DNA from: Jatrophihabitans sp.
GTDB lineage: Bacteria; Actinomycetota; Actinomycetes; Mycobacteriales; Jatrophihabitantaceae
Reading direction: 5' to 3'
DNA: 64,000 bases
Assembly: GCA_036261575.1 (NCBI GenBank)
Contig: DATAKO010000049.1
Coordinates: 40 to 64,039 of the forward strand
The notes below the pieces were generated by a model, which saw nothing but the letters and a program-made list of their open reading frames with translations, had not been told where the DNA came from and searched no databases. The position numbers and the translations under genes were made by a program. This document shows, piece after piece, positions 1 to 64,000 of the stretch. How positions within the stretch are numbered: the stretch's first letter is position 1; each line of letters begins with the position of its first letter.

Positions 1-171
1 ATCGGCGACATCGGTTCTGACATCGAGGCGGCGAGCGCGGCCGGGGCGCACTCGGTGCTGGTACCCACGGCGCGCACCCGTGCCGCCGAGGTGGCCGCGG
101 CACCGCTGCGGGCACCGGACCTGGCGGCAGCGGTGGACTTGGTGCTGTCCGGCGAATGGCAGTGGTCATGA
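1..171 (+). CDS. gmhB: HAD-family heptose-1,7-bisphosphate phosphatase-like protein, 3' end only (truncated by window edge)
   Basis: Frame 1 reads IGDIGSDIEAASAAGAHSVLV (HAD motif IV, GD-x3-D); TGA at 169-171 overlaps the next ATG (ATGA); lies in a gmhA/hldE operon. Confidence 0.7.
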   Translation: MGDIGSDIEAASAAGAHSVLVPTARTRAAEVAAAPLRAPDLAAAVDLVLSGEWQWS

Positions 172-1175
172 CCGGCCGGGTGCTGGTGGTGCGGCTGGAC
201 AGCATGGGCGACATGCTGGTCTGCGGGCCCGCGATCCGCGCGGTTGCAGCGGCGGCGCCGGTCACGGTACTGGCCGGCCCGGCGGGCCGGGCGGCGGCAG
301 AGCTGCTTCCCGGGGTCGGTGCCGTACTGGAGTGGGATTGCCCCTGGATTTCGGCTGATCCGGCTCCGGTAACCGCGAAGGACTGCGATGAGATCGTGGC
401 GCGGCTGCGGTGCGAGCGGTTCGACGCCGCGCTGATCCTGACCTCCTTCCACCAGTCCGCGCTGCCGACGGCGTTGCTGCTGCGGCTGGCCGGCATCGCG
501 CGGATCGCCGCGGTCAGTACCGACTACCCAGGCTCGCTGCTCGACGTCCGGATTCCGGAGCCGCCGGACGGGCCGGAGCCGCAACGGATGCTGGCCGTGG
601 CCGAGGCCGCCGGTTACCTGCGGGCGCCCGATGACGGCGGTGAGCTGCAGGTGCTCCCGCCGCCGGTGACCGGCCTGCCCGGTCCGTACCTGGTGGTGCA
701 TCCGGGGGCAGCGGCGCCGGCGCGGACGTGCTCGCCGGCGAACTGGCAGCACATCGTGGCAGGTCTGCTCGGCGATGGGCACCGGGTGGTGCTGACCGGG
801 GCCGCCGGCGACGCCGACTGGGGTGCCGGGCTGCCGGCGACAACGGATCTCACCGGCCGGCTGCGGCTCGCCGAGCTGGCCGGGGTGCTGGCCGGAGCAG
901 CCGCCGTGGTGGTCGGCAACACCGGTCCGGCACACCTCGCCGCGGCCGTCGGCACCCCGGTGGTGTCGCTGTTCGCGCCGGTGGTGCCGGCCGTCCGGTG
1001 GGCCCCGTACACGCCGGCGCGCGTCGTGCTGACCGACCCCGAGGCAGCGTGCGCGGGTAGCCGGGCCCGGACCTGCCCGGTGCCGGGACACCCGTGCCTG
1101 GACCGGATCACGCCGGCGCAGGTGCTGTCGGCGCTGGCCGAACTCGGCGTGGCGGCCCCGGCGGTGATCGGATGA
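168..1175 (+). CDS. Glycosyltransferase family 9 (heptosyltransferase-like)
   Basis: RVLVVRLDSMGD N-terminus, VHPGA, GNTGPAHLAAAVGTP motifs; ATGA overlap at 168. Confidence 0.9.
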   Translation: MTGRVLVVRLDSMGDMLVCGPAIRAVAAAAPVTVLAGPAGRAAAELLPGVGAVLEWDCPWISADPAPVTAKDCDEIVARLRCERFDAALILTSFHQSALPTALLLRLAGIARIAAVSTDYPGSLLDVRIPEPPDGPEPQRMLAVAEAAGYLRAPDDGGELQVLPPPVTGLPGPYLVVHPGAAAPARTCSPANWQHIVAGLLGDGHRVVLTGAAGDADWGAGLPATTDLTGRLRLAELAGVLAGAAAVVVGNTGPAHLAAAVGTPVVSLFAPVVPAVRWAPYTPARVVLTDPEAACAGSRARTCPVPGHPCLDRITPAQVLSALAELGVAAPAVIG

Positions 1176-2116
1176 GGATCCTGCTCTGGCACCTGCACGG
1201 CAGCTGGATGACCGCGTTCGTCCAGGGCCGGCACGACTACCTGGTCCCGGTGACACCTGACCGCGGCGAGTACGGGCTCGGCCGGGCACGCACCTGGCAG
1301 TGGCCGGCGTCGGTGCGCGAGGTCACGCCGGCGCAGCTGGCCCAGGAGCCGGTCGACGTGGTGATCCTGCAGCGGCCGGAGGAGCTGGCGCTGTGCCAGG
1401 CGTGGCTGGGCCGGCGTCCCGGTCCGGATGTGCCGGCCGTCTACCTGGAGCACAACACCCCGCGCGGGCAACGGCATCCAGTGGCAGACCGGGCCGACCT
1501 TCGGCTGGTGCACGTGACCCACTTCAACGAGCTGTACTGGGACAGCGGCCAGTGCCCGACGACGGTGATCGAGCATGGCGTGATCGATCCGGGGCAGCGC
1601 TACACCGGCGAGCTCGAGCGCGTGGGCGTGGTCATCAACGATCCGGTCCGCCGCGGCCGCGAGGTCGGCGCCGACCTGCTGCCGCGGTTCAGCGACCTGG
1701 CCCCGATCGACCTGTTCGGCATGCGCGCCGCGCAGTACCGGGCGCCGGCGGTGCAGCCGTTCGAGGACCTGGCCGATCAGCAAGCGCTGCATCGCGAGCT
1801 GGCCCGCCGCCGGCTGTACCTGCACCCGGTCCGGTGGACCTCGCTCGGGCTGTCGCTGATCGAGGCGATGCTGCTCGGGCTTCCGGTGGTTGCGGTGGCC
1901 GCCACCGAGGTGCCGGAGGCGATCGATCCCCAGGCGGGGGTGATCTCCACCGACCTGCAGCGGTTGCGCGCCGGCGTCCGGCTGTACCTGAACGAGCCGG
2001 AGGCGGCCCGGCTGGCGGGCAAGGCGGCCCGCCAGGCGGCGCTGCGCCGGTTCGGCCTGACCCGCTTCCTGTCCGACTGGGATCGAGTGCTGCACGAGGC
2101 GAAGGAGGATTGCTGA
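1172..2116 (+). CDS. GT-B glycosyltransferase (family 4-like)
   Basis: MRILLWHLHGSW start at ATGA overlap; SLGLSLIEAMLLGLPVVA matches the GT4 E-x7-E region. Confidence 0.8.
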   Translation: MRILLWHLHGSWMTAFVQGRHDYLVPVTPDRGEYGLGRARTWQWPASVREVTPAQLAQEPVDVVILQRPEELALCQAWLGRRPGPDVPAVYLEHNTPRGQRHPVADRADLRLVHVTHFNELYWDSGQCPTTVIEHGVIDPGQRYTGELERVGVVINDPVRRGREVGADLLPRFSDLAPIDLFGMRAAQYRAPAVQPFEDLADQQALHRELARRRLYLHPVRWTSLGLSLIEAMLLGLPVVAVAATEVPEAIDPQAGVISTDLQRLRAGVRLYLNEPEAARLAGKAARQAALRRFGLTRFLSDWDRVLHEAKEDC

Positions 2117-3336
2117 TGCGGATCGCGTTGGTTTCCGAGCATGCCAGCCCACTGGCCGGCATCGGCGAGGTGGACGCCGGCGGGCAGAACGTGCACGTTG
2201 CGGCGCTGGCCTCGGGCTTGGCCTTGCGTGGTCATCAGGTCGTGGTCTACACCCGGCGCGATGCAGCCGAGCTGCCGGACCGGGTGGTGCTCGATTCGGG
2301 CGTGCAGGTGGAGCACGTGCCGGCCGGGCCGCCGCACCGGCTGCCCAAGGACGAGCTGGCGCCGCACATGCCCGCCTTCGCCGATCATCTGGCCCGGCGC
2401 TGGCGGCTGGCCCGCCCCGACCTGGTGCACGCGCACTTCTGGATGAGCGGGCAGGCCGCACTGGCCGCGGCCGGTGGCCAGCCCCGGCGGATCCCGGTGC
2501 TGCAGACCTTTCATGCCCTGGGCAGTGTGAAGCGGCGCTGGCAGGCGGACGCGGACACCAGCCCGCCGCACCGCCTTGCCACCGAGCGCCGGATCGCCCG
2601 GACCGCTGACCGGATCATCGCCACCTGCGCCGACGAGGTGCGCGAGCTCAGGCTGATGGGTGCCGATCCGGGCCAGGTCGACGTCATCCCGTGCGGGGTG
2701 GACGCCGAACGTTTCCGGCCCGAACCCGGCAGCGAGATCGGCCAGCGGCTGCTGTCCATCGGCCGGCTGGTGCCACGCAAAGGCGTCGCCGACACGATCC
2801 AGGCGCTGGCCTGGCTGCCCACCGCCCAGCTGGTGATCGCCGGCGGTCCGGTGCGCACCGGGCTGGCCGGCGACCCGGAGTACCGGCGGCTGCAGGCGCT
2901 GGCCGACGAGCTCGGGGTGGCCGATCGGGTTGAATTCGTGGGCCAGGTCCCGCACGAGCAGTTGCCGGCGCTGATCCGCTCGGCGGCGGTGGTGGTCTGC
3001 GCGCCGTGGTACGAGCCGTTCGGCATCGTGCCGGTGGAGGCGATGGCGTGCGGCGTGCCGGTGGTGGCAAGCGCCGTCGGCGGCATGCTCGACACCGTCG
3101 TGGACGGCCGGACCGGATTGCTGGTGCCACCGCAGCAGCCGCAGCGGTTGGCGGCGGCACTCGGTGAGCTGCTGGCCGACCGGGAACTGCGCCGGCGCTA
3201 CGGGCGGGCCGCGCGCCGGCGCGCGCTGCACAACTACACCTGGCCGGCAGTGGCCGAGGCCACCGAGCGCAGCTACCAGGCCGTGACCGGCCGCGGCGCG
3301 GCGGCGCAGATCCCGATCGGAGTCGTTCATGAGTGA
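2116..3336 (+). CDS. Glycosyltransferase family 4 (MshA-like)
   Basis: MRIALVSEHASPL, DAGGQNVHV, HAHFWMSG, YEPFGIVPVEAMACG; TGATG coupling. Confidence 0.9.
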   Translation: MRIALVSEHASPLAGIGEVDAGGQNVHVAALASGLALRGHQVVVYTRRDAAELPDRVVLDSGVQVEHVPAGPPHRLPKDELAPHMPAFADHLARRWRLARPDLVHAHFWMSGQAALAAAGGQPRRIPVLQTFHALGSVKRRWQADADTSPPHRLATERRIARTADRIIATCADEVRELRLMGADPGQVDVIPCGVDAERFRPEPGSEIGQRLLSIGRLVPRKGVADTIQALAWLPTAQLVIAGGPVRTGLAGDPEYRRLQALADELGVADRVEFVGQVPHEQLPALIRSAAVVVCAPWYEPFGIVPVEAMACGVPVVASAVGGMLDTVVDGRTGLLVPPQQPQRLAAALGELLADRELRRRYGRAARRRALHNYTWPAVAEATERSYQAVTGRGAAAQIPIGVVHE

Positions 3337-3904
3337 GCACCTGCGTTCCCTGACCGCCGCGCTTGAGCGGTTCGACCGGGACCGCCTGACCGCCACCTGG
3401 GGTCGCCGGCTGGCGGACCGGCTGTGCGGCGGCGCGAAGTTGCTCGCCGCCGGCAACGGTGGCAGCGCCGCCCAGGCCCAGCACTTGACCGCCGAACTCG
3501 TCGGCCGGTTCCGCGCCGACCGACCGCCGTTCTGCGCGATCTCGCTGCACAGCGAGCCGTCGGCGCTGACCGCGATCCTCAACGACTACGGTCCGGACGA
3601 GGTGTTCGCGCGCCAGCTGCAGGCGCACGGGCGCCCCGGCGACGTGCTGCTGCTGATGTCCACCTCCGGCGCCAGCCGCAACGTGCTGGTCGCGGCCGAG
3701 CGGGCCCGTGACATCGGCGTGCAGGTGTGGGCGATGACCGGTCCGGTGCCCAATCCTCTTGCCGCATCGGCTGATCACACGCTGGCGGTGGCCTCGGCAA
3801 GTACCGCGACGGTGCAGGAGCTGCACCTGGTGGCGCTGCACATGATCTGTGAGGCCTTCGACGAGCGGGTGGCCGAGCTGCTGCTGGCCGGAGCGGTCGG
3901 ATGA
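3329..3904 (+). CDS. gmhA: D-sedoheptulose-7-phosphate isomerase (SIS domain)
   Basis: AGNGGSAAQAQHLTAELVGRF, NDYG, STSGAS, QELHL motifs. Confidence 0.92.
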   Translation: MSEHLRSLTAALERFDRDRLTATWGRRLADRLCGGAKLLAAGNGGSAAQAQHLTAELVGRFRADRPPFCAISLHSEPSALTAILNDYGPDEVFARQLQAHGRPGDVLLLMSTSGASRNVLVAAERARDIGVQVWAMTGPVPNPLAASADHTLAVASASTATVQELHLVALHMICEAFDERVAELLLAGAVG

Positions 3905-5247
3905 GCGAGCCGATCGCCGTCGTCGGCGATGTGATGCTCGATGTCGACCTGATCGGGCATGCCGGCCGGCTGAGCCCGGACGCCCCGGTACCGGTGCTCG
4001 ACGACGTGGTCACCCGCAGCCGGCCCGGTGGTGCCGCGCTGGCCGCGACGATGGCCGCGGCGGGCCGGGAGGTCTACCTGATTACGCCGATGGTGGACGA
4101 CGACGCCGGGCGTGAGTTGCAGCGGTTGCTGCCGAAGGGAGTGCGGCTGGTGGCGCTGCCGGGTAGCGGCGAGACGGCGGTGAAGACGCGGATCCGGGCA
4201 GGTGAGCATGCGCTCGCCCGGATCGATCGCGGTAGCGCGCAGGTGCTGCCGACCGCCGTCCCGGACGAGGCGGCGCAGGCGCTGGCGGCGGCGTCGGCGG
4301 TGCTGGTGGCCGACTACGGCCGGGGGCTGACCGCCGACCCACGGATGCGGGACCTGCTTGCGATCACGGCGGATCGGCGACCACTGGCCTGGGATCCGCA
4401 CCCCCGGGGGCGGCCGCCGGTGCCCGGCACCACGGTTGCCACTCCGAACGCGGCGGAGCTGTTCGCGCTGTCCGGCGCGGCCGGGTCGACCCGGCTGGCG
4501 GGTGCGGCGGCTGCGGCTGGCAAGCTGCGGGCACAGTGGCAGCTGCCCTGGCTCAGCGCGACTTTGGGCGAGCGCGGCGCCCTGCTCGACCATGCGGGCG
4601 GCCATTTCCTGGTCGCCGCGGAGCCCGCCACCGGCGGCGATCCGTGCGGCGCGGGAGACGCCTATGCCGCCGGCCTGACCGGTGCGCTTGCCGACGGGGC
4701 GCTGATGACCGAGGCGGTGCAGCATGCCGTCAGCGTCGCCGGTGACTGGGTCCGGTACGGGCGGGCCGCCGTGGTACCGACCGCGCGGCTGGACGGTGCC
4801 GCCGCAGCCGTCGCCGACCGGGTGCGTGCCCGTGGCGGCACGGTGGTCGCCACCGGCGGCTGCTTCGATCTGCTGCACCCCGGCCATGTCGCGGTGTTGC
4901 AGGCGGCCCGCGCCTGGGGAGACTGCCTGATCGTCTGCCTCAATTCCGACGAGTCCATCCGGCGGATCAAGGGTCCGGACCGGCCGGTGCAGTCCGAGCG
5001 GGCCCGTGCCGCGGTGCTGTCCGCGCTGGCTTGTGTCGACGCGGTGGCCGTGTTCGGCGAGGACACCCCGGAGCAGGTGCTGCGCGAGCTGCGCCCGGAC
5101 GTGTGGGTGAAGGGCGGTGACTACAGCGCCACCGATCTGCCGGAGGCGCCGGTGGTGCGGTCCTGGGGTGGCGTGACGGCGACCGTGCCGTACCGCACCG
5201 GACTGTCCACCAGCGCGCTCGTGGACAAGATCCGGCTCACCGGGTGA
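3901..5247 (+). CDS. hldE: Bifunctional heptose-7-phosphate kinase / heptose-1-phosphate nucleotidyltransferase
   Basis: N-terminal PfkB (VVGDVMLD, PGGAAL, DPCGAGD) fused to GGCFDLLHPGH, LNSD, KGGDY, STS nucleotidyltransferase domain. Confidence 0.92.
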   Translation: MSEPIAVVGDVMLDVDLIGHAGRLSPDAPVPVLDDVVTRSRPGGAALAATMAAAGREVYLITPMVDDDAGRELQRLLPKGVRLVALPGSGETAVKTRIRAGEHALARIDRGSAQVLPTAVPDEAAQALAAASAVLVADYGRGLTADPRMRDLLAITADRRPLAWDPHPRGRPPVPGTTVATPNAAELFALSGAAGSTRLAGAAAAAGKLRAQWQLPWLSATLGERGALLDHAGGHFLVAAEPATGGDPCGAGDAYAAGLTGALADGALMTEAVQHAVSVAGDWVRYGRAAVVPTARLDGAAAAVADRVRARGGTVVATGGCFDLLHPGHVAVLQAARAWGDCLIVCLNSDESIRRIKGPDRPVQSERARAAVLSALACVDAVAVFGEDTPEQVLRELRPDVWVKGGDYSATDLPEAPVVRSWGGVTATVPYRTGLSTSALVDKIRLTG

Positions 5248-6254
5248 AGACGACGCTGGCGCTGCGGGCGATCGGGCTGGGCGACTTCCTGACCGGCCTG
5301 CCGGCACTGCAGGCGTTGCGCTGGGCGCGCCCGGACGACCGGCTGGTGCTGGCCGCGCCGGCCCATTTCCAGCCGCTGTTGCCGCTCGGCGTGCCGGTGG
5401 ACGAGCTGTGCCCGACCGACGAGCTTTCACCCATCCCGTGGCAGGGGCCGGTCGAGCTGGCAGTCGATCTGCACGGCAACGGACCGGCCAGCCGGCGGCT
5501 GCTGGACCGGCTGCGGCCCGGTCGGGTGCTCGGCTTCGGCTATCCGGGGCGCCCGGGACCGCGGTGGCTGCCGGACGAGCCGGAGGTGCATCGCTGGCTA
5601 CGGCTGATCCAGGAGGGACTGCCGGCCGGCAACCCGCGACGGTGCAACCAGCCGGCGGCATGCCACCCGGCTGCCACGGACTCTCCTGCTGCCCGACCGG
5701 CAGTCCGGTTGTCCGTGCCGCAGGTGCCGGCTCCGGAGGGGGCGATCGTGCTCCATCCGGGCGCGGCGGCACCGGCACGGCGCTGGCCGGTCGAGCGCTT
5801 CGCCGCGCTGGCCCGGCTGCTGCACGAGGCCGGTCAGCGCGTGGTGGTGACCGGATCGGCCGGCGAGCACGCACTCGTCGAGCGGGTGTGCCGGGATGGC
5901 GCGGCGACCGGCTGGGTCGGCCCGACCCTGCAGGAGCTGTTCGCGCTGGTGGCCCGGGCGCGGCTGGTGATCTGCGGCGACACCGGTGTCGCGCATGTCG
6001 CCAGCAGCTACCGCACGCCCAGCGTGCTGCTGTTCGGTCCGGTGTCGCCGGCCAGGTGGGGACCGCCGGCCAGTGGCCCACACCGGGTGCTGTGGCACGG
6101 TGACGGCACCGGCGATCCGCACGGCGCGGTGCTCGATCCGGCGCTGGCGCGGATCGGGGTCGACGAGGTGCTGCAGGCGGCGTTCGCCATGCTGCACCGA
6201 GCTGGACACCCCCGCAGCCACATTGCACCCCTGACCGAGAAGGAGCTGGCGTGA
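5244..6254 (+). CDS. Glycosyltransferase family 9
   Basis: LRAIGLGDFLT, LHPGA, CGDTGVAHVA motifs; GTGA overlap. Confidence 0.88.
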   Translation: MKTTLALRAIGLGDFLTGLPALQALRWARPDDRLVLAAPAHFQPLLPLGVPVDELCPTDELSPIPWQGPVELAVDLHGNGPASRRLLDRLRPGRVLGFGYPGRPGPRWLPDEPEVHRWLRLIQEGLPAGNPRRCNQPAACHPAATDSPAARPAVRLSVPQVPAPEGAIVLHPGAAAPARRWPVERFAALARLLHEAGQRVVVTGSAGEHALVERVCRDGAATGWVGPTLQELFALVARARLVICGDTGVAHVASSYRTPSVLLFGPVSPARWGPPASGPHRVLWHGDGTGDPHGAVLDPALARIGVDEVLQAAFAMLHRAGHPRSHIAPLTEKELA

Positions 6255-7219
6255 GCGAGAATGCCGCCGAACCCACCGACCTCAGCCGCACCTCATGGCG
6301 GGGCGTGCTGCGCCGGTCGGTCCGCGAGTTCAGAGATGACAACCTGTCCGACTGGGCGGCGGCGCTGACCTATCGCAGCGTGCTGACCCTGGCTCCGGCC
6401 AGCCTGCTGCTGGTGTCGGTGGTCGGCCTGCTCGGCCGCGACGCGGTGAACCGGCTGCGCAGCAACATAGATGCACTCACGCCGGGCGGGATCCACTCGA
6501 CTTTGCAGCAGATTCTCGACAGCGTGCAGAACCGCTCCGGAGCGGGCCTGGCCGCCGTGGTCGGCATCCTGGCCGCGTGGTGGTCGGCGTCGAGCTACGT
6601 GGCCGCCTTCATGCGCGCCTCGAACGCCATCTACGAGGTAGGCGAGGGCCGGCCGATGTGGAAGACGATCCCGCTGCGACTGTTGATCACGCTGGCCATG
6701 CTGGTGCTGGGGGTGCTCGCCGCCGCCATCGTCATCTTCAGCGGCCCGCTCGCCGACCGGGTGGGACAGGCGGTCGGCCTGAGCAGCACCGCGGTACTCG
6801 TGTTCAACATCGTCAAGTGGCCGGTGCTGCTGGTGATAGTCAGCTTGATGCTGGCGATCCTCTACTACGCCGCGCCGAACGCGCGGCAGCCCGGCTTCGC
6901 CTGGATCAGCCCCGGCGGGGTGCTGGCGGTGCTGCTCTGGCTGGCCGTGTCCGGCCTGTTCGCGGTCTACGTCGCCAACTTCGCCTCCTACAACAAGACG
7001 TACGGCACGCTGGCCGGGGTGATCGTCTTCCTGGTCTGGATGTGGCTGACGAACATGGCGATCCTGCTGGGTGCGGAATTCAACGCCGAACTGCAGCATG
7101 CCCGCGCCATCCAGGACGGGCTTGCGGATCCGGACTCGCCGGACTTCGCGCTACCGCGGGACACCCGCACCCTGTCCGGGGACGCGCAGCGGCGCGCGCA
7201 GGCGCTGCGGCGCGAGTGA
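6251..7219 (+). CDS. YihY/BrkB family membrane protein
   Basis: DNLSDWAAALTY, RASNAIYEV, PGGVLA, YNKTYGTLAGVIVFLVWMWL, GAEFNAE; multiple TM helices. Confidence 0.9.
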   Translation: MSENAAEPTDLSRTSWRGVLRRSVREFRDDNLSDWAAALTYRSVLTLAPASLLLVSVVGLLGRDAVNRLRSNIDALTPGGIHSTLQQILDSVQNRSGAGLAAVVGILAAWWSASSYVAAFMRASNAIYEVGEGRPMWKTIPLRLLITLAMLVLGVLAAAIVIFSGPLADRVGQAVGLSSTAVLVFNIVKWPVLLVIVSLMLAILYYAAPNARQPGFAWISPGGVLAVLLWLAVSGLFAVYVANFASYNKTYGTLAGVIVFLVWMWLTNMAILLGAEFNAELQHARAIQDGLADPDSPDFALPRDTRTLSGDAQRRAQALRRE

Positions 7220-7241
7220 TCGCGCCCCAGCGCCGGTCCGT

Positions 7242-8114
7242 TCAGGGCCGGTGCGCCTGCTCGCCGGTGTGCCGCGACTCCGGCCAGCTGGGCGCGGCCC
7301 CGGTCAGCACCACTTCCTCGGCGACGTCGGCAAGCTTGACGTGGTTGCGTTGCGAGGCCGTGCGCAGCAGCTCGAAGGCCTGCTCCTCGGTGACCTTGTA
7401 GATGGCCACCAGCACGCCGATGGCCACGCCGATCCGGCGGTTGCTCTCCAGCGCCTTGCTGAGGTTGTCGGCCTGATCGCTGCGGCTGGCGTCGTGCAGG
7501 GCTACCGCGGCGTGCACGGCGTACACCGATCCGAGCGCCAGCCGCTGCATCGTCAGGGCGTACGGCCGGTCCGCGTACAGCACCAGCACGCCGACCGGAT
7601 CACCTTGCGTGCCAAGGCAGAACGCCGCCGCCGAACGCACCGGCGTGCGGTCCATCATGTGCCGGGAGTAGCCGGGCCAGCGGGTCTCGGCGGCGAAGTC
7701 GTCCACCACCAGGTTGCCGCCGGTCCGCAGGCATTCCTCGGCGAGTATTGCCTGGCTGGCGGCAATCTCGGCCAGGCCCTCGCCCAGCCCCGCGTCGCTG
7801 CACGCGTCCAGCCGCAGGTGCGTCGCCCGTTCGGGCAGGTGCCACAGGGAGGCACAGTGGCAGCCGAGCTTGGCCACCGCCAGCTGGACGATCTGCTGGC
7901 GGGTGCTCGCCAGGTCGGGCGCCTCCGCGATGCACATCGCGACGTCGGCGAATTCCATCGCCAGGTTCAGTTCCGCACCGCTGGCAGCGGCGGCACCGGC
8001 ATCCGCCGGCAGTGAACCTGCCTCCTGCCGAGCAGCATCGTTGGGCGCCACATCGGGAGCGGCACTGTCGGTCACGGTTGTGCGGGACAGGGTTGTGGAG
8101 GACGGGGAAGTCAT
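7242..8114 (-). CDS. GAF and ANTAR domain protein
   Basis: GAF region then ALESNRRIGVAIGVLV...AFELLRTASQRNHVKLADVA (ANTAR); AAGG RBS before ATG. Confidence 0.9.
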   Translation of the reverse strand: MTSPSSTTLSRTTVTDSAAPDVAPNDAARQEAGSLPADAGAAAASGAELNLAMEFADVAMCIAEAPDLASTRQQIVQLAVAKLGCHCASLWHLPERATHLRLDACSDAGLGEGLAEIAASQAILAEECLRTGGNLVVDDFAAETRWPGYSRHMMDRTPVRSAAAFCLGTQGDPVGVLVLYADRPYALTMQRLALGSVYAVHAAVALHDASRSDQADNLSKALESNRRIGVAIGVLVAIYKVTEEQAFELLRTASQRNHVKLADVAEEVVLTGAAPSWPESRHTGEQAHRP

Positions 8115-8524
8115 GGTTCACCTTCTTGCATCGAGGTGTGCGACCGCCGTCACAGTCAGCCACACCGATCTGAAGAACGGGTGGCCCGCGGAGCGGTCGA
8201 AGCAGAGCTTTGCTTGTCTGCGCTGTACCGGACGTGCAATGGATCGTCCTGGACATTCCCGCCGGTGCGTCACCGCGATGACGCGGTGTTCGGACTCGTC
8301 AGCTGCGAAGACTCGAATCAGCTGAAACTCGGAGTTCGGAACCGGAGGGAGTTAAGGCGCCTAGCAACACCTCGAAGGTAACCCTACCCCCACCGCTGTC
8401 AGATCGAGTTAAAAGGGACGGTTATTCACAGGTCGGCGCCCGACTGGTACGGCCGTTCGCGTCGGTGCGAGGTAGGGTTCGGCTCAGGCCGACCAGCGCC
8501 TGCCCCGAATGCTCGGAGGCTGGT

Positions 8525-9034
8525 ATGGCTGTCCCTCACCGCCCGCTGCTGCCGTTGTTCAGCTGGGCCGCGCTGTGTTGGCTGGCGCTGACCTGGAGCC
8601 TGCAGCCCGAACAGCTCGTGGCCGGAGCCGTGATCAGTGCGGCCGTCTCGTTCGGCCTGGCCGGGCTGATGGACGGGGTCGCGCGGCCGTGGGCAGTGCT
8701 GCGTCCACGGCGCGCGCTGGCGTTGTGCAGGCTGCTTGGCCGCACCGCCGGCCACGTGGTGCTGGCCAACCTGCGATTGACCCGGCGGATCTGGAGCCCG
8801 GTGCGGCCACTGCGCTCCGGGATGCTGGTGGTGCGCACCTCGATGCGCGGCGATGGCGAGCTGGCGACGGTGGGCCTGCTCAGCTCACTCATCGTCGACA
8901 ACCAGCTGGTCGATCTCGACCGGGCCACGCATCAGCTTCAATACCACGCGATGGCGGTGTCCCCGCCCGGCCCGCACCGAAGCAGCCAGGTGACCGGCGA
9001 CATCGAGCCGCTGATCCGGGACATGCTGCAATGA
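8525..9034 (+). CDS. mrpE: Na+/H+ antiporter subunit E
   Basis: GGAGG RBS then ATG 8525; WLALT, VVLANL, PLRSGMLVV; N-terminal TM helices. Confidence 0.8.
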   Translation: MAVPHRPLLPLFSWAALCWLALTWSLQPEQLVAGAVISAAVSFGLAGLMDGVARPWAVLRPRRALALCRLLGRTAGHVVLANLRLTRRIWSPVRPLRSGMLVVRTSMRGDGELATVGLLSSLIVDNQLVDLDRATHQLQYHAMAVSPPGPHRSSQVTGDIEPLIRDMLQ

Positions 9035-9291
9035 CCAGGGTGTACGAAGCGGTGTGCGTGCTGGAGCTGCTGCTCATGATCGCGCTGCTGGTGCGGCTCG
9101 CGCGCGGCCCGTCGGTCACCGACCGCATCCTCGCCCTGAACACCATCTCCAGCCAGGCCGCCGTGGCCGTGCTGTGCTACGCCGCGGCGGCCGGCCGGTC
9201 CAGCTATGCCGATGTGGCACTGTGGCTCGCCTCGTTCAGCTACCTGGCAGCCTTCATCTGGGCTCGCTACCTGGAGCGGGGCTTGCTGTGA
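9031..9291 (+). CDS. mrpF: Na+/H+ antiporter subunit F
   Basis: RLARGPSVTDRILALN motif, three TM helices, ATGA overlap. Confidence 0.88.
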   Translation: MTRVYEAVCVLELLLMIALLVRLARGPSVTDRILALNTISSQAAVAVLCYAAAAGRSSYADVALWLASFSYLAAFIWARYLERGLL

Positions 9292-9632
9292 GAGACGTCG
9301 TGGTCATCGTGCTCGCAGCGGTGGGGATGTTCGTCTCGCTGACCGCCACCGTGGGCATCCTGCGGATGCCCGACCTCTACACCCGGGTGCAGTGCTCGTC
9401 CAAGGCGGTGACGGTAGGCACGCTGCCGGTGCTGGCGGCGGTCGTGGTCGGGCAGGGCCCGCTGACCGCCTATGGTGGCCGGGCGCTGCTGGTCGGGCTG
9501 CTGATCCTGCTGCTCGGCTCGGCCACCGCGCACGCGCTCACCCGGGCTGCCTACAAGGCGGGCGTGCCCATGTGGCCCGGGGCGGTGGTGGACGAACCGC
9601 ACGAGCAGGGCGCGGATGGAGCGCCGGGATGA
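9288..9632 (+). CDS. mrpG: Na+/H+ antiporter subunit G
   Basis: VGILRMPDLYTRVQCSSKAVTVG motif; GTGA overlap. Confidence 0.88.
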   Translation: MRDVVVIVLAAVGMFVSLTATVGILRMPDLYTRVQCSSKAVTVGTLPVLAAVVVGQGPLTAYGGRALLVGLLILLLGSATAHALTRAAYKAGVPMWPGAVVDEPHEQGADGAPG

Positions 9633-9925
9633 CCGGGTTCTGGACCATCGACCTGCTGTGCCTGCTGATGATCCTGCTGTCGGCGGTGCTGGTACTGACC
9701 CTGCGCAACCGGGTCGCCTCGGTGCTGGCGCTGTCCGGGCTCGGCACCGGGCTGGGGCTGCTGTTCGTGGTGCTGGCCGCCCCGGATGTCGCGCACGCCG
9801 AGATCATCGTCGGCACCATCGCCACCCCGACGCTGTACCTGATCGCGATCAGCAAGCTGCGGGCCGATGTGCCGGAGTCGGGCGAGCTCGGTGAACCGGC
9901 GGCGACCGACGAGCCGGCGTCATGA
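9629..9925 (+). CDS. DUF4040 / MbhD-like small membrane subunit
   Basis: LAAPDVAHAE motif (APDVA-x-E), three TM helices; ATGA overlap. Confidence 0.82.
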   Translation: MTGFWTIDLLCLLMILLSAVLVLTLRNRVASVLALSGLGTGLGLLFVVLAAPDVAHAEIIVGTIATPTLYLIAISKLRADVPESGELGEPAATDEPAS

Positions 9926-10869
9926 CCGGCAGCGAGGTACCGCACCGGGCACACCGGCCGGTGCTGGCGGCGCTGCTCGCCGTTGCTCTGCTGGTGCTGC
10001 TCTCGCTGGGCGTCGGTAGCCTGCCCGGGGAAGCGGCCGCGCTACCGGCGATCGCCCGGCACGCCATGCAGATCGCGCTTCCGCGCTGGGGACAGGCCGA
10101 GGTGGTCAGCGAGATCGTCTATGGCAGCAGGGGATTCGACACGTTCGGAGAGACGTTCCTGCTGCTGGCCGCAGTGCTGTCGGTGACGGTGCTTGCCCGC
10201 TCCAAGGAGCCGCGCGCCGAGTACGTCGGGGAGTCGACGGCAGGCCGTCGCGAGCAGCGGGAGATCGACCCGGAGCAGGCCCCGGACCGACGCGAGGCGC
10301 AGGCGCAGTCGGCCGAGCGCGATGAGGATGACGAGGAGGCCGCCCCGGCTGCGCCGCCGCCGGATGCGGATCGGATGCGGCTGGCGGCGCGCGCGCCGGA
10401 GCCGGCTGAGGCGATGACCGTGGTCCTGCGGGTCACCGCCCGGATCGCTGCGGTTTTCCTGGCGGTCGCGGCGATCTACCTGGCGGCCTGGGGTTACAGT
10501 CCCGGCGGCGGCTTCCCTGCCGGGGCGGGCCTCGCCGGTGTGGTCATCCTGCTCTACGCCGCGCTCGGCCACCGACGGCTCAGCGGGCTGGTTCGGCCGA
10601 GCGTGCTCGAACCGGTCGAGCTGGGCGGGGCAGTGCTGATCGTCGGCGTCGGTCTCGGCGGCCTGATCGCGCACGGCTCGCTCTTCGCCAATTTCCTGCC
10701 GCTGGCCGCGCCGCAGACCATCCTGGCCGGTGGCGATGAGCAGCTGTACTCCGGAGCCGAGCTGGTCGAGGTCGGCACCGGGCTGGTGATAGCGGTGTTC
10801 AGCCTGCTGGGCCTCGGCCACGACTGGGTGCCGGACGACGACAGCGACCGTGGAGCGCAGGACCAGTGA
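9922..10869 (+). CDS. mrpB: MrpB/MnhB-domain subunit (MbhE+MbhF-like fusion)
   Basis: EIVYGSRGFDTFGE and GYSPGGGFPAG motifs separated by a long hydrophilic linker. Confidence 0.82.
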   Translation: MTGSEVPHRAHRPVLAALLAVALLVLLSLGVGSLPGEAAALPAIARHAMQIALPRWGQAEVVSEIVYGSRGFDTFGETFLLLAAVLSVTVLARSKEPRAEYVGESTAGRREQREIDPEQAPDRREAQAQSAERDEDDEEAAPAAPPPDADRMRLAARAPEPAEAMTVVLRVTARIAAVFLAVAAIYLAAWGYSPGGGFPAGAGLAGVVILLYAALGHRRLSGLVRPSVLEPVELGGAVLIVGVGLGGLIAHGSLFANFLPLAAPQTILAGGDEQLYSGAELVEVGTGLVIAVFSLLGLGHDWVPDDDSDRGAQDQ

Positions 10870-11234
10870 TCATCTGCAATTACCTCGCTGCGGCAACGCT
10901 GTTCTGCCTCGGCCTGCTGGCGATCATGCTGCACCGGGACCTGGTGAAGATCGTGCTCGGGCTGTCGCTGATGGAGGGGGCCGGCTACCTGTTGCTGGTG
11001 TCTATGGCCTACCGGCGCGACGCAACCGCGCCGGTGCTGTCCTCCCCGCCGCCTGGCACCAGCGCCGCCGAGTTGGTGCGCGGCCGGGTCAGCGATCCGG
11101 TGCTGCAGAACTTCTGCTTGACCGCCATCGTCATCGGTGTCGCGGTCACCGCGGTCTTTCTGACCGTCGCGGTGCGGGCCGGCCAGCATTACCGCACCCT
11201 GGACGCCGACAAACTGACCGAGCTGCAGGGCTGA
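10866..11234 (+). CDS. mrpC: Na+/H+ antiporter subunit C
   Basis: RDLVKIVLGL, DPVLQNFCLTAIVIGVAVT, final ELQG. Confidence 0.9.
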   Translation: MIICNYLAAATLFCLGLLAIMLHRDLVKIVLGLSLMEGAGYLLLVSMAYRRDATAPVLSSPPPGTSAAELVRGRVSDPVLQNFCLTAIVIGVAVTAVFLTVAVRAGQHYRTLDADKLTELQG

Positions 11235-11236
11235 GC

Positions 11237-12979
11237 TTGACTGCCGCCGGGCTGCTGCCGCTGGCCGTGCTGGCCCCGCTCGTCGGCGGTGCGATCAGCC
11301 CGCTGCTGGCCCGCTGGCATCGCCGGCTGCCGCTGCTGGCTGGGCTGGTGGCGGTGACCGGCGCGCTGGCGCTGCTGCTGGTGCTGGCCGTCCGGGTCTA
11401 TCGGCACGGGCCGCTCACGCACTTCTTCTCCGGTGAACGTCCGGTGGCCGGCCAGGCACTGGGCATCGCCTTCACCGCAGATCCGTTCGGCATGGTGGTG
11501 GCCATCACCTCCGCTTTCATCGGGCTGATCCTGCTGGTGTCGCTGCTGTCGGAATTCGGCGAGGTCGGCCGGCGGGAGGTGGGTGGCCTGGCCGGACTGG
11601 TGCAACTGCTGCTCGCGGCGCTGATCGCCGCGGCGCTCACCGCCGACCTGATCAATCTGTTCGTCTGGTTCGAGGTGGCGGCGCTGGCCAGTTACGGGCT
11701 GACCGGCTTCCTGCTCGAGCGGCCGATCGCCCTGGAAGCCGCCTTCAAGCTGCTGGTGCTGACCTCCACCGGTGGCTTTGCCGTGTTCATCGGTGCGGCC
11801 ATGCTCTACGACAGCTACGGCGCGCTCAACCTCGGCCAGCTGCACATTGCACTGGGAGCGGGGGTGAACCGGTCGGGCCTGGTTGCCGGTGCGCTGCTGG
11901 TGGGCGGCTTTGCGGTGAAGGCCGGCCTGGTTCCCTTCCACGCCTGGCTGCCCGATGCGCACACCCCCGTGCCCGGTGCCATTTCCGCCCTCTTCTCCGG
12001 GCTGATGGTCAATCTAGGCGCGGTCGGCCTGGTCAGGCTCGCGGTGCTGGTGTACCCGCTTCGCCCCGGCCACCACCTGCTCGGGCTGCTCATGGGGTTC
12101 GGCCTTGCCTCGGCGCTGCTCGGTGCACTACTGGCGCTGGTGCAGGACGATCTGAAGCGGCTGCTGGCCTGGGACACCGTGTCCCAGATCGGCTTGCTGC
12201 TGCTGGGCTTTGCCAGCCACACGCAGGATGGCATGGCCGGAGCCACCTTTCACCTGATCAATCACGCGCTGTTCAAGACGTTGCTCTTTCTGTGTGCGGG
12301 AGCCGTGGTGCACGCCACCGGCGCGACCTCGCTGTCGCAGATGGGTGGCCTGCTGCAGCGGCGGCCGCTGCTTGCCTGCTCCTTCGTGCTGGCGGTGCTG
12401 GCCATCTCCGGGGTTCCCGGCTTCAACGGCTACGTCTCGCTCGACCTCATTCACCGCGGACTGCAGTCGACACCGGTGCTGGAATGGTTCGCCCGGCTGG
12501 CACAGGTGATCACCGTCGCCGCGCTGAGCCGGGGCGCCTACCTCGGCTTCCTCCGCCGCCGCCCGGACGAGTACGACCGGCTGGATACACCGCGGCTGGG
12601 CATGCGGATCAGCTTGCTCAGCCTGGCCACCATCTGCCTGGGGTTCGGCGTATTCGGCCGGCTGCTGGTGACCCGGGTGGCCGCACCGGCCGCCGCGGTG
12701 CTCGGCCGGCCGGATTACTACGCTCGAGCAGCGCTGGGGCTGCCGACCGGGCCGCTGCCCGGCAGTCCCGTCGAGTTCCACTACTTCGCGCCGGGCACGC
12801 TGCTGCCGGCGCTGGTCGAGATCGCGCTCGGGTTGCTGCTGGCCGCCGTCGCCGTCCGCTGGGCCGCCCCGATCCGGCCGATCGGCTGGCTGCAGCGGCT
12901 GCACACCGGCTCGGTGAACGACTATGCCATGTGCGTGACGGCCGGATTTCTGATCACCGGCTGTGTGCTTCTGCTGTAG
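11237..12979 (+). CDS. mrpD: Na+/H+ antiporter subunit D (complex I NuoL/M/N-like)
   Basis: DLINLFVWFEV, KAGLVPFHAWLPDAH, DDLKRLLA, HLINHALFK, SQMGGL, GVPGFNG; TTG start inferred 2 nt after mrpC stop. Confidence 0.9.
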   Translation: MTAAGLLPLAVLAPLVGGAISPLLARWHRRLPLLAGLVAVTGALALLLVLAVRVYRHGPLTHFFSGERPVAGQALGIAFTADPFGMVVAITSAFIGLILLVSLLSEFGEVGRREVGGLAGLVQLLLAALIAAALTADLINLFVWFEVAALASYGLTGFLLERPIALEAAFKLLVLTSTGGFAVFIGAAMLYDSYGALNLGQLHIALGAGVNRSGLVAGALLVGGFAVKAGLVPFHAWLPDAHTPVPGAISALFSGLMVNLGAVGLVRLAVLVYPLRPGHHLLGLLMGFGLASALLGALLALVQDDLKRLLAWDTVSQIGLLLLGFASHTQDGMAGATFHLINHALFKTLLFLCAGAVVHATGATSLSQMGGLLQRRPLLACSFVLAVLAISGVPGFNGYVSLDLIHRGLQSTPVLEWFARLAQVITVAALSRGAYLGFLRRRPDEYDRLDTPRLGMRISLLSLATICLGFGVFGRLLVTRVAAPAAAVLGRPDYYARAALGLPTGPLPGSPVEFHYFAPGTLLPALVEIALGLLLAAVAVRWAAPIRPIGWLQRLHTGSVNDYAMCVTAGFLITGCVLLL

Positions 12980-13052
12980 CCGACCGGGCACGGTGCGCCC
13001 AGCCCGCGCATGCGTCGGGTATCCCGGCGCGCCGAGTGCCCATTCCTGCTCG

Positions 13053-13058
13053 TATAAT
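13053..13058 (+). promoter_or_regulatory. TATAAT -10 hexamer, probable leaderless promoter
   Basis: Perfect TATAAT in GC-rich background, 8 nt before GTG at 13067, no RBS. Confidence 0.65.
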
Positions 13059-13066
13059 TTGCGTCC

Positions 13067-13840
13067 GTGATGTCGAACGATGGCGTCGCCGACCGCGCTG
13101 CGAAATCCGATCCGCCGCCCACCCTCGAAGCTGCACGTGCAGTTGACCCCGGCACCCCGGAACCATCGGTCGCGCGGGTGCTCAGCCGGCTGGCCCGGCG
13201 GCTGCAGGGCGAGCAGGATCAGGATGCGTTGCTGGGCGCCATCGCCGACGCTGCCGTGTTCAACGTCAGCGGCGCCGAGTGGGCCGGCATCAGCGTGCGA
13301 TCCGACCGGGCCGGCTTGATCACCCGGGCTGCCACCGACCCGGTGGTGCCGGCAATCGATGAGGCACAGCTGACGCTGGGCGAGGGGCCCGGGCTCGACG
13401 CGGCTCGCCGGCGACACACCATCCGCAGCGCCGACCTGGTTGCTGAGCGCCGCTGGCCCCGCTTCGCCCCGCAGGCGCTCGGGCTCGGCGTGCGCTCGCT
13501 GCTGTCGCTGGAGTTGTTCGGCGCGCGCCGCCGCTTCGGCGCGCTGAACGTCTACAGCGGGCAGCCGAACGCCTTCGACGAGCCGGCGGAAGCGGCGGCA
13601 TTGCTGCTGGCAGCGCATGCTGCGCTGGCCATCGGCGCCCAGCAGACCCGCTCGACGCTCAGCCACGCCCTGGATATCCGCGACGTCGTCGGGCAGGCCA
13701 AAGGCATCCTGATGGAGCGCTACCGGATCGGCAACCAGGAGGCCTTCGAGCTGCTGTCGACCTCGTCGCAGAACACCAACCGCCGGCTGGTCGAGGTGGC
13801 CGACGAGCTGATCCGTACCGGGCAACTGCCGCTGCCCTGA
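13067..13840 (+). CDS. GAF and ANTAR domain protein
   Basis: GEGPGLDAA GAF motif, ALDIRDVVGQAKGILMERY...AFELLSTSSQNTNRRLVEVA ANTAR. Confidence 0.92.
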   Translation: MMSNDGVADRAAKSDPPPTLEAARAVDPGTPEPSVARVLSRLARRLQGEQDQDALLGAIADAAVFNVSGAEWAGISVRSDRAGLITRAATDPVVPAIDEAQLTLGEGPGLDAARRRHTIRSADLVAERRWPRFAPQALGLGVRSLLSLELFGARRRFGALNVYSGQPNAFDEPAEAAALLLAAHAALAIGAQQTRSTLSHALDIRDVVGQAKGILMERYRIGNQEAFELLSTSSQNTNRRLVEVADELIRTGQLPLP

Positions 13841-13976
13841 GTCGACCACCTGCCGTGGCCGAGGGGTGCCGGGGAAGGCCGGCGTGGAGGGTGGCCGGTG
13901 GCGCGTCGAACCGGGGCGGTAATTTACCTGCACCGGTCGGATGACAGCGCCCGATCGACGACGTCAAGGAAACAGG

Positions 13977-14294
13977 ATGGAACTTCTCGTTGAGGTCGAC
14001 GACTCCTCGGCCGACGAATCCGTGATCACGCTGACCGGCTCGCTGGACCTGGCCAGTCGTGGACAGCTGATCGAGGCGGCCGGTGCCGCCATCGATGCCG
14101 GCCGCGGCCTGGTGCTGGATCTGGCCGAGCTGACCTTTCTCGACTCCACCGGCATCGGCGCGCTGGTCGAGGCGGCCGGCATGGCAGCCGATGCCGAGCA
14201 GCGATTCCGGCTACGCAACCCGTCAGCCCGGGTCGCGCGGGTGCTGGAGCTGACCGGCATGTCAGAGCAGTGGCAGATCGAAACCACCGGCTGA
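13977..14294 (+). CDS. STAS domain anti-sigma factor antagonist
   Basis: GSLDL, LVLDLAELTFLDSTGI (phospho-Ser motif), RVLELTG. Confidence 0.9.
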   Translation: MELLVEVDDSSADESVITLTGSLDLASRGQLIEAAGAAIDAGRGLVLDLAELTFLDSTGIGALVEAAGMAADAEQRFRLRNPSARVARVLELTGMSEQWQIETTG

Positions 14295-14327
14295 ATCGCG
14301 CGCGAACCGCAGGAAAGGACGCCGGCT

Positions 14328-14714
14328 GTGTCGGACTTCATCACCATCGAGCTGCCCCCGGAACCGTCGGCGGTGATCCTGGCCAGGCAGTTCGTGGCCG
14401 AGCACGCCGGGGACCTGCCGGAGGACCGCAAGTTCGACGCCGAGTTGCTGGTGTCGGAACTGGTCGCGAACGCGGTCCAGCACGGCCAGCCCGACATCCG
14501 GCTGTCGGTCAGCCCGGACCCGCCCGGCATCTGGGTGCAGGTCAGCGATGAGGGCGACTACCTGCCCCAGCTGCCCGACCGGGCACCGGATTCGCGCCAG
14601 CCCAACGGCCGCGGGCTGCGGCTGGTGGATGCGATCGCGGACTCCTGGGGGGTCAAGCCCGCCGACTCGCCACCCGGCAAGACGGTCTGGTTCGAGATCC
14701 GCATCAGCAGCTGA
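14328..14714 (+). CDS. Anti-sigma factor / serine kinase (RsbW-like HATPase)
   Basis: ELLVSELVANAVQHG N-box, VSDEG, GRGLRLVDA, GKTVWFE; GAAAGGA RBS. Confidence 0.9.
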   Translation: MSDFITIELPPEPSAVILARQFVAEHAGDLPEDRKFDAELLVSELVANAVQHGQPDIRLSVSPDPPGIWVQVSDEGDYLPQLPDRAPDSRQPNGRGLRLVDAIADSWGVKPADSPPGKTVWFEIRISS

Positions 14715-14748
14715 CCGGTCCCGACGCGTGGGTAGCGATCGGGCGGGG

Positions 14749-15147
14749 CTAGTTGCCGGCGGTGCAGTCGGCGTCGGCCGGTTCCAGGCAGGGCAGCAAC
14801 GAGCTCAGCCCGGTCAGCTCGAGCAGTGAACGCAGCCGGGGCGAGGCGCCGTCCAGGTAGACCCGCACGCCGCGGGATTCGGCGTAGTTGCTGACCTGAA
14901 CCAGTCCGCCCAGGCCGGAGGAGTCGACGAAACCGACCCTGGTGACGTCGAGGACCAGGCTATCCACCGCGCCGGCCGCCGCCGAGTCGATGCTGGACTC
15001 CGCGGCGCCCCCGGCTGCCACCGGAGCGGCTGTGTCGCTGGCCGTGCCGCGCAGCGCCAGGTGCGCGATCTCTACGGCAACCCGGGCCGAGGTCATGTCC
15101 AGGTTGCCGGACAGCTCAGCACGAACCGTCCGTCCCAAATCCGTCAC
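14749..15147 (-). CDS. STAS domain anti-sigma factor antagonist
   Basis: LSGNLDM, LVLDVTRVGFVDSSGLG, LLELTGL; GTG start after GAAAGGG RBS. Confidence 0.85.
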   Translation of the reverse strand: MTDLGRTVRAELSGNLDMTSARVAVEIAHLALRGTASDTAAPVAAGGAAESSIDSAAAGAVDSLVLDVTRVGFVDSSGLGGLVQVSNYAESRGVRVYLDGASPRLRSLLELTGLSSLLPCLEPADADCTAGN

Positions 15148-15272
15148 GTGGGCAGCCCTTTCCGGCAAGAATCAGCACGGCGTGCTGACGGCGGGCCCTG
15201 CTCTGTTTGCCCGCTGCTGGCCGTGGCGTCGTGGATGCGCCACCGGCTTCCGGGATAGGCCGCCCCTCACCA

Positions 15273-15280
15273 TATGCTCT
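15273..15280 (+). promoter_or_regulatory. TATGCT(CT) -10 element, probable leaderless promoter
   Basis: TAnnnT hexamer 6 nt before ATG 15285; same TATGCTCT at the same spacing upstream of paralog at 20634. Confidence 0.55.
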
Positions 15281-15284
15281 GGTG

Positions 15285-17159
15285 ATGACGTCGATTGACC
15301 CGGTCCGGCTTCCGGCCACCCCAGGCACCGCCGCCAGGCTCGGGATCGACGACCCGGCGCGGCTGCTGGCCGTGCGCGACACGGGCCTGCTCGACACCGA
15401 TCCGGAGCAGATCTTCGACGGCTTGACCGAGCTCGCCGCCTCCGTGTTGAACGCCCCGTACGCACTCGTCACGCTGGTCGACGACCGGCGCTCGTTCTGG
15501 AAGAGCCGGTCCGGCGTCGCCGACCCCGAGCTGATGCAGAGCGCGATCGAGGATTCGTTCTGCCAGTACGTCGTGTCCAGCGGGCAGCCGCTGATCGTCG
15601 GCGATGCCGCCACCGATCCGCTGACCGCCGGCAATCCCGCCATCTCCCAGCTCGGCGTGGCGGCCTGGGCCGGCTTCCCGCTGCGCTCGGCCCAGGGTCA
15701 CACGCTGGGCACCTTCTGCGTGGTGGACACCCGGGTGCGCGAGTGGACCGGCCGCGAGGTGGAGATCCTGCGGGTGCTGGCCGATGCGGCCAACCGGGAG
15801 ATCTCCCTGCGGCAGTCGATGGCCGATGCGGAGCTGGCCAACGCCAAGCTCAGCCTGCTGGTGGAAGCCGGCCAGCTGCTGGCCGAGACCACCGACCTGC
15901 CGGTATCGCTGGAGCGGCTCACCCATCTCGTCGTGCCGCTGCTCGGCGACTGGTGCGTCATCTCGGTCGTGGATGAGGACGGCCATCTTGCCGACCGGGG
16001 CTGGTGGCATCACGACGAGGCCAGCCGCGAGCTGGTGAGCCGATTCGTGGGCAACCGGCTGGTCGGGCTGAACGAGGACGGCGCCACCAACCGGGCGCGG
16101 CTCAGCAAGCGTCCGGTCATCGTCGAATCGGGTGCGCTGGAGGCAGGTCTGGCGGTGCTGCGCTCGCCGGAGGCGCGCGCCGCCTACCAGCAGCTGGCGC
16201 CGGTGTCCTACGCCGTTTTCCCCATGACCGCAGGCAATCGGGTGAACGGCGTGCTGGCCATCCTGCGCGACGGCTCCCGGCCGCCGATGACCCCGGTTGC
16301 CATCGAGGTGGCCAGCGGCGTTGCCCAGCGCGCCGGACTGGCGCTGGAGAACGCCCGGCTGTTCGAGGCGCAGCGGGTCGCCGTCGAACACCTGGCGATG
16401 GCCAACGCGCGCATCGTGGCGACCGCCAAGCATGACCGGATCGTCGCCCGCGCGCTGCAGGACGCCTTGCTGCCCAACCTGATCGACTCCGATGAGCTGG
16501 AGCTCAGCGCGCGCTACCTGACCGCGGACGGCGCGGATCAGGTCGGCGGCGACTTCTACGACGTGATCGTCACCGACGGCGGGGCCACCAGCCTGGTGAT
16601 CGGCGACGTCAGCGGCCACGACATCGGCGCCGCGGCGGAGATGGGCCGGATCACCAACATGCTGCGGGCGATGCTGTGGCAGCAGCCGGAAGGATCGCCG
16701 GCAGAGGTGCTGGCCCAGCTCGACCGGGCGATGCGCGATTTCGACGTGCGCACCATGAGCACCGCCGCACTGGTACACATCGAAGGGCCGAACGGCACCG
16801 GGCACCGGGCCGTCCGCTGGTCGAACGCCGGCCACCTGCCACCGATGCTGGTGCAGTCAGACGGCACGGTGCGGGCGTTGACCGGCCGGCCGGACCGGCC
16901 GCTTGCGGTGGATCCGCGCGGCGCCCGGCACGATCACCAGGACGTCATGCCGGTGGATGCGACCCTGCTGGTCTACACCGATGGCCTGGTCGAGACTCCC
17001 CAGCGGGACGTCGATACCGGGTTGGAGCAGCTTCGCCAGTACCTGCAAGCACATTGCGGGGACCCGTTGGAATCGCTGGTGGACGGCGTGCTGAGCGAGT
17101 TGATCGCTGATCAGCCGACCGACGACGTCGCCGTGGTGGCGCTGCGGCTGCGGCAGTAG
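15285..17159 (+). CDS. GAF-GAF-SpoIIE (PP2C) phosphatase, RsbU/RsbP-like
   Basis: LLDTDPEQIFD...SFCQYVV GAF; VGGDFYD, IGDVSGHD, NAGHLPP, YTDGLVE, DDVAVV PP2C motifs. Confidence 0.92.
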   Translation: MTSIDPVRLPATPGTAARLGIDDPARLLAVRDTGLLDTDPEQIFDGLTELAASVLNAPYALVTLVDDRRSFWKSRSGVADPELMQSAIEDSFCQYVVSSGQPLIVGDAATDPLTAGNPAISQLGVAAWAGFPLRSAQGHTLGTFCVVDTRVREWTGREVEILRVLADAANREISLRQSMADAELANAKLSLLVEAGQLLAETTDLPVSLERLTHLVVPLLGDWCVISVVDEDGHLADRGWWHHDEASRELVSRFVGNRLVGLNEDGATNRARLSKRPVIVESGALEAGLAVLRSPEARAAYQQLAPVSYAVFPMTAGNRVNGVLAILRDGSRPPMTPVAIEVASGVAQRAGLALENARLFEAQRVAVEHLAMANARIVATAKHDRIVARALQDALLPNLIDSDELELSARYLTADGADQVGGDFYDVIVTDGGATSLVIGDVSGHDIGAAAEMGRITNMLRAMLWQQPEGSPAEVLAQLDRAMRDFDVRTMSTAALVHIEGPNGTGHRAVRWSNAGHLPPMLVQSDGTVRALTGRPDRPLAVDPRGARHDHQDVMPVDATLLVYTDGLVETPQRDVDTGLEQLRQYLQAHCGDPLESLVDGVLSELIADQPTDDVAVVALRLRQ

Positions 17160-17232
17160 CCGCAGCGCCCGTCACCTGCGTGACCTGCCTGCTGCAGGTA
17201 TGGGACGGCGGGAATCTGGTTACGTTCGGAGT

Positions 17233-17958
17233 ATGTCCCTCTCCGAACTGATCCTGGTCCGGCACGGCGAGAGCACCGGAAACGTCGCCCGGGAGCGGGC
17301 ATTGGCCGACGGCGCCGAGATGATCTCGATCGACCGGCGCGACGCCGACGTGCCGCTCACCGAGCTGGGCTGCCAGCAGGCGATCGCATTCGGGGCGTGG
17401 CTGGCCGCGCGGCCGACCGACCGCCGGCCCGATGCGGTGTGGTGCTCGACCTACCTGCGGGCCCGGCACACCGCCGAACTCGCGCTGGACCGGGCCGGCC
17501 TGCCGTTGCCGATCACCCTGGACGAGCGGCTGCGTGACCGGGAGCTCGGCATGCTGGACCTGCTCACCGCGACCGGCATCAGCCGGCGATTTCCGGAGGA
17601 AGCCCGCCGGCGAGCGTGGCTGGGCAAGCTCTACTACCGGCCGCCCGGCGGTGAGTCCTGGGCTGACGTGGCACTGCGGCTGCGTTCCCTGCTGCGCGAG
17701 GTCGATCAGCCGGCCGGGCCGCGGCGGGCGCTGCTGGTATGCCACGACGCGGTCATCCTGTTGATGCGCTACATCTGCGAACAGTTCGATGAACAAAGCC
17801 TGTTCGCCACAGCCCGCGACGGCGCCATCGGCAACGCCACCGTCACCGTGCTGCGCCGTACCGATGACGGCTGGCAACCGGAGCTGGTGAATCACGACGA
17901 GCACCTGAGCACCCGGGCCACCGAACACCCAGGAGAGCGCGATGACTTCGGCAGCTGA
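17233..17958 (+). CDS. Histidine phosphatase (phosphoglycerate mutase-like)
   Basis: LVRHGES, LRDRELG, PGGESW, CHD motifs; GGAG RBS before ATG 17233. Confidence 0.9.
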   Translation: MSLSELILVRHGESTGNVARERALADGAEMISIDRRDADVPLTELGCQQAIAFGAWLAARPTDRRPDAVWCSTYLRARHTAELALDRAGLPLPITLDERLRDRELGMLDLLTATGISRRFPEEARRRAWLGKLYYRPPGGESWADVALRLRSLLREVDQPAGPRRALLVCHDAVILLMRYICEQFDEQSLFATARDGAIGNATVTVLRRTDDGWQPELVNHDEHLSTRATEHPGERDDFGS

Positions 17959-18832
17959 CATCGTCACCCCGGCCACGCTGCGCGACTGGCCGCTTCCCGA
18001 GCCCGGCGGCCACAAGAGTTCGCGCGGCCGGGTGCTGGTGATCGGTGGCGCGCGCACCGCACCCGGCGCCGCGCTGCTGGCCGGCCGGGCGGCGTTGCGC
18101 ACCGGCGCCGGGGTGCTCACCATCGCGCTGGCCGAAGCGGTCGCGTCGGCGGTCGGTGCTGCGCTGCCCGAAGCGGGATTGCTGTGGCTGGCCGAGCCGA
18201 TCGGCGCCGCGGCGGCGGAGGTCGTGGGCGACTGTGCCGCCGCGGCGGATGCGATCCTGATCGGACCAGGCCTGGACGATCCGGCTGCCACCGGACAGCT
18301 GCTCCAGCGGCTGCTGCCGGAGCTACCCTCGGACACCCCGGTGTTGCTGGACGCCTACGCGCTGGGCGCGCTGCGCGACCTCGACGCCGCGGTCACGGCC
18401 AGGCTGGCCGGCCGGTTGGTCCTGACCCCGAACCCCGCCGAGGCCGACTTCCTGCTGGCCCGAGACGGCGATGCGCAGAGCCAGGATGCACCCGGTGACC
18501 AGCTGGCCAGGCTGGGGCGGATCGCGGACCGATTCCAGGCGGTGGTCAGCTGCCAGAACCACATCGTGGCACCGACCGGAGACAGCTGGCGGGTGCCCGC
18601 CGGGCATGCCGGCCTGGGCACCTCCGGCAGCGGTGATGTGCTGGCCGGGGCCGTCACCGGTCTGATCGCACGCGGGGCGGACCTCGCGCAGGCCACCACC
18701 TGGGGCACGTTCCTGCACGCCCAGGCGGCCGAGCGGCTGTCCGGCGCCACCGGTCCGCTCGGCTTCCTCGCCGGAGAACTGGTGCAGCCGCTGCCAACCC
18801 TGCTGTCCGAGCTGACCGCCCGGTTGGCATGA
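17942..18832 (+). CDS. nnrD: ADP-dependent NAD(P)H-hydrate dehydratase (YjeF C-terminal only)
   Basis: HKSSRGRVLVIGG, GAALLAGRAALRTGAG, IGPGL, LTPN, GTSGSGDVLAG. Confidence 0.9.
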   Translation: MTSAADIVTPATLRDWPLPEPGGHKSSRGRVLVIGGARTAPGAALLAGRAALRTGAGVLTIALAEAVASAVGAALPEAGLLWLAEPIGAAAAEVVGDCAAAADAILIGPGLDDPAATGQLLQRLLPELPSDTPVLLDAYALGALRDLDAAVTARLAGRLVLTPNPAEADFLLARDGDAQSQDAPGDQLARLGRIADRFQAVVSCQNHIVAPTGDSWRVPAGHAGLGTSGSGDVLAGAVTGLIARGADLAQATTWGTFLHAQAAERLSGATGPLGFLAGELVQPLPTLLSELTARLA

Positions 18833-18983
18833 CCGCCGGCGCTATCTCGCGCTATATGCACGTATGTGCGTTTTGTGCAGGATCGGGTCTGTGACCGCGG
18901 CCGTTGAACCTGATAAGGGCCTTGGTGTGACTTCAGCCGGCGGTGCCGCTGCCGATAGGTTCCCTGCCTAGAAAGGGTCGATT

Positions 18984-20591
18984 GTGTCGTCTGCGCTGCA
19001 AGGCCGGCTGTCACCGCACGAGGTGCCGGTGGCCGGCTCGGCGACCCGGCCAGCAGCAGCGGACCTTCGCGCGAACGAGCTGCTGATCGCTCGCCAGCTG
19101 CGCCGTGCGCTGCGTGCCGGTGCCATCGCGGTGCATTACCAGCCCGTCGTCGAACTGCCGTCCGGTCGGATCGTCGGCGCCGAAGCGCTGGCTCGCTGGA
19201 ACGATGAGCTGCTCGGCACGGTGACCCCGGACGTGTTCATCGGTGTGGCCGAGCGCGCCGGCCTGATCGAGGAACTCGGCGCGCATGTGCTGCGCACCGC
19301 GTGCGCCGAGGCCGCCACCTGGACGCCGGCCGCGCCGGACGTGACCGGCCCGTCGGTGTCGGTGAACGTCTCGGCGCTGCAGCTGCGCACAGACGACATC
19401 GTTTCGACGGTGCAGCACGCGCTGGCCGCGGCCGGGCTGGCCGCGACCCGGCTCTGCCTGGAGATCACCGAGACCGCCGCGGTGCAGGACCTGCCCGGCT
19501 GCACGGAGCGGTTGACCGCGCTGCGGGCGCTCGGTGTCCGGATCGCGCTCGACGACTTCGGCACCGGTCACTCCTCGCTGACCTTGCTGCGCCGGCTGCC
19601 GGTCGACATCGTCAAGATCGATCGCTCGTTCGTCGAGCAGGTCACCGCCGACGCCCGCGACGCGGTGCTGGTGCGGCTGCTCATCGACGCGGCGCACAGT
19701 TTCGGCCTGCGGATCTGTGCCGAGGGTGTGGAGACCCGCGAGCAGGCGCGCCAGCTGGTCGCGATGGGTGCCGACCGCGCGCAGGGGTGGCTGTTCGGCA
19801 GGCCGGAGGCCGGCTCGCCGGCGCTCACAGCCCGGCTGACCGGTCCGGCGCGAGAAGGTGTGGACGACACCGCGGCGCCGAAACTGCTGCTCGGCGGCAA
19901 CGAGGAGCTGGTGGTGGTGACCGGGCCGGACTACCGGATCCGCTACATCTCCGCGGCGCTGCACGCGATGCTCGGCTACCTGCCGAACCAGGCTGTGGGC
20001 GCCTCGGTACTGACCTTCCTGGAGAGCGACTCGCTGGTCGGACCGCACCGACCGGAGCCGGGTGTGCTGGTCGGCAACGGCCGCTACCAGGTCCGTCACC
20101 GCGACGGCAGCCTGCGCTGGTTGCACTCGCGCGGCCAGCAGCTGGCCGACATCGGTGGCCGCGGCGCGGAATTCCTGTTCGTGGTCCGCGACGTGACTGA
20201 CGCGGTACGCGCCGAGCGGGCGCTGGCCGAGAGCGAGGCCAAGTTCCGTGAGGCGTTCGACGGGGCGCCGATCGGCATGGCGATCAACCGGCTGGACGGC
20301 AGCTTCCTGGACGTGAACCAGGCGCTGGCCGAGCTGCTCGGCTACACCACCGAGCAGATGCTGGCGATGACGGTGGCCGACATCACCTGCCCGGAGGATC
20401 AGGCCGGCGATGTCGCGAACACCGAAGCGTTGCTGGCCGGCACGGTCCGGCACGTCTCGGTGGACAAGCGCTATCTCGACGTGCACGGCCGGCAGCTGGC
20501 CGTGCGGGTGCGGGCCTCGATCGTGACCGACGACGGCACCGGCCAGGCCTACATCGTGGCCCACGTGCTGCCCCGCGGCTCCGCGTCCTGA
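18984..20591 (+). CDS. EAL phosphodiesterase domain followed by two PAS/PAC domains
   Basis: YQPVV, AEALARW, EITE, DDFGTGHSS, KIDRSF, AEGVE, QGW, then two PAS repeats; no GGDEF. Confidence 0.85.
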   Translation: MSSALQGRLSPHEVPVAGSATRPAAADLRANELLIARQLRRALRAGAIAVHYQPVVELPSGRIVGAEALARWNDELLGTVTPDVFIGVAERAGLIEELGAHVLRTACAEAATWTPAAPDVTGPSVSVNVSALQLRTDDIVSTVQHALAAAGLAATRLCLEITETAAVQDLPGCTERLTALRALGVRIALDDFGTGHSSLTLLRRLPVDIVKIDRSFVEQVTADARDAVLVRLLIDAAHSFGLRICAEGVETREQARQLVAMGADRAQGWLFGRPEAGSPALTARLTGPAREGVDDTAAPKLLLGGNEELVVVTGPDYRIRYISAALHAMLGYLPNQAVGASVLTFLESDSLVGPHRPEPGVLVGNGRYQVRHRDGSLRWLHSRGQQLADIGGRGAEFLFVVRDVTDAVRAERALAESEAKFREAFDGAPIGMAINRLDGSFLDVNQALAELLGYTTEQMLAMTVADITCPEDQAGDVANTEALLAGTVRHVSVDKRYLDVHGRQLAVRVRASIVTDDGTGQAYIVAHVLPRGSAS

Positions 20592-20621
20592 GCGGCGCCT
20601 GATGGCCGGGCCGGCCATGTC

Positions 20622-20629
20622 TATGCTCT
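20622..20629 (+). promoter_or_regulatory. TATGCT(CT) -10 element, probable leaderless promoter
   Basis: 6 nt before ATG 20634; identical to the element at 15273. Confidence 0.55.
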
Positions 20630-20633
20630 CGCC

Positions 20634-22403
20634 ATGACAGCCCTCGAGCCCGGCGGCGCCGACCCGTCCCGCCGCGCAGTGTTCGAAGGGCTGGCAGCGC
20701 TCACCCGCAGCCGGCTCGCGACGAGCCACGCGGTGATCAGCTCCGATGCGCTGGAGCGGCCGTGCTGGGGCGGCGCCGATGATCGCGCGGTACCGGCCGA
20801 GCTGACGGCCGCGCTGGCCGAGCTGGTGACCGGGCCGGTCGCCCGAACCGGCCGGCCGGTCCAGCTGGCCGGACCGGCGAACGCGGCCCCCTTCGCCGCA
20901 GCGGCAGCCGAGCCGGTCTTCGACGCAGACGGCCAGCTGGTCGGCATTCTGAGCGTGCTCGATCAGCAGCCGCGGAACTGGACGCCGGGCGAGCTGGCAA
21001 CGCTGCGTGGCCTGGCCGACCAGGTGGGCGCCGAACTGGGGCTGGACCAGACGCTGTCCCAGCTGCGGCTGGCGACCGCGAAGCTCGGCTTGCTGGCCGA
21101 GGCCAACCACCGGCTTGCCGACACCCTCAATGTCGAGAAGACCGTTGGCGAGCTGGCCCGGCTGGTGGTGCCGGTGCTGGGCGATTGGTGCATGGTGTCC
21201 GCGGTCGACGACGACGGCCGGCTGCAGGACCTGGGCTGGTGGCACGGCACCGAGGACGGCCGGAGCCTGGTGCACGAGTTCATCTCCGATCGGCTCGCCG
21301 TGCTCTCCCAGGACAGCCCGACCTACCGGGTGTTTCGCGAGGGCAAGCCGTTCGTGCTGCCCGCGGGCGCCCTGGCGGCCGGACTGCGGACGCTGTCCAC
21401 CCCACGCTCGCAGGCTGTCTGGCAGCGCTTGGCGCCGGAGTCCTACGCAGTGTTCCCGATGGTGGCCGGTCCCAGGATCAACGGTGTGCTGTGCATCGTG
21501 CGTGGCTCCGACCGGCCGCCGATGTCCGACTTCGCCCTCGAGGTGGCCGAGGGGATCGCCAGCCGCGCCGGCCTGGCGCTGGAGAACGCGCGGCTGTTCC
21601 AGTCCCAGCGGCTGCTCAATGACAAGCTGTCCCAGGCCAATTCTCGGCTGCTGGCCAGCTCCCGGCACGACCGGGTCGTGTCGCGAGCGCTGCAGGATGC
21701 GATGCTGCCCAGCGTGTCGGCAGGCACCGGTGACCTGCAGGTGTGCGCCAGGTACCGCACCGCGGACGGCGAGGACCAGGTCGGCGGCGACTTCTACGAT
21801 GCGATCAACGCCCGCAGCGGCGGCACCACCGTGGTGATCGGTGACGTCAGCGGGCACGACATCGCTGCCGCCGCGGTGATGGGCCGGATCACCCCCGTGC
21901 TGCGCTCCTTTGTGTGGGACCGGCCGGACGAAAGCCCGGCGGAGCTGCTGGAACGGCTGGACCGGGCGATGACCGCGCTGGACGTGGCCAAGCTGACCAC
22001 CACCGCGCTGTTCCATCTGGACCAGCCGGTCGGCGGTGACTACCTGGCCGGCCGGCGCAGCGAGTGGTCGAACGCGGGGCACCTGCCGCCGCTGCTGATC
22101 ACCGCTGACGGCGCCAGCTTCCTCGGCCAGCAACCCGATCCGCCGCTGGGCATCACTGCGCGCGCCGCGCGACGCGACTTCCAGCTGCTGCTGCCGGCGG
22201 GCTCGACGCTGCTGCTCTACACCGACGGGCTGGTGGAGAGCCGGCAGCGCGACCTGGACGCGGGCCTGCAGCAGCTGCGCGCGTTCGTCAGCGAACAGGC
22301 CGCCCTGCCGCTGGCCGAGCTGCTGGATGCGACGCTGCAGGAGATGGTGCCCGGCGAGTTCGGCGACGATGTCGCGTTGGTGGGGGTCCGGCTGCGCGGC
22401 TGA
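20634..22403 (+). CDS. GAF-SpoIIE (PP2C) phosphatase, paralog of 15285..17159
   Basis: VGGDFYD, IGDVSGHD, NAGHLPP, YTDGLVE, DDVALV; shortened N-terminal GAF. Confidence 0.92.
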   Translation: MTALEPGGADPSRRAVFEGLAALTRSRLATSHAVISSDALERPCWGGADDRAVPAELTAALAELVTGPVARTGRPVQLAGPANAAPFAAAAAEPVFDADGQLVGILSVLDQQPRNWTPGELATLRGLADQVGAELGLDQTLSQLRLATAKLGLLAEANHRLADTLNVEKTVGELARLVVPVLGDWCMVSAVDDDGRLQDLGWWHGTEDGRSLVHEFISDRLAVLSQDSPTYRVFREGKPFVLPAGALAAGLRTLSTPRSQAVWQRLAPESYAVFPMVAGPRINGVLCIVRGSDRPPMSDFALEVAEGIASRAGLALENARLFQSQRLLNDKLSQANSRLLASSRHDRVVSRALQDAMLPSVSAGTGDLQVCARYRTADGEDQVGGDFYDAINARSGGTTVVIGDVSGHDIAAAAVMGRITPVLRSFVWDRPDESPAELLERLDRAMTALDVAKLTTTALFHLDQPVGGDYLAGRRSEWSNAGHLPPLLITADGASFLGQQPDPPLGITARAARRDFQLLLPAGSTLLLYTDGLVESRQRDLDAGLQQLRAFVSEQAALPLAELLDATLQEMVPGEFGDDVALVGVRLRG

Positions 22404-22411
22404 GCGGCGCT

Positions 22412-22528
22412 TCAGCCGGGCTGCACGGCGACGACGTCGCCGTCCGGGCAGAGCACCGTCACGCCGGCGTTCTCGAAGGCTCGACGCAGCGGCCCGGGTG
22501 GTTCGGCGTCGGTGATCTCGCGCATCAT
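22412..22528 (-). pseudogene. Possible DeoR/GlpR C-terminal remnant or 38-aa small ORF
   Basis: Manual translation MMREITDAEPPGPLRRAFENAGVTVLCPDGDVVAVQPG resembles the DeoR sensor-domain tail (ITD...GV-V); below ORF-track cutoff. Confidence 0.3.
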
Positions 22529-22610
22529 GACTGCCTTGGCCAGGTTGCTGGTGCTGTCAACGCATTCGGTGATGTTCGAGTCGCCGGCACGCGTGAGCTG
22601 AATGACGCTG

Positions 22611-22631
22611 AGGCTTTCGTTGCGAAAGCCT
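22611..22631. repeat. Perfect 9-bp inverted repeat
   Basis: AGGCTTTCG-TTG-CGAAAGCCT in intergenic region. Confidence 0.7.
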
Positions 22632-22851
22632 TGCTCACCACAGCGTCGGACAAGTACTGCAGCAGGGCCCGGAAGGTATTTACGCTGCTGGATGAACGCT
22701 ACCTATGCTGCTCGGGGAAGTTCGATATTTGAGATCGCTGACCAGCACGGTTGCGTTTGCCCGCGTTGAACGTCAGTGAGTTCGCGACGATTGGCTCGTC
22801 GACAACCGCCGTGCACGCGCCCACACCGACCTCCCTCCTCCAGGAGCCCAC

Positions 22852-23835
22852 ATGACCGCACCGACCGATGGCCTGACGCTGCTGGCGGCCAACCAGCCCC
22901 CGCAGCGCCGCTACCTGGGCGGGGCGCGGATCGCCGAGTTTCGCGGGCTGCCCGCGGCCGGCGGCGGGCGCACTCCGGAGGACTGGATCGCCTCCACCAC
23001 CCCGCTGTTCGGCCAGCACCGGCTCGGGCTCAGCGAGCTTCCGGACGGCCGGTTGCTGGCGGCGGCGATCGAGGCCGACCCGCTCTTCTGGCTGGGCGAG
23101 CGGCATATCGCGCGCCACGGCACCGACCCGAGGCTGCTGACGAAGCTGCTCGACACCGGGCAGCGGCTGTTCGTACATGCGCATCCGGATGACAGCTTCG
23201 CGACCCGGCACGGCTTTGCCAACGGCAAGGCGGAGGCCTGGTTCATGCTCACCGGTGGCACTGTGCACCTGGGGCTGCGGGAACCGGTGTCGCCCGCGGA
23301 GCTGCTGCGGCTGGCCCGGGAGCAGGACACCGAGCGGCTGCTGGGGCTGCTGAACCGGGTGCAGGTGGCCGCGGGGGATGTCGTCGCGGTGCCGCCGGGC
23401 GTGCTGCATTCGATCGGGGCAGACCTGCTGCTGCTGGAACTGCAGCAGCCCGCCGACCTGTCGATCCTGCTGGAATGGCAGGGCTTTCCGATCGACGGGG
23501 CTGCCGACGGCAACCTGGGGCTCGGTCTGCAGGTGGCGATCGAGGCAGTACAGACCGAAGCGAGCCGCAACCTCGACGAGCTGGTCCGGCCGGCCGGCTA
23601 CGGCGTGTCCGTGCTGCCACCGGTGATGGATGAATTCGTGCGGCTGGAGCGATGGGCGGTCGACGGCCGCCAGCAGCTGGAGCCGGGCTTCGGGGTGCTG
23701 GTGGTCACCGCCGGCAACCTCGCCGCCGGCGGCCAGCAGCTGCCCCGGGGCAGCGTCGGGGTGCTCGCGCACGGTGCGGGCGACCTGTCGATCACCGGGA
23801 CCGGTGAGCTGCTGGTGGCCCGGCCGCCCCGATGA
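22852..23835 (+). CDS. Class I phosphomannose isomerase-like cupin
   Basis: PEDW, KLLD, LFVHAHP, KAEAW, VLHSIG, ELQQPAD; AGGAG RBS. Confidence 0.8.
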   Translation: MTAPTDGLTLLAANQPPQRRYLGGARIAEFRGLPAAGGGRTPEDWIASTTPLFGQHRLGLSELPDGRLLAAAIEADPLFWLGERHIARHGTDPRLLTKLLDTGQRLFVHAHPDDSFATRHGFANGKAEAWFMLTGGTVHLGLREPVSPAELLRLAREQDTERLLGLLNRVQVAAGDVVAVPPGVLHSIGADLLLLELQQPADLSILLEWQGFPIDGAADGNLGLGLQVAIEAVQTEASRNLDELVRPAGYGVSVLPPVMDEFVRLERWAVDGRQQLEPGFGVLVVTAGNLAAGGQQLPRGSVGVLAHGAGDLSITGTGELLVARPPR

Positions 23836-23896
23836 GCGCGGCCAGCGACGCTAGGCTGGCCGAACCAGCGCAGCACGGGCCGACGGAGCGGGAGCA

Positions 23897-24847
23897 GTGG
23901 TGAGTCTCGAACCGGCCGATGTCGCCCGGCTGGGCCTGGGGCTCGCCGCGATCGGCCGGCCGGCCTACATCACCGCCGGCCGCGGGCACGATCTCGGGCC
24001 GCCGGCGCAGCGCACCGTGGCCAGCATGCGCAGCCGGACGCACGCCTTGCTGGACTCGGCCTGGTCCGCCGGCATCCGCTACGTCGACGTTGCGCGCTCC
24101 TACGGCAGGGCTGAGGAGTTCCTCGGCGAGTGGCTGGCGGCGCATCCGGGTCGCCGCGCCCAGCTGCGGCTGGGCTCCAAATGGGGTTACGAGTACGTGG
24201 GGAACTGGCGTGCCGACGCCCCGCTGCACGAGCGCAAGCAGCACTCCCGGGCGATGTTGGACAAACAGTGGCCGCAGACCCTGCAGGCGCTGGGCGGACC
24301 GCCCGACTGGTATCTGATCCACTCGGTGACCCCGGACAGCCCGGCGCTCACGGACCGGGACCTGCTGGCCGCCCTGTCCGAACTTGCTGCCACCGGCATC
24401 CGGATCGGGCTGTCGACCAGCGGCCCGGCACAGGCGGCGGTGATCGAACGGGCGCTGGCGTTGCGTTCGGTGCCGTTCTCGGTGGTCCAGTCGACCTGGA
24501 ACCTGCTGGAGCAGTCGGCGACCCAGGCGCTGCTGCGCGCGCATGCTGCTGGCTGGCAGGTCATCGTCAAAGAGGTGTTCGCCAACGGCCGGTTGGCCGG
24601 CACCGCGGCACCTCCGGCGATCCGGCAGGTGGCCGAGCAGCAGGGCCGGACGGTGGAGTCGGTCGCGCTGGGCACCGTGCTGGCCCAGCCCTGGGTCGAC
24701 CTGGCCCTCACCGGTGCGGTCACCGGCGATCAGTTGGCGGCCAACCTGGCCGCCGACGTCGCGGCGCCGCTGCCGGATCTGCTCCACGGGCTGGCGGTGG
24801 CGGCGCCGGAGTACTGGCATGCACGCGGCGAGCTGAGCTGGGCCTGA
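23897..24847 (+). CDS. Aldo/keto reductase
   Basis: LGLGLAAIG, YVDVARSYGRAEE, GSKWG, YLIHS, STWNLLE. Confidence 0.88.
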   Translation: MVSLEPADVARLGLGLAAIGRPAYITAGRGHDLGPPAQRTVASMRSRTHALLDSAWSAGIRYVDVARSYGRAEEFLGEWLAAHPGRRAQLRLGSKWGYEYVGNWRADAPLHERKQHSRAMLDKQWPQTLQALGGPPDWYLIHSVTPDSPALTDRDLLAALSELAATGIRIGLSTSGPAQAAVIERALALRSVPFSVVQSTWNLLEQSATQALLRAHAAGWQVIVKEVFANGRLAGTAAPPAIRQVAEQQGRTVESVALGTVLAQPWVDLALTGAVTGDQLAANLAADVAAPLPDLLHGLAVAAPEYWHARGELSWA

Positions 24848-24864
24848 CCGGGCAGGCGTCGGCG

Positions 24865-25905
24865 ATGCGGATCGTGGCAGCCCCGGACAAGTTTCGTGGC
24901 ACCGCCGATGCGCGGCAGATCGCCGCTGCGGTGGCACGGGCGGCGGATTCGGCGGGTGCGCACTGCGTCTCGGTGCCGCTGTCCGATGGTGGCGAGGGCA
25001 TGCTGCAGGCCTTCGGTGGCGGCAACCGCATGGACACGGTGACCGGACCGCTCGGCACGCCGGTGCAGGCACCGTGGCGGCTGCAGCCGGACGGGATCGC
25101 GATCATCGAGAGCGCGCTGGCCTGCGGCCTCGCGCTGGCCGGTGGCGCGCAGGCCAACGACCCGGAGGCGGCCGGCACCCGCGGTGTCGGTGAGCTGATC
25201 GTGGCCGCGGTGCGCGCCGGCGCCGGGCAGGTGGTGATCGGCCTGGGCGGCTCGGCGAGCACGGACGGCGGCGCGGGTGCCGCGGCGGTGCTGCGGGCGG
25301 CCGGCGTGCGCGGACGCGGGCTCACCGGTGTGGCGGTGCGCGGCAGCTGCGTGCGGCTGGTCGTGTGCTGTGACGTCACCACCCGGTTCTCCGACGCGGC
25401 CAGGGTCTTCGGACCGCAGAAGGGCGCGGGCCCGGGGCAGGTCGCACGGCTGAGCGCGCGGCTGGCCGCTGAGCGGGCGCGGGTGCTCGCCAGCACCGGC
25501 CTGGACCTGGACCGGGTGCCCGGCAGCGGTGCCGCCGGTGGCCTGGCGGGCGGCCTCGCTGCGCTCGGAGCGGAGCTGGTGCCTGGCTTCGACGCGGTCG
25601 CTGCGGCCAGCTCGCTGGATGCAGCGCTGGCCGGGGCGCACCTGGTGGTGACAGGGGAGGGCAAGCTGGACCGGACGTCGCTAGCGGGCAAGGTCGTGGG
25701 TGGGGTGCTCGAGCACGCCGGCCGGGTCGGGGTGCCGGTGCTCGTACTGGCAGGCCAGGTCGAGCCGGATCTCGTGCTGGAACCCGAGGCGACGGTGCTC
25801 GACCTGACGGTCCGCTACGGCGCCGAACGGGCCTGGCGTGACACCACCGGTTGCGTGACCGATGCGGTGGGCCGCCACCTGCGCCAGCTGGCCGCCCGCG
25901 GCTGA
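24865..25905 (+). CDS. glxK: Glycerate kinase
   Basis: MRIVAAPDKFRG, PLSDGGEG, IGLGGSASTDGG, FGPQKGA, GAAGGL, TGEGKLD. Confidence 0.9.
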   Translation: MRIVAAPDKFRGTADARQIAAAVARAADSAGAHCVSVPLSDGGEGMLQAFGGGNRMDTVTGPLGTPVQAPWRLQPDGIAIIESALACGLALAGGAQANDPEAAGTRGVGELIVAAVRAGAGQVVIGLGGSASTDGGAGAAAVLRAAGVRGRGLTGVAVRGSCVRLVVCCDVTTRFSDAARVFGPQKGAGPGQVARLSARLAAERARVLASTGLDLDRVPGSGAAGGLAGGLAALGAELVPGFDAVAAASSLDAALAGAHLVVTGEGKLDRTSLAGKVVGGVLEHAGRVGVPVLVLAGQVEPDLVLEPEATVLDLTVRYGAERAWRDTTGCVTDAVGRHLRQLAARG

Positions 25906-25929
25906 TCGCTGCTCGGGCATACTCGATGC

Positions 25930-26454
25930 ATGTCCGACATCGCGCGGCCGGCTCAGCCCGCGAGCACGCCGGCCAAGAAGGCTGCCGCGAAGAAGGCTGC
26001 GGCGAAGAAGGCACCCGTCAAGAAGGCTGCGGCGAAGAAGGCCCCCGTCAAGAAGGCTGCCGCGAAGAAGGTCCCCGCGAAGAAGGCCCTCGCCAAGAAG
26101 GCTGCGGCGAAGAAGGCTGCCGCGAAGAAGGCTCCCGCGAAGAAGGCTCCCGCGAAGAAGGCCCCCGCCAAGAAGGCTGCCGCGAAGAAGGCGCCCCCGG
26201 CCAAGTCGGCTCCCCGGCGTCCCGCGGCGACTTCGGCCGGCCGGCCGGGCGTCTCGTCGGTACCCGAGCTCGAGCCGACCCCGGCCGACCCGCTGGAGCT
26301 GCTCGGGCTGACTGCGGGCTACACCCGCAGCCAGCTGCGTGCGGCCTGGCGGGCCTTCGCGGTGACGCATCATCCCGACCGCGGCGGCCAGGCCTCGCTC
26401 TTCGTGCGCGGCGAGCGCGCCTACGCCGTCCTGCTCGCACAGCTCGATCGGTGA
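25930..26454 (+). CDS. Histone H1-like Lys/Ala repeat protein with C-terminal J-domain
   Basis: 15 tandem xxKKA-type pentamers, then DPLELLGL...[18 protein letters not shown] (HPD motif); GC3-rich codons; CATACT 6 nt upstream; GTGA overlap with crtI. Confidence 0.8.
25969..26193 (+). repeat. 15 x 15-bp in-frame tandem repeat ([15 protein letters not shown])
   Basis: Repeated (G/C)CxGCGAAGAAGGCx units read directly from sequence. Confidence 0.95.
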
Positions 26455-27953
26455 ACGTGATGGGCCTGCGCCGGGTGCCCGGCCGCACCGACCGGGTGGT
26501 AGTGATCGGGGCCGGCCTGGGCGGGCTGTCGGCCACGTTGCGGCTTCTCGGCGCGGGACGCGAGGTGACGGTGGTGGAGCAGGCCGATCGGCCGGGTGGC
26601 CGCGCCGGCCTGCTGCAGCGCGACGGCTACCGTTTCGATACCGGCCCGACGGTGCTCACCATGCCCGAGCTGATCGACGATGCCCTTGCCTGCGTGGGGG
26701 AACGGCTGTCGGACCGGGTCAGGCTGCTGCCGCTGCAGCCGGCCTACCGGGCCCGGTTCGCCGATCGATCGAGCATCGACGTGCACGCCGACCCGGAACG
26801 GATGGCGACGGAGATCGAGCGGGTGGCGGGGCCGGCGGAGGCGGCAGGCTATCGGGAGCTGGTGAGCTTTCTCCGAAGGCTGTACCGGCTGGAGTTGGCC
26901 AACTTCATCGACCGCAATCTGGACTCCCCCGGGCAGCTGGTGAACAGCGCCGGGCTGCAATTGCTGGCCATCGGCGGCCTGCGCCGGCTGGCACCCAAGG
27001 TCGGGCAGTACCTCAAGGACGACCGGCTCCGGCGCGTCTTCTCCTTCCAGGCCATGTATGCCGGCCTCGCGCCGCAGGACGCGCTCGCGATCTACGCGGT
27101 GATCTCCTACATGGACACGGTGGCCGGCGTCTACTTCCCCGAAGGTGGCATGCATGCGGTGCCGCAGGCGATGGCTGCCGCAGCCGCCCAGCACGGTGCT
27201 CGTTTTCGCTACCGCACCCGCATCGAACGGATCGAGGTCGGCCAGGGCCGGGCGCGGGCCGTGCACACCGACCAGGGCGAGCGGATCGAGGCAGATGCCG
27301 TCGTGGTCAACGCCGATCTGCCCACGGCGTACCAGGACCTGCTGCCGCCCGAGTACCGGCCCGCACGGCTGCGGCGACTGCGCTACTCGCCGTCCTGCGC
27401 TCTGCTGCATGTCGGCTCGACCGTTGCGGTGCCGGAGCTGGCCCATCACAGCATCTTCTTCGGCCAGGCCTGGCGCGAGACGTTCCGCGAGATCATCGAC
27501 CAGGGCCGGCTGATGAGCGATCCCTCGTTCCTGGTGAGCAATCCCAGCCAGAGCGATCCAGGCCTGGCACCTGCCGGCGGCCACAGTTACTACATCCTGT
27601 TCCCCACGCCGAATGCCCGGGCCGGCCTGGACTGGCCGAGCCTTGCTCCGCGCTACCGCGAGGAGATGCTGATGAACGTGCAGGAACGGACCGGTGTCGA
27701 CCTGGCCGCCGGCATCGACACCGAGCTGCTGGTGACGCCCGCGGACTGGCAGGCGCAGGGGCTGGCTGCTGGCGCCCCGTTCGCGGCCGCGCACACCTTC
27801 GGCCAGTCGGGACCGTTTCGGATGCCGACCCTGGACCGGCGGATCGAGAACCTGGTGTTCTGCGGCTCCAACACCCAGCCCGGCGTCGGTATCCCGATGG
27901 TGCTCATCTCGGGGCGGCTCGCCGCCGAACGCATCTGCGGCCCGGTGCGGTGA
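26451..27953 (+). CDS. crtI: Phytoene desaturase
   Basis: [33 protein letters not shown]-type C-terminal [15 protein letters not shown]. Confidence 0.95.
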
Positions 27954-28969
27954 CCGGCCGGCTGGCCCGGGCCGAGCTGGCCGCCGCGGGAATCGAGCAA
28001 GCGCAGCTGGTTGAGGGCTATTGCCGGGCGCGGCGGCTCAATGCCGAGCACGGCAAGACCTACTACCTGGCCGCGCTGCTGCTGCCGGCGGCCAAGCGTC
28101 CCTACGTGCACGCGCTGTACGGCTTCGCCCGGTATGCCGACGACATCGTCGATCGGCTCGATCCGGCCAGCACCGCCGACACCCGGGCTGCGGAATTCGA
28201 CCGCTGGTGTGCCGGCTTTCGCGACGATCTGGCCGCCGGCCGCTCGAGTGACCCGCTGATCGCCGCGCTGATCGACACCAGCACCCGCTGGCAGTTGCCG
28301 CACCAGCTGTTCGGTGACTTCCTGCGGTCGATGGCGATGGACCTGACGGTGACCGAGTACCGCAGCTTCACCGAGCTGGCCGAGTACATGTGGGGTTCGG
28401 CAGCGGTGATCGGCCTGCAGATGCTGCCCATTCTCGGCTACCGGGCCGGCGAGCGGGAACGCGCGGAGCATTGCGCAGCCCAGCTGGGCCTGGCGTTCCA
28501 GCTCACCAACTTCCTGCGCGACGTGGGCGAGGACCTGGACCGTGGCCGGGTCTACCTGCCGCAGGAGTCGCTGCAGTCGTGCGGGGTCGATCTGGGCCAG
28601 CTGCAGCACGCTCGCCGGACCGGCCGGGTGGACCTGCCGATCCGCCGGTTGCTGGCGTTGGAGATCGAGCGGGCGCGCAGTCTCTACCGCGCGGCCGAGC
28701 CGGGCATCGACCTGCTCGAACCGCCCTCGCGCGAGTGCATGCGCACCGCGTTCGTGCTGTACGGCGAGATCCTGGACCGGATCGAGCAGACCGATTACCA
28801 GATCTTCGCCGGCCGCATCGCGGTTGCGCTGCCCCGCCGAGTGCAGGTGGCGGCCGGTGGACTGGCCCGATCGCGCTGGTCGCGGATGACCAGCCAGGTC
28901 AGGGGCCTTGCTCGATCCGATCGGCGATCAGCCGGTACCAGTCCTCGCCGGGGCGGCCGGTCTCGATGA
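27950..28969 (+). CDS. crtB: Phytoene synthase
   Basis: HGKTYYLA, YGFARYADDIVD, QLTNFLRDVGEDLDRGRVYLP. Confidence 0.93.
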   Translation: MTGRLARAELAAAGIEQAQLVEGYCRARRLNAEHGKTYYLAALLLPAAKRPYVHALYGFARYADDIVDRLDPASTADTRAAEFDRWCAGFRDDLAAGRSSDPLIAALIDTSTRWQLPHQLFGDFLRSMAMDLTVTEYRSFTELAEYMWGSAAVIGLQMLPILGYRAGERERAEHCAAQLGLAFQLTNFLRDVGEDLDRGRVYLPQESLQSCGVDLGQLQHARRTGRVDLPIRRLLALEIERARSLYRAAEPGIDLLEPPSRECMRTAFVLYGEILDRIEQTDYQIFAGRIAVALPRRVQVAAGGLARSRWSRMTSQVRGLARSDRRSAGTSPRRGGRSR

Positions 28970-29741
28970 ACCACGTGGCGCCCGCCTCGGCGTAGTCGGC
29001 CAGCAGCTCTGTCCGCCCGTCCGGCTCGGTCAGCTCGCTCCAGACCACCAGGTCGTAGCCGGCGAGCGGGCGCTGCTGCGCGAGATAGGCCCGCACCTCG
29101 GCCAGATCGTCCACCGAGGGACGCACCACCCGGCCTGCCGCGAACCGGATCGGCACCGCACCGTCCCAGCGCGCTGCCCGGGCGAGCGGGCGCCGGGCCG
29201 GCAGCACGCCGCCGACCCAGACCGGGATGCTGCCGCGGACCGGGCGCGGGGTGAAGCGCATCGGTGCCAGCTGGTAGTACGGTCCCTGGTGGTGGAACCG
29301 CTCGCCGCTGAAGAACTGCGCAAGCAGCTGCAGCCCCTCGTCGAGCAGCTCGGCGCGGCCTCGATCGTCTGACCGCTCCCCGAAATGTGCGAAGTCCCCG
29401 GCCGCCGGTGAGCCCAGCCCGACACCGAGCACCAGCCGGCCGTTGCTGAGGCGGTCGATGCTCACGCACTGCCGGGCCAGCGTCCAGGGGCGGCGGCGGG
29501 ACAGCGGCGTCACCATCGGCCCGAGGGTGATCCGCTCGGTGCGATCGGCCAGCACCGCCAGCACGGTCCACGGGTCGAGGATGTCCGGGCCGTTCCCGTC
29601 GTTGGCGAACAGCATGTGATCCCAGATGAAGAAGCCGTCGAAACCGGCCGCCTCCGCCTGCACGCCGAGCGCGACCAGCGCGGCCGGGTCAGTGCCGAAA
29701 CACGGGACCGCGAGCGCCCGTCGCGGTGCCGCGGCGGTCAC
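28899..29741 (-). CDS. LLM-class flavin/F420-dependent oxidoreductase
   Basis: GFDGFFIWDH, DPW, RITLGPMVTPL, GRLVLGVGLG, IPVWVGG. Confidence 0.88.
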   Translation of the reverse strand: MTAAAPRRALAVPCFGTDPAALVALGVQAEAAGFDGFFIWDHMLFANDGNGPDILDPWTVLAVLADRTERITLGPMVTPLSRRRPWTLARQCVSIDRLSNGRLVLGVGLGSPAAGDFAHFGERSDDRGRAELLDEGLQLLAQFFSGERFHHQGPYYQLAPMRFTPRPVRGSIPVWVGGVLPARRPLARAARWDGAVPIRFAAGRVVRPSVDDLAEVRAYLAQQRPLAGYDLVVWSELTEPDGRTELLADYAEAGATWFIETGRPGEDWYRLIADRIEQGP

Positions 29742-30778
29742 GAACCTGCCCCGGCCGGCTCGCCCTGGCGGCTGATCGCAGCGCGCGCCAGCGCCAACGC
29801 CCGAGCCTGCGCCAGGCCATCAGCGGCAACTGTGTGCCGGGCCGGCTCCACACCCGCCACCGCGCGCTGCACGTGCCGGATGGCGTGCTCGAAGGCGGTG
29901 CCGGCGGCAGCCGGCCAGCGCTCGACCAGCCGGCCGTCCCGCCACAGCTCGATGCCGTCGGCCGGCGTCGGGTGAAACGGGTTGCTGAGCCGCAGCTCGC
30001 CGCCGGTGCCCAGGACGCGGGTGAAGGTGGACGGTCCGCGCCGGAAGCCGGCCGACAGCAGCAGCCGGCTCCCGGCAGCGAAGTCCAACGCTGCGGCCAG
30101 TTCGATGTCGACGCCGGCGCCGGCCAGTCCGATGGCCTCGCCGGTACCGGCCGGGTCGAAGCTGGCCAGGCCGGCCGCCTGCACCGGCTCCGTGCCGAAC
30201 AGCAGCCGGGCCAACCTGATCGGGTAGCAGCCCACATCGAACAGCGCGCCACCGCCGTGCTCGGTCGAGAAGCGGAGATTGCCCCGATCGCGCAACACGA
30301 AATGGAATTCCGACTGCAGCTCGGTGACCTCGGCGACGGCGCCGTCGGCCAGCAGCTGGCGCAGCGCGTCCGTCTGCGGGTGGAACGGGAAGACGAACGC
30401 TTCCCAGATCAGCGGCTGACCGGTGGTGGTCAGCGTCGCCACCTCATCGGCCTCGATCGCCAGCGGCTTCTCGCAGAGCACGGCCTTGCCGGCAGCCGCC
30501 GCGCGCGCGGCCCACCGGATGTGTTCATCGTTGGGCAATGCGATGTACACCGCATCGATCCGCTCGTCCTCCAGCACGTCCTGGTAGCGCACCGCGGCGC
30601 CGACGCCGTGGCGCTCGGCCCAGCCGGAGGCCCGGTCTGGATCCCTGCTGCCCACCAGCTCGGCGTGCCCACCGGCCGCCCGCAGCGCCGGCAGGAATGC
30701 CTTGGCCGCGATGTTGGCGGTGCCCAGCACCGCCCAGCTCAGGCCGGGATCTGCTTGCGCAGAGGGGGTAAACGGCAT
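29738..30778 (-). CDS. Gfo/Idh/MocA oxidoreductase
   Basis: WAVLGTANIA, DAVYIALPN, VLCEKPL, GGGALFDVGCY; AAGGAG RBS. Confidence 0.92.
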   Translation of the reverse strand: MPFTPSAQADPGLSWAVLGTANIAAKAFLPALRAAGGHAELVGSRDPDRASGWAERHGVGAAVRYQDVLEDERIDAVYIALPNDEHIRWAARAAAAGKAVLCEKPLAIEADEVATLTTTGQPLIWEAFVFPFHPQTDALRQLLADGAVAEVTELQSEFHFVLRDRGNLRFSTEHGGGALFDVGCYPIRLARLLFGTEPVQAAGLASFDPAGTGEAIGLAGAGVDIELAAALDFAAGSRLLLSAGFRRGPSTFTRVLGTGGELRLSNPFHPTPADGIELWRDGRLVERWPAAAGTAFEHAIRHVQRAVAGVEPARHTVAADGLAQARALALARAAISRQGEPAGAGS

Positions 30779-30851
30779 CTCAGCTCCTTCGTCGCGCGGC
30801 GGTCGCAGTCCCTTGGATGCGCCGCCTTATGTGATCCACAACACCACTCTG

Positions 30852-30871
30852 GGCGATTGTCGACAATCGCC
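30852..30871. promoter_or_regulatory. Perfect 20-bp palindrome, probable GntR/FadR-family operator
   Basis: GGCGATTGTCGACAATCGCC in the 143-bp divergent gap; TTGT-CG-ACAA core; gntR ends the rightward operon. Confidence 0.75.
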
Positions 30872-30921
30872 TGTCGCCTTAGGCTTCGGTTCTATTCAAG
30901 CGGACAGGAGGTGGAAACGCG

Positions 30922-31953
30922 GTGAACGACGAGCTCAACGTGTTGATCGCTACCTACCTGGAGCCCGAACTGGTCGAGCGGATCGCGTCGTCGGACCCCC
31001 GGCTGCGCGTGCTGTACGAACCGGATCTGCTGCCGGTGCCACGATATCGCTGCGATCACGGTGGTCAGCCTCGCACGCTCAGCCAGGCAGAGCAGCAACG
31101 CTGGCAGGCCATGCTCGCGGCGGCCGATGTCTCCTTCGACTTCGACTGGCAGGAGCCGGCCCGGCTGCCCGAGCGTGCGCCTCGGCTGCGCTGGGTGCAG
31201 GCCACCAGCGCCGGCATCGGGGCATTCATGCGCCGCACCGGGCTGCACGAGCACGAGCTGACCGTGACCACGGCTGCGGGCATCCATGCGGTCCCGCTCG
31301 CCGAGTTCGCGGTGGCGGGTGCGCTGTACTTCATCAAGGGATTCGAGCAGCTGCGCCGGCGGCAGGCCGCCAAGCAGTGGCAGCGCTACACGACCGAGCA
31401 GCTGGCCGGCCGGTCCGTGACCGTGATCGGCCTCGGCGGTATGGGCTCGCGCACCGCCGCGCACTTCGCCGCATTGGGCGCCCGGGTCACCGGTCTGGGT
31501 CGGCCGGGCGGCCAGTACAACCTGCCTGACGGGGTGACGGTCCGCAGCACCGAGGAGCTGTCCGAGGTGTTGCCGGCCACCGATGTGCTGGTGCTGTGCT
31601 GCGCGCTCACCCCGCAGACAGAAGGCATGATCGGCGCCGCGCAGCTGGCCGCGTTGCCCGCCGGCGCCATCCTGATCAACCTGTCCCGCGGCCAGGTGGT
31701 CGACGAGCCGGCCCTGATCGAGGCGCTGGCCGCCGGCCGGCTCGCCGGCGCCTGCCTGGACGTGTTCACCGTCGAGCCGCTGCCGGCGGATTCGCCGTTG
31801 TGGGAACTGGACAACGTCATCATCTCGCCGCACTCGGCCTCGACCGTGGACACCGAGAACGCCGCGCTGACCGAGCTGTTCCTGCAGAACCTGCAGGCCT
31901 GGCGTGCCGGGCAGCCGCTGCGCAACACCTACCGGCGCGAGCTGGGCTACTGA
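30922..31953 (+). CDS. D-2-hydroxyacid dehydrogenase
   Basis: WVQATSAG, IGLGGMG, INLSRG, LDVF, EPL, ISPHSA; AGGAGG RBS. Confidence 0.92.
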   Translation: MNDELNVLIATYLEPELVERIASSDPRLRVLYEPDLLPVPRYRCDHGGQPRTLSQAEQQRWQAMLAAADVSFDFDWQEPARLPERAPRLRWVQATSAGIGAFMRRTGLHEHELTVTTAAGIHAVPLAEFAVAGALYFIKGFEQLRRRQAAKQWQRYTTEQLAGRSVTVIGLGGMGSRTAAHFAALGARVTGLGRPGGQYNLPDGVTVRSTEELSEVLPATDVLVLCCALTPQTEGMIGAAQLAALPAGAILINLSRGQVVDEPALIEALAAGRLAGACLDVFTVEPLPADSPLWELDNVIISPHSASTVDTENAALTELFLQNLQAWRAGQPLRNTYRRELGY

Positions 31954-32903
31954 TGAACGGAACCCTCGAGATGGCCGATACGACCGCGGCGCCGGCGCTG
32001 TCCGGCACCTGGTACATCGCTCCAACCCCCTTCACCGACGCGGGCGAGGTCGACGTCGATAGCCTGCAGGCCGTCGTTGCCGCCGCCGCCCGCTGGCACG
32101 CCGAAGGCATCACCATCCTCGGCGTGATGGGGGAGGCGCCGGCGCTCAGCGACGACGAGCGGCGGCTGGTGCTCAGCACGGTGGCAGCGGCGGCGCGGGG
32201 ACTGATCCCGTTCGCGGTGGGCTGCTCCTCGCCATCGGCCGGACTCACCGCGGCCCGGGTCGCCGAGGCCTGCAGCGCCGGCGCTGCAGCGGTGATGATC
32301 GCCGCCCCGACTCTGCTGCGCGATACCGACCAGCTCGGCCCGTTCTTCGCCACCGCCACCGCCGAGGCCACGGTGCCGGTCATCGTGCAGGATGAGCCGG
32401 CGGCGACCGGCGCGCCGTTGCCGGTGTCGGCGCTACTGGCCGCGTTGCAGGCGAGCGCCAGCACGACGGTCAAGTTGGAAGACCCGCCGACGCCACCCAA
32501 GATCGGCCGGCTGCTCGCGGCACGGCCCGAGCTGACCGTGTTCGGCGGTCTCGGTGGCGTCAGCGTGTACTCCGAGCTGGCTCGCGGGGCGGCCGGCACC
32601 ATGACCGGCTTCGCTTATCCCGAGATCCTGCGGGCGATCCGGCTGGCCTTCGAGGCCGGCGATCGGGCCCGTGCGGCCGCCGTCTACGACCGGTTCCTGC
32701 CCTACCTCGTGTTCGAGGGCCAGCCGGTGGCGGGCCTGGGCATCCGCAAGGAGGTGCTGCGCCGGCGCGGCGTGCTCGCCACTGCGCGGACCCGGGGCGC
32801 GCGCCCGTTGCTGGACCAGGCGACCGCAGCAGAGCTGGACGACGTGTTGGACCGGGTCGGCCTGGTGCCTGCGCCCGACGCACTCGACGTGGTCGGCGGA
32901 TGA
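31953..32903 (+). CDS. DapA/NanA-family class I aldolase/dehydratase
   Basis: PTPF, LGVMGEA, VIVQDEP, VKLED (Schiff-base Lys), GTMTG; TGATG coupling. Confidence 0.88.
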   Translation: MNGTLEMADTTAAPALSGTWYIAPTPFTDAGEVDVDSLQAVVAAAARWHAEGITILGVMGEAPALSDDERRLVLSTVAAAARGLIPFAVGCSSPSAGLTAARVAEACSAGAAAVMIAAPTLLRDTDQLGPFFATATAEATVPVIVQDEPAATGAPLPVSALLAALQASASTTVKLEDPPTPPKIGRLLAARPELTVFGGLGGVSVYSELARGAAGTMTGFAYPEILRAIRLAFEAGDRARAAAVYDRFLPYLVFEGQPVAGLGIRKEVLRRRGVLATARTRGARPLLDQATAAELDDVLDRVGLVPAPDALDVVGG

Positions 32904-33691
32904 GTCGCCCGATGCGCCGTCGGGGTGCGGTGGTCGGTGGGGGCACCGCCGGCCTGGGTGAGGCGATCGCGCAGCGGCTGGCCGCGGACGGGACCGAGCT
33001 GCTGCTCTGGTCGCGCAGCGAGCAGCGGTTGGCCGAGGCCGCCGAGCGGATCTCGAGCACCCACGCAGTGCCGGTGTACACGGTCGCTGCCGATGCCGGC
33101 AGCCCCGACGCCGCCGCCCGGGTGGCCGAAGCTGCGCAGCGAGTGCTGCCCAGCGTCGACGTCCTGGTACTCAACGCCGGCGGGCCGAAACCGTGCCCAC
33201 CGGATCGGACCGATGCCGACGACTGGCGCGCAGCGCTGCAACTGCTGACGATCACGCCGATCGAGCTGGCCACCCGGCTGCTGCCGGGGATGCGCGAGCG
33301 CGGCTGGGGGCGGGTGCTCGCCGTGCTGTCGTCCGGAGTGCGCGAACCGCTGCCGGAGCTGGCTTACTCCAACTCCGGCCGGGCGGCGCTGGCCAGCTGG
33401 TTGAAGACGGTCGGCCGGCACGTGGCCGGTGACGGAGTGACGGTGAACGGCATCGTGCCCGGCCGGATCGACACCGACCGGGTCGCCGCGCTGGACCGGG
33501 CCGCGGCGGAGCGGCAGGGCCACGATGTCGCGGAGGTGCGGCGTGCGAGCGAGGCCGGCATCCCGGCCGGTCGCTACGGCCGGCCGGAAGAATTCGCCGC
33601 AGTGGCGGGCTTTCTCTGCTCGGACGCGGCAAGCTACCTGACCGCCAGCCTGATCTCCTGTGACGGCGGCCTGATGCGGAGCCTCACGTGA
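32900..33691 (+). CDS. SDR oxidoreductase
   Basis: GGGTAGLG, LNAGGP, YSNSGR, VTVNGIVPG, CDGG. Confidence 0.9.
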   Translation: MSRPMRRRGAVVGGGTAGLGEAIAQRLAADGTELLLWSRSEQRLAEAAERISSTHAVPVYTVAADAGSPDAAARVAEAAQRVLPSVDVLVLNAGGPKPCPPDRTDADDWRAALQLLTITPIELATRLLPGMRERGWGRVLAVLSSGVREPLPELAYSNSGRAALASWLKTVGRHVAGDGVTVNGIVPGRIDTDRVAALDRAAAERQGHDVAEVRRASEAGIPAGRYGRPEEFAAVAGFLCSDAASYLTASLISCDGGLMRSLT

Positions 33692-34929
33692 GCGGCGCCG
33701 GCCCTGCGGTGTCGCCGCTGGTCGACGCGCTGCCGCCGTCGGGCATCCGGGCCATCGCCACCGCCGCCTGGGCGATCGAGGACGCGGTGCACCTGGAGTT
33801 CGGCGAGCCGGACTTCGACACGCCCGAGCACATCGTCGAGGCCGGCTTCCGGGCGGCCCGGCGCGGCGCCACCCGGTACGGCCCGTCCGCGGGGCTGCCG
33901 GCGCTGCGCGAGGCCATCTGCGCCAAGCTCGCCCGCGACAACGGCGTGGCCGGGGTTCGGCCGGAGCAGGTCATCGTCACGCCCGGCGGAGTGGGCGCGA
34001 TCGCCCTGGCATATCGAGCGGTTCTCGACCTGGGAAGCGAGGTCCTGGTACCCGATCCTGGCTGGCCGAACCTGGCCGGCATCGCTCAGCTGTACGGCGC
34101 GGAGCCGGTGCGTTACCGACTCGCGGCCGCCACTGGCTTCCGTCCCGACCTGGACCGGCTCGACGCTCTGGTCACCGAGCGGACCCGCGCCCTCGTGATC
34201 AACTCGCCGGCCAATCCACTGGGCACCGTGTGGCCGCCGGACACCCTGCGTGAGCTGGCCGACTGGGCGACCCGGCGCGGGCTGTGGATCATCTCCGACG
34301 AGTGCTACGACCAGCTCTGGCACGACCGGCCGGCCACCTCGCTGCTCCGGGTGGCGCCGGAGGCGCCGGTGATCACGGTGTTCTCGCTGTCCAAGAGCTA
34401 CGCGATGACCGGCTGGCGGGTCGGCTATGCCGTCGGTCCGGCCGAGCTGATCGGCCACCTGACCAGGATTCAGGAGACCTGGACCTCCTGCGTCAGCACA
34501 CCGACCCAGCATGCCGCGCTGGCCGCGCTCAGCGGGGACCAGGCCGGCCTCATCACGATGCGCTCGGCCTACCGCCGGCGGCGCGACGCAGCGCTGCGTC
34601 GCGCGGGCGAGCTCGGCCTGGACGTGCACCGGCCGGACGGCGCGTTCTACCTGTGGCTGCGGCTGCCGGACCGGATCACCGACTCGACCGGCTTCGCCCT
34701 GCATCTGCTGGAAGAATCCGGCGTCGCGGTGGCACCGGGCCGTGCCTTCGGGCCGGCCGGTGAAGGTCAGCTGCGGCTCTCGCTGGCCGCATCACAGGAA
34801 CACCTCGAACGTGGCCTGACGGCCATTCGGCACGCCTTGGATCGCATCGAAGACAGCTACTGCACCGACCAGGCGGGCCGACCCACCACCCCCGCACAAC
34901 GATCGGCCGCCAGCGTCGCCGGCCGATGA
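33688..34929 (+). CDS. PLP-dependent aminotransferase class I/II
   Basis: GEPDF, YGPSAG, NSPANPLG, SDECY, SLSKSYAMTGWRVG (PLP Lys). Confidence 0.93.
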   Translation: MSGAGPAVSPLVDALPPSGIRAIATAAWAIEDAVHLEFGEPDFDTPEHIVEAGFRAARRGATRYGPSAGLPALREAICAKLARDNGVAGVRPEQVIVTPGGVGAIALAYRAVLDLGSEVLVPDPGWPNLAGIAQLYGAEPVRYRLAAATGFRPDLDRLDALVTERTRALVINSPANPLGTVWPPDTLRELADWATRRGLWIISDECYDQLWHDRPATSLLRVAPEAPVITVFSLSKSYAMTGWRVGYAVGPAELIGHLTRIQETWTSCVSTPTQHAALAALSGDQAGLITMRSAYRRRRDAALRRAGELGLDVHRPDGAFYLWLRLPDRITDSTGFALHLLEESGVAVAPGRAFGPAGEGQLRLSLAASQEHLERGLTAIRHALDRIEDSYCTDQAGRPTTPAQRSAASVAGR

Positions 34930-34934
34930 CTCCG

Positions 34935-34957
34935 GGTGCGGGACGGCCACCCGCACC
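34935..34957. repeat. 8-bp stem hairpin after aminotransferase
   Basis: GGTGCGGG-ACGGCCA-CCCGCACC. Confidence 0.6.
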
Positions 34958-35133
34958 GCACGTACCGCCACAAGCACATCGCAGCACAGAGCACGCACTT
35001 CACCCGAGCACGACCCAGCAATCCGGTGCCAGCGTCGGCACCTCGACACAGTGCCCCGAGGCGGTCACTGGCAACGCTCCACACGGCAGCGGTGAATCCG
35101 CACCCTGCCCGTCCGACTCTGTCAGGAGAGACG

Positions 35134-36777
35134 ATGCTTCGATCCAGGATGTTGTTCGGCGCCGCGGTGCTCACCGCGGCTCTGACGGCAACCGCCTGCT
35201 CCGGTTCGAGCAGCAACAGCGGCAAGTCGTCCGGCTCGTCCGGCAACCCGAAGTACGGCAACACGATGACCGTTGCCTACAAGAGCGATCCCAAGACCTT
35301 CGATCCGGCGGTCTGCTACGACGCGACCTGCTGGAACAACATGCGGATGCTCTACGACCGGCTCTATGACTACATCGGCGACACCATGAACATCGGCCCG
35401 CAGGCCGCGTCGGCGATGCCGACCGTCAGCTCCGACGGCCTGACCTACGACATCAAGCTGCGCTCAGGCATGGTCTTCTCCGACGGCAAGCCGGTCACCG
35501 CGCAGGACTTCGTCTACTCCTTCGACCGGATCCTGGACCCGGCAACCAAGTCCCCGGTAGCCAGCTTCTGGACCGGGGTGGAGGGTGCCGCCGCCTATGC
35601 CAAGAACCCGACCGGAACCGTGTCCGGCATCAAGGCGGTCTCCGACACCGAGCTGCAGATCAAGCTGACCGCACCGAACAGCGCGTTCAAGTACGTGCTG
35701 GCAATGCCGCACGCCTCCGTCATCGAGCAGGGCAGCGGCTCGACCATCGCCACCAAGCCGGTCGGCTCCGGGCCGTTCACCTTCGACCACTTCACGCCCG
35801 GCCAGGAGATCGTGCTCAACCGCAACCCCAAGTACTGGGACTACCCGAAGCCGTACGTGGCCAAGGTGGTGGAGAAGCTCGGTGTCGACCCGTCCGTGGC
35901 GCTGCTGCAGCTGGAGAAAAACCAGATCGACCTGATGGGTGACCCGATCCCGCCGGCGCAGTACCTGCAGGTGAAGAACGATCCGTCGCTGAAGTCGCAG
36001 ATCAAGAACATCACCAAGCCGTCGACGTACTTCCTCACCTTGAACACCAAGATGAAGCCCTTCGACAACCCGAAGGTGCGCGAGGCCGTGTCCTACGCGA
36101 TCGACCGCTCCTTCCTGCTCAAGCTGGTCAGTGGCCAGGGCACGGCGGCCAACGAATTCCTGCCGCCGGGCATCATCGGTCACACCGATGAGAACCTGCT
36201 ACACGATCAGGACCTGACCAAGGCCAAGCAGCTGCTGGCCGACGCCGGTTACCCGAACGGCTTCTCCACCACGCTGTACTCCTGGAACACGCCGCCGTGG
36301 ACGCAGCTGCTGCCGCAGATCCAGCAGGATCTGGGCAAGATCGGCATCAAGGTGGACGCGCAGCCGATTCAGCAGAGCACCTTCTTCGACGTGGCCGGCA
36401 CCCCCGGCAAGGCGCCGATGACGCTGACCTTCTGGGTGGCGGACTACCCCGACGGCAGTGACTTCTACCAGGCTTTGCTGTCCTGCGCGGCCGCGGTGCC
36501 GGGGGGCCAGAACTACCCGTTCTACTGCAACCCGAAGGTCGATGACCTGGTGAACCAGGCGCTGGCGGCACAATCCTCGGACGAGGCCACCTCGCTCTAC
36601 ACCCAGGCGACCAAGTTGATGCTGGCTGACAACCCGATCGTGCCGCTGTTCTACGGCACCAAGACCGAGGTCTTCGGCAAGGACGTCGGCGGTTACCACT
36701 CGCAGCCGGTCTGGGGCTGGGACATGACCAACTACTGGAAGGTCAACGGCTCCAGCACCGAACCTGCCAAGGGCTGA
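35134..36777 (+). CDS. ABC oligopeptide/nickel-type (family 5) substrate-binding lipoprotein
   Basis: AGGAG RBS; signal peptide with lipobox LTATA-C; FDPA, FSDGKPVTAQDF, GSGPF, VREAVSYAIDR. Confidence 0.93.
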   Translation: MLRSRMLFGAAVLTAALTATACSGSSSNSGKSSGSSGNPKYGNTMTVAYKSDPKTFDPAVCYDATCWNNMRMLYDRLYDYIGDTMNIGPQAASAMPTVSSDGLTYDIKLRSGMVFSDGKPVTAQDFVYSFDRILDPATKSPVASFWTGVEGAAAYAKNPTGTVSGIKAVSDTELQIKLTAPNSAFKYVLAMPHASVIEQGSGSTIATKPVGSGPFTFDHFTPGQEIVLNRNPKYWDYPKPYVAKVVEKLGVDPSVALLQLEKNQIDLMGDPIPPAQYLQVKNDPSLKSQIKNITKPSTYFLTLNTKMKPFDNPKVREAVSYAIDRSFLLKLVSGQGTAANEFLPPGIIGHTDENLLHDQDLTKAKQLLADAGYPNGFSTTLYSWNTPPWTQLLPQIQQDLGKIGIKVDAQPIQQSTFFDVAGTPGKAPMTLTFWVADYPDGSDFYQALLSCAAAVPGGQNYPFYCNPKVDDLVNQALAAQSSDEATSLYTQATKLMLADNPIVPLFYGTKTEVFGKDVGGYHSQPVWGWDMTNYWKVNGSSTEPAKG

Positions 36778-36788
36778 TCACCCGCGGC

Positions 36789-36822
36789 TGAGGTGGCCCG
36801 GGCACCCTCCCGGGCCACCTCA
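36789..36822 (+). terminator. 14-bp perfect hairpin after SBP gene (mRNA-stabilising or partial terminator)
   Basis: TGAGGTGGCCCGGG-CACCCT-CCCGGGCCACCTCA, no U tract. Confidence 0.75.
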
Positions 36823-36883
36823 CGACCGGGAAACATCCCGCCGCCAGCTCCATGCCCAGCGTCGACGCGACAAGGACATCGCC

Positions 36884-37867
36884 ATGACACATCTGCTCGA
36901 AGTGGAAGACCTCACCGTGGACTTCGTCTCCGGTCTGGGTGCTGCCACCAGTGCGGTTCGGCAGGTGACGTTCAGCGTCGAGCCGGGTCAGCGGGTCGGC
37001 ATCGTCGGCGAATCCGGGTCGGGAAAGTCCGTGACCACCCAGGCCATCATGCGGCTGGTCGCCGACACCGCCCGGATCGACGGCCGGATCCGCTTCGACG
37101 GCCAGGACGTGCTCGGGCTGACCGGCAGCCAGCTGGCCGCCTGGCGCGGCTCCGACATCGGCATCGTCTTTCAGGACCCGATGTCCAGCCTGAACCCGCT
37201 GCTGCGGATCGGGCCGCAGATCACCGAGGTGCTGCAGCGCCACCGTGGGCTGTCCAAGCATCAGGCCCGCGAGCAGGCAATCCGGCTGCTGCAGACCGTC
37301 GGCATCCCGGACGCGGAGCGACGGCTGCGCGACTTCCCTCATTCCTTCAGCGGCGGTATGCGCCAGCGGGTGTGCATAGCCATCGCGGTCGCCTGCACGC
37401 CCAAGCTGCTGATCGCCGACGAGCCGACCACCGCACTGGATGTGACGATCCAGGCACAGGTGCTCGACCTGCTAGACGAGCTCAGCGAGCAGCACGGCAC
37501 CGCCGTCATCCTGATCAGCCACGACCTCGGCGTGGTGTCCAGCTTCTGCGATCGCATCCTGATCATGTACGCCGGCCGGATCATGGAGTCCGGCCCGACC
37601 GAACAGCTCATCTCCGCACCCCGGCATCCCTATACCCGCGCCCTGCTTGATTCCATTCCGCGGTTGCAGGGCCAGCTGCCAGGCCGGCTGCCGACGATTG
37701 CCGGCGCGCCCCCGGTCGGCGTGCTGACCGAGGATCGCTGCTCGTTCGCCAGCCGCTGCCCACGAGCCGAGGACCGTTGCTGGCAGCAACAACCGATCTT
37801 GCCGGCCGCCGGCTCCCAGCCGGTCGCCTGCCACTTTCCCTTGCACTCGGAGGTGATCGGGCAATGA
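36884..37867 (+). CDS. ABC peptide transporter ATPase (OppD/DppD)
   Basis: [38 protein letters not shown]. Confidence 0.95.
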
Positions 37868-38925
37868 CAGCCGTGATCGACCCCGCCGCCCCGGCCAGCA
37901 CCGGTGACGAGCCGGTGGTCCAGGTACGCGAGCTGACCGTCCGTTACGGCGGCCGCGGCCTGTTCAACCGGGCCGGCATCACCGCTGCGCGGCGGGTCAG
38001 CTTCAACATCGAGTCCGGGCGCACGCTCGGCATCGCCGGCGAGTCGGGCTCCGGCAAGAGCACCGTCGCGCGGGCCATCACGCGGGTGATCGACAGCCAC
38101 GCCGGTCAGGTGCTGGTAGCCGGCCATGACGTGCGCGCGCTGCGTGGCCGGGGCCTGCGCCGGTTCCGACGGCACATGCAGATGGTGTTCCAGGACCCTT
38201 ATGACTCGCTGAACTCCAGGCTCACCGCCGGGCAGAACGTGGCCGAGGGCCTGGTCGCCGCGGGGGGGCGGCGACCCGATCACACGCTGCGCGTGCGCGA
38301 GCTGTTCGACCGGGTTGGCTTGCCGGTCTCCTTCACCGACCGCTACCCGCATCAGCTATCCGGCGGCCAGCGGCAGCGGGTGTCGATCGCCCGGGCACTC
38401 GCGGTGAACCCGCAGGTCCTGGTGTGCGACGAGGCGGTGTCGGCGCTGGACGTATCCATCCGGGCGCAGATCCTCAACCTGCTCAAGGACCTGCAGGAAC
38501 GCGACGGCATCTCGCTGCTGTTCATCTCCCACGACCTGTCCACACTGCGGTTCATCGCCGACGAGATCGCCATCATGTACTTCGGCCAGATCGTCGAGGT
38601 CGGCCCGGCCGACGTCATCTTCGCCGATCCGCGCCACCCGTACACCCAGGCCCTGATCGCCGCGGTGCCCGAGCCGGGAGCGCGCCGCCGCTACCCGCGC
38701 AGCAGGCTGGCCGGCGAAGCACCCAGTCATCACGCGCCGCCGCCGGGCTGCCCGTTCCAGCCGCGTTGCCCGCTGGCCACCGAGGTATGCCGCCAGCAGG
38801 ATCCGGCGCTGTTACCGCACCGCAACGGCAACCGGGTGGCCTGCCATCACGCCGATGACGCGGTCGCTGTCACTGCGGCTCCGGATGCGGCTGCGCCGGC
38901 TTCGATCGAGGAGGACCGGTCATGA
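37864..38925 (+). CDS. ABC peptide transporter ATPase (OppF/DppF)
   Basis: [41 protein letters not shown]. Confidence 0.95.
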   Translation: MTAVIDPAAPASTGDEPVVQVRELTVRYGGRGLFNRAGITAARRVSFNIESGRTLGIAGESGSGKSTVARAITRVIDSHAGQVLVAGHDVRALRGRGLRRFRRHMQMVFQDPYDSLNSRLTAGQNVAEGLVAAGGRRPDHTLRVRELFDRVGLPVSFTDRYPHQLSGGQRQRVSIARALAVNPQVLVCDEAVSALDVSIRAQILNLLKDLQERDGISLLFISHDLSTLRFIADEIAIMYFGQIVEVGPADVIFADPRHPYTQALIAAVPEPGARRRYPRSRLAGEAPSHHAPPPGCPFQPRCPLATEVCRQQDPALLPHRNGNRVACHHADDAVAVTAAPDAAAPASIEEDRS

Positions 38926-39893
38926 CACTCGAACCGGCCGATCACCTGTCCGCTATGGCCACCGGCGCCACCCAGGCGCCCACCCTGGGCCTGGCATCGG
39001 CCGGCGAGTCGGCCGAGCTGCCGCCGGCCGCGCCCGGCCTGGGCCGGCGGATCCGGCACAGCCTGCGCTCGGACAAACCGGCGATCGTGTCGATCACGCT
39101 GCTGGTGCTGCTGGCGCTGGCCGCGGTGCTCGCTCCGCTGCTGGCCCCGCACGACCCACTGCACACCTTTGCCGACGGCATCAGCTCCGACGGTGCACCG
39201 CTCGGTCCGGGCGGCAAGTTCCCGCTCGGCACCGATCCGAGCGGCCGGGACGTGCTGTCCCGGCTGCTGTTCGGAGCGCGGGTGTCGCTCACCATCGGCA
39301 TCCTGGCCAACGGGTTGGCCACCGTGATCGGGGTGTTCGTCGGCCTGTGCGCCGGCTACCTCGGTGGCTGGGTCGAGACCATCCTGATGCGGCTGACCGA
39401 CATCGTGATGTCCTTCCCGATCCTGCTCTTCTGCATCGCCCTGATCGCGGTCACCGGGCCCAGCGAACGCAACGTGATCATCGTGATCGCGTTGATCTAC
39501 TGGACAACGCTGGCCCGGATCACCCGAAGCCTGGTGCTGTCGCTGAAGGAGCGGGAGTTCGTCGTCGCGGCCCGGGCCCTCGGGCTGAGCCACTGGCGGA
39601 TCATGCGCAAGCACCTGTTCCCGCACCTGGTGCCGACGATCATCGTCTACGCCACCCTGGGTGTGGCGTCCTCCATCCTGATCGAGGCATCGCTGTCCTT
39701 CCTCGGCATCGGGGTGCCGATTCCCAACCCGTCGTGGGGTCAGATGATCGACCAGGGCCGGGAGTACTACCAGATCGCGCCGTGGCTGCTCATCTTCCCC
39801 GGCCTGTGCCTGGTGTTGACGGTGCTCTCGTTCAACCTTGCCGGTGACTGGTTGCGCGACCTGCTCGACCCGACTGCTGCGGAGCGTCGCTGA
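38922..39893 (+). CDS. ABC peptide transporter permease (OppC/DppC)
   Basis: LGTDPSGRDV, GARVSL, EFVVAARALG, LSFLGIG, PSWG. Confidence 0.95.
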   Translation: MTLEPADHLSAMATGATQAPTLGLASAGESAELPPAAPGLGRRIRHSLRSDKPAIVSITLLVLLALAAVLAPLLAPHDPLHTFADGISSDGAPLGPGGKFPLGTDPSGRDVLSRLLFGARVSLTIGILANGLATVIGVFVGLCAGYLGGWVETILMRLTDIVMSFPILLFCIALIAVTGPSERNVIIVIALIYWTTLARITRSLVLSLKEREFVVAARALGLSHWRIMRKHLFPHLVPTIIVYATLGVASSILIEASLSFLGIGVPIPNPSWGQMIDQGREYYQIAPWLLIFPGLCLVLTVLSFNLAGDWLRDLLDPTAAERR

Positions 39894-39894
39894 C

Positions 39895-40821
39895 ATGACT
39901 GGATTCCTCTACCGCCGCATTCCGCAGACGGTCATCGTGCTGTTCGGCGTGGTGACGCTCGCGTTCTTCATGACGCACGTGGTGCCCGGCGACCCGGCCC
40001 GGCTGATCGCCGGTCCGAACGCCAGCGCCGCCACGGTCGCCTCGATCCACCGTCAGCTCGGTCTCGATCGCAGCCTTGCCTACCAGTACTGGCTGTTCGT
40101 CAAGGGCCTGGTGCACGGCGACCTCGGCAACAGCTACGCGCTGGCCGGCCAGTCGGTCAGCTCTCTCATCCTGCACGCGTTGCCGGTCAGCCTGTGCGTC
40201 GCGGTCGCCGGTGTGCTGTTCGAGGTGCTGCTCGGCGTGCCGGTCGGCATCATCGCCGCCTACCGGCCCAAGGGCCTGCTGGACCGGCTCACCACCCTGG
40301 CGACGCTGCTCGGCCTGTCCGCGCCACCGTTCTGGCTCGGGCTCATCCTGCTCTACGTTCTTGCATACAAGTTCAGCGTATTCCCGCTCACCGGCTGGCA
40401 GTCGCCGTACCTGAACTACCTGCTGCTGCCCGGCTTCACGCTCGGCCTTGGCGGCGCGGCGTGGTACGCCCGGATGACCCGCACGAATATGATCGAGGCG
40501 CTGCGCAGCCCGTACGTGCAGTTCGCACGCGCCAAGGGCATGCCAGAGCGGCACATCCTGCTACGGCATGCGTTGCGCAACGTGCTGTCGCCGCTGATCA
40601 CCATGCTGGGCATGGATCTCGGCTACTTCCTCGGCGGCGTCGTCGTGATCGAATCCGTCTTCGGGCTGCCCGGCGTCGGCAAGCTCACCTTCGACGCCAT
40701 CGGCACCCTGGACATCCCCATGATCACCGGCGCCGTGCTGTTCGCGGCCTTCTTCATCGTCCTGATGAACCTGCTGGTCGACTTCGCCTACTCGGTGGTC
40801 GATCCGCGCGTTCGTCGCTAG
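39895..40821 (+). CDS. ABC peptide transporter permease (OppB/DppB)
   Basis: PGDPA, GDLGNS, YVQFARAKG, ESVFGLPGVG, DPRVR. Confidence 0.95.
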   Translation: MTGFLYRRIPQTVIVLFGVVTLAFFMTHVVPGDPARLIAGPNASAATVASIHRQLGLDRSLAYQYWLFVKGLVHGDLGNSYALAGQSVSSLILHALPVSLCVAVAGVLFEVLLGVPVGIIAAYRPKGLLDRLTTLATLLGLSAPPFWLGLILLYVLAYKFSVFPLTGWQSPYLNYLLLPGFTLGLGGAAWYARMTRTNMIEALRSPYVQFARAKGMPERHILLRHALRNVLSPLITMLGMDLGYFLGGVVVIESVFGLPGVGKLTFDAIGTLDIPMITGAVLFAAFFIVLMNLLVDFAYSVVDPRVRR

Positions 40822-40873
40822 CCATGCCGGCGCGGCCGGTTTCCGATATTGCCTGTGCTGAAAGGAAGAACTG

Positions 40874-42004
40874 ATGGATAGCAAGCTTCGTGTCGCAGTC
40901 GTGGGGGCGGGCCGTTGGGCCCAGCGAGCGCACATCCCGGGCTGGCAGCGCGACCCGCGGGTCGAGGTGGTCGCCCTGGTGGACACCGACGAGCAGGTGC
41001 TGGCCGAGGCCGGTGCGCGCTTCGGCGTGAGCCGGTTGCACACCGACTACCGTGAGCTGCTCAGCGACCCGGACATCGACGTGATCGACGTGGCCACCGC
41101 CAACACCGCCCACTTCGAGGTGTCCGAGGCCGCACTGCTGGCCGGCAAGCACGTGCTGTGCGAGAAGCCGGTGCACCACGATTACCGGCAGACCCAGCGG
41201 CTGGCCGACCTGGCCAAGTCCCGCGGTCTGAAGACGAAGCTCGGCTTCACCTTCCGCTACGCCCCGGCCGTGCAGTACGCCCGCTCGCTGATCGAGCAGG
41301 GCTTCGTCGGCACGCCCTACATCTTCAACGGCTACGAGCAGAACAGCCAGTGGATCGACCCGCAGACCCCGATGCGCCAGGTCGACCCGAACGCCGACCC
41401 GGCCGTCATCGCCACCTCGTCCATCGAGGGCTACGGTGCGCCGATCATCGACATCATGCACGAGTGGGTCGCTGCACCGCTGACCTCGGTGGTGGGCACC
41501 ATGCGCAACTTCGTGCCGGAGCGGATGGTGCGGGCGACCGGCCAGATGCAGCGGCTGAACATCGACGACGGCGACATGTGGATCTGCGAGTTCGAGAACA
41601 ACGTGATGGCATCGATCCAATCCTCCTACGTCACCGTCGGCAACTTCCCCGGCATCGAGGCGCGTATCTTCGGCTCCGAGGGCGCCATCATCGTCCGGCT
41701 GGTGGACGAGTTCGGGATCTGCCAGACGATCAAGACCGCCACCAAGGATGAGGTCGAGTTCGTCGAGCGGGAGATCCCGCAGCAGTTCTTCCCGGCGGGC
41801 GGCGCGTCCACCGAGGACTGGGACTTCCTGTTCTACTCCAGCCTGTGCCTGGACTTCACCACCGAGATCCTGTCCGGTGAGGCGGTCAACCAGGGTGACT
41901 TCGCCCAGGGCGCGCTGGTGCAGGAGACCATCAACGCCTTCGAGACCTCGTTCCGCAACCGGGCCTGGACCCGGTTCCCGCTCAGCGCCGAGCTCAACTC
42001 GTGA
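40874..42004 (+). CDS. Gfo/Idh/MocA oxidoreductase
   Basis: VAVVGAG, DVIDVAT, HVLCEKP; GAAAGGAAG RBS. Confidence 0.92.
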   Translation: MDSKLRVAVVGAGRWAQRAHIPGWQRDPRVEVVALVDTDEQVLAEAGARFGVSRLHTDYRELLSDPDIDVIDVATANTAHFEVSEAALLAGKHVLCEKPVHHDYRQTQRLADLAKSRGLKTKLGFTFRYAPAVQYARSLIEQGFVGTPYIFNGYEQNSQWIDPQTPMRQVDPNADPAVIATSSIEGYGAPIIDIMHEWVAAPLTSVVGTMRNFVPERMVRATGQMQRLNIDDGDMWICEFENNVMASIQSSYVTVGNFPGIEARIFGSEGAIIVRLVDEFGICQTIKTATKDEVEFVEREIPQQFFPAGGASTEDWDFLFYSSLCLDFTTEILSGEAVNQGDFAQGALVQETINAFETSFRNRAWTRFPLSAELNS

Positions 42005-43470
42005 CCGCTCACGAGTGGGGTGAGCTGGCCGAGGACGCGACGGCGGTCCGGCTGATCGAGGACGCGCTGGATGCGGCCGGCCCCGCCGAGTTCGCCGACG
42101 TCCGGCTGATCGAGGCGGAGGAGCTGCGGCTCTACAGCCAGCTCGGTGCCGACAGCGATGAGCGCGTCGAGCACAACGTCGGCATCGGTGTCCGGGTTCT
42201 GCTCGACGGTGCATGGGGATTCGCGTCCAGGCCGCTGCTGGATGCGGCCGATCCGGCCAGAGCCGCGCGTCAGGCGCTGGCCTCGGCACGCGCCTCGGCC
42301 GGAACCACGGCGCCGGCCCGGCTGGACCCGATGCCGGCCGCCAGTGGTCGCTACCAGACCGAGGTCGAGCAGGATCCGTTCGCGGTCTCCGCCGAGGAGC
42401 GGCAGCGGCTGCTGGCCGAGGTGATCTCCAACGCGGCGGCGACGGCCGGCATCGTCTCGGTGCAGGCCGGCATCAACGCCAAGCGCCAGCACCGGCACTT
42501 CGGCAACAGCGAGGGCTCCCGCCAGCACCAGCACTTCGTCGAGACCGGAGCCGGCCTGGTCGCCAACGCGGCCGGCCATGACGACGTCCAGCGGCGCAGC
42601 TACCCCAACTCTTTCCACGGCAACACCGCCGCGGCCGGCTGGGAGTACCTGCGCACCCTCGACCTGGCCAACCAGGCCGTCCGGGTCGGCGAGGAGGCGG
42701 TGGCGCTGCTCACCGCTCCGATGGCCGATCCCGGTTATGCCGACGTGGTGATCGGAGCCCAGCAGGTCTCGCTGCAGATCCACGAATCGGCCGGGCACGC
42801 GCTGGAGCTGGATCGCATTCTCGGCGATGAGGCCAACTACGCGGGTACCTCTTTCATCACCGCCGAGGACATCGGCACGCTGCGTTACGGCTCGCCCGCG
42901 GTCACCATCACCTCCGATCCCACCATCGGCGGCACCCGAGGCAGCTTTGCCTTCGACGACGAGGGCACGCCGGCCCGGCGGACCCGCCTGATCGATCGGG
43001 GCGTGGTGGCGGCCACGCTGTCCAACCGGGACGCAGCCGGCCGCTCCGGGCAGCAGCTGACCGGTGCCGCCCGTGCTGACGGCTGGGCCTACCTGCCGGT
43101 CTGCTTCGCCACCCACGTCTACCTCGAGCCGGGCCAGGGATCGCTGGACGAGCTGCTCGACCGGATGGGCGACGGCTACTACATCGACGACAACCGCAGC
43201 TGGTCGATCGACAACCGGCGCTGGAACTTCCAGTTCGGCACCGAGGTCGCCTACGAGGTGCGCAAGGGAAAGCGGGGCCGGCTGATGAAGAACTTCTCCT
43301 ACGGCGGCATCACGCCGCAGTTCTGGGGATCGGTGGAGGCGGTGGCCGGGCCGGAGGAGCTGCGCATCTTCGGCTACCCGTGCGGCAAGGGTGAGCCGAA
43401 GCAATGGGGCTTCCTGAGCCACGCCGCGGCACCGATGCTGGTACGCAACCTGCGGATCGGGGTCGCCTGA
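42001..43470 (+). CDS. tldD: TldD metalloprotease
   Basis: VRVLLDGAWGFAS, HESAGHALE (HExxxH), FDDEG, QFG, CGKGEP (Cys ligand). Confidence 0.92.
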   Translation: MTAHEWGELAEDATAVRLIEDALDAAGPAEFADVRLIEAEELRLYSQLGADSDERVEHNVGIGVRVLLDGAWGFASRPLLDAADPARAARQALASARASAGTTAPARLDPMPAASGRYQTEVEQDPFAVSAEERQRLLAEVISNAAATAGIVSVQAGINAKRQHRHFGNSEGSRQHQHFVETGAGLVANAAGHDDVQRRSYPNSFHGNTAAAGWEYLRTLDLANQAVRVGEEAVALLTAPMADPGYADVVIGAQQVSLQIHESAGHALELDRILGDEANYAGTSFITAEDIGTLRYGSPAVTITSDPTIGGTRGSFAFDDEGTPARRTRLIDRGVVAATLSNRDAAGRSGQQLTGAARADGWAYLPVCFATHVYLEPGQGSLDELLDRMGDGYYIDDNRSWSIDNRRWNFQFGTEVAYEVRKGKRGRLMKNFSYGGITPQFWGSVEAVAGPEELRIFGYPCGKGEPKQWGFLSHAAAPMLVRNLRIGVA

Positions 43471-44870
43471 TGACCGGCCTGATCGAGTTCGCCCCGCCAC
43501 TGACAGCAGACCGCGCGCTGGCCGCGGTCGAGCAGGCGGTCGCCGCCTGCCCGGCCGACGAGGTCGAGGTGACCTTGCTCGGCCGCAGCGGTGAGTACAG
43601 CCGTTTCGCCGGCGAGCGCATCCACCAGCCGCAGGACATCACCGAGGTGAGCGTCAGCGTCAAGGCCATCGTCAACGGGCATGCGGCACGGGCCGCGACC
43701 AGCAGCCTGGACCGGGTGGCCGAGACCGCGCGGCGGGCGGGCGAGCTGGCCGGTGGCCGGACCCGGCTCAACGCCGCGGCGGGCAGCGCGCGGGTCGCGG
43801 CCGGCCAGGGCGAGAATGCCGCGGAACCTGTGCCCGAACTCAGCCATGAGGACACGCTCGCCTTCGACGCCGGCCGCCGGGTGGCCCTGATCGCGCGGGC
43901 CATGCACGCGGCTGCCGAGCACGGTGGCCGGGCCGCGGGCATGATCGGTCGCGCTTACACCCAGATCGCGGTGGGCACCAGCACCGGTGTGCGGCGGCAT
44001 GCGGTGGCAACGGAGGCCAGCGGTTCGCTGACCATGGCGATCGACGACGGCACCGCGCACTGGGTGGACCTGCACCGCAGCGCCGACGCGCTCGACGCGG
44101 CAGGCAGCATCGACCGGGCGCTGCAGCGCGCGCTGGCCGGCCGGGGCCGGATCGAGATGCCGGACGGTGAGTTCACGGTGGTGCTCGGCCCGCAGGCGGC
44201 CGGTGAGCTGATCGGCTTCCTGGACGCGCTGGGCTTTTCCGGCGAGCTTGCGGCGGCCGGCGTCGGGGTGTGGGCACGGCAGGCCGGCCGGCGGCTGGTG
44301 TCCGAGCTGGTGACGGTGGCCGACGACGCCACCAGCAGCTACGGCCTACCGATCCCGTTCGACTTCGAGGGTGTCAGCAAGCGCCGGGTGCCTTTCTTCG
44401 CGGCCGGCGTGGTGGGCGAGCCCGTCACGGACCTGGCCACGGCGGCCGTGCTCGGCCGGGAGTCCAGTGGCAACGCGCACATCGCCCGCGAGGAGGTGCC
44501 CAGCCCGGTGGCCGCCAACCTGGTGCTGCAGCCGGGTACCGACACGGAGGAGTCCCTGATCGCCGGCGTGGAACGGGGGGTGTACGTCGAGCGGTTCTGG
44601 TACACCCGGTTGGTCGACCGGCAGGCCTCCACCATCACCGGCGTCAGCCGGGACGGCTGCTTCTTGATCCGCGACGGCCGGCTGGCCGAGCCGGTGGCGA
44701 CCGGCCGGTTCACCCAGTCGGTACTGGACTTCCTGGCCAGCGTGGACGGGGTGGCCGACCGGGTGCGCTCGCAACCGGTGATGAACGTGTGGAACGGCAG
44801 CGCGTCGGCACCGGCCGTACGCGGTCACCGCTTCCGCTTCGGCAGTCGCCCGGTCGGCGGTGCCCGATGA
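43470..44870 (+). CDS. tldE: TldE/PmbA partner subunit
   Basis: RFAGERIHQ, PFDFEG, TGVSRDGCFLIRDG; no HExxH; TGATG coupling to tldD. Confidence 0.88.
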   Translation: MTGLIEFAPPLTADRALAAVEQAVAACPADEVEVTLLGRSGEYSRFAGERIHQPQDITEVSVSVKAIVNGHAARAATSSLDRVAETARRAGELAGGRTRLNAAAGSARVAAGQGENAAEPVPELSHEDTLAFDAGRRVALIARAMHAAAEHGGRAAGMIGRAYTQIAVGTSTGVRRHAVATEASGSLTMAIDDGTAHWVDLHRSADALDAAGSIDRALQRALAGRGRIEMPDGEFTVVLGPQAAGELIGFLDALGFSGELAAAGVGVWARQAGRRLVSELVTVADDATSSYGLPIPFDFEGVSKRRVPFFAAGVVGEPVTDLATAAVLGRESSGNAHIAREEVPSPVAANLVLQPGTDTEESLIAGVERGVYVERFWYTRLVDRQASTITGVSRDGCFLIRDGRLAEPVATGRFTQSVLDFLASVDGVADRVRSQPVMNVWNGSASAPAVRGHRFRFGSRPVGGAR

Positions 44871-45742
44871 GGCCCCGTACCAACGCCGATCGATTGATCA
44901 CCCAGACCCTGGCAGGTGAGGTGTGGCCGCCGCTGGCGGACCGGCACGCCTACCGGGTCGACGCGGACGGCCAGCCGTTCCTGCTGCCCGGCATGGGCGG
45001 GGTGACCCTGGGCGTGCACCTGGGCGACCCGGCCACCGGCTACGCGGCCGACCACCTGGAGCCGGGCCTGTCCGTCCGGCACGCACAGCCGGGCCCGAAC
45101 CTGGCGTTGCAGTACCTCAGCTGCGTGGGCAACACGGTGACGGTCCGCTCCGGCCCGGCTGCCGGCGCCACCGGCGTGGTGATCGGCCAGCACGCCTACG
45201 TGCTGGTGGACATGGCCGACGAGGCGATGCGCGAGGTGTGCACCGGCGACCAGGTCGTGGTGACCGCCCGTGGCCAGGGTCTGCGCCTGCTGGATCATCC
45301 CGACGTGGTCGTGAAGAACCTGGATCCGGAGCTGGCCGGCAGGATGCCGCTGCAGACCTGTCCGGACGGCCGGCTGGAGGTCCGGGTGGCCGCCCGGGTG
45401 CCGGCGGCCGCGGTCGGCGCCGGCGCCGGCATGGTCTCCGAGTTCGCCAACACCGACCTGATGGGCGCCTACGCCGGCCAGGGGGAGGACCTCAGCCTGG
45501 GCCTGGAACGGCTGCGGATCGGGGACCTGGTGCTGCTGGAGGATCAGGATCACCGCTACGGCCGGGGCTTTCACGAGGGCTACCTGAGCATCGGCGTGAT
45601 CAGCACCGGGCACTGCAGGCTGTTCGGGCACGGCCCGGGCCCGTCCTCCATCCTGTCCGGACCGGCCTCGGCCTTCGCGATCGTCGACGACGAGTCGGCC
45701 AACCTGGCGCACTACCTCCTGGAAGGGGAACCGGCCCGATGA
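44867..45742 (+). CDS. DUF4438 (TM1086-like) protein, copy 1
   Basis: RTNADRLI, GGVTLGV, DHLEPGLS, SCVGN, GQGLRLLDHPDV, GHGPG match my recollection of TM1086. Confidence 0.82.
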   Translation: MRPRTNADRLITQTLAGEVWPPLADRHAYRVDADGQPFLLPGMGGVTLGVHLGDPATGYAADHLEPGLSVRHAQPGPNLALQYLSCVGNTVTVRSGPAAGATGVVIGQHAYVLVDMADEAMREVCTGDQVVVTARGQGLRLLDHPDVVVKNLDPELAGRMPLQTCPDGRLEVRVAARVPAAAVGAGAGMVSEFANTDLMGAYAGQGEDLSLGLERLRIGDLVLLEDQDHRYGRGFHEGYLSIGVISTGHCRLFGHGPGPSSILSGPASAFAIVDDESANLAHYLLEGEPAR

Positions 45743-46599
45743 GCGTGCCGACGGCAGTCGCGGTCAACCTGATCGGAACGGTGGAGCATCCGGAATTCGG
45801 CGGCTCCCCCTTCGCCGTCGCGATGGACGGCAGCCCCTACCTGCCGGTCGGCGATGCCGGCATCGTGCTCGGGGTGCAGCTGGGGGACCTGGTTTTCGGC
45901 CTGGAGGGTGATCACGTCGCACCGGGCGCCACCCTGACCCACCCGGACCAGGCGGCCCGGCACGCGCTGACCTCGTTCGCCTGCCTGGGCAACGAGGTCC
46001 GGGTCCGCACGGGCGGGGCTGCCGGTGCCACCGGCCGGGTGCTGGGCAAGCGAGGTGAGGCCGGCCGGGTCATCGTGGTGTTCGAGCCGGACGTGCTGGC
46101 CACCCTGGCTCCCGGCGATGCGATCCAGGTCCGCGGCTTCGGCCAGGGCAGCAGCTGCCCGCCGGAGCTGGCCGCGGCCGGCGCGGTCGTGCTGAACTGC
46201 GACCCGGCGATGCTGGACCGGCTGCAGGTGCGGCTGGGGGAGCGGGCCTCGTTCCCGGTGCGGGCGGTGGTGCCCTCGAAGTTGGTCGGCAACGGCCTGG
46301 GCCGGCCGGCGCAGCAGTGGGACCTGGACCTGGCCGTGACGGTCGGCAACGCCGAGCGCTGGTCGATGGCGCAGCTGCGCTTCGGTGACCTGATCGCGAT
46401 CACCGACCTGGACGTGCGGCACAACGCCGGCTACCGGCACGGCTGGACCACGGTGGGCGTGACGGTGCACGGCGCGAGCCGGTTGCCCGGCCACGGGCCC
46501 GGCGTGATGCCGGTGTTCTGCGGGCCGTCCGAGCTGGTCGACGTGCGCCCCGATGCCGCGGATCATCGCGGTGTCACGTCCGATCGCCTATGGTCCTAG
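45739..46599 (+). CDS. DUF4438 (TM1086-like) protein, copy 2
   Basis: GDHVAPG, ACLGN, GFGQG, LRFGDLIAITD, GHGPG; collinear with copy 1. Confidence 0.78.
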   Translation: MSVPTAVAVNLIGTVEHPEFGGSPFAVAMDGSPYLPVGDAGIVLGVQLGDLVFGLEGDHVAPGATLTHPDQAARHALTSFACLGNEVRVRTGGAAGATGRVLGKRGEAGRVIVVFEPDVLATLAPGDAIQVRGFGQGSSCPPELAAAGAVVLNCDPAMLDRLQVRLGERASFPVRAVVPSKLVGNGLGRPAQQWDLDLAVTVGNAERWSMAQLRFGDLIAITDLDVRHNAGYRHGWTTVGVTVHGASRLPGHGPGVMPVFCGPSELVDVRPDAADHRGVTSDRLWS

Positions 46600-47258
46600 A
46601 CGTGTCCGAAGCACACCTGCCACCGGGAACGCCGGATACCGCAGTGCTGCACATGTCACTGCCGGAGTCGGTGCACCAGATCCTGCGCCGGCGCATCCTC
46701 AACAACGAGCTGCGGGCCGGCACCCGGCTGGTCGAAGCCAACCTGGCGCTCGAACTGGGCGTCAGCCGCTCCACGCTGCGGCTGGCACTGCGGCAGCTGG
46801 CACAGGAGGGCCTGGTTGACGTCGCGCCGCGGCGGCACAGCACGGTCACCCGGATGTCGTATGAGGAGGTTCGCGACGCCTGTTACGCCCGGTACGTGCT
46901 GGAGGTGGGCGCGCTGCGCGCCATCGCCGACGACCAGCTGGAAGCGCTGGCCAGCGCGCTCGACGCCGTCGCGGCGCGCATGACGGAAGCCGCCAAGGCC
47001 AGCGATCTGGCGCTGCTGGTCGACCTGGACACCGAGTTCCACGGCTGCATCGTGCACGCGTCCGGCAAACGCCGGCTGGCCGGGCTGTGGTCGACCCTGG
47101 ACGCCCAGATGGGTGCGTTGATGCGTTCGTCGATGGAGGATCAGGCGATCGACCTGGCCGAGGCCGGCCGGCGGCACCAGCAGTTCGCCGACGTGGTCCG
47201 CTCCGGCGACCGGGACCGGATCGCGCACGAGCTCTACCACCACTACCTGCGCGACTGA
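46590..47258 (+). CDS. GntR family regulator (FCD domain)
   Basis: LVEANLALELGVSRSTLRLAL HTH; LDTEFH FCD motif. Confidence 0.92.
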   Translation: MVLDVSEAHLPPGTPDTAVLHMSLPESVHQILRRRILNNELRAGTRLVEANLALELGVSRSTLRLALRQLAQEGLVDVAPRRHSTVTRMSYEEVRDACYARYVLEVGALRAIADDQLEALASALDAVAARMTEAAKASDLALLVDLDTEFHGCIVHASGKRRLAGLWSTLDAQMGALMRSSMEDQAIDLAEAGRRHQQFADVVRSGDRDRIAHELYHHYLRD

Positions 47259-49015
47259 GCCGCCAGCGCCTGTGTCGCGTCCGGCACGGACGCCGGCGGC
47301 AACTGGCCGGCCGGTGCCGGTCGACCGATCAGGAAGCCCTGTGCGGTGTCGCAGCCGAGCTCGCGCAACACCGCCAGCTGCTGCGGCCGCTCCACGCCTT
47401 CGGCGGTCACGGTGAGGCCGAGCGCATGCGCCGCCTCGATCACGCCCCGCACCAGCGCCGCGTCTGCCGGGCTGGCGTCCACGCAGTCGATGAAGCTCTT
47501 GTCGATCTTGACGGCGGTCAGCGGCAGCTCGCGCAGCATCGACAGCGACGAGTATCCGGTGCCGAAGTCGTCCAGCTCCACCTCGACGCCGACGCGGCGC
47601 AGCGCCGCCAGCTGCGCCAGGCTGGCCTCGAAGTCGATGATGGCCGAGCTCTCGGTGATCTCGATCCGCAGCAGCGCGGCCGGCAGCGACCACAGCTGCA
47701 GCGTCCGGGCGATCACGCCGGCCAGTTGAGGGTCGCGGAACTGCACCGGCGAGACGTTGACCGAGACGATGCGTGGCCGTCCGGCGTCGAGCCAGGCAGC
47801 GGCCTGTTCGCAGGCACGGTCGAGCACCCAGCGACCCAGCTCGAAGATCTGGTCGCTCTCCTCGGCGATCGGGATGAATTCGGCCGGCGACACCGGCCCG
47901 AGTTCCACATCGGACCAGCGCAGCAGCGCCTCGACCGAGCTCGCGTCGCCGGTCGCCATCTCCAGCTTCGACTGGTAGTGCAGCGACAGGCCGCGATCGT
48001 CGGTCAGCGCCCGGCGCAGCCCGCGCCGGATCAGTGCGCGCCTGGCCAGCGAGTCGCCGTCGGCCCGGTCCAGGATCCGCTCGACCCGCCGCTTGCCGTT
48101 GCGCTTGGCCCGCAGCATCGCCCCGTCAGCCAGCCGGAGCAGCGCGTCCAATTGCGTCAGGCCCTGCTCCTGCCTGGCCTCCGCGCCGGTCACGATGCCC
48201 ACCGAGGCCGAGATGTGCACCGGCTCGTCCTCGATCACGAAGCCGGCGCTGGCAACGAGTACCAGCCGCTCCGCGATCGCCAACGCCTGGGCCTCGGACA
48301 CCCCGGCCAGCAGCACCGCGAACTCGTCCCCGCCGAGCCGCGCGATGACGTCGGCCGGTCGCACGCAGGTACGCAGTCGCTGCGCGAACTCGACCAGGAT
48401 CTGGTCCCCGGCCCGGTGCCCCAGCGTGTCATTGACCAACTTGAAGCCGTCCAGATCGACGTAGAGGATCGCGATCTCGGCCGGCGCCTGCCCGGCTGCC
48501 AGCAGTTGCGCGGCGCGTTGGTCCAGCAGCCGCCGGTTCGGCAACCCGGTCAGCGGGTCGTGCAGTGCGATGTGCCCGAACACCGCCGACAGCCGCTCGA
48601 AGACCGCTGACGCGGTGACCACCCGGGTGCGCGAGCCGGCCAGCACCAGCAGGTCGGCGTACCGCTCGGCAGCAGGCCGCTGCAGGATGTGGCCGGCTGT
48701 TGCCGGCAGATCCAGCTCGGCGGCCACCGTGAGCGTGGCAGCCGGAGCGAGCTCACCGGCGGTGGCGCGAGCGTGCAGCGAGCGGCCGTAGCCGAACGGC
48801 CCGGACAGCGCCGCATCCAGGCGCTCTCGGGACAGGTACCGGTCCGGTCCGGGGCCCGCCACGAGCACGCCGCGCAGCAGCGGCTCGCGGCGAAAGAGCC
48901 GCTCCACGCCGAGCACCGGCTCGGCGGCGTCGACCCGCGGCACGTCGAAGGCGAGCGCGCCTACCCGACTTTCAGCCGCGGCGGTGGCCAGCACCTGCAC
49001 AGGGATTGCCGACAT
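47243..49015 (-). CDS. CBS-like / GGDEF / EAL protein
   Basis: N-terminal [10 protein letters not shown] region, [43 protein letters not shown]; start 49015 or 49021. Confidence 0.9.
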
Positions 49016-49136
49016 GATCAACTCGTCGGCGCGCCGACGCCTGCTCTGAGGCGCAGCGCCGGCTGTTCACTCCTCGTTCAGCCGCTGGTCGGTCGCCCCG
49101 CCGGCGGCTCGTGGCGGGTGTGGTTGAGTGGTCGGC

Positions 49137-50549
49137 ATGGCCCTGCACCGTGGTGACCACAGCCGGCCCGGACGTGAGCGCGCCTCGGCGGGTGGCCGGC
49201 ACCTGAACGCGTTGATCACCTCGACCACCCCGGTGCTGGATGATCAGCTGGTCCCCCCCACCCACCGGTTGGCCGCGGACCCGGTGCCGGCCGATGTCGC
49301 CTGCCAGCTGGTGAAGGACGAGCTGCTGCTGGACGGCAACGCGCGGCTCAACCTGGCCACGTTCGTCACCACCTGGATGGAGCCGCAGGCGGCCGAGCTG
49401 ATGGCTGCGTGCGCGGACAAGAACATGATCGACAAGGACGAGTACCCGCAGACTGCTGAGCTGGAGCGCCGGTGCGTGGCGATCCTGGCCGACCTGTGGC
49501 ACGCGCCTGAGGCCGCCGCCGCGGTGGGCTGCTCCACCACGGGTTCCAGCGAGGCGGCAATGCTGGCCGGGCTGGCGTTGCAGCGACGGTGGGCCGCGCG
49601 CACCGGGGACCGTAGCCGCCGGCCGAACCTGGTGATGGGTGCCAACGTCCAGGTCTGCTGGGAGAAGTTCTGCCGCTACTGGGACGTGGAGGCGCGGCTG
49701 GTGCCGATGGAGGGCGACCGGTTCCACCTGGGCGCGGCCGAGGCGGTGGCGCAAGTGGATGAGAATACCATCGGCGTGGTGGCCATCCTCGGCTCCACCT
49801 TCGACGGCAGCTACGAGCCGGTCGCCGAGATCTGCGCCGCGCTGGACGATCTGCACGCCAACGGCGGCCCGGACGTGCCGGTGCATGTCGATGCCGCCTC
49901 GGGCGGCTTCATCGCACCGTTCCTGGATCCGGAGCTGGTCTGGGACTTCCGGCTGCCCAGGGTTGCCTCGATCAACGCTTCCGGTCACAAGTACGGGCTG
50001 GTCTACCCCGGCGTCGGCTGGGCGCTCTGGCGCGAGAAGTCGGCACTGCCGGAGGAGCTGATCTTCAACGTCAACTATCTCGGCGGCAACATGCCGACCT
50101 TCGCGCTGAACTTCTCCCGACCCGGTGCCGAGGTCGTCGCCCAGTACTACAACTTCTTCCGGCTCGGCCACAACGGCTACACCGCCGTACAGGCCGCGGC
50201 CCGCGACGTTGCGACGACCCTCGCCGACGGCATCGCCCAGCTCGGCCCGTTCCGGTTGCTGACTCGCGGTGACGAGCTGCCGGTGTTCGCCTTCACCACC
50301 ACGCCCGAGGTGACCGGCTGGGACGTCTTCGCGGTCTCGCGGGCGTTGCGGGAGCGCGGCTGGCAGCTGCCCGCCTACACCTTCCCGGCCAACCGGCAGG
50401 ACCTGTCCGTGCTGCGGGTGGTGGTACGCAACGGCTTCGGCCACGACCTGGCGCAGCTGCTGCTGCACGACCTGCGCGCCAGCGTCGAGCAGCTGAGCGC
50501 GCAGGCCGGTGCCGGTGCGCAGTCCGGGCCGTCCGGCTTCCACCACTGA
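49137..50549 (+). CDS. gadB: Glutamate decarboxylase
   Basis: [43 protein letters not shown] (PLP Lys). Confidence 0.95.
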
Positions 50550-50684
50550 CCGATCGCCGGCCGTGGTTGCGGCGTCGGTGAACAACAAACCTTGCCAACG
50601 GCTGCTGCCGACGGCTTCGATGGTCCAGGCGGCGGCTCGCTGCCCGCCGCCGATGCGAGAGGGCCGCAGATGCGAGGAGCAACG

Positions 50685-51026
50685 ATGGCATGGGTCTACC
50701 TGGCGCTGGCCATTGCCGCCGAGGTCGGCGGAACCGTCCAGCTGCGTGCGCTGAGCACCACGAGCCACCGGTTCGCACTGATCGTGGCGGTCACCGTCGC
50801 CTACGCGGCATCGTTCTTCTTCATGACGTTTGCCCTACGCCATATCGGTGTCGGTGCGGTCTACGCGATCTGGTCTGGGGTCGGCACCTTCTTCGTCGCG
50901 CTGCTGGGCCAGCTGCTCTACGGCGACCGGATCCGCTGGATCGGGGCGCTCGGCATGGTGCTCATCGTCGGTGGTGTGATGCTGGTGGTGGCCGGTGGCA
51001 GCGCGCACGGCCGGTCGGGTGGCTGA
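50685..51026 (+). CDS. SMR/DMT small multidrug efflux protein
   Basis: [17 protein letters not shown] (membrane Glu), VYAIWSGVG, four TM helices; GAGGAG RBS. Confidence 0.9.
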
Positions 51027-51038
51027 TCTCGACTTGTG

Positions 51039-51054
51039 ACTCTGCTAGTTGTAG
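51039..51054. promoter_or_regulatory. Candidate operator, copy 1 of ACTCTGYTARYWGWAG
   Basis: ACTCTGCTAGTTGTAG, overlapping a TAGCGT -10-like hexamer 8 nt before ATG 51066. Confidence 0.55.
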
Positions 51055-51065
51055 CGTCACCGGCT

Positions 51066-52631
51066 ATGACGTCAGATCGGATCTGGGCGCAATTACCGGG
51101 TGATCGAGGCCCGGTGACCAATCTCGCGGCCATCGTGCGCGCCCGTGGCCAGGTCACTCCGGAACTGCCCGCGATCATCGAACCCGACCGCACCACGACC
51201 TTCGCCCAGCTGGACCGGCGTTCCAGCCAGGTCGCTCAGGCGCTGCTGTCCGCGGGTGTGGGACCGGGCGATCGGGTGGCCTACCTGGGCGTGAACGCGC
51301 CGTCCTTCCTGGAGGTGTTCTACGGCACCGCCAAGCTGGGCGCGATCGCCACCGCGCTCAACCACCGGCTCGCGCCGGGGGAGATCCGCCAGATCCTGGC
51401 CGATGCCGAGCCGACCGTGCTGGTGCAGGGTGCCGGCGAGCCGCCGCTGCTCGACCCGCCGGCCGGCCTGCGGGTGGTGCGGGCCGAGGACTACGAGCAC
51501 TGGCTGGCGCCGCATCCGGCCGACGATCCGGGCCGGGAACCCGGCCCGGACGAGCCGGCGGTCATCCTCTACACCTCAGGTACCACCGGGCTGCCCAAGG
51601 GCATAGTGCTCACCGGCGGCTCCATCGGCCAGGCGCTGGCGACGATGCACTGGGACATGGAGCTGGACGAGACGTCGGTCGCCATGGCGCCGATTCCCTA
51701 CTTCCATGTCTCCGGCCTGGGGCTGGCCATGGTCGCCAACCTCAACGGCGCGGCGCTGCTGCTGGAGCTGGCCACCGAACCGACCGCGTTGATGAACCTG
51801 CTGGTGAGCCGGCGCGTCTCGCACGCGGCGGTGGTGCCGACCCTGATCCAGCGGCTGGTGCAGCTGCCGGCGGCAGCAACAGCGGACTGGTCGGCGCTGA
51901 AGTACCTGGTCTATGGCTCGGCGCCGATGCCGCTGCCGATCATCAAGGCGGCTACCGAGCTGTTCGGCTGCAAGTTCATCCAGAGCTACGGCCTGACCGA
52001 ATCCACCGGCGGGGTAACGGTGTTGTGGCCCGAGGACCACCTGCCGGAGCCGGGCCGGGAACACCAGCTGCGGTCGGTGGGGCGGCCGATGCCCGGCGTG
52101 CAGCTGCGAGTGGTCGATCCGGACACGCTGCAGCCGCTGCCGCCGGGCCGGCGTGGCGAGGTGCTGATCGGCGGCGGTCACCTGATGCAGGGGTACTGGC
52201 GCCGGCCGGCCGAGACCGCCGCCGTGCTGACCGAGGACGGCTGGCTGCGCACCGGCGATGGCGGCAGCATGGACGAGCAGGGCTTGCTGTACCTGCACGA
52301 CCGGCTCAAGGACATGATCGTCACCGGCGGCGAGAACGTGTTTCCGGCCGAAGTGGAATCAGTGCTGACCGGACATCCCGCGGTCGCCGAGGTGGCGGTG
52401 ATCGGCATTCCGTCCCAGCAATGGGGGGAATCCCCCTATGCCATCGTGGTGCTCGCGCCGGGGGCCACTGCCGATGCGGCCGAGCTCATCGGCTACGCCC
52501 GGGACCGGCTGGCTCACTACAAGTGTCCGGTCGGGGTCTCCTTCGTGCAGGCGTTGCCCCGCAATGCCAGCGGAAAGCTGCTCAAGCGGGTGTTGCGCGA
52601 GCAGTTCGGCGAGCCGGCCGGGGTCAGGTGA
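51066..52631 (+). CDS. Long-chain acyl-CoA synthetase (AMP-binding)
   Basis: YTSGTTGLPKG, YGLTE, WLRTGDGG, DRLKDMIVTGGENV, GKLLK. Confidence 0.93.
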   Translation: MTSDRIWAQLPGDRGPVTNLAAIVRARGQVTPELPAIIEPDRTTTFAQLDRRSSQVAQALLSAGVGPGDRVAYLGVNAPSFLEVFYGTAKLGAIATALNHRLAPGEIRQILADAEPTVLVQGAGEPPLLDPPAGLRVVRAEDYEHWLAPHPADDPGREPGPDEPAVILYTSGTTGLPKGIVLTGGSIGQALATMHWDMELDETSVAMAPIPYFHVSGLGLAMVANLNGAALLLELATEPTALMNLLVSRRVSHAAVVPTLIQRLVQLPAAATADWSALKYLVYGSAPMPLPIIKAATELFGCKFIQSYGLTESTGGVTVLWPEDHLPEPGREHQLRSVGRPMPGVQLRVVDPDTLQPLPPGRRGEVLIGGGHLMQGYWRRPAETAAVLTEDGWLRTGDGGSMDEQGLLYLHDRLKDMIVTGGENVFPAEVESVLTGHPAVAEVAVIGIPSQQWGESPYAIVVLAPGATADAAELIGYARDRLAHYKCPVGVSFVQALPRNASGKLLKRVLREQFGEPAGVR

Positions 52632-53328
52632 GCCGGAACCGCACCCCGGACAGCTCGAAGGTGTGCCCGGCCCGGCTCCGGTCGGTGGCCGGCAGGCTCA
52701 CCCCGACCAGGCCGGTCCGGCCGTCCCGCTCGGCGATGAAGTGCACGCTGCGACCGGACAGGTCCAGGCTCTGACCGTCCGGCTGCACCGGCACGTCCAG
52801 CACCGCTGCCCACCGCGCGCAACAACCGACCGGGTCGGCGACCGCGAGCTCGATCGCGGTGATATCACCGACCACGTCGGTGCACGCGTTGTCGAAGATG
52901 CGTGGTGCCATGTGCCAGCTGCTTGCCGGCCGGATCTGGTCGAACTCCACCAGGGTGCCGAAATCGCGCGGGTGCCACTGGGTGATGGTGTGGCCTTCGT
53001 AGGGCGTCTGGAAGACCGGTTTCAGGTCAAGCCGTCCGGCCCGTGCCTGCAGCGCCTCTATGTCCTCGACCTGAACCACCACCATGTAACCGAGGTTCCC
53101 GCGCTTGGCGACCAGCCGCCCCGGCATGGTGTCGGGCCCGAGCGGGGCACTGAATTCGAGAAACGTGTCCCGAATGGTCAACACCTCATGGATGAAACCG
53201 AGCGCGGCCATCCCCTCGGCATCCTGCACGCCGCGGCCCAGCCCCAGCTCCTGCCGGGCGCGCGCCAGCGTGTCCGGCAGGTCGGCCGCCAGGAAGACCA
53301 GCTGCCGGACCGCCGGTAGCGCGGTCAT
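52624..53328 (-). CDS. VOC/glyoxalase-like hypothetical protein
   Basis: RQLVF...FLEFSAP...GYMVVVQV...WHPRDFGTLVEFDQ; two beta-alpha-beta-beta-beta-like repeats; ATGA overlap with upstream gene. Confidence 0.6.
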   Translation of the reverse strand: MTALPAVRQLVFLAADLPDTLARARQELGLGRGVQDAEGMAALGFIHEVLTIRDTFLEFSAPLGPDTMPGRLVAKRGNLGYMVVVQVEDIEALQARAGRLDLKPVFQTPYEGHTITQWHPRDFGTLVEFDQIRPASSWHMAPRIFDNACTDVVGDITAIELAVADPVGCCARWAAVLDVPVQPDGQSLDLSGRSVHFIAERDGRTGLVGVSLPATDRSRAGHTFELSGVRFRLT

Positions 53329-54407
53329 CGAGCGGCTCCGGTCAGCCGCGGCTGCCACGGCAGCAGGTCCGGCAGCTCGAAGATGCCGGGTTCTGCCTGC
53401 ACCACGAACGGGATCGCCGCGATCACGGGACCGGCGGTGGCGTACTGCTCGGCATGGGTACGCCGGCCGGCCGGCTGGTCCGGCGGTTCGGTGACGTCGA
53501 TCGCCAGCGCCACGCCGGGCGTACCGGTGATCGAGATGGTCCACAGGTGTGGGTTCTCGAAACCCGGCAGCTGCGCATCCATGATCCAGTTGATCGACAG
53601 CGTGAGGAACCTGCGGCCGGCCACGACGGCATGCCAGCGCCAGTTGGTGCCCGCCACCTGGCCGGGCTCGATCACCCCGCTGGCCAGCTCCAGCCGCCGG
53701 GTTGCCGTAAACACCTGGTGATCCGGTTCGATGCGCTCCAAGGTGAGGCCGAGCCGGTCGATGGCGAAGTGGATTGCCTCGGCGAACAGTGTGTCGTACA
53801 GCTGGGCGAACGCCCCGGTGAGCAGTTCCGGCGCGGCAGGGTCCTTGCCCATGCCCATCACGTCGAACACGAATGCCGGGTCCGGCATGGTGGAGGCATC
53901 CACCACCTCGCGGACCGCGATCGAGTCGACCCGCAGGCACATTCCGGTGGCGGTCAGCGCGAGCCGCTCCAGCACGAAGCCCGGATTGATGCCGGCCCCG
54001 AACAGCGTGACGCCGCCCCGTTCGGCCGCCTCGCGGAACCTCGCCTCGCGCTCCGGCCCGTGCGCACGGGGGTAGTGATGCCCCAGCGTGGTGATCACGT
54101 TCTTGCCCGATTCGAGCAGCGCGATGATGTCATCGTCCTGTGATTCGTAGGGAATCCCGATTCGCGCGGTGTGCAGCACCACATCGGCGTCCAGCGCCAG
54201 GATCTCGTCCCGGCTCCGGGTGGCACGCACGCCGGTCGGCTCGACCCGCGCCACCGTCCCGGCGTCCTGGCCTGCCTTGCGCTCGGAGTAGACGTACAAC
54301 CCGACCAGGTCCAGGTCTGGATGGGCGAGCACTGCCCGCAGGGTGGTCTTACCGATCGCCCCGGTAGCCCACTGCACCACCCGCCACGGCCGGCCCGGCG
54401 CGCTCAC
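53325..54407 (-). CDS. Dihydrodipicolinate-reductase-like / 2,4-diaminopentanoate-dehydrogenase-like oxidoreductase
   Basis: VVQWATGAIG, KAGQDAG, LESGKNVIT, GAGINPGF. Confidence 0.8.
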   Translation of the reverse strand: MSAPGRPWRVVQWATGAIGKTTLRAVLAHPDLDLVGLYVYSERKAGQDAGTVARVEPTGVRATRSRDEILALDADVVLHTARIGIPYESQDDDIIALLESGKNVITTLGHHYPRAHGPEREARFREAAERGGVTLFGAGINPGFVLERLALTATGMCLRVDSIAVREVVDASTMPDPAFVFDVMGMGKDPAAPELLTGAFAQLYDTLFAEAIHFAIDRLGLTLERIEPDHQVFTATRRLELASGVIEPGQVAGTNWRWHAVVAGRRFLTLSINWIMDAQLPGFENPHLWTISITGTPGVALAIDVTEPPDQPAGRRTHAEQYATAGPVIAAIPFVVQAEPGIFELPDLLPWQPRLTGAAR

Positions 54408-55624
54408 GCCTCGGCCAGCCGCTCGATGACTACGGCGGTGCCCAGGCCCAGTGCCGCCGGGATGGTCAGCAGGCCGTACCGGCCGCCGGTGCGCTCGAGT
54501 GCCGCCAGCGCGGTGGCCAGCAGGATGCCGCCGCTGGCGCCGAGCGGGTGTCCCATCGACACCGCGCCGCCGTCGACGTTGAGAATCTCGTCGGCGAAGC
54601 CGAACTCGCGCTGCACCAGCAGCGGGCTGACCGCGAACGACTCGTTCACCTCGACGATGTCGAGCTCGGCCGGGGTCAGCTTGGCGCGGTCCAGTGCGCG
54701 CCGGACGGCAGGGATGGTGGCGGTGAGCAGCGGCGAGCGAACCGCGGCGGTCGCTGTCGCCAGGATCCGCGCGCGTGGCGGACGGTGCACTACCTGCTCC
54801 GCGGCGCGGCTGCCGATCAACGCGAGCGAGGCGCCGTCGACGATCTGCGGCGCCACCGCCGCGGTGTGCACCGGCGGAAACTCGCCGAGCTCGGGCAACC
54901 GGCGACCGACCCGGGCATGCGCGCTCGCGTCGTCCGGGAACAGCAGCGGCATCGCCGCGAAGTCGGCCGCGGTCAGCTGTGGCCGGATGGCGTCGTCGCG
55001 CTCCAGCAGCGGTTGGCCGTCCGCGCCGAGCACCGGTATCACGCTGCCCGAGAAGTGCCCCTGCGCCCAGGCCCGGGCCGCACGCTGGTGTGAGCGCAGG
55101 CCGTAGGCATCGAGCTCGGCCCGCGTCATCCCGGCGGTCGCCGCGGTGGCGTCGGCGGAGACCCCGATGGTCACGAATCCAGTGCGTTCACCGAGCTCTT
55201 CGTCGAAGCCGATGCCTGGCCGGTCCGACATCATCGGCGCTCGCGACATCGACTCCACGCCACCGGCCGCCACCAGCTCGGCGGTGCCCGCGCTCACCTG
55301 TGCCGCCGCGGCGGCCAGCGCATCCAGTCCGGAACAGCACAGCCGGCCGACCACGGTGCCGGACAACTCGTCCGGCCAGCCCGCCCAGATCACCGACGCG
55401 CGCGCCACATTGCCCGCTTGCTCGCCGGTGATCGTGCTGACCCCGAGAATCACCTCTTCGACCGTCGTCCCGTCGTGCCCGGCCGTCAGGTCGTTGCGCT
55501 CGTCGAGGGCGTGCATCAGCTGCCCGACCAGCTCGTGCGGCGGTACCGCGGCCAGCGCACCACCGTCCCGGCGCACCCGGCCGCGCGGCGTGCGCACCAC
55601 GTCGTAGACGTAGGCGTCCAGCAT
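54404..55624 (-). CDS. Thiolase-family protein lacking the C-terminal catalytic Cys
   Basis: VRTPRG, RLCCSG, GGVESMS, NESF, GHPLGASG, but TIPAALG in place of CxGGG; AAGGAG RBS. Confidence 0.85.
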   Translation of the reverse strand: MLDAYVYDVVRTPRGRVRRDGGALAAVPPHELVGQLMHALDERNDLTAGHDGTTVEEVILGVSTITGEQAGNVARASVIWAGWPDELSGTVVGRLCCSGLDALAAAAAQVSAGTAELVAAGGVESMSRAPMMSDRPGIGFDEELGERTGFVTIGVSADATAATAGMTRAELDAYGLRSHQRAARAWAQGHFSGSVIPVLGADGQPLLERDDAIRPQLTAADFAAMPLLFPDDASAHARVGRRLPELGEFPPVHTAAVAPQIVDGASLALIGSRAAEQVVHRPPRARILATATAAVRSPLLTATIPAVRRALDRAKLTPAELDIVEVNESFAVSPLLVQREFGFADEILNVDGGAVSMGHPLGASGGILLATALAALERTGGRYGLLTIPAALGLGTAVVIERLAEA

Positions 55625-55850
55625 GGCGTTCTCCTTCGGGGCTTCGTGGCCCTCGCTCACCGGCAGCCGGCGCCACCGGTGAACCTCGTCGCCGCGGGCA
55701 TGATGCGGCCGTCGAGCGGGGCCTTGATACTTCAGTAATAGCAGTGACTCGGTCACAGAGGAAGTGCCAATTCGTCACCGGCGTGCCGGACGGGCCGAGT
55801 CGGGCTTGTGAGCGGCGGGCAGCGTGGTGCATAGTGCCTGTCACGCAGTT

Positions 55851-55866
55851 ACTCTGCTAACTGAAG
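55851..55866. promoter_or_regulatory. Candidate operator, copy 2 of ACTCTGYTARYWGWAG
   Basis: ACTCTGCTAACTGAAG in divergent gap; related inverted copy CTTCAGTAATAGCAGTGAC at 55730-55748. Confidence 0.55.
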
Positions 55867-55946
55867 TTTAGCTCTGCTGGCCGCAGCGCTCGCCCACCTC
55901 GTCAATCCAGGGTGATCGCTGATGCGGGCCGGTCGGAAAGGGACGG

Positions 55947-56897
55947 ATGCCGCCGATGGATCTCGACGCGCTGCGGGTACCGGTCATTGCCGCTCCGATG
56001 TTCCTCATCTCGGGCCCGGAGCTGGTGATCGAGGCGTCCCGGGCAGGCGCGATCGGAGCCTTCCCGGCGCCGAACTGCCGCACGGTCGACGAACTCGACG
56101 AGTGGATGCACACCATCGAGCAGGCCCTGACCGACGCCGACGGTCACACGCTGCCCTGGGCGGTCAACCTGGTGACGCACCGCACCAACGAGCGGCTGCC
56201 GGCTGATCTCGAAGTGGTGGCCGCGCACCGGCCGCCGATCGTCATCACCGCACTGGGCTCGCCGAAACCGGTGATGGAGACGGTGAAGGGTTACGGCGGG
56301 TTGGTGCTGGCCGACGTCGTCAGCGTGGCCCTGGCACGCAAGGCCGCCGCCGCGGAGGTGGACGGGTTGGCCTGCGTGTCAGCTGGCGCGGGCGGCCACA
56401 CCGGGCACCTGTCGCCCTTTGCTTTCATCAGCGCGGTGCGGGAATTCTTCGACGGCATCATCGCGGTGGGCGGTGGCATCAGCGACGGGGCCGGCGTTGC
56501 CGGCGCCATCGTGGCCGGCGCTGACCTGGTTTACGTGGGTACCCGGTTTCTGGCCACCACCGAGAGCATGGCGGTGCCGGAATACAAGCAGATGGTGGTC
56601 GAACACGGACTCGACGACCTGATCGTCAGCTCCGCGGTGACCGGTACCGATGCATCCTGGCTGAAGCCGAGCCTGATCGCCAACGGCTTCGATCCCGATG
56701 ACATGGGTGCCGCCCACGAGCGCAGCTACAACAGCGGTAACGCCGCCGGTCACGCCAGGTGGAAGGAGATCTGGGCGGCCGGCCAGGGATTGCAGACAAT
56801 TCACGCGGTGGACCCGACCCGCACCGTGGTGCAACGGCTCGAGGCGGAGTACCGCCACGCACTGCGGCGTCGGCTGCCTGCCGACGTCACCGGCTGA
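55947..56897 (+). CDS. Nitronate monooxygenase / FabK-like FMN oxidoreductase
   Basis: PVIAAPMF, AGAGGHTG, GGGI, YVGTRFLAT, WAAGQG. Confidence 0.88.
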   Translation: MPPMDLDALRVPVIAAPMFLISGPELVIEASRAGAIGAFPAPNCRTVDELDEWMHTIEQALTDADGHTLPWAVNLVTHRTNERLPADLEVVAAHRPPIVITALGSPKPVMETVKGYGGLVLADVVSVALARKAAAAEVDGLACVSAGAGGHTGHLSPFAFISAVREFFDGIIAVGGGISDGAGVAGAIVAGADLVYVGTRFLATTESMAVPEYKQMVVEHGLDDLIVSSAVTGTDASWLKPSLIANGFDPDDMGAAHERSYNSGNAAGHARWKEIWAAGQGLQTIHAVDPTRTVVQRLEAEYRHALRRRLPADVTG

Positions 56898-56927
56898 ACA
56901 CTTACCCACTGCCCGAAAGGAAAATCC

Positions 56928-57323
56928 ATGACCGCGGCGGAGCCCCGTCACCCGCACGTACAGCTGCTCGATCGGATCATCGCGGCGGCCGAAGCCGGCG
57001 ATGCCAGCGATCTGGTGAACATCTACGCCGAGGATGCGGTGATCTGGCACAACCACGACGGCAAGCAGACCTCAGTCGCCCAGAATTCGAAGCTGCTCGA
57101 ATCGATGGCGAGCTGGGTGGCCGACCGCCGCTACACCGACCGGCGCATCCACGTCTTCGACGGCGGTGTGGTGCAGCAGCACGTGCTGCGCGGCACGCAC
57201 CGGGCCAGCGGTGAGGAGCTGGCGATGGATGCCTGCGTCGTCGTGCTGGTCAATGAACAGGGCCGGATCACCCGGCTGGACGAGTACATCGACTCCCGCC
57301 AAGCTGCTCGCTTCCGGCCCTGA
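56928..57323 (+). CDS. NTF2/SnoaL-like protein
   Basis: YAEDAVIWHNHDG, VVQQHVL, ITRLDEYID; GAAAGGA RBS. Confidence 0.85.
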   Translation: MTAAEPRHPHVQLLDRIIAAAEAGDASDLVNIYAEDAVIWHNHDGKQTSVAQNSKLLESMASWVADRRYTDRRIHVFDGGVVQQHVLRGTHRASGEELAMDACVVVLVNEQGRITRLDEYIDSRQAARFRP

Positions 57324-57368
57324 CCGCAGGGCGGCGGCACGCGGCTCGGCAAAGCCTGCGCGGCGCGC

Positions 57369-58583
57369 TCAGGTCAGCCGTTCGATGATCATCGCCATGC
57401 CCTGACCGCCGCCCACGCACATCGTCGCCAGACCGTACCGGCCCTGCCGCTCGGCCAGGCTGTGCAGCAACGTCACCAGCATGCGCGCGCCGGTCATCCC
57501 GAACGGGTGTCCCAGTGCGATCGCGCCTCCGTTGACGTTCAACCGGTCCGGGTCGATGCCCAGGGCACGCGCGCTGCCGATCACCTGGACGGCGAATGCC
57601 TCGTTGATCTCGACCAGGTCCAGCTCGGCGATGCTGAGACCGGCCCGGGCCAGGGCCGCCCTACTGGCCGCCACCGGGCCCAGCCCCATGATCTCGGGGC
57701 TGAGCGCTGAAACACCGGTAGCCACGATCCGCGCCAGCGGCCGGACACCGAGCTCGGCCGCCCGGCTGTCACTGAGCACCAGCAGCGCGGCCGCGCCGTC
57801 GTTCAGCGGGCAGCAGTTGCCCGCGGTCACCGTGCCGTCCGGGCGGAACGCCGGCGGCAGCGCGGCCAGGTCGGCCAGCGTCGTGGCCGGTCGCGGGCTG
57901 TCGTCCCGGTGCACCAGCACGCCGTCGGCGCCCGGCACCGGTGTGATCTCGGCATCGAAGAAGCGGCGCGCCAGCGCCGCAGCGGTGCGCTGCTGACTGG
58001 ACAGCGCGTACTCGTCCTGCTCCGCCCGGCTGATGCCCAGCAAAGACGCCACGTTCTCCGCTGTCCGGCCCATTCCGAGAAAGAGCTGCGGCACCCGGCC
58101 GGTGCTGCGCGGGTCCCGCCAGCGATCGGTACCGGTCTCGCCGGCGGCGAGGGCTTCGGCCTCGACGAACATCGGATGCCGGGTGTCGGGAAGTAGCCCC
58201 GGAAAGGCCAGCGCGTGCTGGCTCACGCTCTCCACGCCCACTGACAGCACGGCATCGGCCTCACCGGCCCTGATCGCGTGCGCGGCCATCCGGGTGCTCT
58301 GCAGGCTGGAGGCGCAGTAGCGGGTGACGGTCGTGCCGGGAACGGTGTCCCAACCGAGCTCGACGGCTAGGTTGCGGGCGATGTTGTAATCGGTCTCGCC
58401 GTTGGGCTGGGTGTAGCCGGCGATGATGTCCTCGATGCTGAGCGGATCCAGCTGGGGCACCTGGGCGAGTGTCGCCTCGACGACGCTGCGGGCGAGGTCG
58501 TCCGGCCGTACGGCCGCCAGCGATCCCTTGCCGGCACGGCCGATCGGGGATCGCGTGGCCGCGACGACGACCGCCTCAGCCAT
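57369..58583 (-). CDS. Acetyl-CoA C-acyltransferase (thiolase)
   Basis: RSPIGRA, RYCASS, NEAF, GHPFGMTG, TMCVGGGQG (complete Cys-His-Cys set). Confidence 0.93.
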   Translation of the reverse strand: MAEAVVVAATRSPIGRAGKGSLAAVRPDDLARSVVEATLAQVPQLDPLSIEDIIAGYTQPNGETDYNIARNLAVELGWDTVPGTTVTRYCASSLQSTRMAAHAIRAGEADAVLSVGVESVSQHALAFPGLLPDTRHPMFVEAEALAAGETGTDRWRDPRSTGRVPQLFLGMGRTAENVASLLGISRAEQDEYALSSQQRTAAALARRFFDAEITPVPGADGVLVHRDDSPRPATTLADLAALPPAFRPDGTVTAGNCCPLNDGAAALLVLSDSRAAELGVRPLARIVATGVSALSPEIMGLGPVAASRAALARAGLSIAELDLVEINEAFAVQVIGSARALGIDPDRLNVNGGAIALGHPFGMTGARMLVTLLHSLAERQGRYGLATMCVGGGQGMAMIIERLT

Positions 58584-60192
58584 GGTGCCGTGCACCGGTA
58601 CGGGTGCGGTCGTGCACACCGTCAGCCGCAGCGATCGAGCGTGAGATCAACGCCTTCTGCACCCGCAGGGTAGGCGTCTTGGGCAGCTCGTCGACGAAGT
58701 GCAGGTAGCGCGGCACCATGAACCGGGGTAACCGCGGATCGAGGTAGTCCCAGAGCTGCTCGGCGGCAAGCCCGGCCCCAGGTTCGCGGACGACCACCAG
58801 CTTGATCTCGTCCTCCACGTCATCGGCAGGCACCGCAATGGCGGCACACTCGCGCACCGCGGGGTGCCTGATCGCTTCGGCCTCGACCTCGTAGGAGGAC
58901 ACGTTCTCGCCGCGGCGGCGGATTGTGTCCTTGAGCCGGTCCACGAAGAAATACCTGCCGTGCTCGTCGCAACGAAACGCGTCACCGGTGTGGAACCAGC
59001 CGTTGCGCCAGGCCGCCACGGTGGCCTCGGGCATGTTCAGGTAACCGGCGTTGAGCGTCCACGGCACTTCGGTTCGCAGTACCAGCTCACCCACCTCGCC
59101 CGGCGCGACGTCATAGTCGTGCTCGTCGACGATTCGCAGCTGGTAAAAGGGGTATCCCTCGCGTGCCCACCCGCAGTTGGGTACGTCACCGGCCTGCCAG
59201 TGTGGCAGCCAGGTAGGCACGCTGATCTCGGTCATGTTGTAGGCGCTCCACACCCGGGTACCGAAGCGCTCGTTGAACTCGTCCACCGCCGGCACCACCG
59301 GCGCCATCAGGACGTTGGTCAGGCTCGTCCCCGCGTCGCCGGGCGCCGGTGGGGCCGACAGCAGGAACTGCGCCATCGCCCCGACCAGGCCGGTGTCGGT
59401 TGCCCGGAACCGGCGCACCTCATCCCAGAAGGCCTTTCCGCTGAAGGTGTGACGCATGACAGCAACCCCGCCGAGCATTGCCATCGCCGCAGCGGCGCCC
59501 TTTGCCTGTACGTGGTTGGGCGGCCCGTTGACGTAGATGACCTTGTCCGGGCTGGGACCGGACTCGATGCCGGCCACGGTCAGCAGCTGGCCGGCGTGCA
59601 ACTGGCCCCACGGCATCAGCACGCCCTTGGATGGTCCGGTGGTTCCCGAGGTGTAGATGACCGAGGCGATGTCCCACATCTGCGGCTGTGCATAGGCACG
59701 GCCCGGCTCGTCCGGGACCGCGGCCAATAACTCCGCTGCCGAGTGGCCGGTCAGCCCGCCGACTGGCTCGGAACCACCCTGCTGGCGCAGCACGGTGTGC
59801 AACCGCGGCACCTCACCGGCCACCGCCGCCACCGCGGGGAGGGCAGCGTCGTCGGCGATGAGCAGCCGTGCCTCGGGCAGCCGCAGCTGATGTGCCAGCA
59901 CGGAGCCTTGCAGGGCCACGTTGATCGGCACCTCGACCGCGCCGGCCCACGCGATGCCGAACCAGACCGCATAGTTCTCCGCGGTGTTGTGCAGCATCGT
60001 GGCCACCATGTCGCCGGGCTGCACTCCCAACCGCATGAGCACCCGCGCCCAGCGCAGCGCTCGCTCGTGCAGCTGCCGGTAAGTGAAACTGCCGCCCTCG
60101 ACGTCCAGCAGGTACGGCCGGTCCCCGTCGTGCTCGGCACGCTCGCGCACCAGCAGCGGCAGCACGACCTCCTCGGGCCGGTAGCCGGTCAC
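58576..60192 (-). CDS. CaiC-like acyl-CoA ligase (AMP-binding)
   Basis: YTSGTTGPSKG, YNMTE, WFHTGDAF, DRLKDTIRRRGENVSS; GTGA overlap. Confidence 0.9.
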   Translation of the reverse strand: MTGYRPEEVVLPLLVRERAEHDGDRPYLLDVEGGSFTYRQLHERALRWARVLMRLGVQPGDMVATMLHNTAENYAVWFGIAWAGAVEVPINVALQGSVLAHQLRLPEARLLIADDAALPAVAAVAGEVPRLHTVLRQQGGSEPVGGLTGHSAAELLAAVPDEPGRAYAQPQMWDIASVIYTSGTTGPSKGVLMPWGQLHAGQLLTVAGIESGPSPDKVIYVNGPPNHVQAKGAAAAMAMLGGVAVMRHTFSGKAFWDEVRRFRATDTGLVGAMAQFLLSAPPAPGDAGTSLTNVLMAPVVPAVDEFNERFGTRVWSAYNMTEISVPTWLPHWQAGDVPNCGWAREGYPFYQLRIVDEHDYDVAPGEVGELVLRTEVPWTLNAGYLNMPEATVAAWRNGWFHTGDAFRCDEHGRYFFVDRLKDTIRRRGENVSSYEVEAEAIRHPAVRECAAIAVPADDVEDEIKLVVVREPGAGLAAEQLWDYLDPRLPRFMVPRYLHFVDELPKTPTLRVQKALISRSIAAADGVHDRTRTGARHHG

Positions 60193-61730
60193 GGTCGCAG
60201 TCCCCAACTGACCGGCCCGGGCGCTCGCAGCGGGGCCGCCAGGTTGGCGAACTCGCACAGCAGCGCGCGGGTGTCGCGCGGATCGATGAGTTGCTCGATG
60301 TCGAATGCCTCGGCCGTCTTGATCACTCCCTGCGTCTGCTCCACCTTGTTCAGGATGTCGCGGAGCAATCCGTCCGGATCCGGACTGGCCGCGAGCTCGG
60401 CACGGTAGGCCGCCTCGATGCCACCTTTGGCCGGGATCGAGCCCCAGTCGGCCGAAGGCCACGCGTAGCGGTATTGCAGTCGCGCGTAGTTGGCATGCCC
60501 TGCCCCGCCGACGCCGAAGACCTTGCGCAGGATGATCGAGCACCACGGCACCCGTGCCTGATACACCGCCGACAGTGCGCGTACGCCGTGCCGGATCACC
60601 GCTGCCCGCTCGGCCGCGAGACCGATCAGGAAGCCGGGGTTGTCCACCAGGTGCACCACCGGCAGGTGAAAGGTGTCGGCGAGGTCGATGAACCGCACGG
60701 CCTTGTCCGCGGCGTCGGCACCCCAGCTCCCGCCGTAGATGTAGGGATCGCTGGCGAGCAGGGCTACCGGCCAGCCGTCCAGCCGGGCGAACCCGGTCAC
60801 CACCGCCTTGCCGAAGCCGGCCCCGATCTCGAAGAACGACCCGGTATCGACGACAGATTCGATGATGGGACGGATCCGGTAGACCTTGCGGCGATCGGCG
60901 GGCACGGCGCCGATCAGCCAGTCATCGGCTCGCGCCGGATCGTCGTCCGGTTCGGTCCGTTCGGCCAGCTCGTGTACCGAGGAAGGCAGGTAGGACAGGA
61001 AGCGCCGGGCGCTGGCGAAGGCGGCAGGCTCGTCGTCGACCACGGCATCGACGGTGCCGTTGCGGCCGTGCACCTCGGCGCCGCCGAGCTCCTCCTTGGT
61101 GCGGTGCTCACCGACCGCCGCCACCAGCGGGGGCCCGGCGGTGAAGATCTGGCTGACACCGCGCACCATCACCGCATAGTGGCTGGCCGCCACCCGGGCG
61201 GCGCCGAAGCCGGCGCACGGTCCGAGTGCCAGCGACACCACCGGCACCGTGGCCAGGTTGGCCACGGAGAACTCCCAGCCGGGCAGCGCCGGCACGTAGC
61301 TGCGGCCGAGCTCGACCAGGCTGCGGATGCTGCCGCCGCCACCGGTTCCGTCGATCAGCCGGATGATCGGCAGCCGAAGCTCGTTGGCCATCTGCTCGGA
61401 GTAGATCTGCTTGCGAATGTTGAAGGCGTCCGAGGCCCCGCCGCGGACTGTGAAATCGTCGGCACCGACGACGACCGGCCGGCCGTCGATCCGGCCGCGG
61501 CCGGTGAGGAAGTTGGTTGGCAGGAACCCCGGCTCACCGCCCGGCTGGTGCCGCCCGGACAGCGTGCCGAGCTCGCGGAAGCTGCCCTCGTCCAGCAGCG
61601 CGGCGATTCGCTGGCGGACGTCGAGCTTGCCACTGTCGTGTTGGCGCGCCACCTTGGCGCTGCCACCCATGCCGCGTGCCTGCCGCTCCCGGTCGCGGAT
61701 CTCGTCGATCGAGGGTTGCCAATCGGTCAT
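60189..61730 (-). CDS. Acyl-CoA carboxylase carboxyltransferase subunit
   Basis: RQRIAALLDEGSF, DDFTVRGG, EELGG, VDNPGF, GGIEAAY, IDPRDTR. Confidence 0.92.
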   Translation of the reverse strand: MTDWQPSIDEIRDRERQARGMGGSAKVARQHDSGKLDVRQRIAALLDEGSFRELGTLSGRHQPGGEPGFLPTNFLTGRGRIDGRPVVVGADDFTVRGGASDAFNIRKQIYSEQMANELRLPIIRLIDGTGGGGSIRSLVELGRSYVPALPGWEFSVANLATVPVVSLALGPCAGFGAARVAASHYAVMVRGVSQIFTAGPPLVAAVGEHRTKEELGGAEVHGRNGTVDAVVDDEPAAFASARRFLSYLPSSVHELAERTEPDDDPARADDWLIGAVPADRRKVYRIRPIIESVVDTGSFFEIGAGFGKAVVTGFARLDGWPVALLASDPYIYGGSWGADAADKAVRFIDLADTFHLPVVHLVDNPGFLIGLAAERAAVIRHGVRALSAVYQARVPWCSIILRKVFGVGGAGHANYARLQYRYAWPSADWGSIPAKGGIEAAYRAELAASPDPDGLLRDILNKVEQTQGVIKTAEAFDIEQLIDPRDTRALLCEFANLAAPLRAPGPVSWGLRP

Positions 61731-63085
61731 GCCGGCCGTCCGATCGGGCGCAGCCGGCCCACCAGACCGGTGTCGTAGCCACCGTGCTGGAAGGCGGGGT
61801 CCGCCAGCAGCTCGGCGAAGAAAGGCAGGTTGGTCCTCGGCCCCTCGATCCGGAACTCCGCGACCGCGGCCGCAGCCCGGCGCAGGGCAGCCGGACGATC
61901 CTCGGCCCACACGCACAGCTTGGCCAGCAACGGATCATAGAAGCGTGTGACCGTGTCGCCGGCCCGGTAACCGGCATCAACCCGGATGCCCTCTCCTGCC
62001 GGCTGCCGCCAGCGCTCGATCAGGCCCGGGCTCGGTAGGAAAGTCAGCGGATCCTCGGCACAGACCCGCAGCTGCAGCGCGTGCCCGCACGGGGCCGGTG
62101 GCTGCCGCGGATCGAAACCCGGCCGGTCCCCGGCCGCGACGCGCAGCTGCTCGGCCACCAGGTCCAGGCCGGTGACCAGCTCTGTCACCGTGTGCTCGAC
62201 CTGCAGCCGGGTGTTCATCTCCAGGAAGACGAACTGCCCGGTGGCGGGATCGAGCAGCCATTCCACCGTGCCGGCCCCGCGGTAGCCGACCGCGCGGCCG
62301 GCCGAGATCGAGGCTGCGGCCAGCGCGGTGCGGGTGCGCTCAGCGAGCGCGGTCGCCGGGGTCTCCTCTGCCAGCTTCTGGTGTCGGCGTTGCACGCTGC
62401 AATCACGCTCGCCGAGCGCGACCACCTGCCCGTCCGCCAGTCCGAAGATCTGCACTTCGATGTGCCTGGCCCGCTCGATGAAGCGTTCCAGGTAGAGCTC
62501 GCCGCGGCCGAAGGCGCGTTCGGCGCCGCTGCGGGTGCGCTCGAAGGCAGATACCAGTTGCTGCTCATCGCGGGCCAATGCCATGCCGATGCCGCCGCCA
62601 CCGGCGGCTGCCTTGAGCATGACCGGGTAGCCCAGCCGCTCGGCCGCGGCGATCGCGGCCGAGCGGTCCGGCAGCGCGCTCTCGCTGCCGGCCGAGACCG
62701 GCAGGCCCGCACCGGCCATCCTCAGTCGCGCCTGCAGCTTGTCGCCCATGGCGGCGATGCAGTTCGGGTCCGGTCCGATGAAGGTGAGGCCCGCATCGAT
62801 GACCCGCTGCGCGAATTCCGCGTTCTCGGAGAGGAATCCGTAACCGGGGTGCACGGCTTCAGCGCCGCTGGCGCGAACCGCCGCGAGCATCGCGTCCATG
62901 TCCAGGTATGCCTGTCCCGGTGCCGCGCCCGGCAGTGCGACCGCGTCGTCGGCCGCGTCGACGTGGGCGGCACCGGCGTCGGCGCCGGAGTGCACCGCGA
63001 TACCGCGGACGCCGAGCTGGCGCAGCGTCCGCAGCACCCGGACCGCGATCTCACCGCGATTGGCGACCAGAACTGACCGGAACAT
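61727..63085 (-). CDS. Biotin carboxylase subunit
   Basis: VLVANRGEIA, HPGYGFLSEN, GGGGIGM, RDCSVQRRHQK, EMNTRLQVEH; no fused BCCP. Confidence 0.95.
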   Translation of the reverse strand: MFRSVLVANRGEIAVRVLRTLRQLGVRGIAVHSGADAGAAHVDAADDAVALPGAAPGQAYLDMDAMLAAVRASGAEAVHPGYGFLSENAEFAQRVIDAGLTFIGPDPNCIAAMGDKLQARLRMAGAGLPVSAGSESALPDRSAAIAAAERLGYPVMLKAAAGGGGIGMALARDEQQLVSAFERTRSGAERAFGRGELYLERFIERARHIEVQIFGLADGQVVALGERDCSVQRRHQKLAEETPATALAERTRTALAAASISAGRAVGYRGAGTVEWLLDPATGQFVFLEMNTRLQVEHTVTELVTGLDLVAEQLRVAAGDRPGFDPRQPPAPCGHALQLRVCAEDPLTFLPSPGLIERWRQPAGEGIRVDAGYRAGDTVTRFYDPLLAKLCVWAEDRPAALRRAAAAVAEFRIEGPRTNLPFFAELLADPAFQHGGYDTGLVGRLRPIGRPA

Positions 63086-63119
63086 GGGCTCGACTCCGCG
63101 GCGTCGGCAGGCGCCACTA

Positions 63120-63135
63120 ACTCTGTTAACAGTAG
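63120..63135. promoter_or_regulatory. Candidate operator, copy 3 of ACTCTGYTARYWGWAG
   Basis: ACTCTGTTAACAGTAG containing the perfect palindrome CTGTTAACAG (63123-63132) in the BC/BCCP divergent gap. Confidence 0.6.
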
Positions 63136-63237
63136 TATCGTGCGTGCAGTTGAAGTTAGAGCACGCGTTGCCCGCACGCAAGAATCTCCTGCGGCACAGC
63201 TGCATTCGAACCATCTGCGACCTGGAGGCGACCGCGG

Positions 63238-63462
63238 ATGGCGGAGCTGAACGTGCACAGTGACATCGCCGCATCGATCTGGCAGGTGCTCGTCGAGCCT
63301 GATTCGCAGGTCGGCGAGGGCGATGAGGTGATGATCCTGGAGTCGATGAAGATGGAGGTTCCGGTGACCGCTCCGCGGGCTGGCCGGGTGCTTCAGGTGC
63401 TGGTTGTGGCCGGCCAGTCGGTCGAGGAGGGTGAGCTGCTGATCCGGCTCGATATCAGCTAG
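63238..63462 (+). CDS. Stand-alone biotin carboxyl carrier protein
   Basis: ILESMKME biotinylation motif, 74 aa; GAGG RBS. Confidence 0.92.
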   Translation: MAELNVHSDIAASIWQVLVEPDSQVGEGDEVMILESMKMEVPVTAPRAGRVLQVLVVAGQSVEEGELLIRLDIS

Positions 63463-64000
63463 CCCCGGACAGCAACCGGCGCACCTCGTCGGCCGCGGCG
63501 CTGCCCTGCCGGTACCCGGCACGGGCCGCGGCCGCGGCAACAGCCGGGTCCAGCGGGTTGGTGCCGAAGGCGGTGCTCGCCATCGCGTCCGCGGCGATCA
63601 CGCACTGCTGCGCGCCGGTCAGCGCCGCCAGTTCGCGATCAAGACCGGCCGGGCCTGCCATCGGTGCCAGCACCAGCACCTGCTGGTGGCCGGCCGCGAC
63701 AGAGAGGTTCAACGGCGACCGGACCGCGCCGTCGACGTAGGCCTCGCCGCCGATCCACACCGGCGGCCACACGCCGGGCACCGCGCAGCTTGCTCCGACG
63801 GCATCGAGCAGCGCCACCCCGTCCGCGGCGCGGAAGATGCGCAGCCGACCGGTCTGCGCGCTCACCGCGGTGATCCTCAGCTCGGTCGCCGGCCAGTCGG
63901 TGCGGGGCACAAGCTCGGCGATCTCCTGTCGCCGCCGAGCCGGCGAGATCGTCGTCGCTGCGAGGGCGAGCGCGCCGATCCGGCTGCGGGCCTGCTCGGC
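63455..64000 (-). CDS. Patatin-like phospholipase, 3' part (truncated by window edge)
   Basis: DWP, ASCAVPGVWPP, YVDGAVRS (DGx motif); frame open to the edge. Confidence 0.85.
   Translation of the reverse strand, partial: AEQARSRIGALALAATTISPARRRQEIAELVPRTDWPATELRITAVSAQTGRLRIFRAADGVALLDAVGASCAVPGVWPPVWIGGEAYVDGAVRSPLNLSVAAGHQQVLVLAPMAGPAGLDRELAALTGAQQCVIAADAMASTAFGTNPLDPAVAAAAARAGYRQGSAAADEVRRLLSGAS

Follow-up and report, generated by a model that had tools for sequence, protein, structure and literature searches.

A conserved seven-gene operon of Actinomycetota that probably encodes a stand-alone, MrpA-less Mrp exchanger with a single antiporter-like subunit

Mrp systems that lack MrpA constitute a named class, group 3, which is defined by the absence of mrpA (PMC8415708). 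A stand-alone, one-pump member of this class occurs in Pyrococcus furiosus and has been studied genetically: a strain deleted for its mrpEFGBB'CD operon was acid-sensitive and no longer stimulated by Na+ (PMC8415708). Both the class and this example were already known but absent from a first-pass annotation of the DNA analyzed here, which held that canonical Mrp needs MrpA; this is true of groups 1 and 2, but not of group 3.

Current models of Mrp assign a driving role to MrpA via a His switch (PMC9568556). Mutations at a site homologous to the proposed cytoplasmic Na+ site (N-site) block Na+ transport in Mrp (PMC8679088), and Mrp systems specific for K+ or Ca2+ exist (PMC5703873). Models that place the driving step in MrpA can be tested most simply on natural complexes that lack it and have a single antiporter-like subunit. 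To our knowledge, the only such one-pump complex studied so far is that of a hyperthermophilic archaeon. Here, we describe an operon from Jatrophihabitans sp. whose product would be a bacterial member of this known class and most likely a secondary cation/H+ antiporter.

The operon, its neighbors and its distribution

In the window, i.e., the whole stretch of DNA that was analyzed (64,000 nucleotides), the operon occupies positions 8525-12979. It consists of seven intact, translationally coupled genes on the + strand, in high-GC3 reading frames. These genes and the two regulator genes on either side of them are as follows:

7242-8114, - strand: GAF-ANTAR regulator gene, divergent neighbor; PF03861 and GAF domains
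8525-9034, + strand: mrpE-like gene (MbhA/MbsA equivalent), 169 aa; PF01899 MNHE, E 9e-21
9031-9291, + strand: mrpF-like gene (MbhB equivalent), 86 aa; PF04066, E 2e-12
9288-9632, + strand: mrpG-like gene (MbsC/MbhC equivalent), 114 aa; PF03334, E 1e-16; TIGR01300 above cut-off
9629-9925, + strand: MbhD/MbsD-like DUF4040 protein, 98 aa; PF13244, E 6.5e-16
9922-10869, + strand: fusion of MbhE-like and MnhB/MbhF-like parts, 315 aa; PF20501 (weak, aa 42-104) and PF04039 (aa 168-292)
10866-11234, + strand: mrpC-like gene (MbsG/MbhG, NuoK-like), 122 aa; PF00420, E 9e-23
11237-12979, + strand: single antiporter-like subunit D (MrpD/MbhH type), 580 aa; PF00361, E 4e-60
13067-13840, + strand: GAF-ANTAR regulator gene, downstream neighbor; PF03861 and PF13185

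A GGAGG sequence lies upstream of the mrpE-like ATG, and the stop codon of this gene overlaps the start of the F gene as ATGA. Adjacent genes have start/stop overlaps of 4 bases, the exception being C and D, which are separated by a 2-base gap. Matches to PF01899, PF04066, PF03334, PF04039, PF00420 and PF00361 were all above cut-offs, with one PF00361 gene and no mrpA detected by Pfam in the operon. The frames and Pfam matches confirm the earlier description of seven tightly coupled membrane genes with one NuoL/M/N-like subunit and no mrpA; the seven-gene operon is real and intact.

Besides the two GAF-ANTAR regulators, the operon has a STAS/RsbW/PP2C partner-switching set as its neighbor, and no hydrogenase or redox genes flank it, as the first-pass annotation had observed. 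The 87 bases between mrpD and the downstream GAF-ANTAR gene contain a weak terminator-like hairpin (13033-13052). GAF-ANTAR genes occur within 10 kb in only approximately 15 of 71 related loci, and we treat both regulators as neighbors whose membership in the system is only putative.

All seven genes, ordered E-F-G-MbhD-B-C-D, are retained in approximately 70 of the 71 related loci across Actinomycetota, and an arrangement this consistent far exceeds what chance would give. An mrpE-like gene is present in 69 related loci. Among 72-80 relatives, the functional residues show little or no variation. At least 147 species-level genomes were matched, which puts the operon in well over 100 species of soil actinobacteria. 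Carriers belong to Mycobacteriales, Jatrophihabitantales, Solirubrobacterales, Acidimicrobiales, Streptosporangiales, Propionibacteriales and other orders, and the culturable ones include Kribbella, Pseudonocardia, Actinopolymorpha, Actinospica and environmental Mycobacterium species. The sequencing runs that hold the sequence are all DNA runs, from soil metagenomes.

Affinities and conserved residues of the subunits

Solved structures in the PDB were searched with F, G, the MbhD-like protein, the B fusion, C and D, i.e., with all subunits except E. In each case a chain of P. furiosus MBH or MBS was the top match, ahead of bacterial Mrp. The Mbh/Mbx gene order described in the first-pass annotation was also confirmed. 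The F subunit best matched MbhB (6cfw_B, E 2.9e-10). The G subunit scored 76 bits with MbsC (6u8y_C), 57 with Anoxybacillus flavithermus MrpG and 17 with Dietzia MrpG, and the C subunit scored 69 with MbsG, 64 with MbhG and 37 with Bacillus pseudofirmus MrpC.

The MbhD-like protein matched MbsD and MbhD best, followed by the MrpA C-terminal domain, of which it corresponds to TM17-19 (NuoJ-like). It has the Mbh-type APDVAxxE motif, with E58 present in 67 of 74 relatives, and a Gly at the position of MrpA Glu687. In the B fusion, an acidic linker of approximately 65 aa joins an MbhE-like part (TM20-21 of MrpA) to an MnhB/MbhF-like part (MrpB); its matches were MbhF, MbsE (both halves), MrpB and MbhE. 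Alignments of the MbhD-like protein and of the MbhE-like N-terminal part of the fusion cover MrpA residues ~636-697 and MbhE/MbsE; separate small proteins thus supply the MrpA C-terminal domain (TM17-21).

Several residues are conserved in these subunits: E77 of the RGFDTFGE motif (74/75 relatives) and F198 of the PGGGF motif (75/75) in the B fusion, the TM2 acidic residue E37 of C (80/80), and D31 and D61 of F. At two positions the residue differs. The N-site, represented by Asp35 of MbhB and Asp38 of MrpF, is occupied by Asn37 of the F subunit in all 72 relatives, whereas it is Asp in canonical actinobacterial MrpF, MbhB, MbsB and Bacillus MrpF. At the position of MrpB His34, the B fusion has Y192, an aromatic residue in 74 of 75 relatives (66 Tyr, 8 Phe).

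The D subunit scored 193 bits with MbhH, 165 with B. pseudofirmus MrpD, 149 with MbsH, 121 with MrpA and 113 with Dietzia MrpD. In the phylogenetic tree, the D subunits formed a clade of their own (support 100/100) on the MrpD/NuoM/NuoN side, away from MrpA/NuoL. A canonical MrpD clade, composed of Bacillus and six actinobacterial sequences (support 100/99), excluded them, so that D is not nested within canonical MrpD. The tree did not discriminate between a closer affinity of D with MbhH/MbsH and one with canonical MrpD (AU p 0.21 and 0.35), and a sister relation to canonical MrpD was not rejected (0.35).

K228, K307 and K347 of D are present in all 80 relatives and E146 in 77 of them; H235 and H343 are conserved as well. 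The residues by which group 3 may be recognized, i.e., the Glu/Lys pair and TM12 Lys of D and the TM2 acidic residue of the NuoK-like C, are all present. D has 14 core TMs and two additional C-terminal ones. Superposition of its confident AF2 model (pLDDT 90.8) on MrpD and MbhH gave TM-scores of 0.90-0.94. In the model, TM15 (519-541) is followed by a short helix (547-554) and TM16 (560-579), and the LHTGSVNDY motif of this tail, a NuoL-like end, is invariant. The exposed face of D is where MrpA or MbhM would sit.

Predicted function and alternative explanations

The operon carries the E, F, G, B and C domains and one MrpD-type subunit in a single cluster, with no antiporter-like N-domain fused to DUF4040/MnhB. 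The genome itself is a 3.5-Mb soil MAG in 185 contigs, in which gene absences are not absolute, although two other genomes concur; genome searches with PF00361 and PF13244 found no MrpA in it, neither a 14-TM N-domain with lateral helix beside MrpD nor an unlinked mrpA that could complete a standard complex. The only PF13244 match was the 98-aa MbhD-like protein, the five PF00361 genes were NuoL, NuoM, NuoN, a DabB-like gene and the operon D subunit, and the two PF00420 matches were NuoK and the operon MrpC. Two other genomes, the isolate Mycobacterium sp. 1164966.3 (G401) and a member of Solirubrobacterales (G409), had PF00361 sets of only NuoL/M/N and an operon-type D. On these grounds, the operon probably encodes an Mrp complex of group 3 that lacks MrpA, is of the Mbh/Mbs type and stands alone, working as a secondary monovalent-cation/H+ exchanger with a single antiporter-like subunit. 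The minimal stand-alone ion-translocating module, one of two alternatives in the first-pass annotation, is accordingly the best-supported reading.

The steps of its mechanism are predicted from homologous MBH, MBS and Mrp complexes of solved structure, and so are its assembly, its transport activity and direction, its stoichiometry and the cation it carries. Protons would pass through D by way of the TM5 Glu146/TM7 Lys228 pair, His235, Lys307, His343 and TM12 Lys347. D would be coupled electrostatically, through a buried polar axis, to Glu37 of C, Glu58 of the split NuoJ-like MbhD and Glu77 of the MbhE part, and the cation path may run through the distal MbhE-MnhB/F/G/E module, including the PGGGF gate. 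Canonical Mrp has two proton channels; having just one, this complex would run at a lower H+:cation ratio, which might suit the control of pH and cations in neutral to acid soil rather than alkaline survival. The stand-alone Mrp of P. furiosus is proposed to work as cation-in/H+-out, and the complex may run in the same direction. The MrpA His switch, by which MrpA takes a driving part in current models (PMC9568556), is missing from the operon, an observation that speaks against the exchanger reading.

Coupling to Na+ is not assured, and the cation is especially uncertain, because of the invariant Asn at the N-site and the Tyr/Phe at the His34 position. The N-site Asp is, however, a mechanistic proposal and not a defining criterion of group 3. 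It is conceivable, although rather unlikely, that the clade differs in mechanism from every Mrp, MBH and MBS module studied so far. Given the two replacements, it may then move another ion or use a carboxylate-free cation site, and the NuoL-like TM15-16 tail of its single pump subunit might dock or clamp, for self-association or for a non-homologous partner. Also rather unlikely, in our estimate, is that the same complex is no Na+/H+ antiporter, having changed selectivity (K+/H+ or Ca2+/H+) or acting as a proton-only or regulated leak. The near-universal replacements at both positions, the block of Na+ transport by mutation at the homologous Mrp site and the known K+- and Ca2+-specific Mrp systems point in this direction, but the other proposed Na+-loading residues are kept (MbhD Glu, MbhE-part Glu, MrpC Glu, F D61 and PGGGF), and Asn, Thr and Gln could ligate Na+ without a carboxylate.

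The other alternative in the first-pass annotation, a membrane arm with its redox partner encoded elsewhere, is improbable, also in the wider form of an arm that serves a redox-driven or otherwise energized complex like MBH, MBS/Mbx or the Thermococcus onnurineus Mnh modules. It would fit with the MBH and MBS arms being the nearest relatives of the subunits, and with the exposed face of D and its extra helices. A PoxB-like quinone-linked flavoenzyme gene also occurs within 7 kb in roughly one-fourth to one-third of the related loci, but its side, strand and distance are inconsistent, and in the Jatrophihabitans genome it is on a different contig. In this genome, PF01058, PF00346 and PF00146 (NuoB, NuoD, NuoH) each matched one gene, and all three genes belong to the nuo operon on contig C23; with no second copy outside nuo, a group 4 hydrogenase or Mbx partner was not found. 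G401 and G409 have one NuoD each. Among the 71 related loci, the flanks contained no NuoB-, NuoD- or NuoH-type (MbhJ, L, M) catalytic or anchor genes, and a search for a constant neighbor found none, every flanking family being present in at most 25 loci. Group 4 hydrogenase-like clusters in Mycobacterium alsense and M. colombiense are unlinked to the operon and have their own antiporter-like subunits.

A decaying, inactive remnant of a canonical Mrp that lost mrpA would agree with group 2 Mrp being common in Actinomycetota and absent from this genome, but this reading is effectively refuted by conservation: none of the seven coupled frames is broken, and approximately 70 loci from several classes, 50-69% identical, preserve the gene order, the gene lengths and the catalytic residues, the last without variation. 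In addition, the subunits are nearer to archaeal MBH/MBS than to actinobacterial Mrp, with D outside the canonical MrpD clade, so that the operon was not derived from a local group 2 operon.

For annotation, the operon would be best described as a group 3 (one-pump) Mrp, and neither as a broken Mrp nor as a hydrogenase arm. The family is a large, conserved bacterial version of the minimal complex and offers material for expression, mutagenesis and cryo-EM. In the conserved Asp-to-Asn replacement at a proposed Na+ site, nature has already provided an experiment. If the clade is mechanistically distinct, it would be a minimal natural system in which a lone antiporter-like subunit is enough for coupled transport, with no histidine switch of MrpA.

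Comparison with known systems

The P. furiosus stand-alone group 3 Mrp (PF1147-1153; Haja & Adams 2021, PMC8415708) is likewise a seven-gene operon, arranged as E-F-G-(B-type)-(B-type)-C-D. Common to both are the lack of MrpA, a single antiporter-like subunit, the lack of an attached redox module, and the supply of the MrpA C-terminal domain by small separate proteins. In P. furiosus, MbhD and MbhE are fused and MbhF is separate, whereas the operon has a separate MbhD and joins MbhE to MbhF. In alignments (PMC8415708 supplement), P. furiosus MrpD is 487 aa long and lacks the two-helix LHTGSVNDY tail, and its MrpB lacks the APDVAxxE Glu that is present in the operon MbhD. The hosts also differ: a hyperthermophilic archaeon versus a mesophilic aerobic soil actinobacterium.

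The MBS/Mbx (MbsA-E, G, H; PDB 6U8Y) and MBH (MbhA-H; PDB 6CFW) arms have the subunit order of the operon, A-B-C-D-E(-F)-G-H. C, G, MbhD and the B fusion best match MBS, while F and D best match MBH; MbsE is the same MbhE+MbhF fusion as the operon B protein (PMC8415708), and the MbhD Glu is at the Mbh position and not at that of MrpA Glu687. Unlike MBH and MBS, which have Asp at the N-site, the operon has Asn, and it lacks the catalytic and anchor module MbhJ/K/L/M/N (NuoB/C/D/H/I-like), MbhI and MbsH'; judging from its genes, the complex would not be redox-driven.

Canonical group 2 Mrp of Actinomycetota (e.g., that of Dietzia sp. DQ12-45-1b, PDB 7D3U; mrpA'CDEFG) shares with the operon the CPA3 superfamily, the domain set and a fusion of A-C-terminal and B-type domains. 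Both types occur in the same phylum and side by side in some genomes (e.g., Actinospica, locus L124). However, canonical Mrp has two antiporter-like subunits, owing to a 14-TM MrpA N-domain with a long lateral helix, and the order A'CDEFG, neither of which the operon has. Dietzia subunits are its weakest PDB matches, and the D subunits fall in separate clades.

Finally, bacterial multi-pump group 3 systems (e.g., cyanobacterial mrpCD1D2EFGAB and MrpEFGBBCDD of the Solemya velum symbiont) are MrpA-less or have a small 'MrpA', and, as in the operon, their B-type domains come from small proteins; they contain two or three D-type subunits, whereas the operon has one.

The seven-gene operon

The G+C content of the window is about 71%, and as a consequence spurious frames fill its raw ORF lists. 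When coding frames were picked by GC3 (0.8-0.9), a single clear string of genes remained on the plus strand, with the following Pfam assignments:

8525-9034, + strand: E (MNHE), 169 aa
9031-9291, + strand: F (MrpF_PhaF), 86 aa
9288-9632, + strand: G (PhaG_MnhG), 114 aa
9629-9925, + strand: MbhD/DUF4040 (Pfam MbhD), 98 aa
9922-10869, + strand: B-type fusion (Pfam MbhE, weak, plus MnhB), 315 aa
10866-11234, + strand: C (Oxidored_q2), 122 aa
11237-12979, + strand: D (Proton_antipo_M), 580 aa

The operon is real. The first-pass annotation described seven membrane genes with one NuoL/M/N-like subunit and no mrpA, and the frames and Pfam matches agree with this description as written. The gene it called B does contain an MnhB part; one refinement is that the whole gene is a fusion, in which an acidic linker connects an MbhE-like segment (aa 42-104) to an MnhB/MbhF-like one (aa 168-292). 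This linker of about 65 acid-rich residues (window 10205-10410, aa 95-160) is probably disordered; its segments EpR, GE..Ag..Eq, AR.AE and paPE are kept across the one-pump family, i.e., operons with a single antiporter-like (PF00361) subunit, here D.

Five junctions of the operon are ATGA or GTGA overlaps, and C and D are separated by a 2-base gap. D starts with TTG, consistent with the N-termini of its relatives. In NCBIfam, the B fusion, C and D score best against models of the PRK083xx series and not against the Bacillus-type or actinobacterial-type Mrp equivalogs. At the operon, an Rfam search found no family and no leader RNA motif, no sigma-70-like promoter was found, and intergenic sequence offers just one terminator-like hairpin, a weak one behind mrpD. 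Runs containing the sequence were exclusively soil-metagenome DNA; a search for an RNA run with it found none.

Carrier genomes and gene neighborhood

The source genome (3.5 Mb, 185 contigs, rated 100% complete) was assembled from a soil metagenome. It has five PF00361 genes, which encode NuoL (split across the ends of contigs C23 and C63), NuoM, NuoN, the operon D and a DabB-like protein. To our knowledge, every MrpA carries PF13244 (DUF4040), and the only match to this domain in the genome lies inside the seven-gene operon. The genome contains one NuoB-like, one NuoD-like and one NuoH-like gene, each within the nuo operon, and the two NuoK-like genes are NuoK and the operon MrpC. Since the PF13244 match is single and the PF00361 and NuoB/D/H/K counts are accounted for, MrpA, a second Mrp, and a group 4 hydrogenase, Mbx or Hyc module are absent from the 185 contigs by domain searches. 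Downstream of the gene for the DabB-like protein (531 aa; contig C32, 6465-8060), a DabA/DUF2309-like gene begins and is truncated by the contig end; the two are a probable DAB CO2-uptake pair.

Because a metagenome-assembled genome may miss genes, other carriers of the operon were checked. Two such genomes, one of the isolate Mycobacterium sp. 1164966.3 and one from Solirubrobacterales (with a 3.5-Mb contig), have only NuoL/M/N and the one-pump D type as PF00361 genes, and a single NuoD. M. alsense (L119) and M. colombiense (L120) have additional pairs of PF00361 genes, which are not a canonical Mrp. In these species and in three further loci (L121-L123), a NuoD-like gene lies between or beside the pair; these are Hyc/group 4 [NiFe]-hydrogenase-like clusters and are unlinked to the one-pump Mrp operon of the same genomes. 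The DUF4040 domain was present in 196 of 401 sampled Actinomycetota genomes (about half), either within a 750-1150-aa MrpA or as a separate protein of about 80-260 aa; these stand-alone proteins indicate that free-standing MbhD-type genes are common in some Actinomycetota families.

Relatives of D number in the thousands. The best 120 are all about 580 aa long, share 56-69% identity and, where named, are called "multicomponent Na+:H+ antiporter subunit D". A pattern scan using one genome per species yielded at least 147 encoding loci, of which 80 were kept for analysis; 79 of these are from Actinomycetota and one is from a Candidatus Xenobia MAG. Carriers include Jatrophihabitans, Mycobacterium alsense, M. 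colombiense, Kribbella, Pseudonocardia, Actinopolymorpha, Actinospica and Segeticoccus, as well as Solirubrobacterales, Acidimicrobiales and Gaiellaceae. Both ends of the operon could be assigned at 71 loci, and approximately 70 of these have the seven genes in identical order.

No constant flanking gene family was found across these 71 loci. The commonest neighbor, counted in 25-26 of them, encodes a PoxB-like ThDP-dependent pyruvate oxidase/dehydrogenase; approximately 20-26 loci, in at least 7 orders, have it at a distance of up to about 7 kb, with variable side, strand and distance (L025, L078, L059, L030, L067, L058, L082, L088 and others); that of the source genome is on another contig (C34, 81322-83085). 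In the window, domain matches identified two bracketing genes:

7242-8114, - strand: GAF-ANTAR gene on one side of the operon
13067-13840, + strand: GAF-ANTAR gene on its downstream side

Further downstream (13941-17159 and 18984-22403) are genes for STAS, RsbW-like kinase, STAS and GAF-GAF-PP2C proteins, followed by those for a histidine phosphatase, an NAD(P)HX dehydratase, an EAL-PAS protein and another GAF-PP2C. The surroundings are a dense partner-switching and signaling neighborhood, and given the GAF-ANTAR brackets and the downstream genes (STAS/RsbW/PP2C), the "stress island" of the first-pass annotation is a fair description, as a signaling/stress island, of this locus. However, only about 15 of the 71 loci have a GAF-ANTAR gene at 10 kb or less from the operon, and the search for a leader RNA motif was negative. 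Upstream, a BrkB/YihY-family membrane protein gene occupies 6251-7219 (+ strand), and one is found about 2-3 kb upstream in four loci of uncultured Actinomycetes (L048, L051, L055, L057).

Subunit affinities, conserved residues and the D tail

Six subunits (all except MrpE) were each searched against all solved structures.

Structure matches of the operon subunits (bit scores where given; best, then weaker)
D: MbhH 193; B. pseudofirmus MrpD 165, MbsH 149, MrpA 121, Dietzia MrpD 113
MbhD-like: MbsD 33, MbhD 32; MrpA C-terminal domain 19-20
B fusion: MbhF and MbsE (both halves); MrpB
F: MbhB 44; A. flavithermus MrpF 36
C: MbsG 69, MbhG 64; MrpC 33-37
G: MbsC 76; MrpG 53-57, Dietzia MrpG 17

Matches to the actinobacterial Dietzia Mrp ranked at or near the bottom throughout, which argues that the operon is not derived from the group 2 Mrp of its own phylum. 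A decayed canonical Mrp was rejected in view of the conservation of the operon and its affinity to the Pyrococcus furiosus MBH and MBS complexes over actinobacterial Mrp.

In family alignments of 69-80 relatives, the buried polar axis is intact. In D, K228, H235, H242, K307 and K347 are found in 80/80 sequences, and E146 and H343 in 77/80 each; in C, E37, at the position of MbhG Asp37, is invariant (80/80). The MbhD motif APDVAxxE has its Glu (E58, 67/74) at the Mbh/Mbs position, with Gly where MrpA has Glu687. In the B fusion, E77 of the MbhE motif RGFDTFGE (74/75) is equivalent to MrpA Glu780, and F198 of the MnhB motif PGGGF (75/75) to the MrpB Phe41 gate; the residue preceding PGGGF is Tyr or Phe in 74/75, versus His in MrpB, MbhF and MbsE. 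In F, D31 (72/72) and D61 (71/72) are conserved, and Asn37 (72/72) occupies the site of MbhB Asp35/MrpF Asp38; this Asp provides the carboxylate in a cytoplasmic Na+ "N-site" that has been proposed (PMC8679088, PMC9568556). Fetched canonical actinobacterial MrpF sequences have Asp at this position, and Asn37 is therefore specific to the one-pump clade.

A maximum-likelihood tree of 48 sequences (the one-pump D family, six actinobacterial MrpA'/MrpD pairs, NuoL/M/N, Hyc-like, DabB and five PDB chains) separated MrpA/NuoL/DabB from the remainder (support 100/99). Canonical MrpD of Bacillus and Actinomycetota formed one clade (100/99) and the one-pump D family another (100/100), on the MrpD/NuoM/NuoN/MbhH/Hyc side, so that D falls outside canonical MrpD. 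The tree gives no supported branching order among one-pump D, MbhH+MbsH, canonical MrpD, NuoM, NuoN and Hyc-like proteins, and AU tests rejected union of one-pump D neither with MbhH+MbsH (p 0.21) nor with canonical MrpD (p 0.35).

One-pump D proteins exceed both MbhH and Bacillus MrpD in length by about 90 aa. An AlphaFold2 model of D (50 homologs; pLDDT 90.8, pTM 0.93) has the usual 14-TM core followed by TM15 (519-541), an 8-residue helix (547-554) and TM16 (560-579). The core superposed on MrpD and MbhH with target-normalized TM-scores of 0.94 and 0.90, and the longest structural alignments (about 600 columns, TMq 0.83) were with MrpA and NuoL, both of which have TM15-16. Directly ahead of its final helix, D carries an invariant LHTGSVNDY, similar to the QTG(Y/F)xRxY in front of TM16 in NuoL proteins, that of the source genome among them. 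A profile of the C-terminal 125 aa gave only chance matches to PDB sequences (E > 1), and the similarity to the QTGxxRxY-TM16 end of NuoL, based on a short motif and modeled topology, is a lead to a possible homology. From the model we infer that the tail may be a NuoL/MrpA-like C-terminal anchor whose long lateral helix has shrunk to a stub, which would fit a complex without a second pump subunit to span. PF10125 (NADHdeh_related), listed for many homologs, was suspected to describe the tail; it overlaps the PF00361 core (aa 130-240) and is silent on the tail.

Relation to known group 3 Mrp systems

In reviews, group 3 Mrp comprises clusters of irregular order or without mrpA (PMC5703873, PMC8415708). 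Judged by its sequences, the operon belongs to this group as a widespread bacterial member; as the kind is already known, it is a new member and not a new class. The first-pass interpretation was essentially right. The operon most likely serves pH and cation homeostasis through secondary cation/H+ exchange, at a predicted H+:cation ratio below that of two-pump Mrp.

No paper treating the actinobacterial one-pump family turned up in our literature searches, and the bacterial group 3 clusters that these retrieved have at least two D-type subunits each (PMC5703873 among the sources). The prototype is the stand-alone mrpEFGBB'CD of P. furiosus (PF1147-53), which relies on one D subunit and lacks an energy-input module; deleting it made growth more sensitive to acidification and reduced Na+ stimulation of H2 production, and the authors of that study proposed Na+-in/H+-out exchange (PMC8415708). 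Compared with this prototype, the operon described here has an MBS-like fusion point (MbhE+MbhF), a D subunit with an extra tail, a retained MbhD Glu, and Asn at the MrpF N-site throughout its clade.

Follow-up and report, generated by a model that had tools for sequence, protein, structure and literature searches.

The window, which is the whole 64,000-nt stretch of Jatrophihabitans DNA analyzed here, carries a small gene for a lysine-rich tail joined to a predicted J-domain, the module that activates the Hsp70 chaperone DnaK. The features at this locus are as follows.

24865..25905, + strand: glycerate kinase, the upstream neighbor (PF02595, 248 bits, ORF residues 248-547)
25906..25929, + strand: 24-nt gap from the glycerate kinase stop to the J gene, with CATACT at -12..-7 from the ATG and without a Shine-Dalgarno sequence
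25930..26454, + strand: polycationic-tail J-domain gene (174 aa, pI 11.3, net charge +34)
25930..25968, + strand: N-terminal 13 residues with the family-conserved MSD(I/L)x(R/K) start (alignment A2)
25969..26193, + strand: 15 x pentapeptide xxKKA repeat, residues 14-88, predicted to be disordered, net +30
26194..26283, + strand: Pro/Ser/Arg-rich linker, residues 89-118, of low pLDDT and ending in the family motif (A)LPAPPxDP
26284..26451, + strand: predicted three-helix J-domain, residues 119-174 (AF2, Foldseek, family profile, HPD)
26451..27953, + strand: crtI, phytoene-desaturase family (TIGR02734, 529.5 bits, cutoff 238.1; Pfam Amino_oxidase)
27950..28969, + strand: crtB-like gene of the phytoene/squalene synthase family (PF00494, 231.8 bits)

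The ORF at 25930..26454 (+) is a real gene, and its translation is the 174-aa protein described in a first-pass annotation of this DNA. From the N to the C terminus, it consists of a conserved MSDIAR start, 15 xxKKA pentads, a Pro/Ser/Arg linker, and a J-domain with an HPD motif; the database entry P0001, alone in its 90% cluster, has an identical sequence. The GC content at codon positions 1/2/3 was 0.82/0.53/0.89 in the J part and 0.61/0.56/0.87 in the repeat part, with 0.74/0.50/0.88 in crtI for comparison, and since this signature fits the frame of the J gene, we regard that frame as coding. It is hardly credible that there is no gene here, i.e., that the ORF arose by chance in GC-rich DNA, as a 5' extension of crtI, or as an assembly chimera through the repeat. 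Such a reading could draw on the crtI frame, which is open from 25851 (a 700-aa ORF), and on the repeat k-mers, which are common to many other metagenome genes (depth 120-340 vs ~6-10 in the flanks). Yet it is already contradicted by the codon-position signature, by 22 homologous loci with the same architecture and N-terminal motif, by the high confidence of AF2 on the J part, and by one Logan unitig (in two soil metagenomes) that covers 26058-27500 and joins 9 repeats, the linker, the J-domain, and crtI in one piece. In a third metagenome, a 151-nt contig spans the J/crtI junction with 1 mismatch. Given the span of the unitig and an N-terminus shared with homologs (MSDIVRR in P0009, MSDLVRR in P0159 and P0172, and MSDLAKR in P0166), a chimeric join through the repeat is disfavored, and a different join upstream of 26058 would alter the N-terminus only.

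The sequence occurs in DNA metagenomes only, from soil and rhizosphere, with no RNA run among them. No second copy of the gene was found in the window, and a metagenome-contig scan found no close relatives of the window protein; in a second such scan, with the family alignment, the matches listed were only generic J-domains. A phage origin was rejected: PHROGs gave only a weak match of J type to families whose function is not known, and the 24 matches from a tblastn search of 50,697 phage records were generic J-domains at <60% identity, with no actinophages among the organisms listed.

Upstream of the gene, the mechanical ORF 24130-25905 reaches too far in the 5' direction, an aldo-keto reductase occupying 23897-24847. 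The CATACT hexamer on which a candidate leaderless-type -10 had been based is present, and a consensus scan of 25500-29400 for sigma-70 promoter and terminator sites returned 0. A promoter of the SigF type, GTTT-N14-19-GGGTA (PMC4694148), was absent upstream of the window gene by a search for that pattern; a degenerate GGTT-N16-GGGCC at 25849-25873 departs from it and was not counted. Downstream, the stop codon of the J gene (TGA, 26452-26454) overlaps GTG 26451 in the GTGA noted previously, and GTG 26457 and ATG 26460 are further in-frame start candidates for crtI, which scored 64.8 bits against the HpnE model (cutoff 283). The end of crtI (27953) and the start of crtB (27950) share a 4-nt overlap, and the crtB-like gene stays below the cutoff of all NCBIfam equivalogs (e.g., HpnD, 185 vs 279; cyanobacterial CrtB, 174 vs 550). 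The J gene is indeed packed head-to-tail with crtI-crtB in the window, as annotated, and in this genome it would be co-transcribed and probably translationally coupled with them. Of the window ORFs that were scanned (about 9.9-37.9 kb), none was identified as dnaK.

AF2 predicts residues 1-119 to be disordered, with a pLDDT of 50-58 in the repeat tail. The pentads in residues 14-88 are PAKKA (x5), AAKKA (x6), PVKKA (x2), AAKKV (x1), and LAKKA (x1); the "15 exact pentamer repeats" of the first-pass annotation hold in number and in their perfect xxKK register, but not every residue is identical. At the DNA level, Tandem Repeats Finder delimited 25975-26196 (15-nt period, 14.8 copies, 80% matches, no indels, score 276), and a repeat search placed 13 copies in register at a spacing of exactly 15 nt. 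The stretch contains 30 Lys and zero acidic residues (pI 11.5), and no hydrophobic stretch occurs in the protein sequence. The tail had been called histone-H1-like, which suits a histone-H1/PAKKA-type low-complexity region that scores 65.4 bits against Pfam HC2 (PF07382, cutoff 40); this match is compositional, as are those to NCBIfam NF038053 (62.4 bits vs a cutoff of 80) and NF038052 (33 vs 135). The linker, annotated as Pro/Ser, proved to be rich in Arg as well. A full-length genome scan was swamped by KKA patterns and matched two Streptomyces KKA-tail proteins only, which align to the tail alone (query residues 11-105) and not to the J part.

For the C-terminal part, AF2 returned residues 120-174 at a pLDDT of 93-98, with helices I (121-124), II (133-147), and III (155-173) and with HPD (H148-P149-D150, nt 26371-26379) in the loop between helices II and III; the structure prediction that had been proposed as a check thus yields a J fold. 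All 50 of the PDB matches listed by Foldseek are J-domains, with an rmsd of 0.7-2 Å for compact alignments. The best structural match is Tim14 (2guz_A; rmsd 1.1 Å over 52 columns, TM 0.68 normalized to the target), and the J-domain of DnaK-bound DnaJ (5nro_B) superposes at 1.9 Å over 53 columns; in 5NRO, HPD lies at the NBD/linker/SBDβ interface. The single sequence scored 21.3 bits against Pfam DnaJ (PF00226), below the gathering threshold of 27.8 (E=3e-4; profile positions 4-53 of 63), and several homologs carry a precomputed PF00226 match. Among 40 weak PDB sequence matches to the single sequence, 37 are J-domain proteins. Family profile A1 gave 48 PDB matches at E<=0.01, and those checked are J-domain proteins (among them NDUEG6, 1e-8; DNAJA1, 1e-7; E. 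coli DnaJ, 6.5e-7); the CbpA J-domain (2kqx, 3ucs) is among the matches. An exhaustive HMMER library search gave 533 matches at E<=1e-3, with HPD in 149 of the best 150 listed, and a word-indexed search of proteins, with the last 86 aa as the query, gave no match.

By homology and predicted fold, which agree, the C-terminal 55 residues are a J-domain, as the earlier description of a compact J-domain with HPD had it. The domain has a short helix I, followed by an antiparallel hairpin of helices II and III with HPD between them, whereas helix IV, which completes the canonical four-helix bundle, is absent (the protein ends one residue past helix III) and the single sequence stays below the Pfam threshold. 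In a pattern scan, every full-length ORF of the KKA-J family ended 23-28 residues past HPD. HPD is invariant in all 25 family sequences of alignment A2, and the invariant columns include H147, H148, P149, and D150, W140 and R141 in helix II, and F158 in helix III; in our own reading of the DnaJ alignment, W140, R141, and F158 align with DnaJ Y25, K26, and F47. The window protein departs at two nearly invariant family positions, with Q in place of D154 and L in place of T157. Pfam and NCBIfam found in the window protein only HC2-type low complexity and the J match, with no DnaJ_C. The J-domain is the only part shared with DnaJ, and the protein is without the G/F region, zinc finger, and C-terminal client-binding domains, as in type III proteins. 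J-domain function has been tested elsewhere by J-domain swap complementation (PMC3486835).

The fusion is not a one-off, and the 22 other loci with the same tail-plus-short-J architecture (42-62% identity) define a conserved, uncharacterized family in soil mycobacteria and their relatives. Its carriers are mostly environmental Mycolicibacterium/Mycobacterium, together with Acidothermaceae and uncultured Actinomycetota; M. canariasense, M. hodleri DSM 44183, and M. madagascariense are cultured examples. Since tail and short J recur at these loci despite such divergence, we consider the architecture to be under selection. In the source databases, the homologs are annotated as hypothetical, DnaJ-class chaperone, or CbpA (JGI uses "curved DNA-binding protein CbpA" for some), and gene callers often shorten family members to a 63- to 68-aa stub. 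The fusion had been described as unknown from characterized proteins; in line with this, the homologs lack a characterized label, and our literature search found no paper on a polycationic-tail J-domain family.

A transporter gene directly flanks the family gene in 16 of the 22 loci, often with a 4-nt overlap or gap, and MFS/ArsB transporters are among these neighbors; this count ignores kinship, and the association corresponds to about 4-5 independent syntenic groups of related mycobacteria. One family locus sits behind an HspR-like regulator divergent from hsp20. At two loci, the gene that follows encodes a DUF7159-ABC ATPase fusion, which faintly resembles actin-like/FGGY_C sequences, and the DUF7159 domain of one such neighbor (L181) had no match in a PDB sequence search.

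The link to crtI-crtB is peculiar to this genome or lineage and not family-wide. The homolog and synteny search proposed with the annotation did find homologs, but neither crtI nor crtB is adjacent to the family gene in any of the 22 other loci, and among 80 loci with crtI relatives (56-81% identity), not one carries a J-like ORF upstream. A tblastn search of those 80 loci with the J part (E<=10) yielded nothing credible, and no match had HPD in a J-like context; direct inspection of the three closest (L003-L005, 74-81% identity) showed unrelated upstream genes. CrtI and CrtB are membrane-associated enzymes. The J-protein might be a dedicated carotenoid-assembly factor that recruits DnaK to fold or membrane-load them, its position at the head of the operon reflecting that role. 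The three window genes are chained by 4-nt overlaps, and a crtE-crtI cluster starts ~4.8 kb downstream of the family gene in Mycolicibacterium sp. P1-18, as does a polyprenyl-synthase/crtI cluster ~5 kb downstream on one metagenomic mycobacterial contig. Against this stand the two synteny counts and the transporters that recur as family neighbors. We consider a dedicated role of this kind improbable, and given that the crtI-crtB link is lineage-specific, the suggested help in assembling carotenoid enzymes is a weak candidate for a function of the whole family; our finding says little on carotenoid biology as such.

We think it reasonably likely that the gene encodes instead a J-domain co-chaperone of type III (class C) in minimal form, which activates DnaK while its polycationic tail keeps it tethered to a polyanionic surface. 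The N-terminal ~118 residues, a disordered polycation (15 xxKKA pentads, net +30, plus linker), would serve as the electrostatic tether, and the C-terminal 55 residues (helix I, helix II, HPD, helix III) would bind to DnaK in its ATP-bound state and set off hydrolysis of the ATP, after which DnaK would clamp clients near wherever the tail is bound. Since there is no client-binding domain, we propose that the protein localizes DnaK rather than delivering substrate. DnaK stimulation, binding by the tail, and its target surface are features that we infer.

The composition of the tail cannot name its target, since a Lys/Ala/Pro tail binds any polyanion in vitro. Gene context favors the cytoplasmic membrane, on its anionic inner face, as this is where transporters, CrtI, and CrtB function, and because a transporter is the family-wide neighbor, the "anionic membranes" option of the first-pass annotation has support at least as good as that for "nucleoid"; we tentatively entertain the membrane as the target. 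DNA is favored by precedent, since DNA binding has been shown for the PAKKA repeats of M. smegmatis Ku and Hlp (PMC3553676) and of Rhodococcus MLDS (PMC5504291), and HBHA is reported to be nucleoid-associated (PMC10665949). By this analogy, the nucleoid is an equally tentative candidate, and RNA/ribosome or polyphosphate is an unlikely one.

The same precedent would suit a nucleoid-associated histone-like protein, in which the tail compacts or bridges DNA as in Hlp/HupB and a degenerate J fold, working without DnaK, dimerizes or binds another partner. HC2 and histone-H1-like models are the strongest family-model matches of the window protein, the missing helix IV and the sub-threshold Pfam DnaJ score fit such a reading, and the DUF7159-ABC ATPase fusion could be the alternative partner. 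Nevertheless, we judge it rather unlikely. Selection on Hsp70 contact would give an invariant HPD and invariant helix II/III residues, so the pattern across the family counts against a reading without DnaK, as does the superposition on the J-domain of DnaK-bound DnaJ. HPD is missing from pseudo-J domains such as Tim16.

The tail could also bind rRNA or mRNA, making the protein a bacterial analog of zuotin that activates DnaK on nascent chains of the next operon gene. The family gene often overlaps the next gene by 4 nt or lies 4 nt from it, which suggests coupled translation; a polycation is without sequence specificity, and zuotin is a ribosome-associated J-protein (cited in PMC3486835). Similarity to zuotin does not extend beyond the J-domain, though, and nothing in the data separates RNA from DNA or lipid; we regard an RNA tether of this sort as very unlikely.

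Returning to the tethered co-chaperone, the family elsewhere would be expressed from operons with polytopic transporters. A broader and more speculative proposal is that environmental mycobacteria and related actinomycetes possess conserved, transmembrane-free, tail-tethered Hsp70 activators, encoded inside transporter/membrane-enzyme operons, that concentrate DnaK at the membrane/nucleoid interface for the biogenesis or quality control of co-translated membrane proteins.

The sites and clients of Hsp70 are determined by J-domain proteins, and to our knowledge, few bacterial ones are known beyond DnaJ, CbpA, and DjlA. The family would be a very small and easily tested case of localization by charge alone, without a folded or transmembrane domain, and with a J-domain pared to three helices. 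It would also extend PAKKA-tail recruitment in actinobacteria (HU, Ku, HBHA, MLDS) to the chaperone system and give a way to study how mycobacterial DnaK gets to the membrane or nucleoid.

Among known systems, the PAKKA-tail proteins (Hlp/HupB, M. smegmatis Ku, HBHA, Rhodococcus MLDS, and Rv3852) have repeats like those of the window tail, but they carry the tail on HU, Ku, coiled-coil, or lipid-droplet-targeting domains and none has a J-domain; the Rv3852 family model scored 37.4 bits on the window protein (cutoff 100). E. coli CbpA is a nucleoid-associated J-protein that also binds (curved) DNA, and its name has been given to some family members. CbpA is of type II, with an N-terminal J-domain followed by C-terminal substrate-binding domains (PMC3486835, PMC4063869), whereas the window protein has the opposite domain order, with a C-terminal J-domain, no CTDs (no DnaJ_C match), and a low-complexity tail. 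Shewanella AtcJ resembles it in being a J-protein that is small, stands alone, and has a short extension of non-chaperone type. AtcJ is dedicated to one stress (PMC6715715) and has a J-domain followed by a 21-aa C-terminal extension; in the window protein, in contrast, the J-domain is C-terminal, shortened, and preceded by a polycationic disordered region of ~118 aa. Tim14/Pam18 of the mitochondrial import motor, the best structural match, also has a compact J-domain and sits at a membrane translocon, but it is eukaryotic, transmembrane-anchored, and paired with Tim16, and since the identity is only 29%, the likeness is one of fold and not of Tim14 family membership.

E. coli DjlA, a type III J-protein, has an N-terminal transmembrane anchor and a four-helix J-domain. 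As in DjlA, an N-terminal localization device precedes a C-terminal J-domain with HPD and there is no client-binding domain; the operon partners of the polycationic-tail J-domain family are, moreover, membrane proteins. Unlike DjlA, the window protein is without a hydrophobic segment and thus without a transmembrane anchor, its tether would be a disordered, soluble tail with a charge of +30, and its J-domain has no helix IV. DjlA is thought to localize DnaK to the membrane (PMC3486835). If our proposal is true, the tail-tethered activator would be an electrostatic functional analog of DjlA, Sec63, and Pam18.

The tail-J gene encodes a protein with the following layout:

25930-26454, plus strand: whole ORF, 174 aa by translation
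Residues 1-13: N-terminus, [13 protein letters not shown]
Residues 14-88: repeat array of fifteen pentads
Residues 89-118: Pro/Ser/Arg linker
Residues 119-174: J-domain part, [55 protein letters not shown]

The first-pass annotation described 15 exact pentamer repeats. The number and the perfect register hold, but the residues vary among five pentad types, namely PAKKA (n = 5), AAKKA (n = 6), PVKKA (n = 2), AAKKV, and LAKKA. The array carries 30 Lys and no acidic residues. Its DNA has a period of 15 nt (14.8 copies, 80% matches, no indels), and thus the copies vary mainly at synonymous or Ala/Pro/Val positions.

The ORF is a real gene, as indicated by its codon-position GC, by homologues sharing its architecture and N-terminal motif, and by metagenome unitigs. 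In this window of 71% G+C, the J part has a GC of 0.82/0.53/0.89 at codon positions 1/2/3, compared with 0.74/0.50/0.88 in crtI and 0.73/0.52/0.87 in crtB. The window DNA was found in soil metagenomes only; in two independent ones, 26058-27500 forms a single unitig (nine repeats, linker, J-domain, and crtI), and the J/crtI junction is also present in a third, with one mismatch. Short unitigs running through KKA sequence common to many genes (depth of 120-340 versus about 6-10 in the flanks) are the basis for the exact number of repeats and for the join at 25997-26058, and the copy number could be wrong by a few units. Since the array is in-frame, such an error would leave the reading of the gene unchanged. 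In addition, in four soil and rhizosphere metagenome runs (X1-X4), contig k-mer depth over 25924-26259 is 10-40x that of the flanks and partial contigs are numerous; these communities are rich in KKA-repeat coding DNA belonging to many different genes.

Every test other than the single-sequence Pfam DnaJ score (21.3 bits versus a threshold of 27.8, profile positions 4-53 of 63) points to a J-domain at the C-terminus. J-domain proteins accounted for 37 of 40 weak PDB sequence matches, and an exhaustive search of 1.84 billion representatives returned 533 matches at E<=1e-3, with HPD in 149 of the best 150. At E<=0.01, the family profile matched 48 PDB sequences; those inspected are J-domain proteins, among them E. 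coli DnaJ (6.5e-7) and CbpA (about 4e-3). Given the family alignment, AlphaFold2 predicted residues 120-174 at pLDDT 93-98, with helices at 121-124, 133-147, and 155-173 and HPD in the II-III loop, and residues 1-119 as disordered (pLDDT 50-58). The best 50 Foldseek matches in the PDB were all J-domains, including Tim14 (52 columns, rmsd 1.1 Å) and the J-domain of DnaJ in complex with DnaK (5nro_B; 53 columns, 1.9 Å). The compact HPD-bearing J-domain proposed from sequence is thus borne out by structure prediction, Foldseek, and profile searches.

This domain ends directly past helix III and lacks the canonical helix IV; family-wide, the C-terminus lies 23-28 residues past HPD. Because the short form is common outside the family, ending <=32 residues past HPD after unrelated N-termini in 68 of the best 150 of the 533 library matches, the three-helix C-terminal J-domain looks like a recurrent, shuffled module. 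Short-J matches with unrelated N-terminal domains include P0016, P0019, P0023, P0025, P0035, P0039, and P0062. Invariant family positions are P121, L125, W140, R141, A144, H147, H148, P149, D150, G152, G153, F158, R160, G161, A164, and L168. W140, R141, and F158 align with DnaJ Y25, K26, and F47, which we take to be positions contacting DnaK in the DnaJ-DnaK complex.

The tail-J proteins are a conserved, unnamed, and uncharacterised family. Ten 50%-cluster representatives combine a KKA-type tail, a linker ending in (A)LPAPPxDP, and a short J-domain, and a profile search of a 5.8-billion-protein set gave 28 strong members (E 1e-25 to 1e-29). Named carriers include Mycolicibacterium madagascariense, Mycobacterium hackensackense, Mycolicibacterium canariasense, and Acidothermaceae bacterium B102. 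Scanning the DNA of species representatives with the degenerate pattern R-x-A-W-R-x2-A-x2-HHPD-x-GG yielded 28 genomic stretches, 17 of them with tail-plus-J genes; carriers include M. hodleri, M. yunnanensis, M. numidiamassiliense, several Mycolicibacterium species, and uncultured Actinomycetota. The fusion had been noted as not known from characterised proteins. Indeed, our literature search found no publication on it, but it is not unique: together with earlier loci, the scan brings the distinct family loci besides the window to 22. Within the family the window protein is divergent, at 42-62% identity, with Q replacing the near-invariant D154 and L replacing T157, and it forms a singleton at 90% identity. 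No actinophage relative appeared among the matches listed in phage searches. NCBI labels the family "hypothetical protein", and JGI "DnaJ-class molecular chaperone" or "curved DNA-binding protein CbpA". For many members, public gene calls are stubs of 63-68 aa whose start is an internal Met or Leu (MGLPQLP...), missing the KKA tail encoded in frame upstream; such calls are P0006 (versus P0007), P0153, P0156, P0161, P0163, P0164, P0167, P0168, P0173, and L097 4578-5192.

As previously claimed, the J-gene overlaps crtI, its TGA stop overlapping GTG 26451 of the crtI frame (an in-frame ATG lies at 26460). crtI and crtB overlap by 4 nt, and the genes downstream of crtB are convergent on the minus strand; the shortest transcription unit is therefore J-gene, crtI, and crtB. 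A glycerate-kinase gene stops 24 nt 5' of the J-gene ATG. The crtB-like gene (27950-28969) scores under all NCBIfam equivalog cutoffs (top HpnD, 185 versus 279), and no crtE or cyclase gene was found beside the pair, so the pathway could be C40 or C30. Partner-switching and second-messenger signalling genes are densely clustered at 13067-22403, 4-13 kb upstream:

13067-13840: GAF-ANTAR
14328-14714: RsbW-like kinase
14749-15168, minus strand: STAS
15207-17159: GAF-SpoIIE phosphatase
18984-20591: EAL-PAS
20634-22403: GAF-SpoIIE phosphatase

The position of the J-gene at the head of crtI-crtB is true of the window but not general to the family: neither gene adjoins the family gene in the 22 other loci (0/22), and no J-like ORF was found at 80 loci with crtI relatives. 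Upstream of the three closest relatives lies a nitronate-monooxygenase-like gene, an acyltransferase-like gene (both labels from reading translations), or no recognisable gene. The window crtI is 74-81% identical to those of Jatrophihabitans/Jatrophihabitantaceae MAGs. The closest, at 81%, lies on a 3.3-kb contig (L003, CAZZZW010000438.1) in an "Oscillatoria nigro-viridis" MAG, probably as bin contamination, given its actinobacterial sequence character. A looser carotenoid link does recur in mycobacteria. In Mycolicibacterium sp. P1-18 (L184 570-7999), the tail-J gene is followed by genes for an ArsB-like permease, response regulator, histidine kinase, ANTAR protein, polyprenyl synthase, and crtI-like protein, with crt genes beginning 4.8 kb downstream; L165 6001-12366 keeps this order up to the polyprenyl synthase. 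A dedicated carotenoid role is unlikely as the family function and possible as a local adaptation of the window lineage.

The most conserved neighbour type is a transporter gene, which directly flanks the family gene on the same strand in 16 of 22 loci; a 4-nt overlap or gap between the two is frequent:

ArsB/CitMHS-type permease, immediately downstream: L086, L165, L183, L184, L196, L197
~422-aa MFS (A), downstream (4-nt overlap in L166 and L167): L097, L166, L188, L198
~422-aa MFS (A), upstream: L163, L165, L192
Second MFS (B), past a 127-aa ORF: L084, L170
Amino-acid permease, downstream: L192
DUF7159 plus MacB/LolD-like ABC ATPase, downstream: L181, L187

The loci come from related species and form about 4-5 syntenic groups; the association looks real but is phylogenetically uncorrected. 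The DUF7159-ATPase genes (L181 3543-5762; L187 1771-4005, minus strand) encode ~740-aa fusions, in which DUF7159 may have an actin/Hsp70-like fold, judging by faint FGGY_C similarity, and might be an Hsp70-like partner.

Other contexts point to stress regulons, the signalling cluster of the window itself among them. L085 3763-5201 (Mycolicibacterium sp. MAG) looks like a small heat-shock unit, with hsp20 on the minus strand, a divergent HspR-like MerR regulator (NF047375, 93.7 bits versus a cutoff of 105), the tail-J gene, and a half HAIR-like CTTGAGC in the intergenic region. PAS and RsbW-like genes precede the family gene in L086, L165, L183, and L197, and a PAS gene does so in L196; Asp23, CsbD, ECF sigma, and ANTAR genes are close by in several loci. 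The crt locus of M. smegmatis depends on SigF and has GTTT-N16-GGGTA 97 bp ahead of crtI (PMC4694148). Three family genes, all in the MFS-A subgroup, are preceded by SigF-type motifs (GGTTTC-N16-GGGTA(T) and GTTT-N17-GGGTA; background 0.02 per 350 nt), at ~4631-4657 in L097 and ~129 nt before the first KK codon in L188 and L198. No such motif precedes the window gene.

Type III J-proteins have the J-domain alone in common, and their proposed role is to provide Hsp70 with a location or a specific client, as DjlA does at the E. coli membrane (PMC3486835). The window protein could be a tethered DnaK activator, a reading that fits its lack of a client domain, its +30 disordered tail, and its intact HPD hairpin. 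It probably stimulates DnaK, and we lean, somewhat less firmly, toward the tail acting as a tether. The family-specific evidence, which is gene context, points to the membrane as the tail's surface; precedent would instead point to DNA, which PAKKA tails bind in Ku, Hlp, and MLDS (PMC3553676, PMC5504291).

The building blocks are familiar ones; the structure-function idea has appeal and would be inexpensive to test. The window protein counts as a J-domain protein of type III, its J-domain being truncated and atypical, and belongs to the actinobacterial proteins with acquired PAKKA tails. By analogy, it would work most like DjlA, which likewise joins a localiser to a C-terminal J-domain, and CbpA, a DNA-binding J-protein, while being a member of neither. 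It lacks both a transmembrane segment and CTDs, and its domain order is the opposite of that in CbpA.

Follow-up and report, generated by a model that had tools for sequence, protein, structure and literature searches.

Gene content and layout of the locus

The window, the whole 64-kb stretch of DNA that we analysed, contains a divergent locus of two leftward and 15 rightward genes, one more rightward gene than the 14 counted in the original prediction. All genes named there were found at their positions and were supported by Pfam. The features are as follows:

28899-29741, minus strand: LLM, F420-type luciferase-like oxidoreductase, nearest the Rv2161c-type subfamily (PF00296, E 5e-38; TIGR03619 146 bits, below the model cutoff)
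29738-30778, minus strand: GfoL, Gfo/Idh/MocA oxidoreductase (PF01408 and PF22725)
30852-30871, no strand: perfect 20-bp palindrome GGCGATTGTC/GACAATCGCC inside the 143-nt divergent gap, candidate GntR/FCD operator
30922-31953, plus strand: HADH, D-isomer 2-hydroxyacid dehydrogenase (PF02826, E 2e-49)
31953-32903, plus strand: DHDPS/NAL-family enzyme, nearest the L-2-keto-3-deoxyarabonate dehydratase branch (PF00701)
32900-33691, plus strand: SDR, short-chain dehydrogenase/reductase (PF13561 and PF00106)
33688-34929, plus strand: class I/II PLP aminotransferase (PF00155, E 2e-73)
35134-36777, plus strand: SBP_bac_5 lipoprotein, type-1 binding protein (PF00496)
36789-36822, plus strand: perfect 14-bp stem-loop directly 3' of the binding-protein stop codon
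36884-38925, plus strand: Opp/Dpp-type ABC ATPases D (36884-37867) and F (37864-38925), with PF00005 and PF08352 (oligo_HPY)
38922-40821, plus strand: permeases, C-type (38922-39893; OppC_N with BPD_transp_1) and B-type (39895-40821; BPD_transp_1_N with BPD_transp_1)
40874-42004, plus strand: GfoR, Gfo/Idh/MocA oxidoreductase, core gene (PF01408; EKP and Rossmann motifs)
42001-43470, plus strand: TldD-like catalytic subunit (three PmbA_TldD domains)
43470-44870, plus strand: TldE-like non-catalytic subunit (PmbA_TldD_3rd domain)
44867-45742, plus strand: DUF4438-1, core gene (PF14505 and PF20999)
45739-46599, plus strand: DUF4438-2, core gene, degenerate paralogue with 34% identity to DUF4438-1
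46590-47258, plus strand: GntR-family regulator with FCD effector domain (PF00392 and PF07729)

The tight coupling of these genes is borne out by nine junctions with overlaps of 1-4 nt and one, between DUF4438-2 and gntR, with an overlap of 10 nt; a single base lies between the stop codon of the C-type permease and the start of the B-type permease. Translation of the binding protein begins at ATG 35134, a start supported by an AGGAGA ribosome-binding site and by a lipoprotein signal (lipobox), and given this start the gap to the aminotransferase gene is 204 nt. Other rightward gaps measure 106 and 52 nt, the former holding the 14-bp stem-loop, which may stabilise the mRNA or act as a partial terminator. 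The genes flanking the locus are unrelated signalling genes.

Conservation among relatives and the candidate operator

The 80 loci that we fetched are the closest relatives only, so that the counts given here describe one clade, and co-conservation was counted in the 59 species loci with full 10-kb flanks. In these full loci the DUF4438 pair was always present (59/59), GfoR was found in 58 at an identity of at least 60%, the GntR/FCD regulator in 58 and an Opp-type ATPase in 55, while TldD was found in 35 and TldE in 34. The invariant core of the cluster is GfoR, the DUF4438 pair and GntR, and not TldD/E.

HADH (33/59), GfoL (34/59) and LLM (19/59 at an identity of at least 50%, in varying positions) recur in varying order and strand, and HADH is present in 22 of the 24 loci without TldD. 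The leftward Gfo and LLM genes had been assigned to the unit, and indeed in three loci (L011, L025 and L066) they share a strand with the other genes. The view of the window's DHDPS, SDR and aminotransferase as pathway parts fared less well, with orthologues in only 5, 5 and 8 of the 59 loci, respectively; SDRs of a second family are found in 27 loci. Furthermore, loci of the Micromonosporaceae type have no HADH, GfoL, LLM or DHDPS within 10 kb, indicating that the downstream funnel is either not universal or encoded elsewhere in those genomes. A contig at only 47% DUF4438-1 identity keeps an SDR, the DUF4438 pair, a Gfo, an SDR and the SBP_bac_5 ABC system. Dozens of species carry the gene set in rearranged order, and the cluster is spread over hundreds of soil actinobacterial species.

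The palindrome expected in the divergent gap is present and perfect over 20 bp. Its 12-mer core, ATTGTCGACAAT, has one exact occurrence in the window, for which 0.47 matches with up to two mismatches would be expected by chance. At this tolerance we found the core at cluster promoters in 52 of the 83 related loci, with SBP, HADH or GfoR genes downstream of it in nearly all cases, and the scan returned only eight intragenic matches. Loci lacking TldDE have a third copy of the operator beside a DHDPS gene that is not orthologous to that of the window. The recurrence in shuffled order and the operator common to the loci uphold the idea of one co-conserved, co-regulated unit. The locus is a real functional unit, and it is best explained as a self-contained catabolic regulon under a predicted GntR/FCD repressor.

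Relatives of the encoded proteins

Opp-family binding proteins can have peptides, metals, opines or sugars as ligands, and AapF feeds a signalling system. For the window binding protein the best solved homologue is 8UPI (MeAmi_SBP; 350 bits, the next reaching 198 bits), which binds L-amino-acid amides and not peptides (bioRxiv 10.1101/2024.02.22.581678). The alternative, type-2 binding protein, found in loci that lack TldDE, is closest to AapF of Pseudomonas sp. PDC86 (7KZ9, 285 bits), whose ligand is HEHEAA (PDB 7KZ8/7KZ9). None of about 100 di- and tripeptides was bound by the closest solved binding proteins. The label 'peptide ABC' is thus too generic, and homology at 285-350 bits is insufficient to fix the ligand. 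The ATPases score highest with the OppD-type model (364 bits).

Like the amidase-associated operons for L-amino-acid-amide uptake (8UPI; bioRxiv 10.1101/2024.02.22.581678), the window combines an SBP_bac_5 protein, an ABC transporter and an amidohydrolase in one operon, but its amidase is TldD/E instead of FmdA_AmdA, its host is Gram-positive with a lipoprotein as binding protein, and it has DUF4438 and many redox enzymes in addition. The window protein keeps the Trp410 and Asp413 amine clamp of MeAmi_SBP as well as Tyr32, and the clamp residues are kept in all 26 type-1 orthologues, whereas Trp34 is replaced by Ala, Trp435 by Gln and the Met408 insertion is gone, changes that are fixed in 25-26 of the 26. 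These changes predict a larger ligand, in a pocket that retains the amine clamp but is wider than that of the amino-acid-amide binder. With a binding-protein-dependent importer at its centre and no room for a precursor peptide, the locus fits the catabolic role originally favoured.

In the TldD-like protein, HESAGHALELD and PCGK correspond in the alignment to H262, E263, H267, E270, D272, C454 and K456 of E. coli TldD (PDB 5NJ5; PMC5810440), so that HExxxH, the E270/D272 equivalents and the C-terminal CGK are kept and the metal site is intact; the TldE-like protein lacks the metal ligands and clamp residues and has no HExxxH at the aligned position. As in E. coli, two paralogous genes are adjacent, but the window pair scores only 79 and 55 bits against E. 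coli TldD and sits in a catabolic operon between Gfo and DUF4438. LmbIH and CcbIH, TldD/E-like proteins listed as small-molecule N-deacetylases (PMC12945683, Table 1; PMC5518657), set a precedent for a TldD/E-type pair that hydrolyses the amide of a small amino-sugar conjugate and not a polypeptide, although they are biosynthetic. The pair is dispensable in 24 of the 59 full loci, in 23 of which GfoR directly abuts DUF4438-1, arguing against the central role in proteolytic release that TldD/E had been given. TldD accompanies the type-1 binding protein in 22 of the 24 loci that have it, and aminotransferase orthologues occur in 8 of the 35 loci with TldD and in none of the 24 without. TldD/E thus tracks one transporter type and the aminotransferase, which points to an accessory amide-cleaving module and not to a core component.

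Levoglucosan dehydrogenase and DgpA oxidise at C3, and dedicated cleaving enzymes partner Gfo dehydrogenases in several settings, as DgpB/C does for DgpA (C-glycosides) and LgdB for levoglucosan dehydrogenase, and also in 3-keto-glycoside pathways. Among characterised enzymes, GfoR is nearest to levoglucosan dehydrogenase (6a3f), scyllo-inositol dehydrogenase and DgpA; the nearest solved structures for GfoL are 4had and the sugar 3-ketoreductase KijD10. As in the DgpA-DgpB/C and levoglucosan systems, GfoR is genetically fixed beside a two-subunit partner, and by the same analogy the second and third Gfo could re-reduce the product. In contrast to these systems, the partner is DUF4438, and the cluster has no xylose-isomerase-like TIM-barrel gene. 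HADH matches a haloarchaeal D-2-hydroxyacid dehydrogenase model with 191 bits and has 4n18 and 5mh5 as solved relatives.

In Azospirillum, a Gfo-family L-arabinose 1-dehydrogenase works with L-KDA dehydratase. The enzyme called a DapA-like aldolase in the original prediction is nearer this L-2-keto-3-deoxyarabonate dehydratase (7c0c, 99 bits) than true DapA (about 50 bits, at most 55), with 3dz1 as a further solved relative (141 bits). The window therefore resembles the non-phosphorylative pentose pathway of Azospirillum (PDB 3FKK/7C0C) in having Gfo enzymes and a DHDPS member nearest L-KDA dehydratase, but it differs in having no known lactonase, IlvD-/enolase-type dehydratase or aldehyde dehydrogenase in the cluster and in the rarity of its DHDPS orthologue. 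A cluster in Cnuibacter is flanked by a gene for RidA, an imine/enamine deaminase, and by an aminotransferase gene.

The only solved DUF4438 protein is TM1086 of Thermotoga maritima (PDB 3DCL, 3N99), which DUF4438-1 matches with an E of 4e-59 and 40% identity. An AF2 model of DUF4438-1 (pLDDT 93) has a TM-score of 0.91 to 3dcl, and a fold search with this model gave no match at E < 0.25 beyond 3dcl. Across 63 orthologues of DUF4438-1, the residues E65, C86, N89, H109, D128, D197, D220 and H255 are 98-100% conserved, whereas in DUF4438-2 orthologues E65 is replaced by Ala in 88% and H109 by Arg in 98%, and H229, R233 and N279 are lost. Conservation is far higher in DUF4438-1, and only this protein keeps all polar residues conserved in the family; it is presumably the active subunit, with DUF4438-2 as a degenerate partner. 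As DUF4438 has no recognisable catalytic fold relative, it could also be non-enzymatic, for example a scaffold or regulator. Outside the clade, the DUF4438 genes that we examined (Firmicutes, Zixibacteria and an unclassified JGI metagenome contig) are single copies in unrelated surroundings with no Gfo gene, so the ancestral role of the family need not involve Gfo products, whereas the window clade has a diverged pair fixed beside a Gfo gene. A literature search for 'DUF4438' found no paper and NCBIfam has no model matching either protein, in agreement with the claim of an undescribed system.

A candidate pathway and its alternatives

Our preferred reading, which we hold tentatively and at slightly less than an even chance, is that an amine-bearing conjugate of a sugar or polyol is imported and catabolised, with GfoR oxidising it and the DUF4438 heteromer then breaking a bond; both the substrate and the DUF4438 chemistry are inferred. 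The substrate classes suggested originally, a sugar-amino-acid conjugate, an Amadori or an opine-like compound, remain candidates compatible with the evidence. In the order that we propose, the Opp/Dpp-type ABC importer would bring in a small compound through the lipoprotein, its amine, free or protonated, being clamped in the wider pocket. GfoR, with NAD(P), would oxidise a secondary alcohol on the sugar- or polyol-like part of the substrate, and the DUF4438-1/DUF4438-2 heteromer would break a bond of the oxidised intermediate by elimination, hydrolysis, dehydration or deamination. In the window and about 60% of relatives, TldD/TldE may act as a metallo-amidohydrolase that removes an aminoacyl, peptidyl or acyl group, and the freed amino acid would be handled by the aminotransferase. 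The carbon skeleton would then pass, as keto and hydroxy acids, to central metabolism by way of the second Gfo, the SDR, the F420-dependent LLM, the DHDPS-type 2-keto-3-deoxy-acid enzyme and HADH. An acid intermediate, the putative effector, probably frees the ATTGTCGACAAT palindrome from the GntR/FCD repressor.

A nitrogen-free carbohydrate pathway is a weaker candidate, although one with a real chance of being correct. Here an oligosaccharide, glycoside or sugar would be imported by the Opp system and degraded by 3-keto-glycoside elimination or a Weimberg/Dahms-type sugar-acid route, with the DUF4438 pair as the missing lyase, lactonase or sugar-acid dehydratase and with TldDE and the aminotransferase as unrelated additions. 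This would suit the loci without TldDE, which hold only three Gfo genes, HADH, SDR, DHDPS, LLM and the DUF4438 pair and no amidase or aminotransferase, as well as the presence in the cluster of a 2-keto-3-deoxy-acid enzyme and the absence of any known dehydratase family; the likeness of GfoR to levoglucosan dehydrogenase and DgpA and the enzyme pairing of Azospirillum point the same way, and Thermotoga Opp-type binding proteins do bind sugars. However, both types of binding protein have binders of amine-containing amides as their closest relatives, there is strict conservation of the clamp Asp/Trp, TldDE and the aminotransferase are translationally coupled inside the operon, with TldDE between GfoR and DUF4438-1, and the genes flanking the Cnuibacter cluster encode RidA and an aminotransferase.

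The original prediction had a modified peptide or peptidyl natural product imported, with trimming in the TldD/E cage as the key step and the other enzymes tidying the released, unusual residue. We consider this unlikely, even though the TldD site is intact, the importer belongs to the Opp/Dpp peptide family with OppD-type models on top, the amine-clamp Asp of peptide binders is kept and the aminotransferase co-occurs with TldDE. TldD/E is missing from loci that keep the rest of the cluster and from the deeper-branching L089 cluster, the peptides assayed with the closest solved binding proteins were not bound, and three Gfo-type and several other sugar-type redox enzymes would be hard to account for with a peptide as substrate.

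A specific form of our preferred reading is the salvage of an aminoacyl- or acyl-amino-sugar or amino-cyclitol, such as an aminoacyl-glucosamine-type antibiotic or thiol fragment, an Amadori (glycated) amino-acid amide or chitosan-type amino sugars, in which TldDE would cut the amide and the DUF4438 pair would deaminate or cleave the Gfo-oxidised amino sugar. The amino-carboxamide-type pocket, wider on the amide side, the deacetylation of mycothiol-derived lincosamide intermediates by TldD/E-like enzymes, the RidA gene adjoining the Cnuibacter cluster and the annotation of all 80 fetched loci as Actinomycetota, except L069 (labelled Candidatus Melainabacteria), are consistent with it. As this form is drawn purely from homologues of moderate similarity, and would require the substrate to be non-acylated wherever TldDE is missing, we give it only a slim chance. 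Finally, it is highly improbable that the genes form no single system, with a generic peptide transporter, housekeeping TldD/E and unrelated oxidoreductases lying side by side by chance, or that they are a RiPP or metallophore biosynthetic cluster: TldD/E is often a RiPP leader peptidase, and opine-metallophore clusters come with Opp-type importers (the CntA model matching weakly, at 53 bits), but co-conservation in shuffled order with a common operator extends across families and orders, the ORF list has no precursor-sized ORF in the intergenic gaps of 0-204 nt, Pfam annotation of the locus gave no maturase or nicotianamine-synthase-like gene, and the flanks are unrelated.

Soil-metagenome DNA runs are the only source from which the window is known.

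Gene content, junctions and regulator

The gene map of the cluster, resolved by Pfam scans and codon-position G+C in a window of ~71% G+C, is unambiguous and bears out the gene content of the original prediction, with the correction that the rightward genes number 15 and not 14.

Features of the cluster at 28899-47258
28899-29741, - strand: F420-type luciferase-like oxidoreductase (LLM)
29738-30778, - strand: Gfo/Idh/MocA oxidoreductase, GfoL
30852-30871: perfect 20-bp palindrome inside the 143-nt divergent gap
+ strand: D-2-hydroxyacid dehydrogenase (HADH)
+ strand: DHDPS-family protein
+ strand: SDR
+ strand: class I/II aminotransferase
35134-36777, + strand: SBP_bac_5 binding protein
+ strand: two Opp-type ATPases
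+ strand: two permeases
40874-42004, + strand: Gfo/Idh/MocA oxidoreductase, GfoR
42001-43470, + strand: TldD-like protein
43470-44870, + strand: TldE-like protein
44867-45742, + strand: DUF4438-1
45739-46599, + strand: DUF4438-2
+ strand: GntR/FCD regulator

Nine junctions are overlaps of 1-4 nt, DUF4438-2 and gntR overlap by 10 nt, and permease B starts one base after the stop of permease C. The binding protein begins at ATG 35134, which is served by the ribosome-binding site AGGAGA, and its lipoprotein signal runs up to ...LTATAC. The aminotransferase is separated from this true start by a 204-nt non-coding gap (34930-35133) that holds no operator copy and could contain an internal promoter. 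Twelve nucleotides past the binding-protein stop, in the 106 nt that separate it from the first ATPase gene, lies a hairpin with a perfect 14-bp stem and a loop of 6 nt (36789-36822), which may stabilise the mRNA or act as a partial terminator and so set how much binding protein is made per transporter. A scan for consensus promoters and terminators gave counts not above those in shuffled sequence. Together, the binding protein, an OppB-type and an OppC-type permease and two oligo_HPY-tailed ATPases make up a complete Opp/Dpp-type ABC importer set.

The genes on either side are unrelated to the cluster and encode carotenoid-type enzymes and GAF-SpoIIE, EAL-PAS and GGDEF-EAL signalling proteins. 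Convergent neighbours reach into the cluster at both of its 3' ends: an SQS_PSY ORF runs over the LLM stop by 71 nt (28899-28969) and gntR shares 16 nt with a GGDEF-EAL gene (47243-47258). Further away, an unrelated run of signalling genes at 15207-22403 encodes two GAF-SpoIIE phosphatases on either side of a histidine phosphatase, as well as an NAD(P)HX dehydratase and an EAL-PAS protein.

The regulator combines a GntR winged helix-turn-helix (PF00392) with an FCD effector domain (PF07729), placing it in the FadR/FCD subfamily of the GntR family. Its candidate operator is GGCGATTGTCGACAATCGCC; the palindrome core in the divergent gap, ATTGTCGACAAT, matches the t.GT...AC.a type of GntR/FCD operator, and the 12-mer core occurs only once in the 64-kb window. 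Allowing up to two mismatches, ATTGTCGACAAT was present in 52 of 83 related loci, nearly always in promoter regions upstream of the binding protein, HADH or GfoR. Carboxylates are the usual ligands sensed by FCD-type regulators, which fits a keto- or hydroxy-acid effector. In loci without TldD/E, a third operator copy has a divergent SDR/ATPase pair on one side and a second DHDPS-family gene on the other, so that SDR and DHDPS functions are part of the regulon even if the orthologues found in the window are missing. On the opposite strand after the cluster of Cnuibacter physcomitrellae (L003, 12805-14545), we observed genes for a RidA-family protein (Ribonuc_L-PSP) and for another, distinct aminotransferase, with an exact TTGTCGACAA site just past them at 14603-14612.

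A conserved core with shuffled gene order

We took a single genome for each GTDB species and searched it with a five-sequence DUF4438 alignment, so that the loci returned represent the closest clade only. DUF4438-1 has a close relative in at least 537 species-representative genomes. Carriers in culture include Asanoa ishikariensis DSM 44718, Dactylosporangium vinaceum NRRL B-16297, Streptosporangium carneum, Nakamurella flavida and Cnuibacter physcomitrellae. The 80 best loci are Actinomycetota by annotation, except for one Candidatus Melainabacteria (L069), and include Micromonosporaceae, Streptosporangiaceae, Nakamurella, Microbacteriaceae, Intrasporangiaceae, Nocardioides, Acidimicrobiia and Solirubrobacterales. 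Gene presence was scored by tblastn of the window proteins, counting the 59 loci whose 10-kb flanks were complete.

Presence of the window's genes in the 59 loci with full flanks
DUF4438-1 and DUF4438-2: 59/59
GfoR: 58/59
GntR: 58/59
Opp-type ATPase: 55/59
TldD: 35/59
TldE: 34/59
GfoL: 34/59
HADH: 33/59
LLM: 19/59
Aminotransferase orthologue: 8/59
DHDPS orthologue: 5/59
SDR orthologue: 5/59

Gene order is shuffled among lineages, one arrangement being the single-strand order GfoR-GntR-GfoL-HADH-DHDPS-SDR-aminotransferase-TldD-TldE-DUF4438-1-DUF4438-2-LLM of three loci (L011, L025 and L066). That content is kept in spite of this shuffling is the hallmark of functional linkage, not of common descent of a fixed block. 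The proposal that these genes form a single unit is supported by the neighbourhood comparison, as the core content is kept in 58-59 of the 59 loci and the operator core is shared by 52 of 83. Clustering of all ORFs of the 83 loci revealed no more widely conserved families except the second SDR and the second DHDPS family; two further large ORF 'families' were discarded as antisense shadow ORFs.

A distant MAG contig of 64% G+C (L089, 6867-17539) carries an SDR, two DUF4438 genes, a Gfo, SnoaL_2, another SDR and an SBP_bac_5 ABC system. Its DUF4438-1 is 47% identical to that of the window and its Gfo 29% identical to GfoR, so that the DUF4438 pair was joined to a Gfo enzyme and an Opp-type system earlier than to TldD/E.

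Two individual loci show further features. In Asanoa (L004, 14043-19374), the cluster is followed at a distance of 1.7 kb by an inositol-type block (AP_endonuc_2, PfkB, Cgl0159, KduI/IolB and a TPP enzyme/IolD), probably by coincidence; we rejected inositol catabolism as part of the cluster, since the block recurs in only two loci. In Nakamurella flavida (L001/L002, 2184-3515), the cluster begins at the permeases, and a 443-aa ORF without Pfam match sits before them, at the expected place of the binding protein and ATPases; it may represent a degraded or replaced front end of the transporter.

The DUF4438 pair, its Gfo partner and the TldD/TldE module

DUF4438 is a small family, with 646 representatives at E <=1e-3 among 1.84 billion, and has no NCBIfam model. 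Our literature search found nothing on 'DUF4438', and 'TM1086', the Thermotoga maritima member, returned strain names and a crystallisation survey only. The Pfam domains PF14505 and PF20999 are both present in DUF4438-1, and the two window proteins are 34% identical to each other. DUF4438-1 shares 40% identity with TM1086, and its AF2 model (pLDDT 93.3) superimposes on 3DCL, the structural-genomics entry for TM1086, with a TM-score of 0.91; a fold search of the model against the PDB returned TM1086 only, the other matches being weak KOW/SH3-like fragments (E >=0.25). The polar residues conserved family-wide (N6, E65, C86, N89, D128, D197, D220 and N279) fall in the motifs DHxEPG, SCxGN and GHGPG. 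DUF4438-1 shows extreme conservation across 63 orthologues and keeps every one of them, and in 65 orthologues of DUF4438-2 E65 is replaced by Ala (88%) and H109 by Arg (98%), with H229, R233 and N279 lost. Judged from these residues, the pair would mirror TldD/TldE, with one active subunit and one degenerate partner.

Beyond this clade, DUF4438 genes are single-copy and lie in unrelated contexts (Paraclostridium, Firmicutes MAGs, Zixibacteria and one JGI contig), which lack conserved neighbours and are therefore uninformative on function. In two Firmicutes loci (L087, 9001-9882; L090, 9001-9885), DUF4438 starts ~20 nt inside the 3' end of a VanZ-like gene (PF04892), which suggests translational coupling in a context quite unlike the actinobacterial one. 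The family is found in none of the PLSDB plasmids, giving no tie to opine-catabolic plasmids.

Both Gfo proteins contain PF01408 and PF22725. GfoR has a Rossmann motif (VAVVGAGRWA) and an EKP-type motif (LCEKPV), and among characterised enzymes it comes closest to levoglucosan dehydrogenase, scyllo-inositol dehydrogenase and the C-glycoside 3-oxidase DgpA; GfoL lies nearest to a sugar 3-ketoreductase. HADH is a generic D-2-hydroxyacid dehydrogenase. The DHDPS-family protein (PF00701 at 55 bits), predicted to be DapA-like, is not a true DapA, scoring 60 bits against a cutoff of 206 for TIGR00674, and is closer to L-2-keto-3-deoxyarabonate (L-KDA) dehydratase; the lysine of its TVKLEDPP, which we take to be the catalytic Schiff-base lysine, aligns with that of MLKHEDWP in 3dz1. 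Lactonases, sugar-acid dehydratases and TIM-barrel keto-sugar lyases of known type are all missing from the cluster, which leaves the DUF4438 pair as the sole candidate for the step after Gfo oxidation.

The TldD-like (PF01523, PF19290, PF19289) and TldE-like (PF19289) proteins are adjacent paralogues whose genes overlap by 1 nt. In the former, IHESAGHALELD aligns with LHEAVGHGLEGD of E. coli, and HESAGHALELD together with a C-terminal PCGK corresponds to the metal ligands and clamp residues of E. coli TldD, namely His262, Glu263, His267, Glu270, Asp272, Cys454 and Lys456 (Ghilarov et al., PMC5810440). The TldE-like protein lacks the HExxxH motif and has LIGFLDALGFSGE at the aligned position. 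By these residues the pair, where present, looks functional. The original prediction had given it the step of proteolytic release; it is not part of the core, being absent from 24 of the 59 full loci, in 23 of which GfoR ends <400 nt from DUF4438-1. TldD is present in 22 of the 24 loci with the window's type of binding protein (type 1), and the aminotransferase occurs in eight loci with TldD and none without. The TldD/E-type proteins LmbIH and CcbIH are listed as N-deacetylases whose substrate is an amino-sugar conjugate derived from mycothiol (PMC12945683; PMC5518657), which shows that such pairs are not confined to polypeptides. By analogy, we infer that TldD/E is an optional amide-cleaving module whose released product would be handled by the aminotransferase.

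A role for TldD/E as leader peptidase of a RiPP biosynthetic cluster was rejected, as neither precursor gene nor maturase was found: Pfam scans detected no maturase domain in the cluster, and among its gaps of 0-204 nt the ORF list held no plausible short gene of coding-type composition.

Predicted importer ligand and proposed pathway

The type-1 binding protein is best matched by 8UPI, the L-amino-acid-amide binder MeAmi_SBP (350 bits; next match 198 bits). It keeps Tyr32 and the amine clamp of 8UPI (Trp410 and Asp413), but not the full set of ligand contacts (Tyr32, Trp34, the Met408 insertion, Trp410, Asp413 and Trp435): Trp34 is changed to Ala, Trp435 to Gln, and the pocket-closing Met408 insertion is shortened by three residues. 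Of 26 orthologues, 25-26 share the clamp and both substitutions, and 24 keep Tyr32. Unlike in MeAmi_SBP operons, Pfam scans found no FmdA_AmdA amidase in the window cluster. The alternative, type-2 binding protein of loci without TldD/E (for instance L020, 5985-7577) has its best match in AapF (285 bits), whose crystal structure 7KZ9 contains the N-substituted glycinamide HEHEAA. We infer from these homologies that the ligand would be a small molecule that bears a protonated amine and exceeds a simple amino-acid amide in size. A metallophore (Cnt-type) importer was rejected, the match to CntA being weak and biosynthetic genes absent.

We therefore tentatively favour, at somewhat less than even confidence, a pathway in which an amine-bearing sugar or polyol conjugate would be imported and oxidised by GfoR, a DUF4438-1/DUF4438-2 heteromer would perform a bond-breaking step, TldD/E would optionally cleave an amide, with transamination next, and the products would be funnelled through 2-keto(-3-deoxy) and 2-hydroxy acids, the GntR/FCD repressor being de-repressed. 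A sugar pathway free of nitrogen, in which DUF4438 would supply the missing dehydratase or lyase, would suit the resemblance of GfoR to levoglucosan dehydrogenase and DgpA and has the conserved amine clamp to account for; we consider it possible but on the unlikely side. The peptide-centred model draws on the Opp-type importer and the intact TldD residues, and the dispensability of TldD/E makes it improbable. A specific aminoacyl-amino-sugar or Amadori version, nested within our favoured pathway, would match amine recognition and amide cleavage and is slightly less probable still. Chance juxtaposition or biosynthesis is very improbable in view of the co-conservation.

A bolder and rather doubtful extension of the favoured pathway is that the DUF4438 heteromer founds a new enzyme class with a unique fold, cleaving or deaminating the keto product of its fixed Gfo partner. 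Jointly they would give soil Actinomycetota a new oxidative route on an abundant amine-bearing glycoconjugate (e.g. a glycated amino-acid amide or an aminoacyl-amino sugar), with TldD/E as a recruited small-molecule amidase.

A repressor, an ABC importer and catabolic enzymes form a known architecture; what is new is the conserved core of Gfo and DUF4438 pair and the modular use of TldD/E. The cluster offers the first firm functional context for DUF4438, with a fixed Gfo-dehydrogenase partner, a dedicated importer and a repressor with a conserved operator, and makes a family of 'function unknown' approachable by ordinary experiments. It would also be the second case of a TldD/E pair in small-molecule metabolism, not peptide trimming. 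Furthermore, it may reveal an amine-containing carbon and nitrogen source important in soil and peat, which may explain why the operon has been retained in Micromonosporaceae, Streptosporangiaceae, Acidimicrobiia and Solirubrobacterales. In a search of sequencing runs, the window sequence itself was found in soil and air metagenome DNA runs only.
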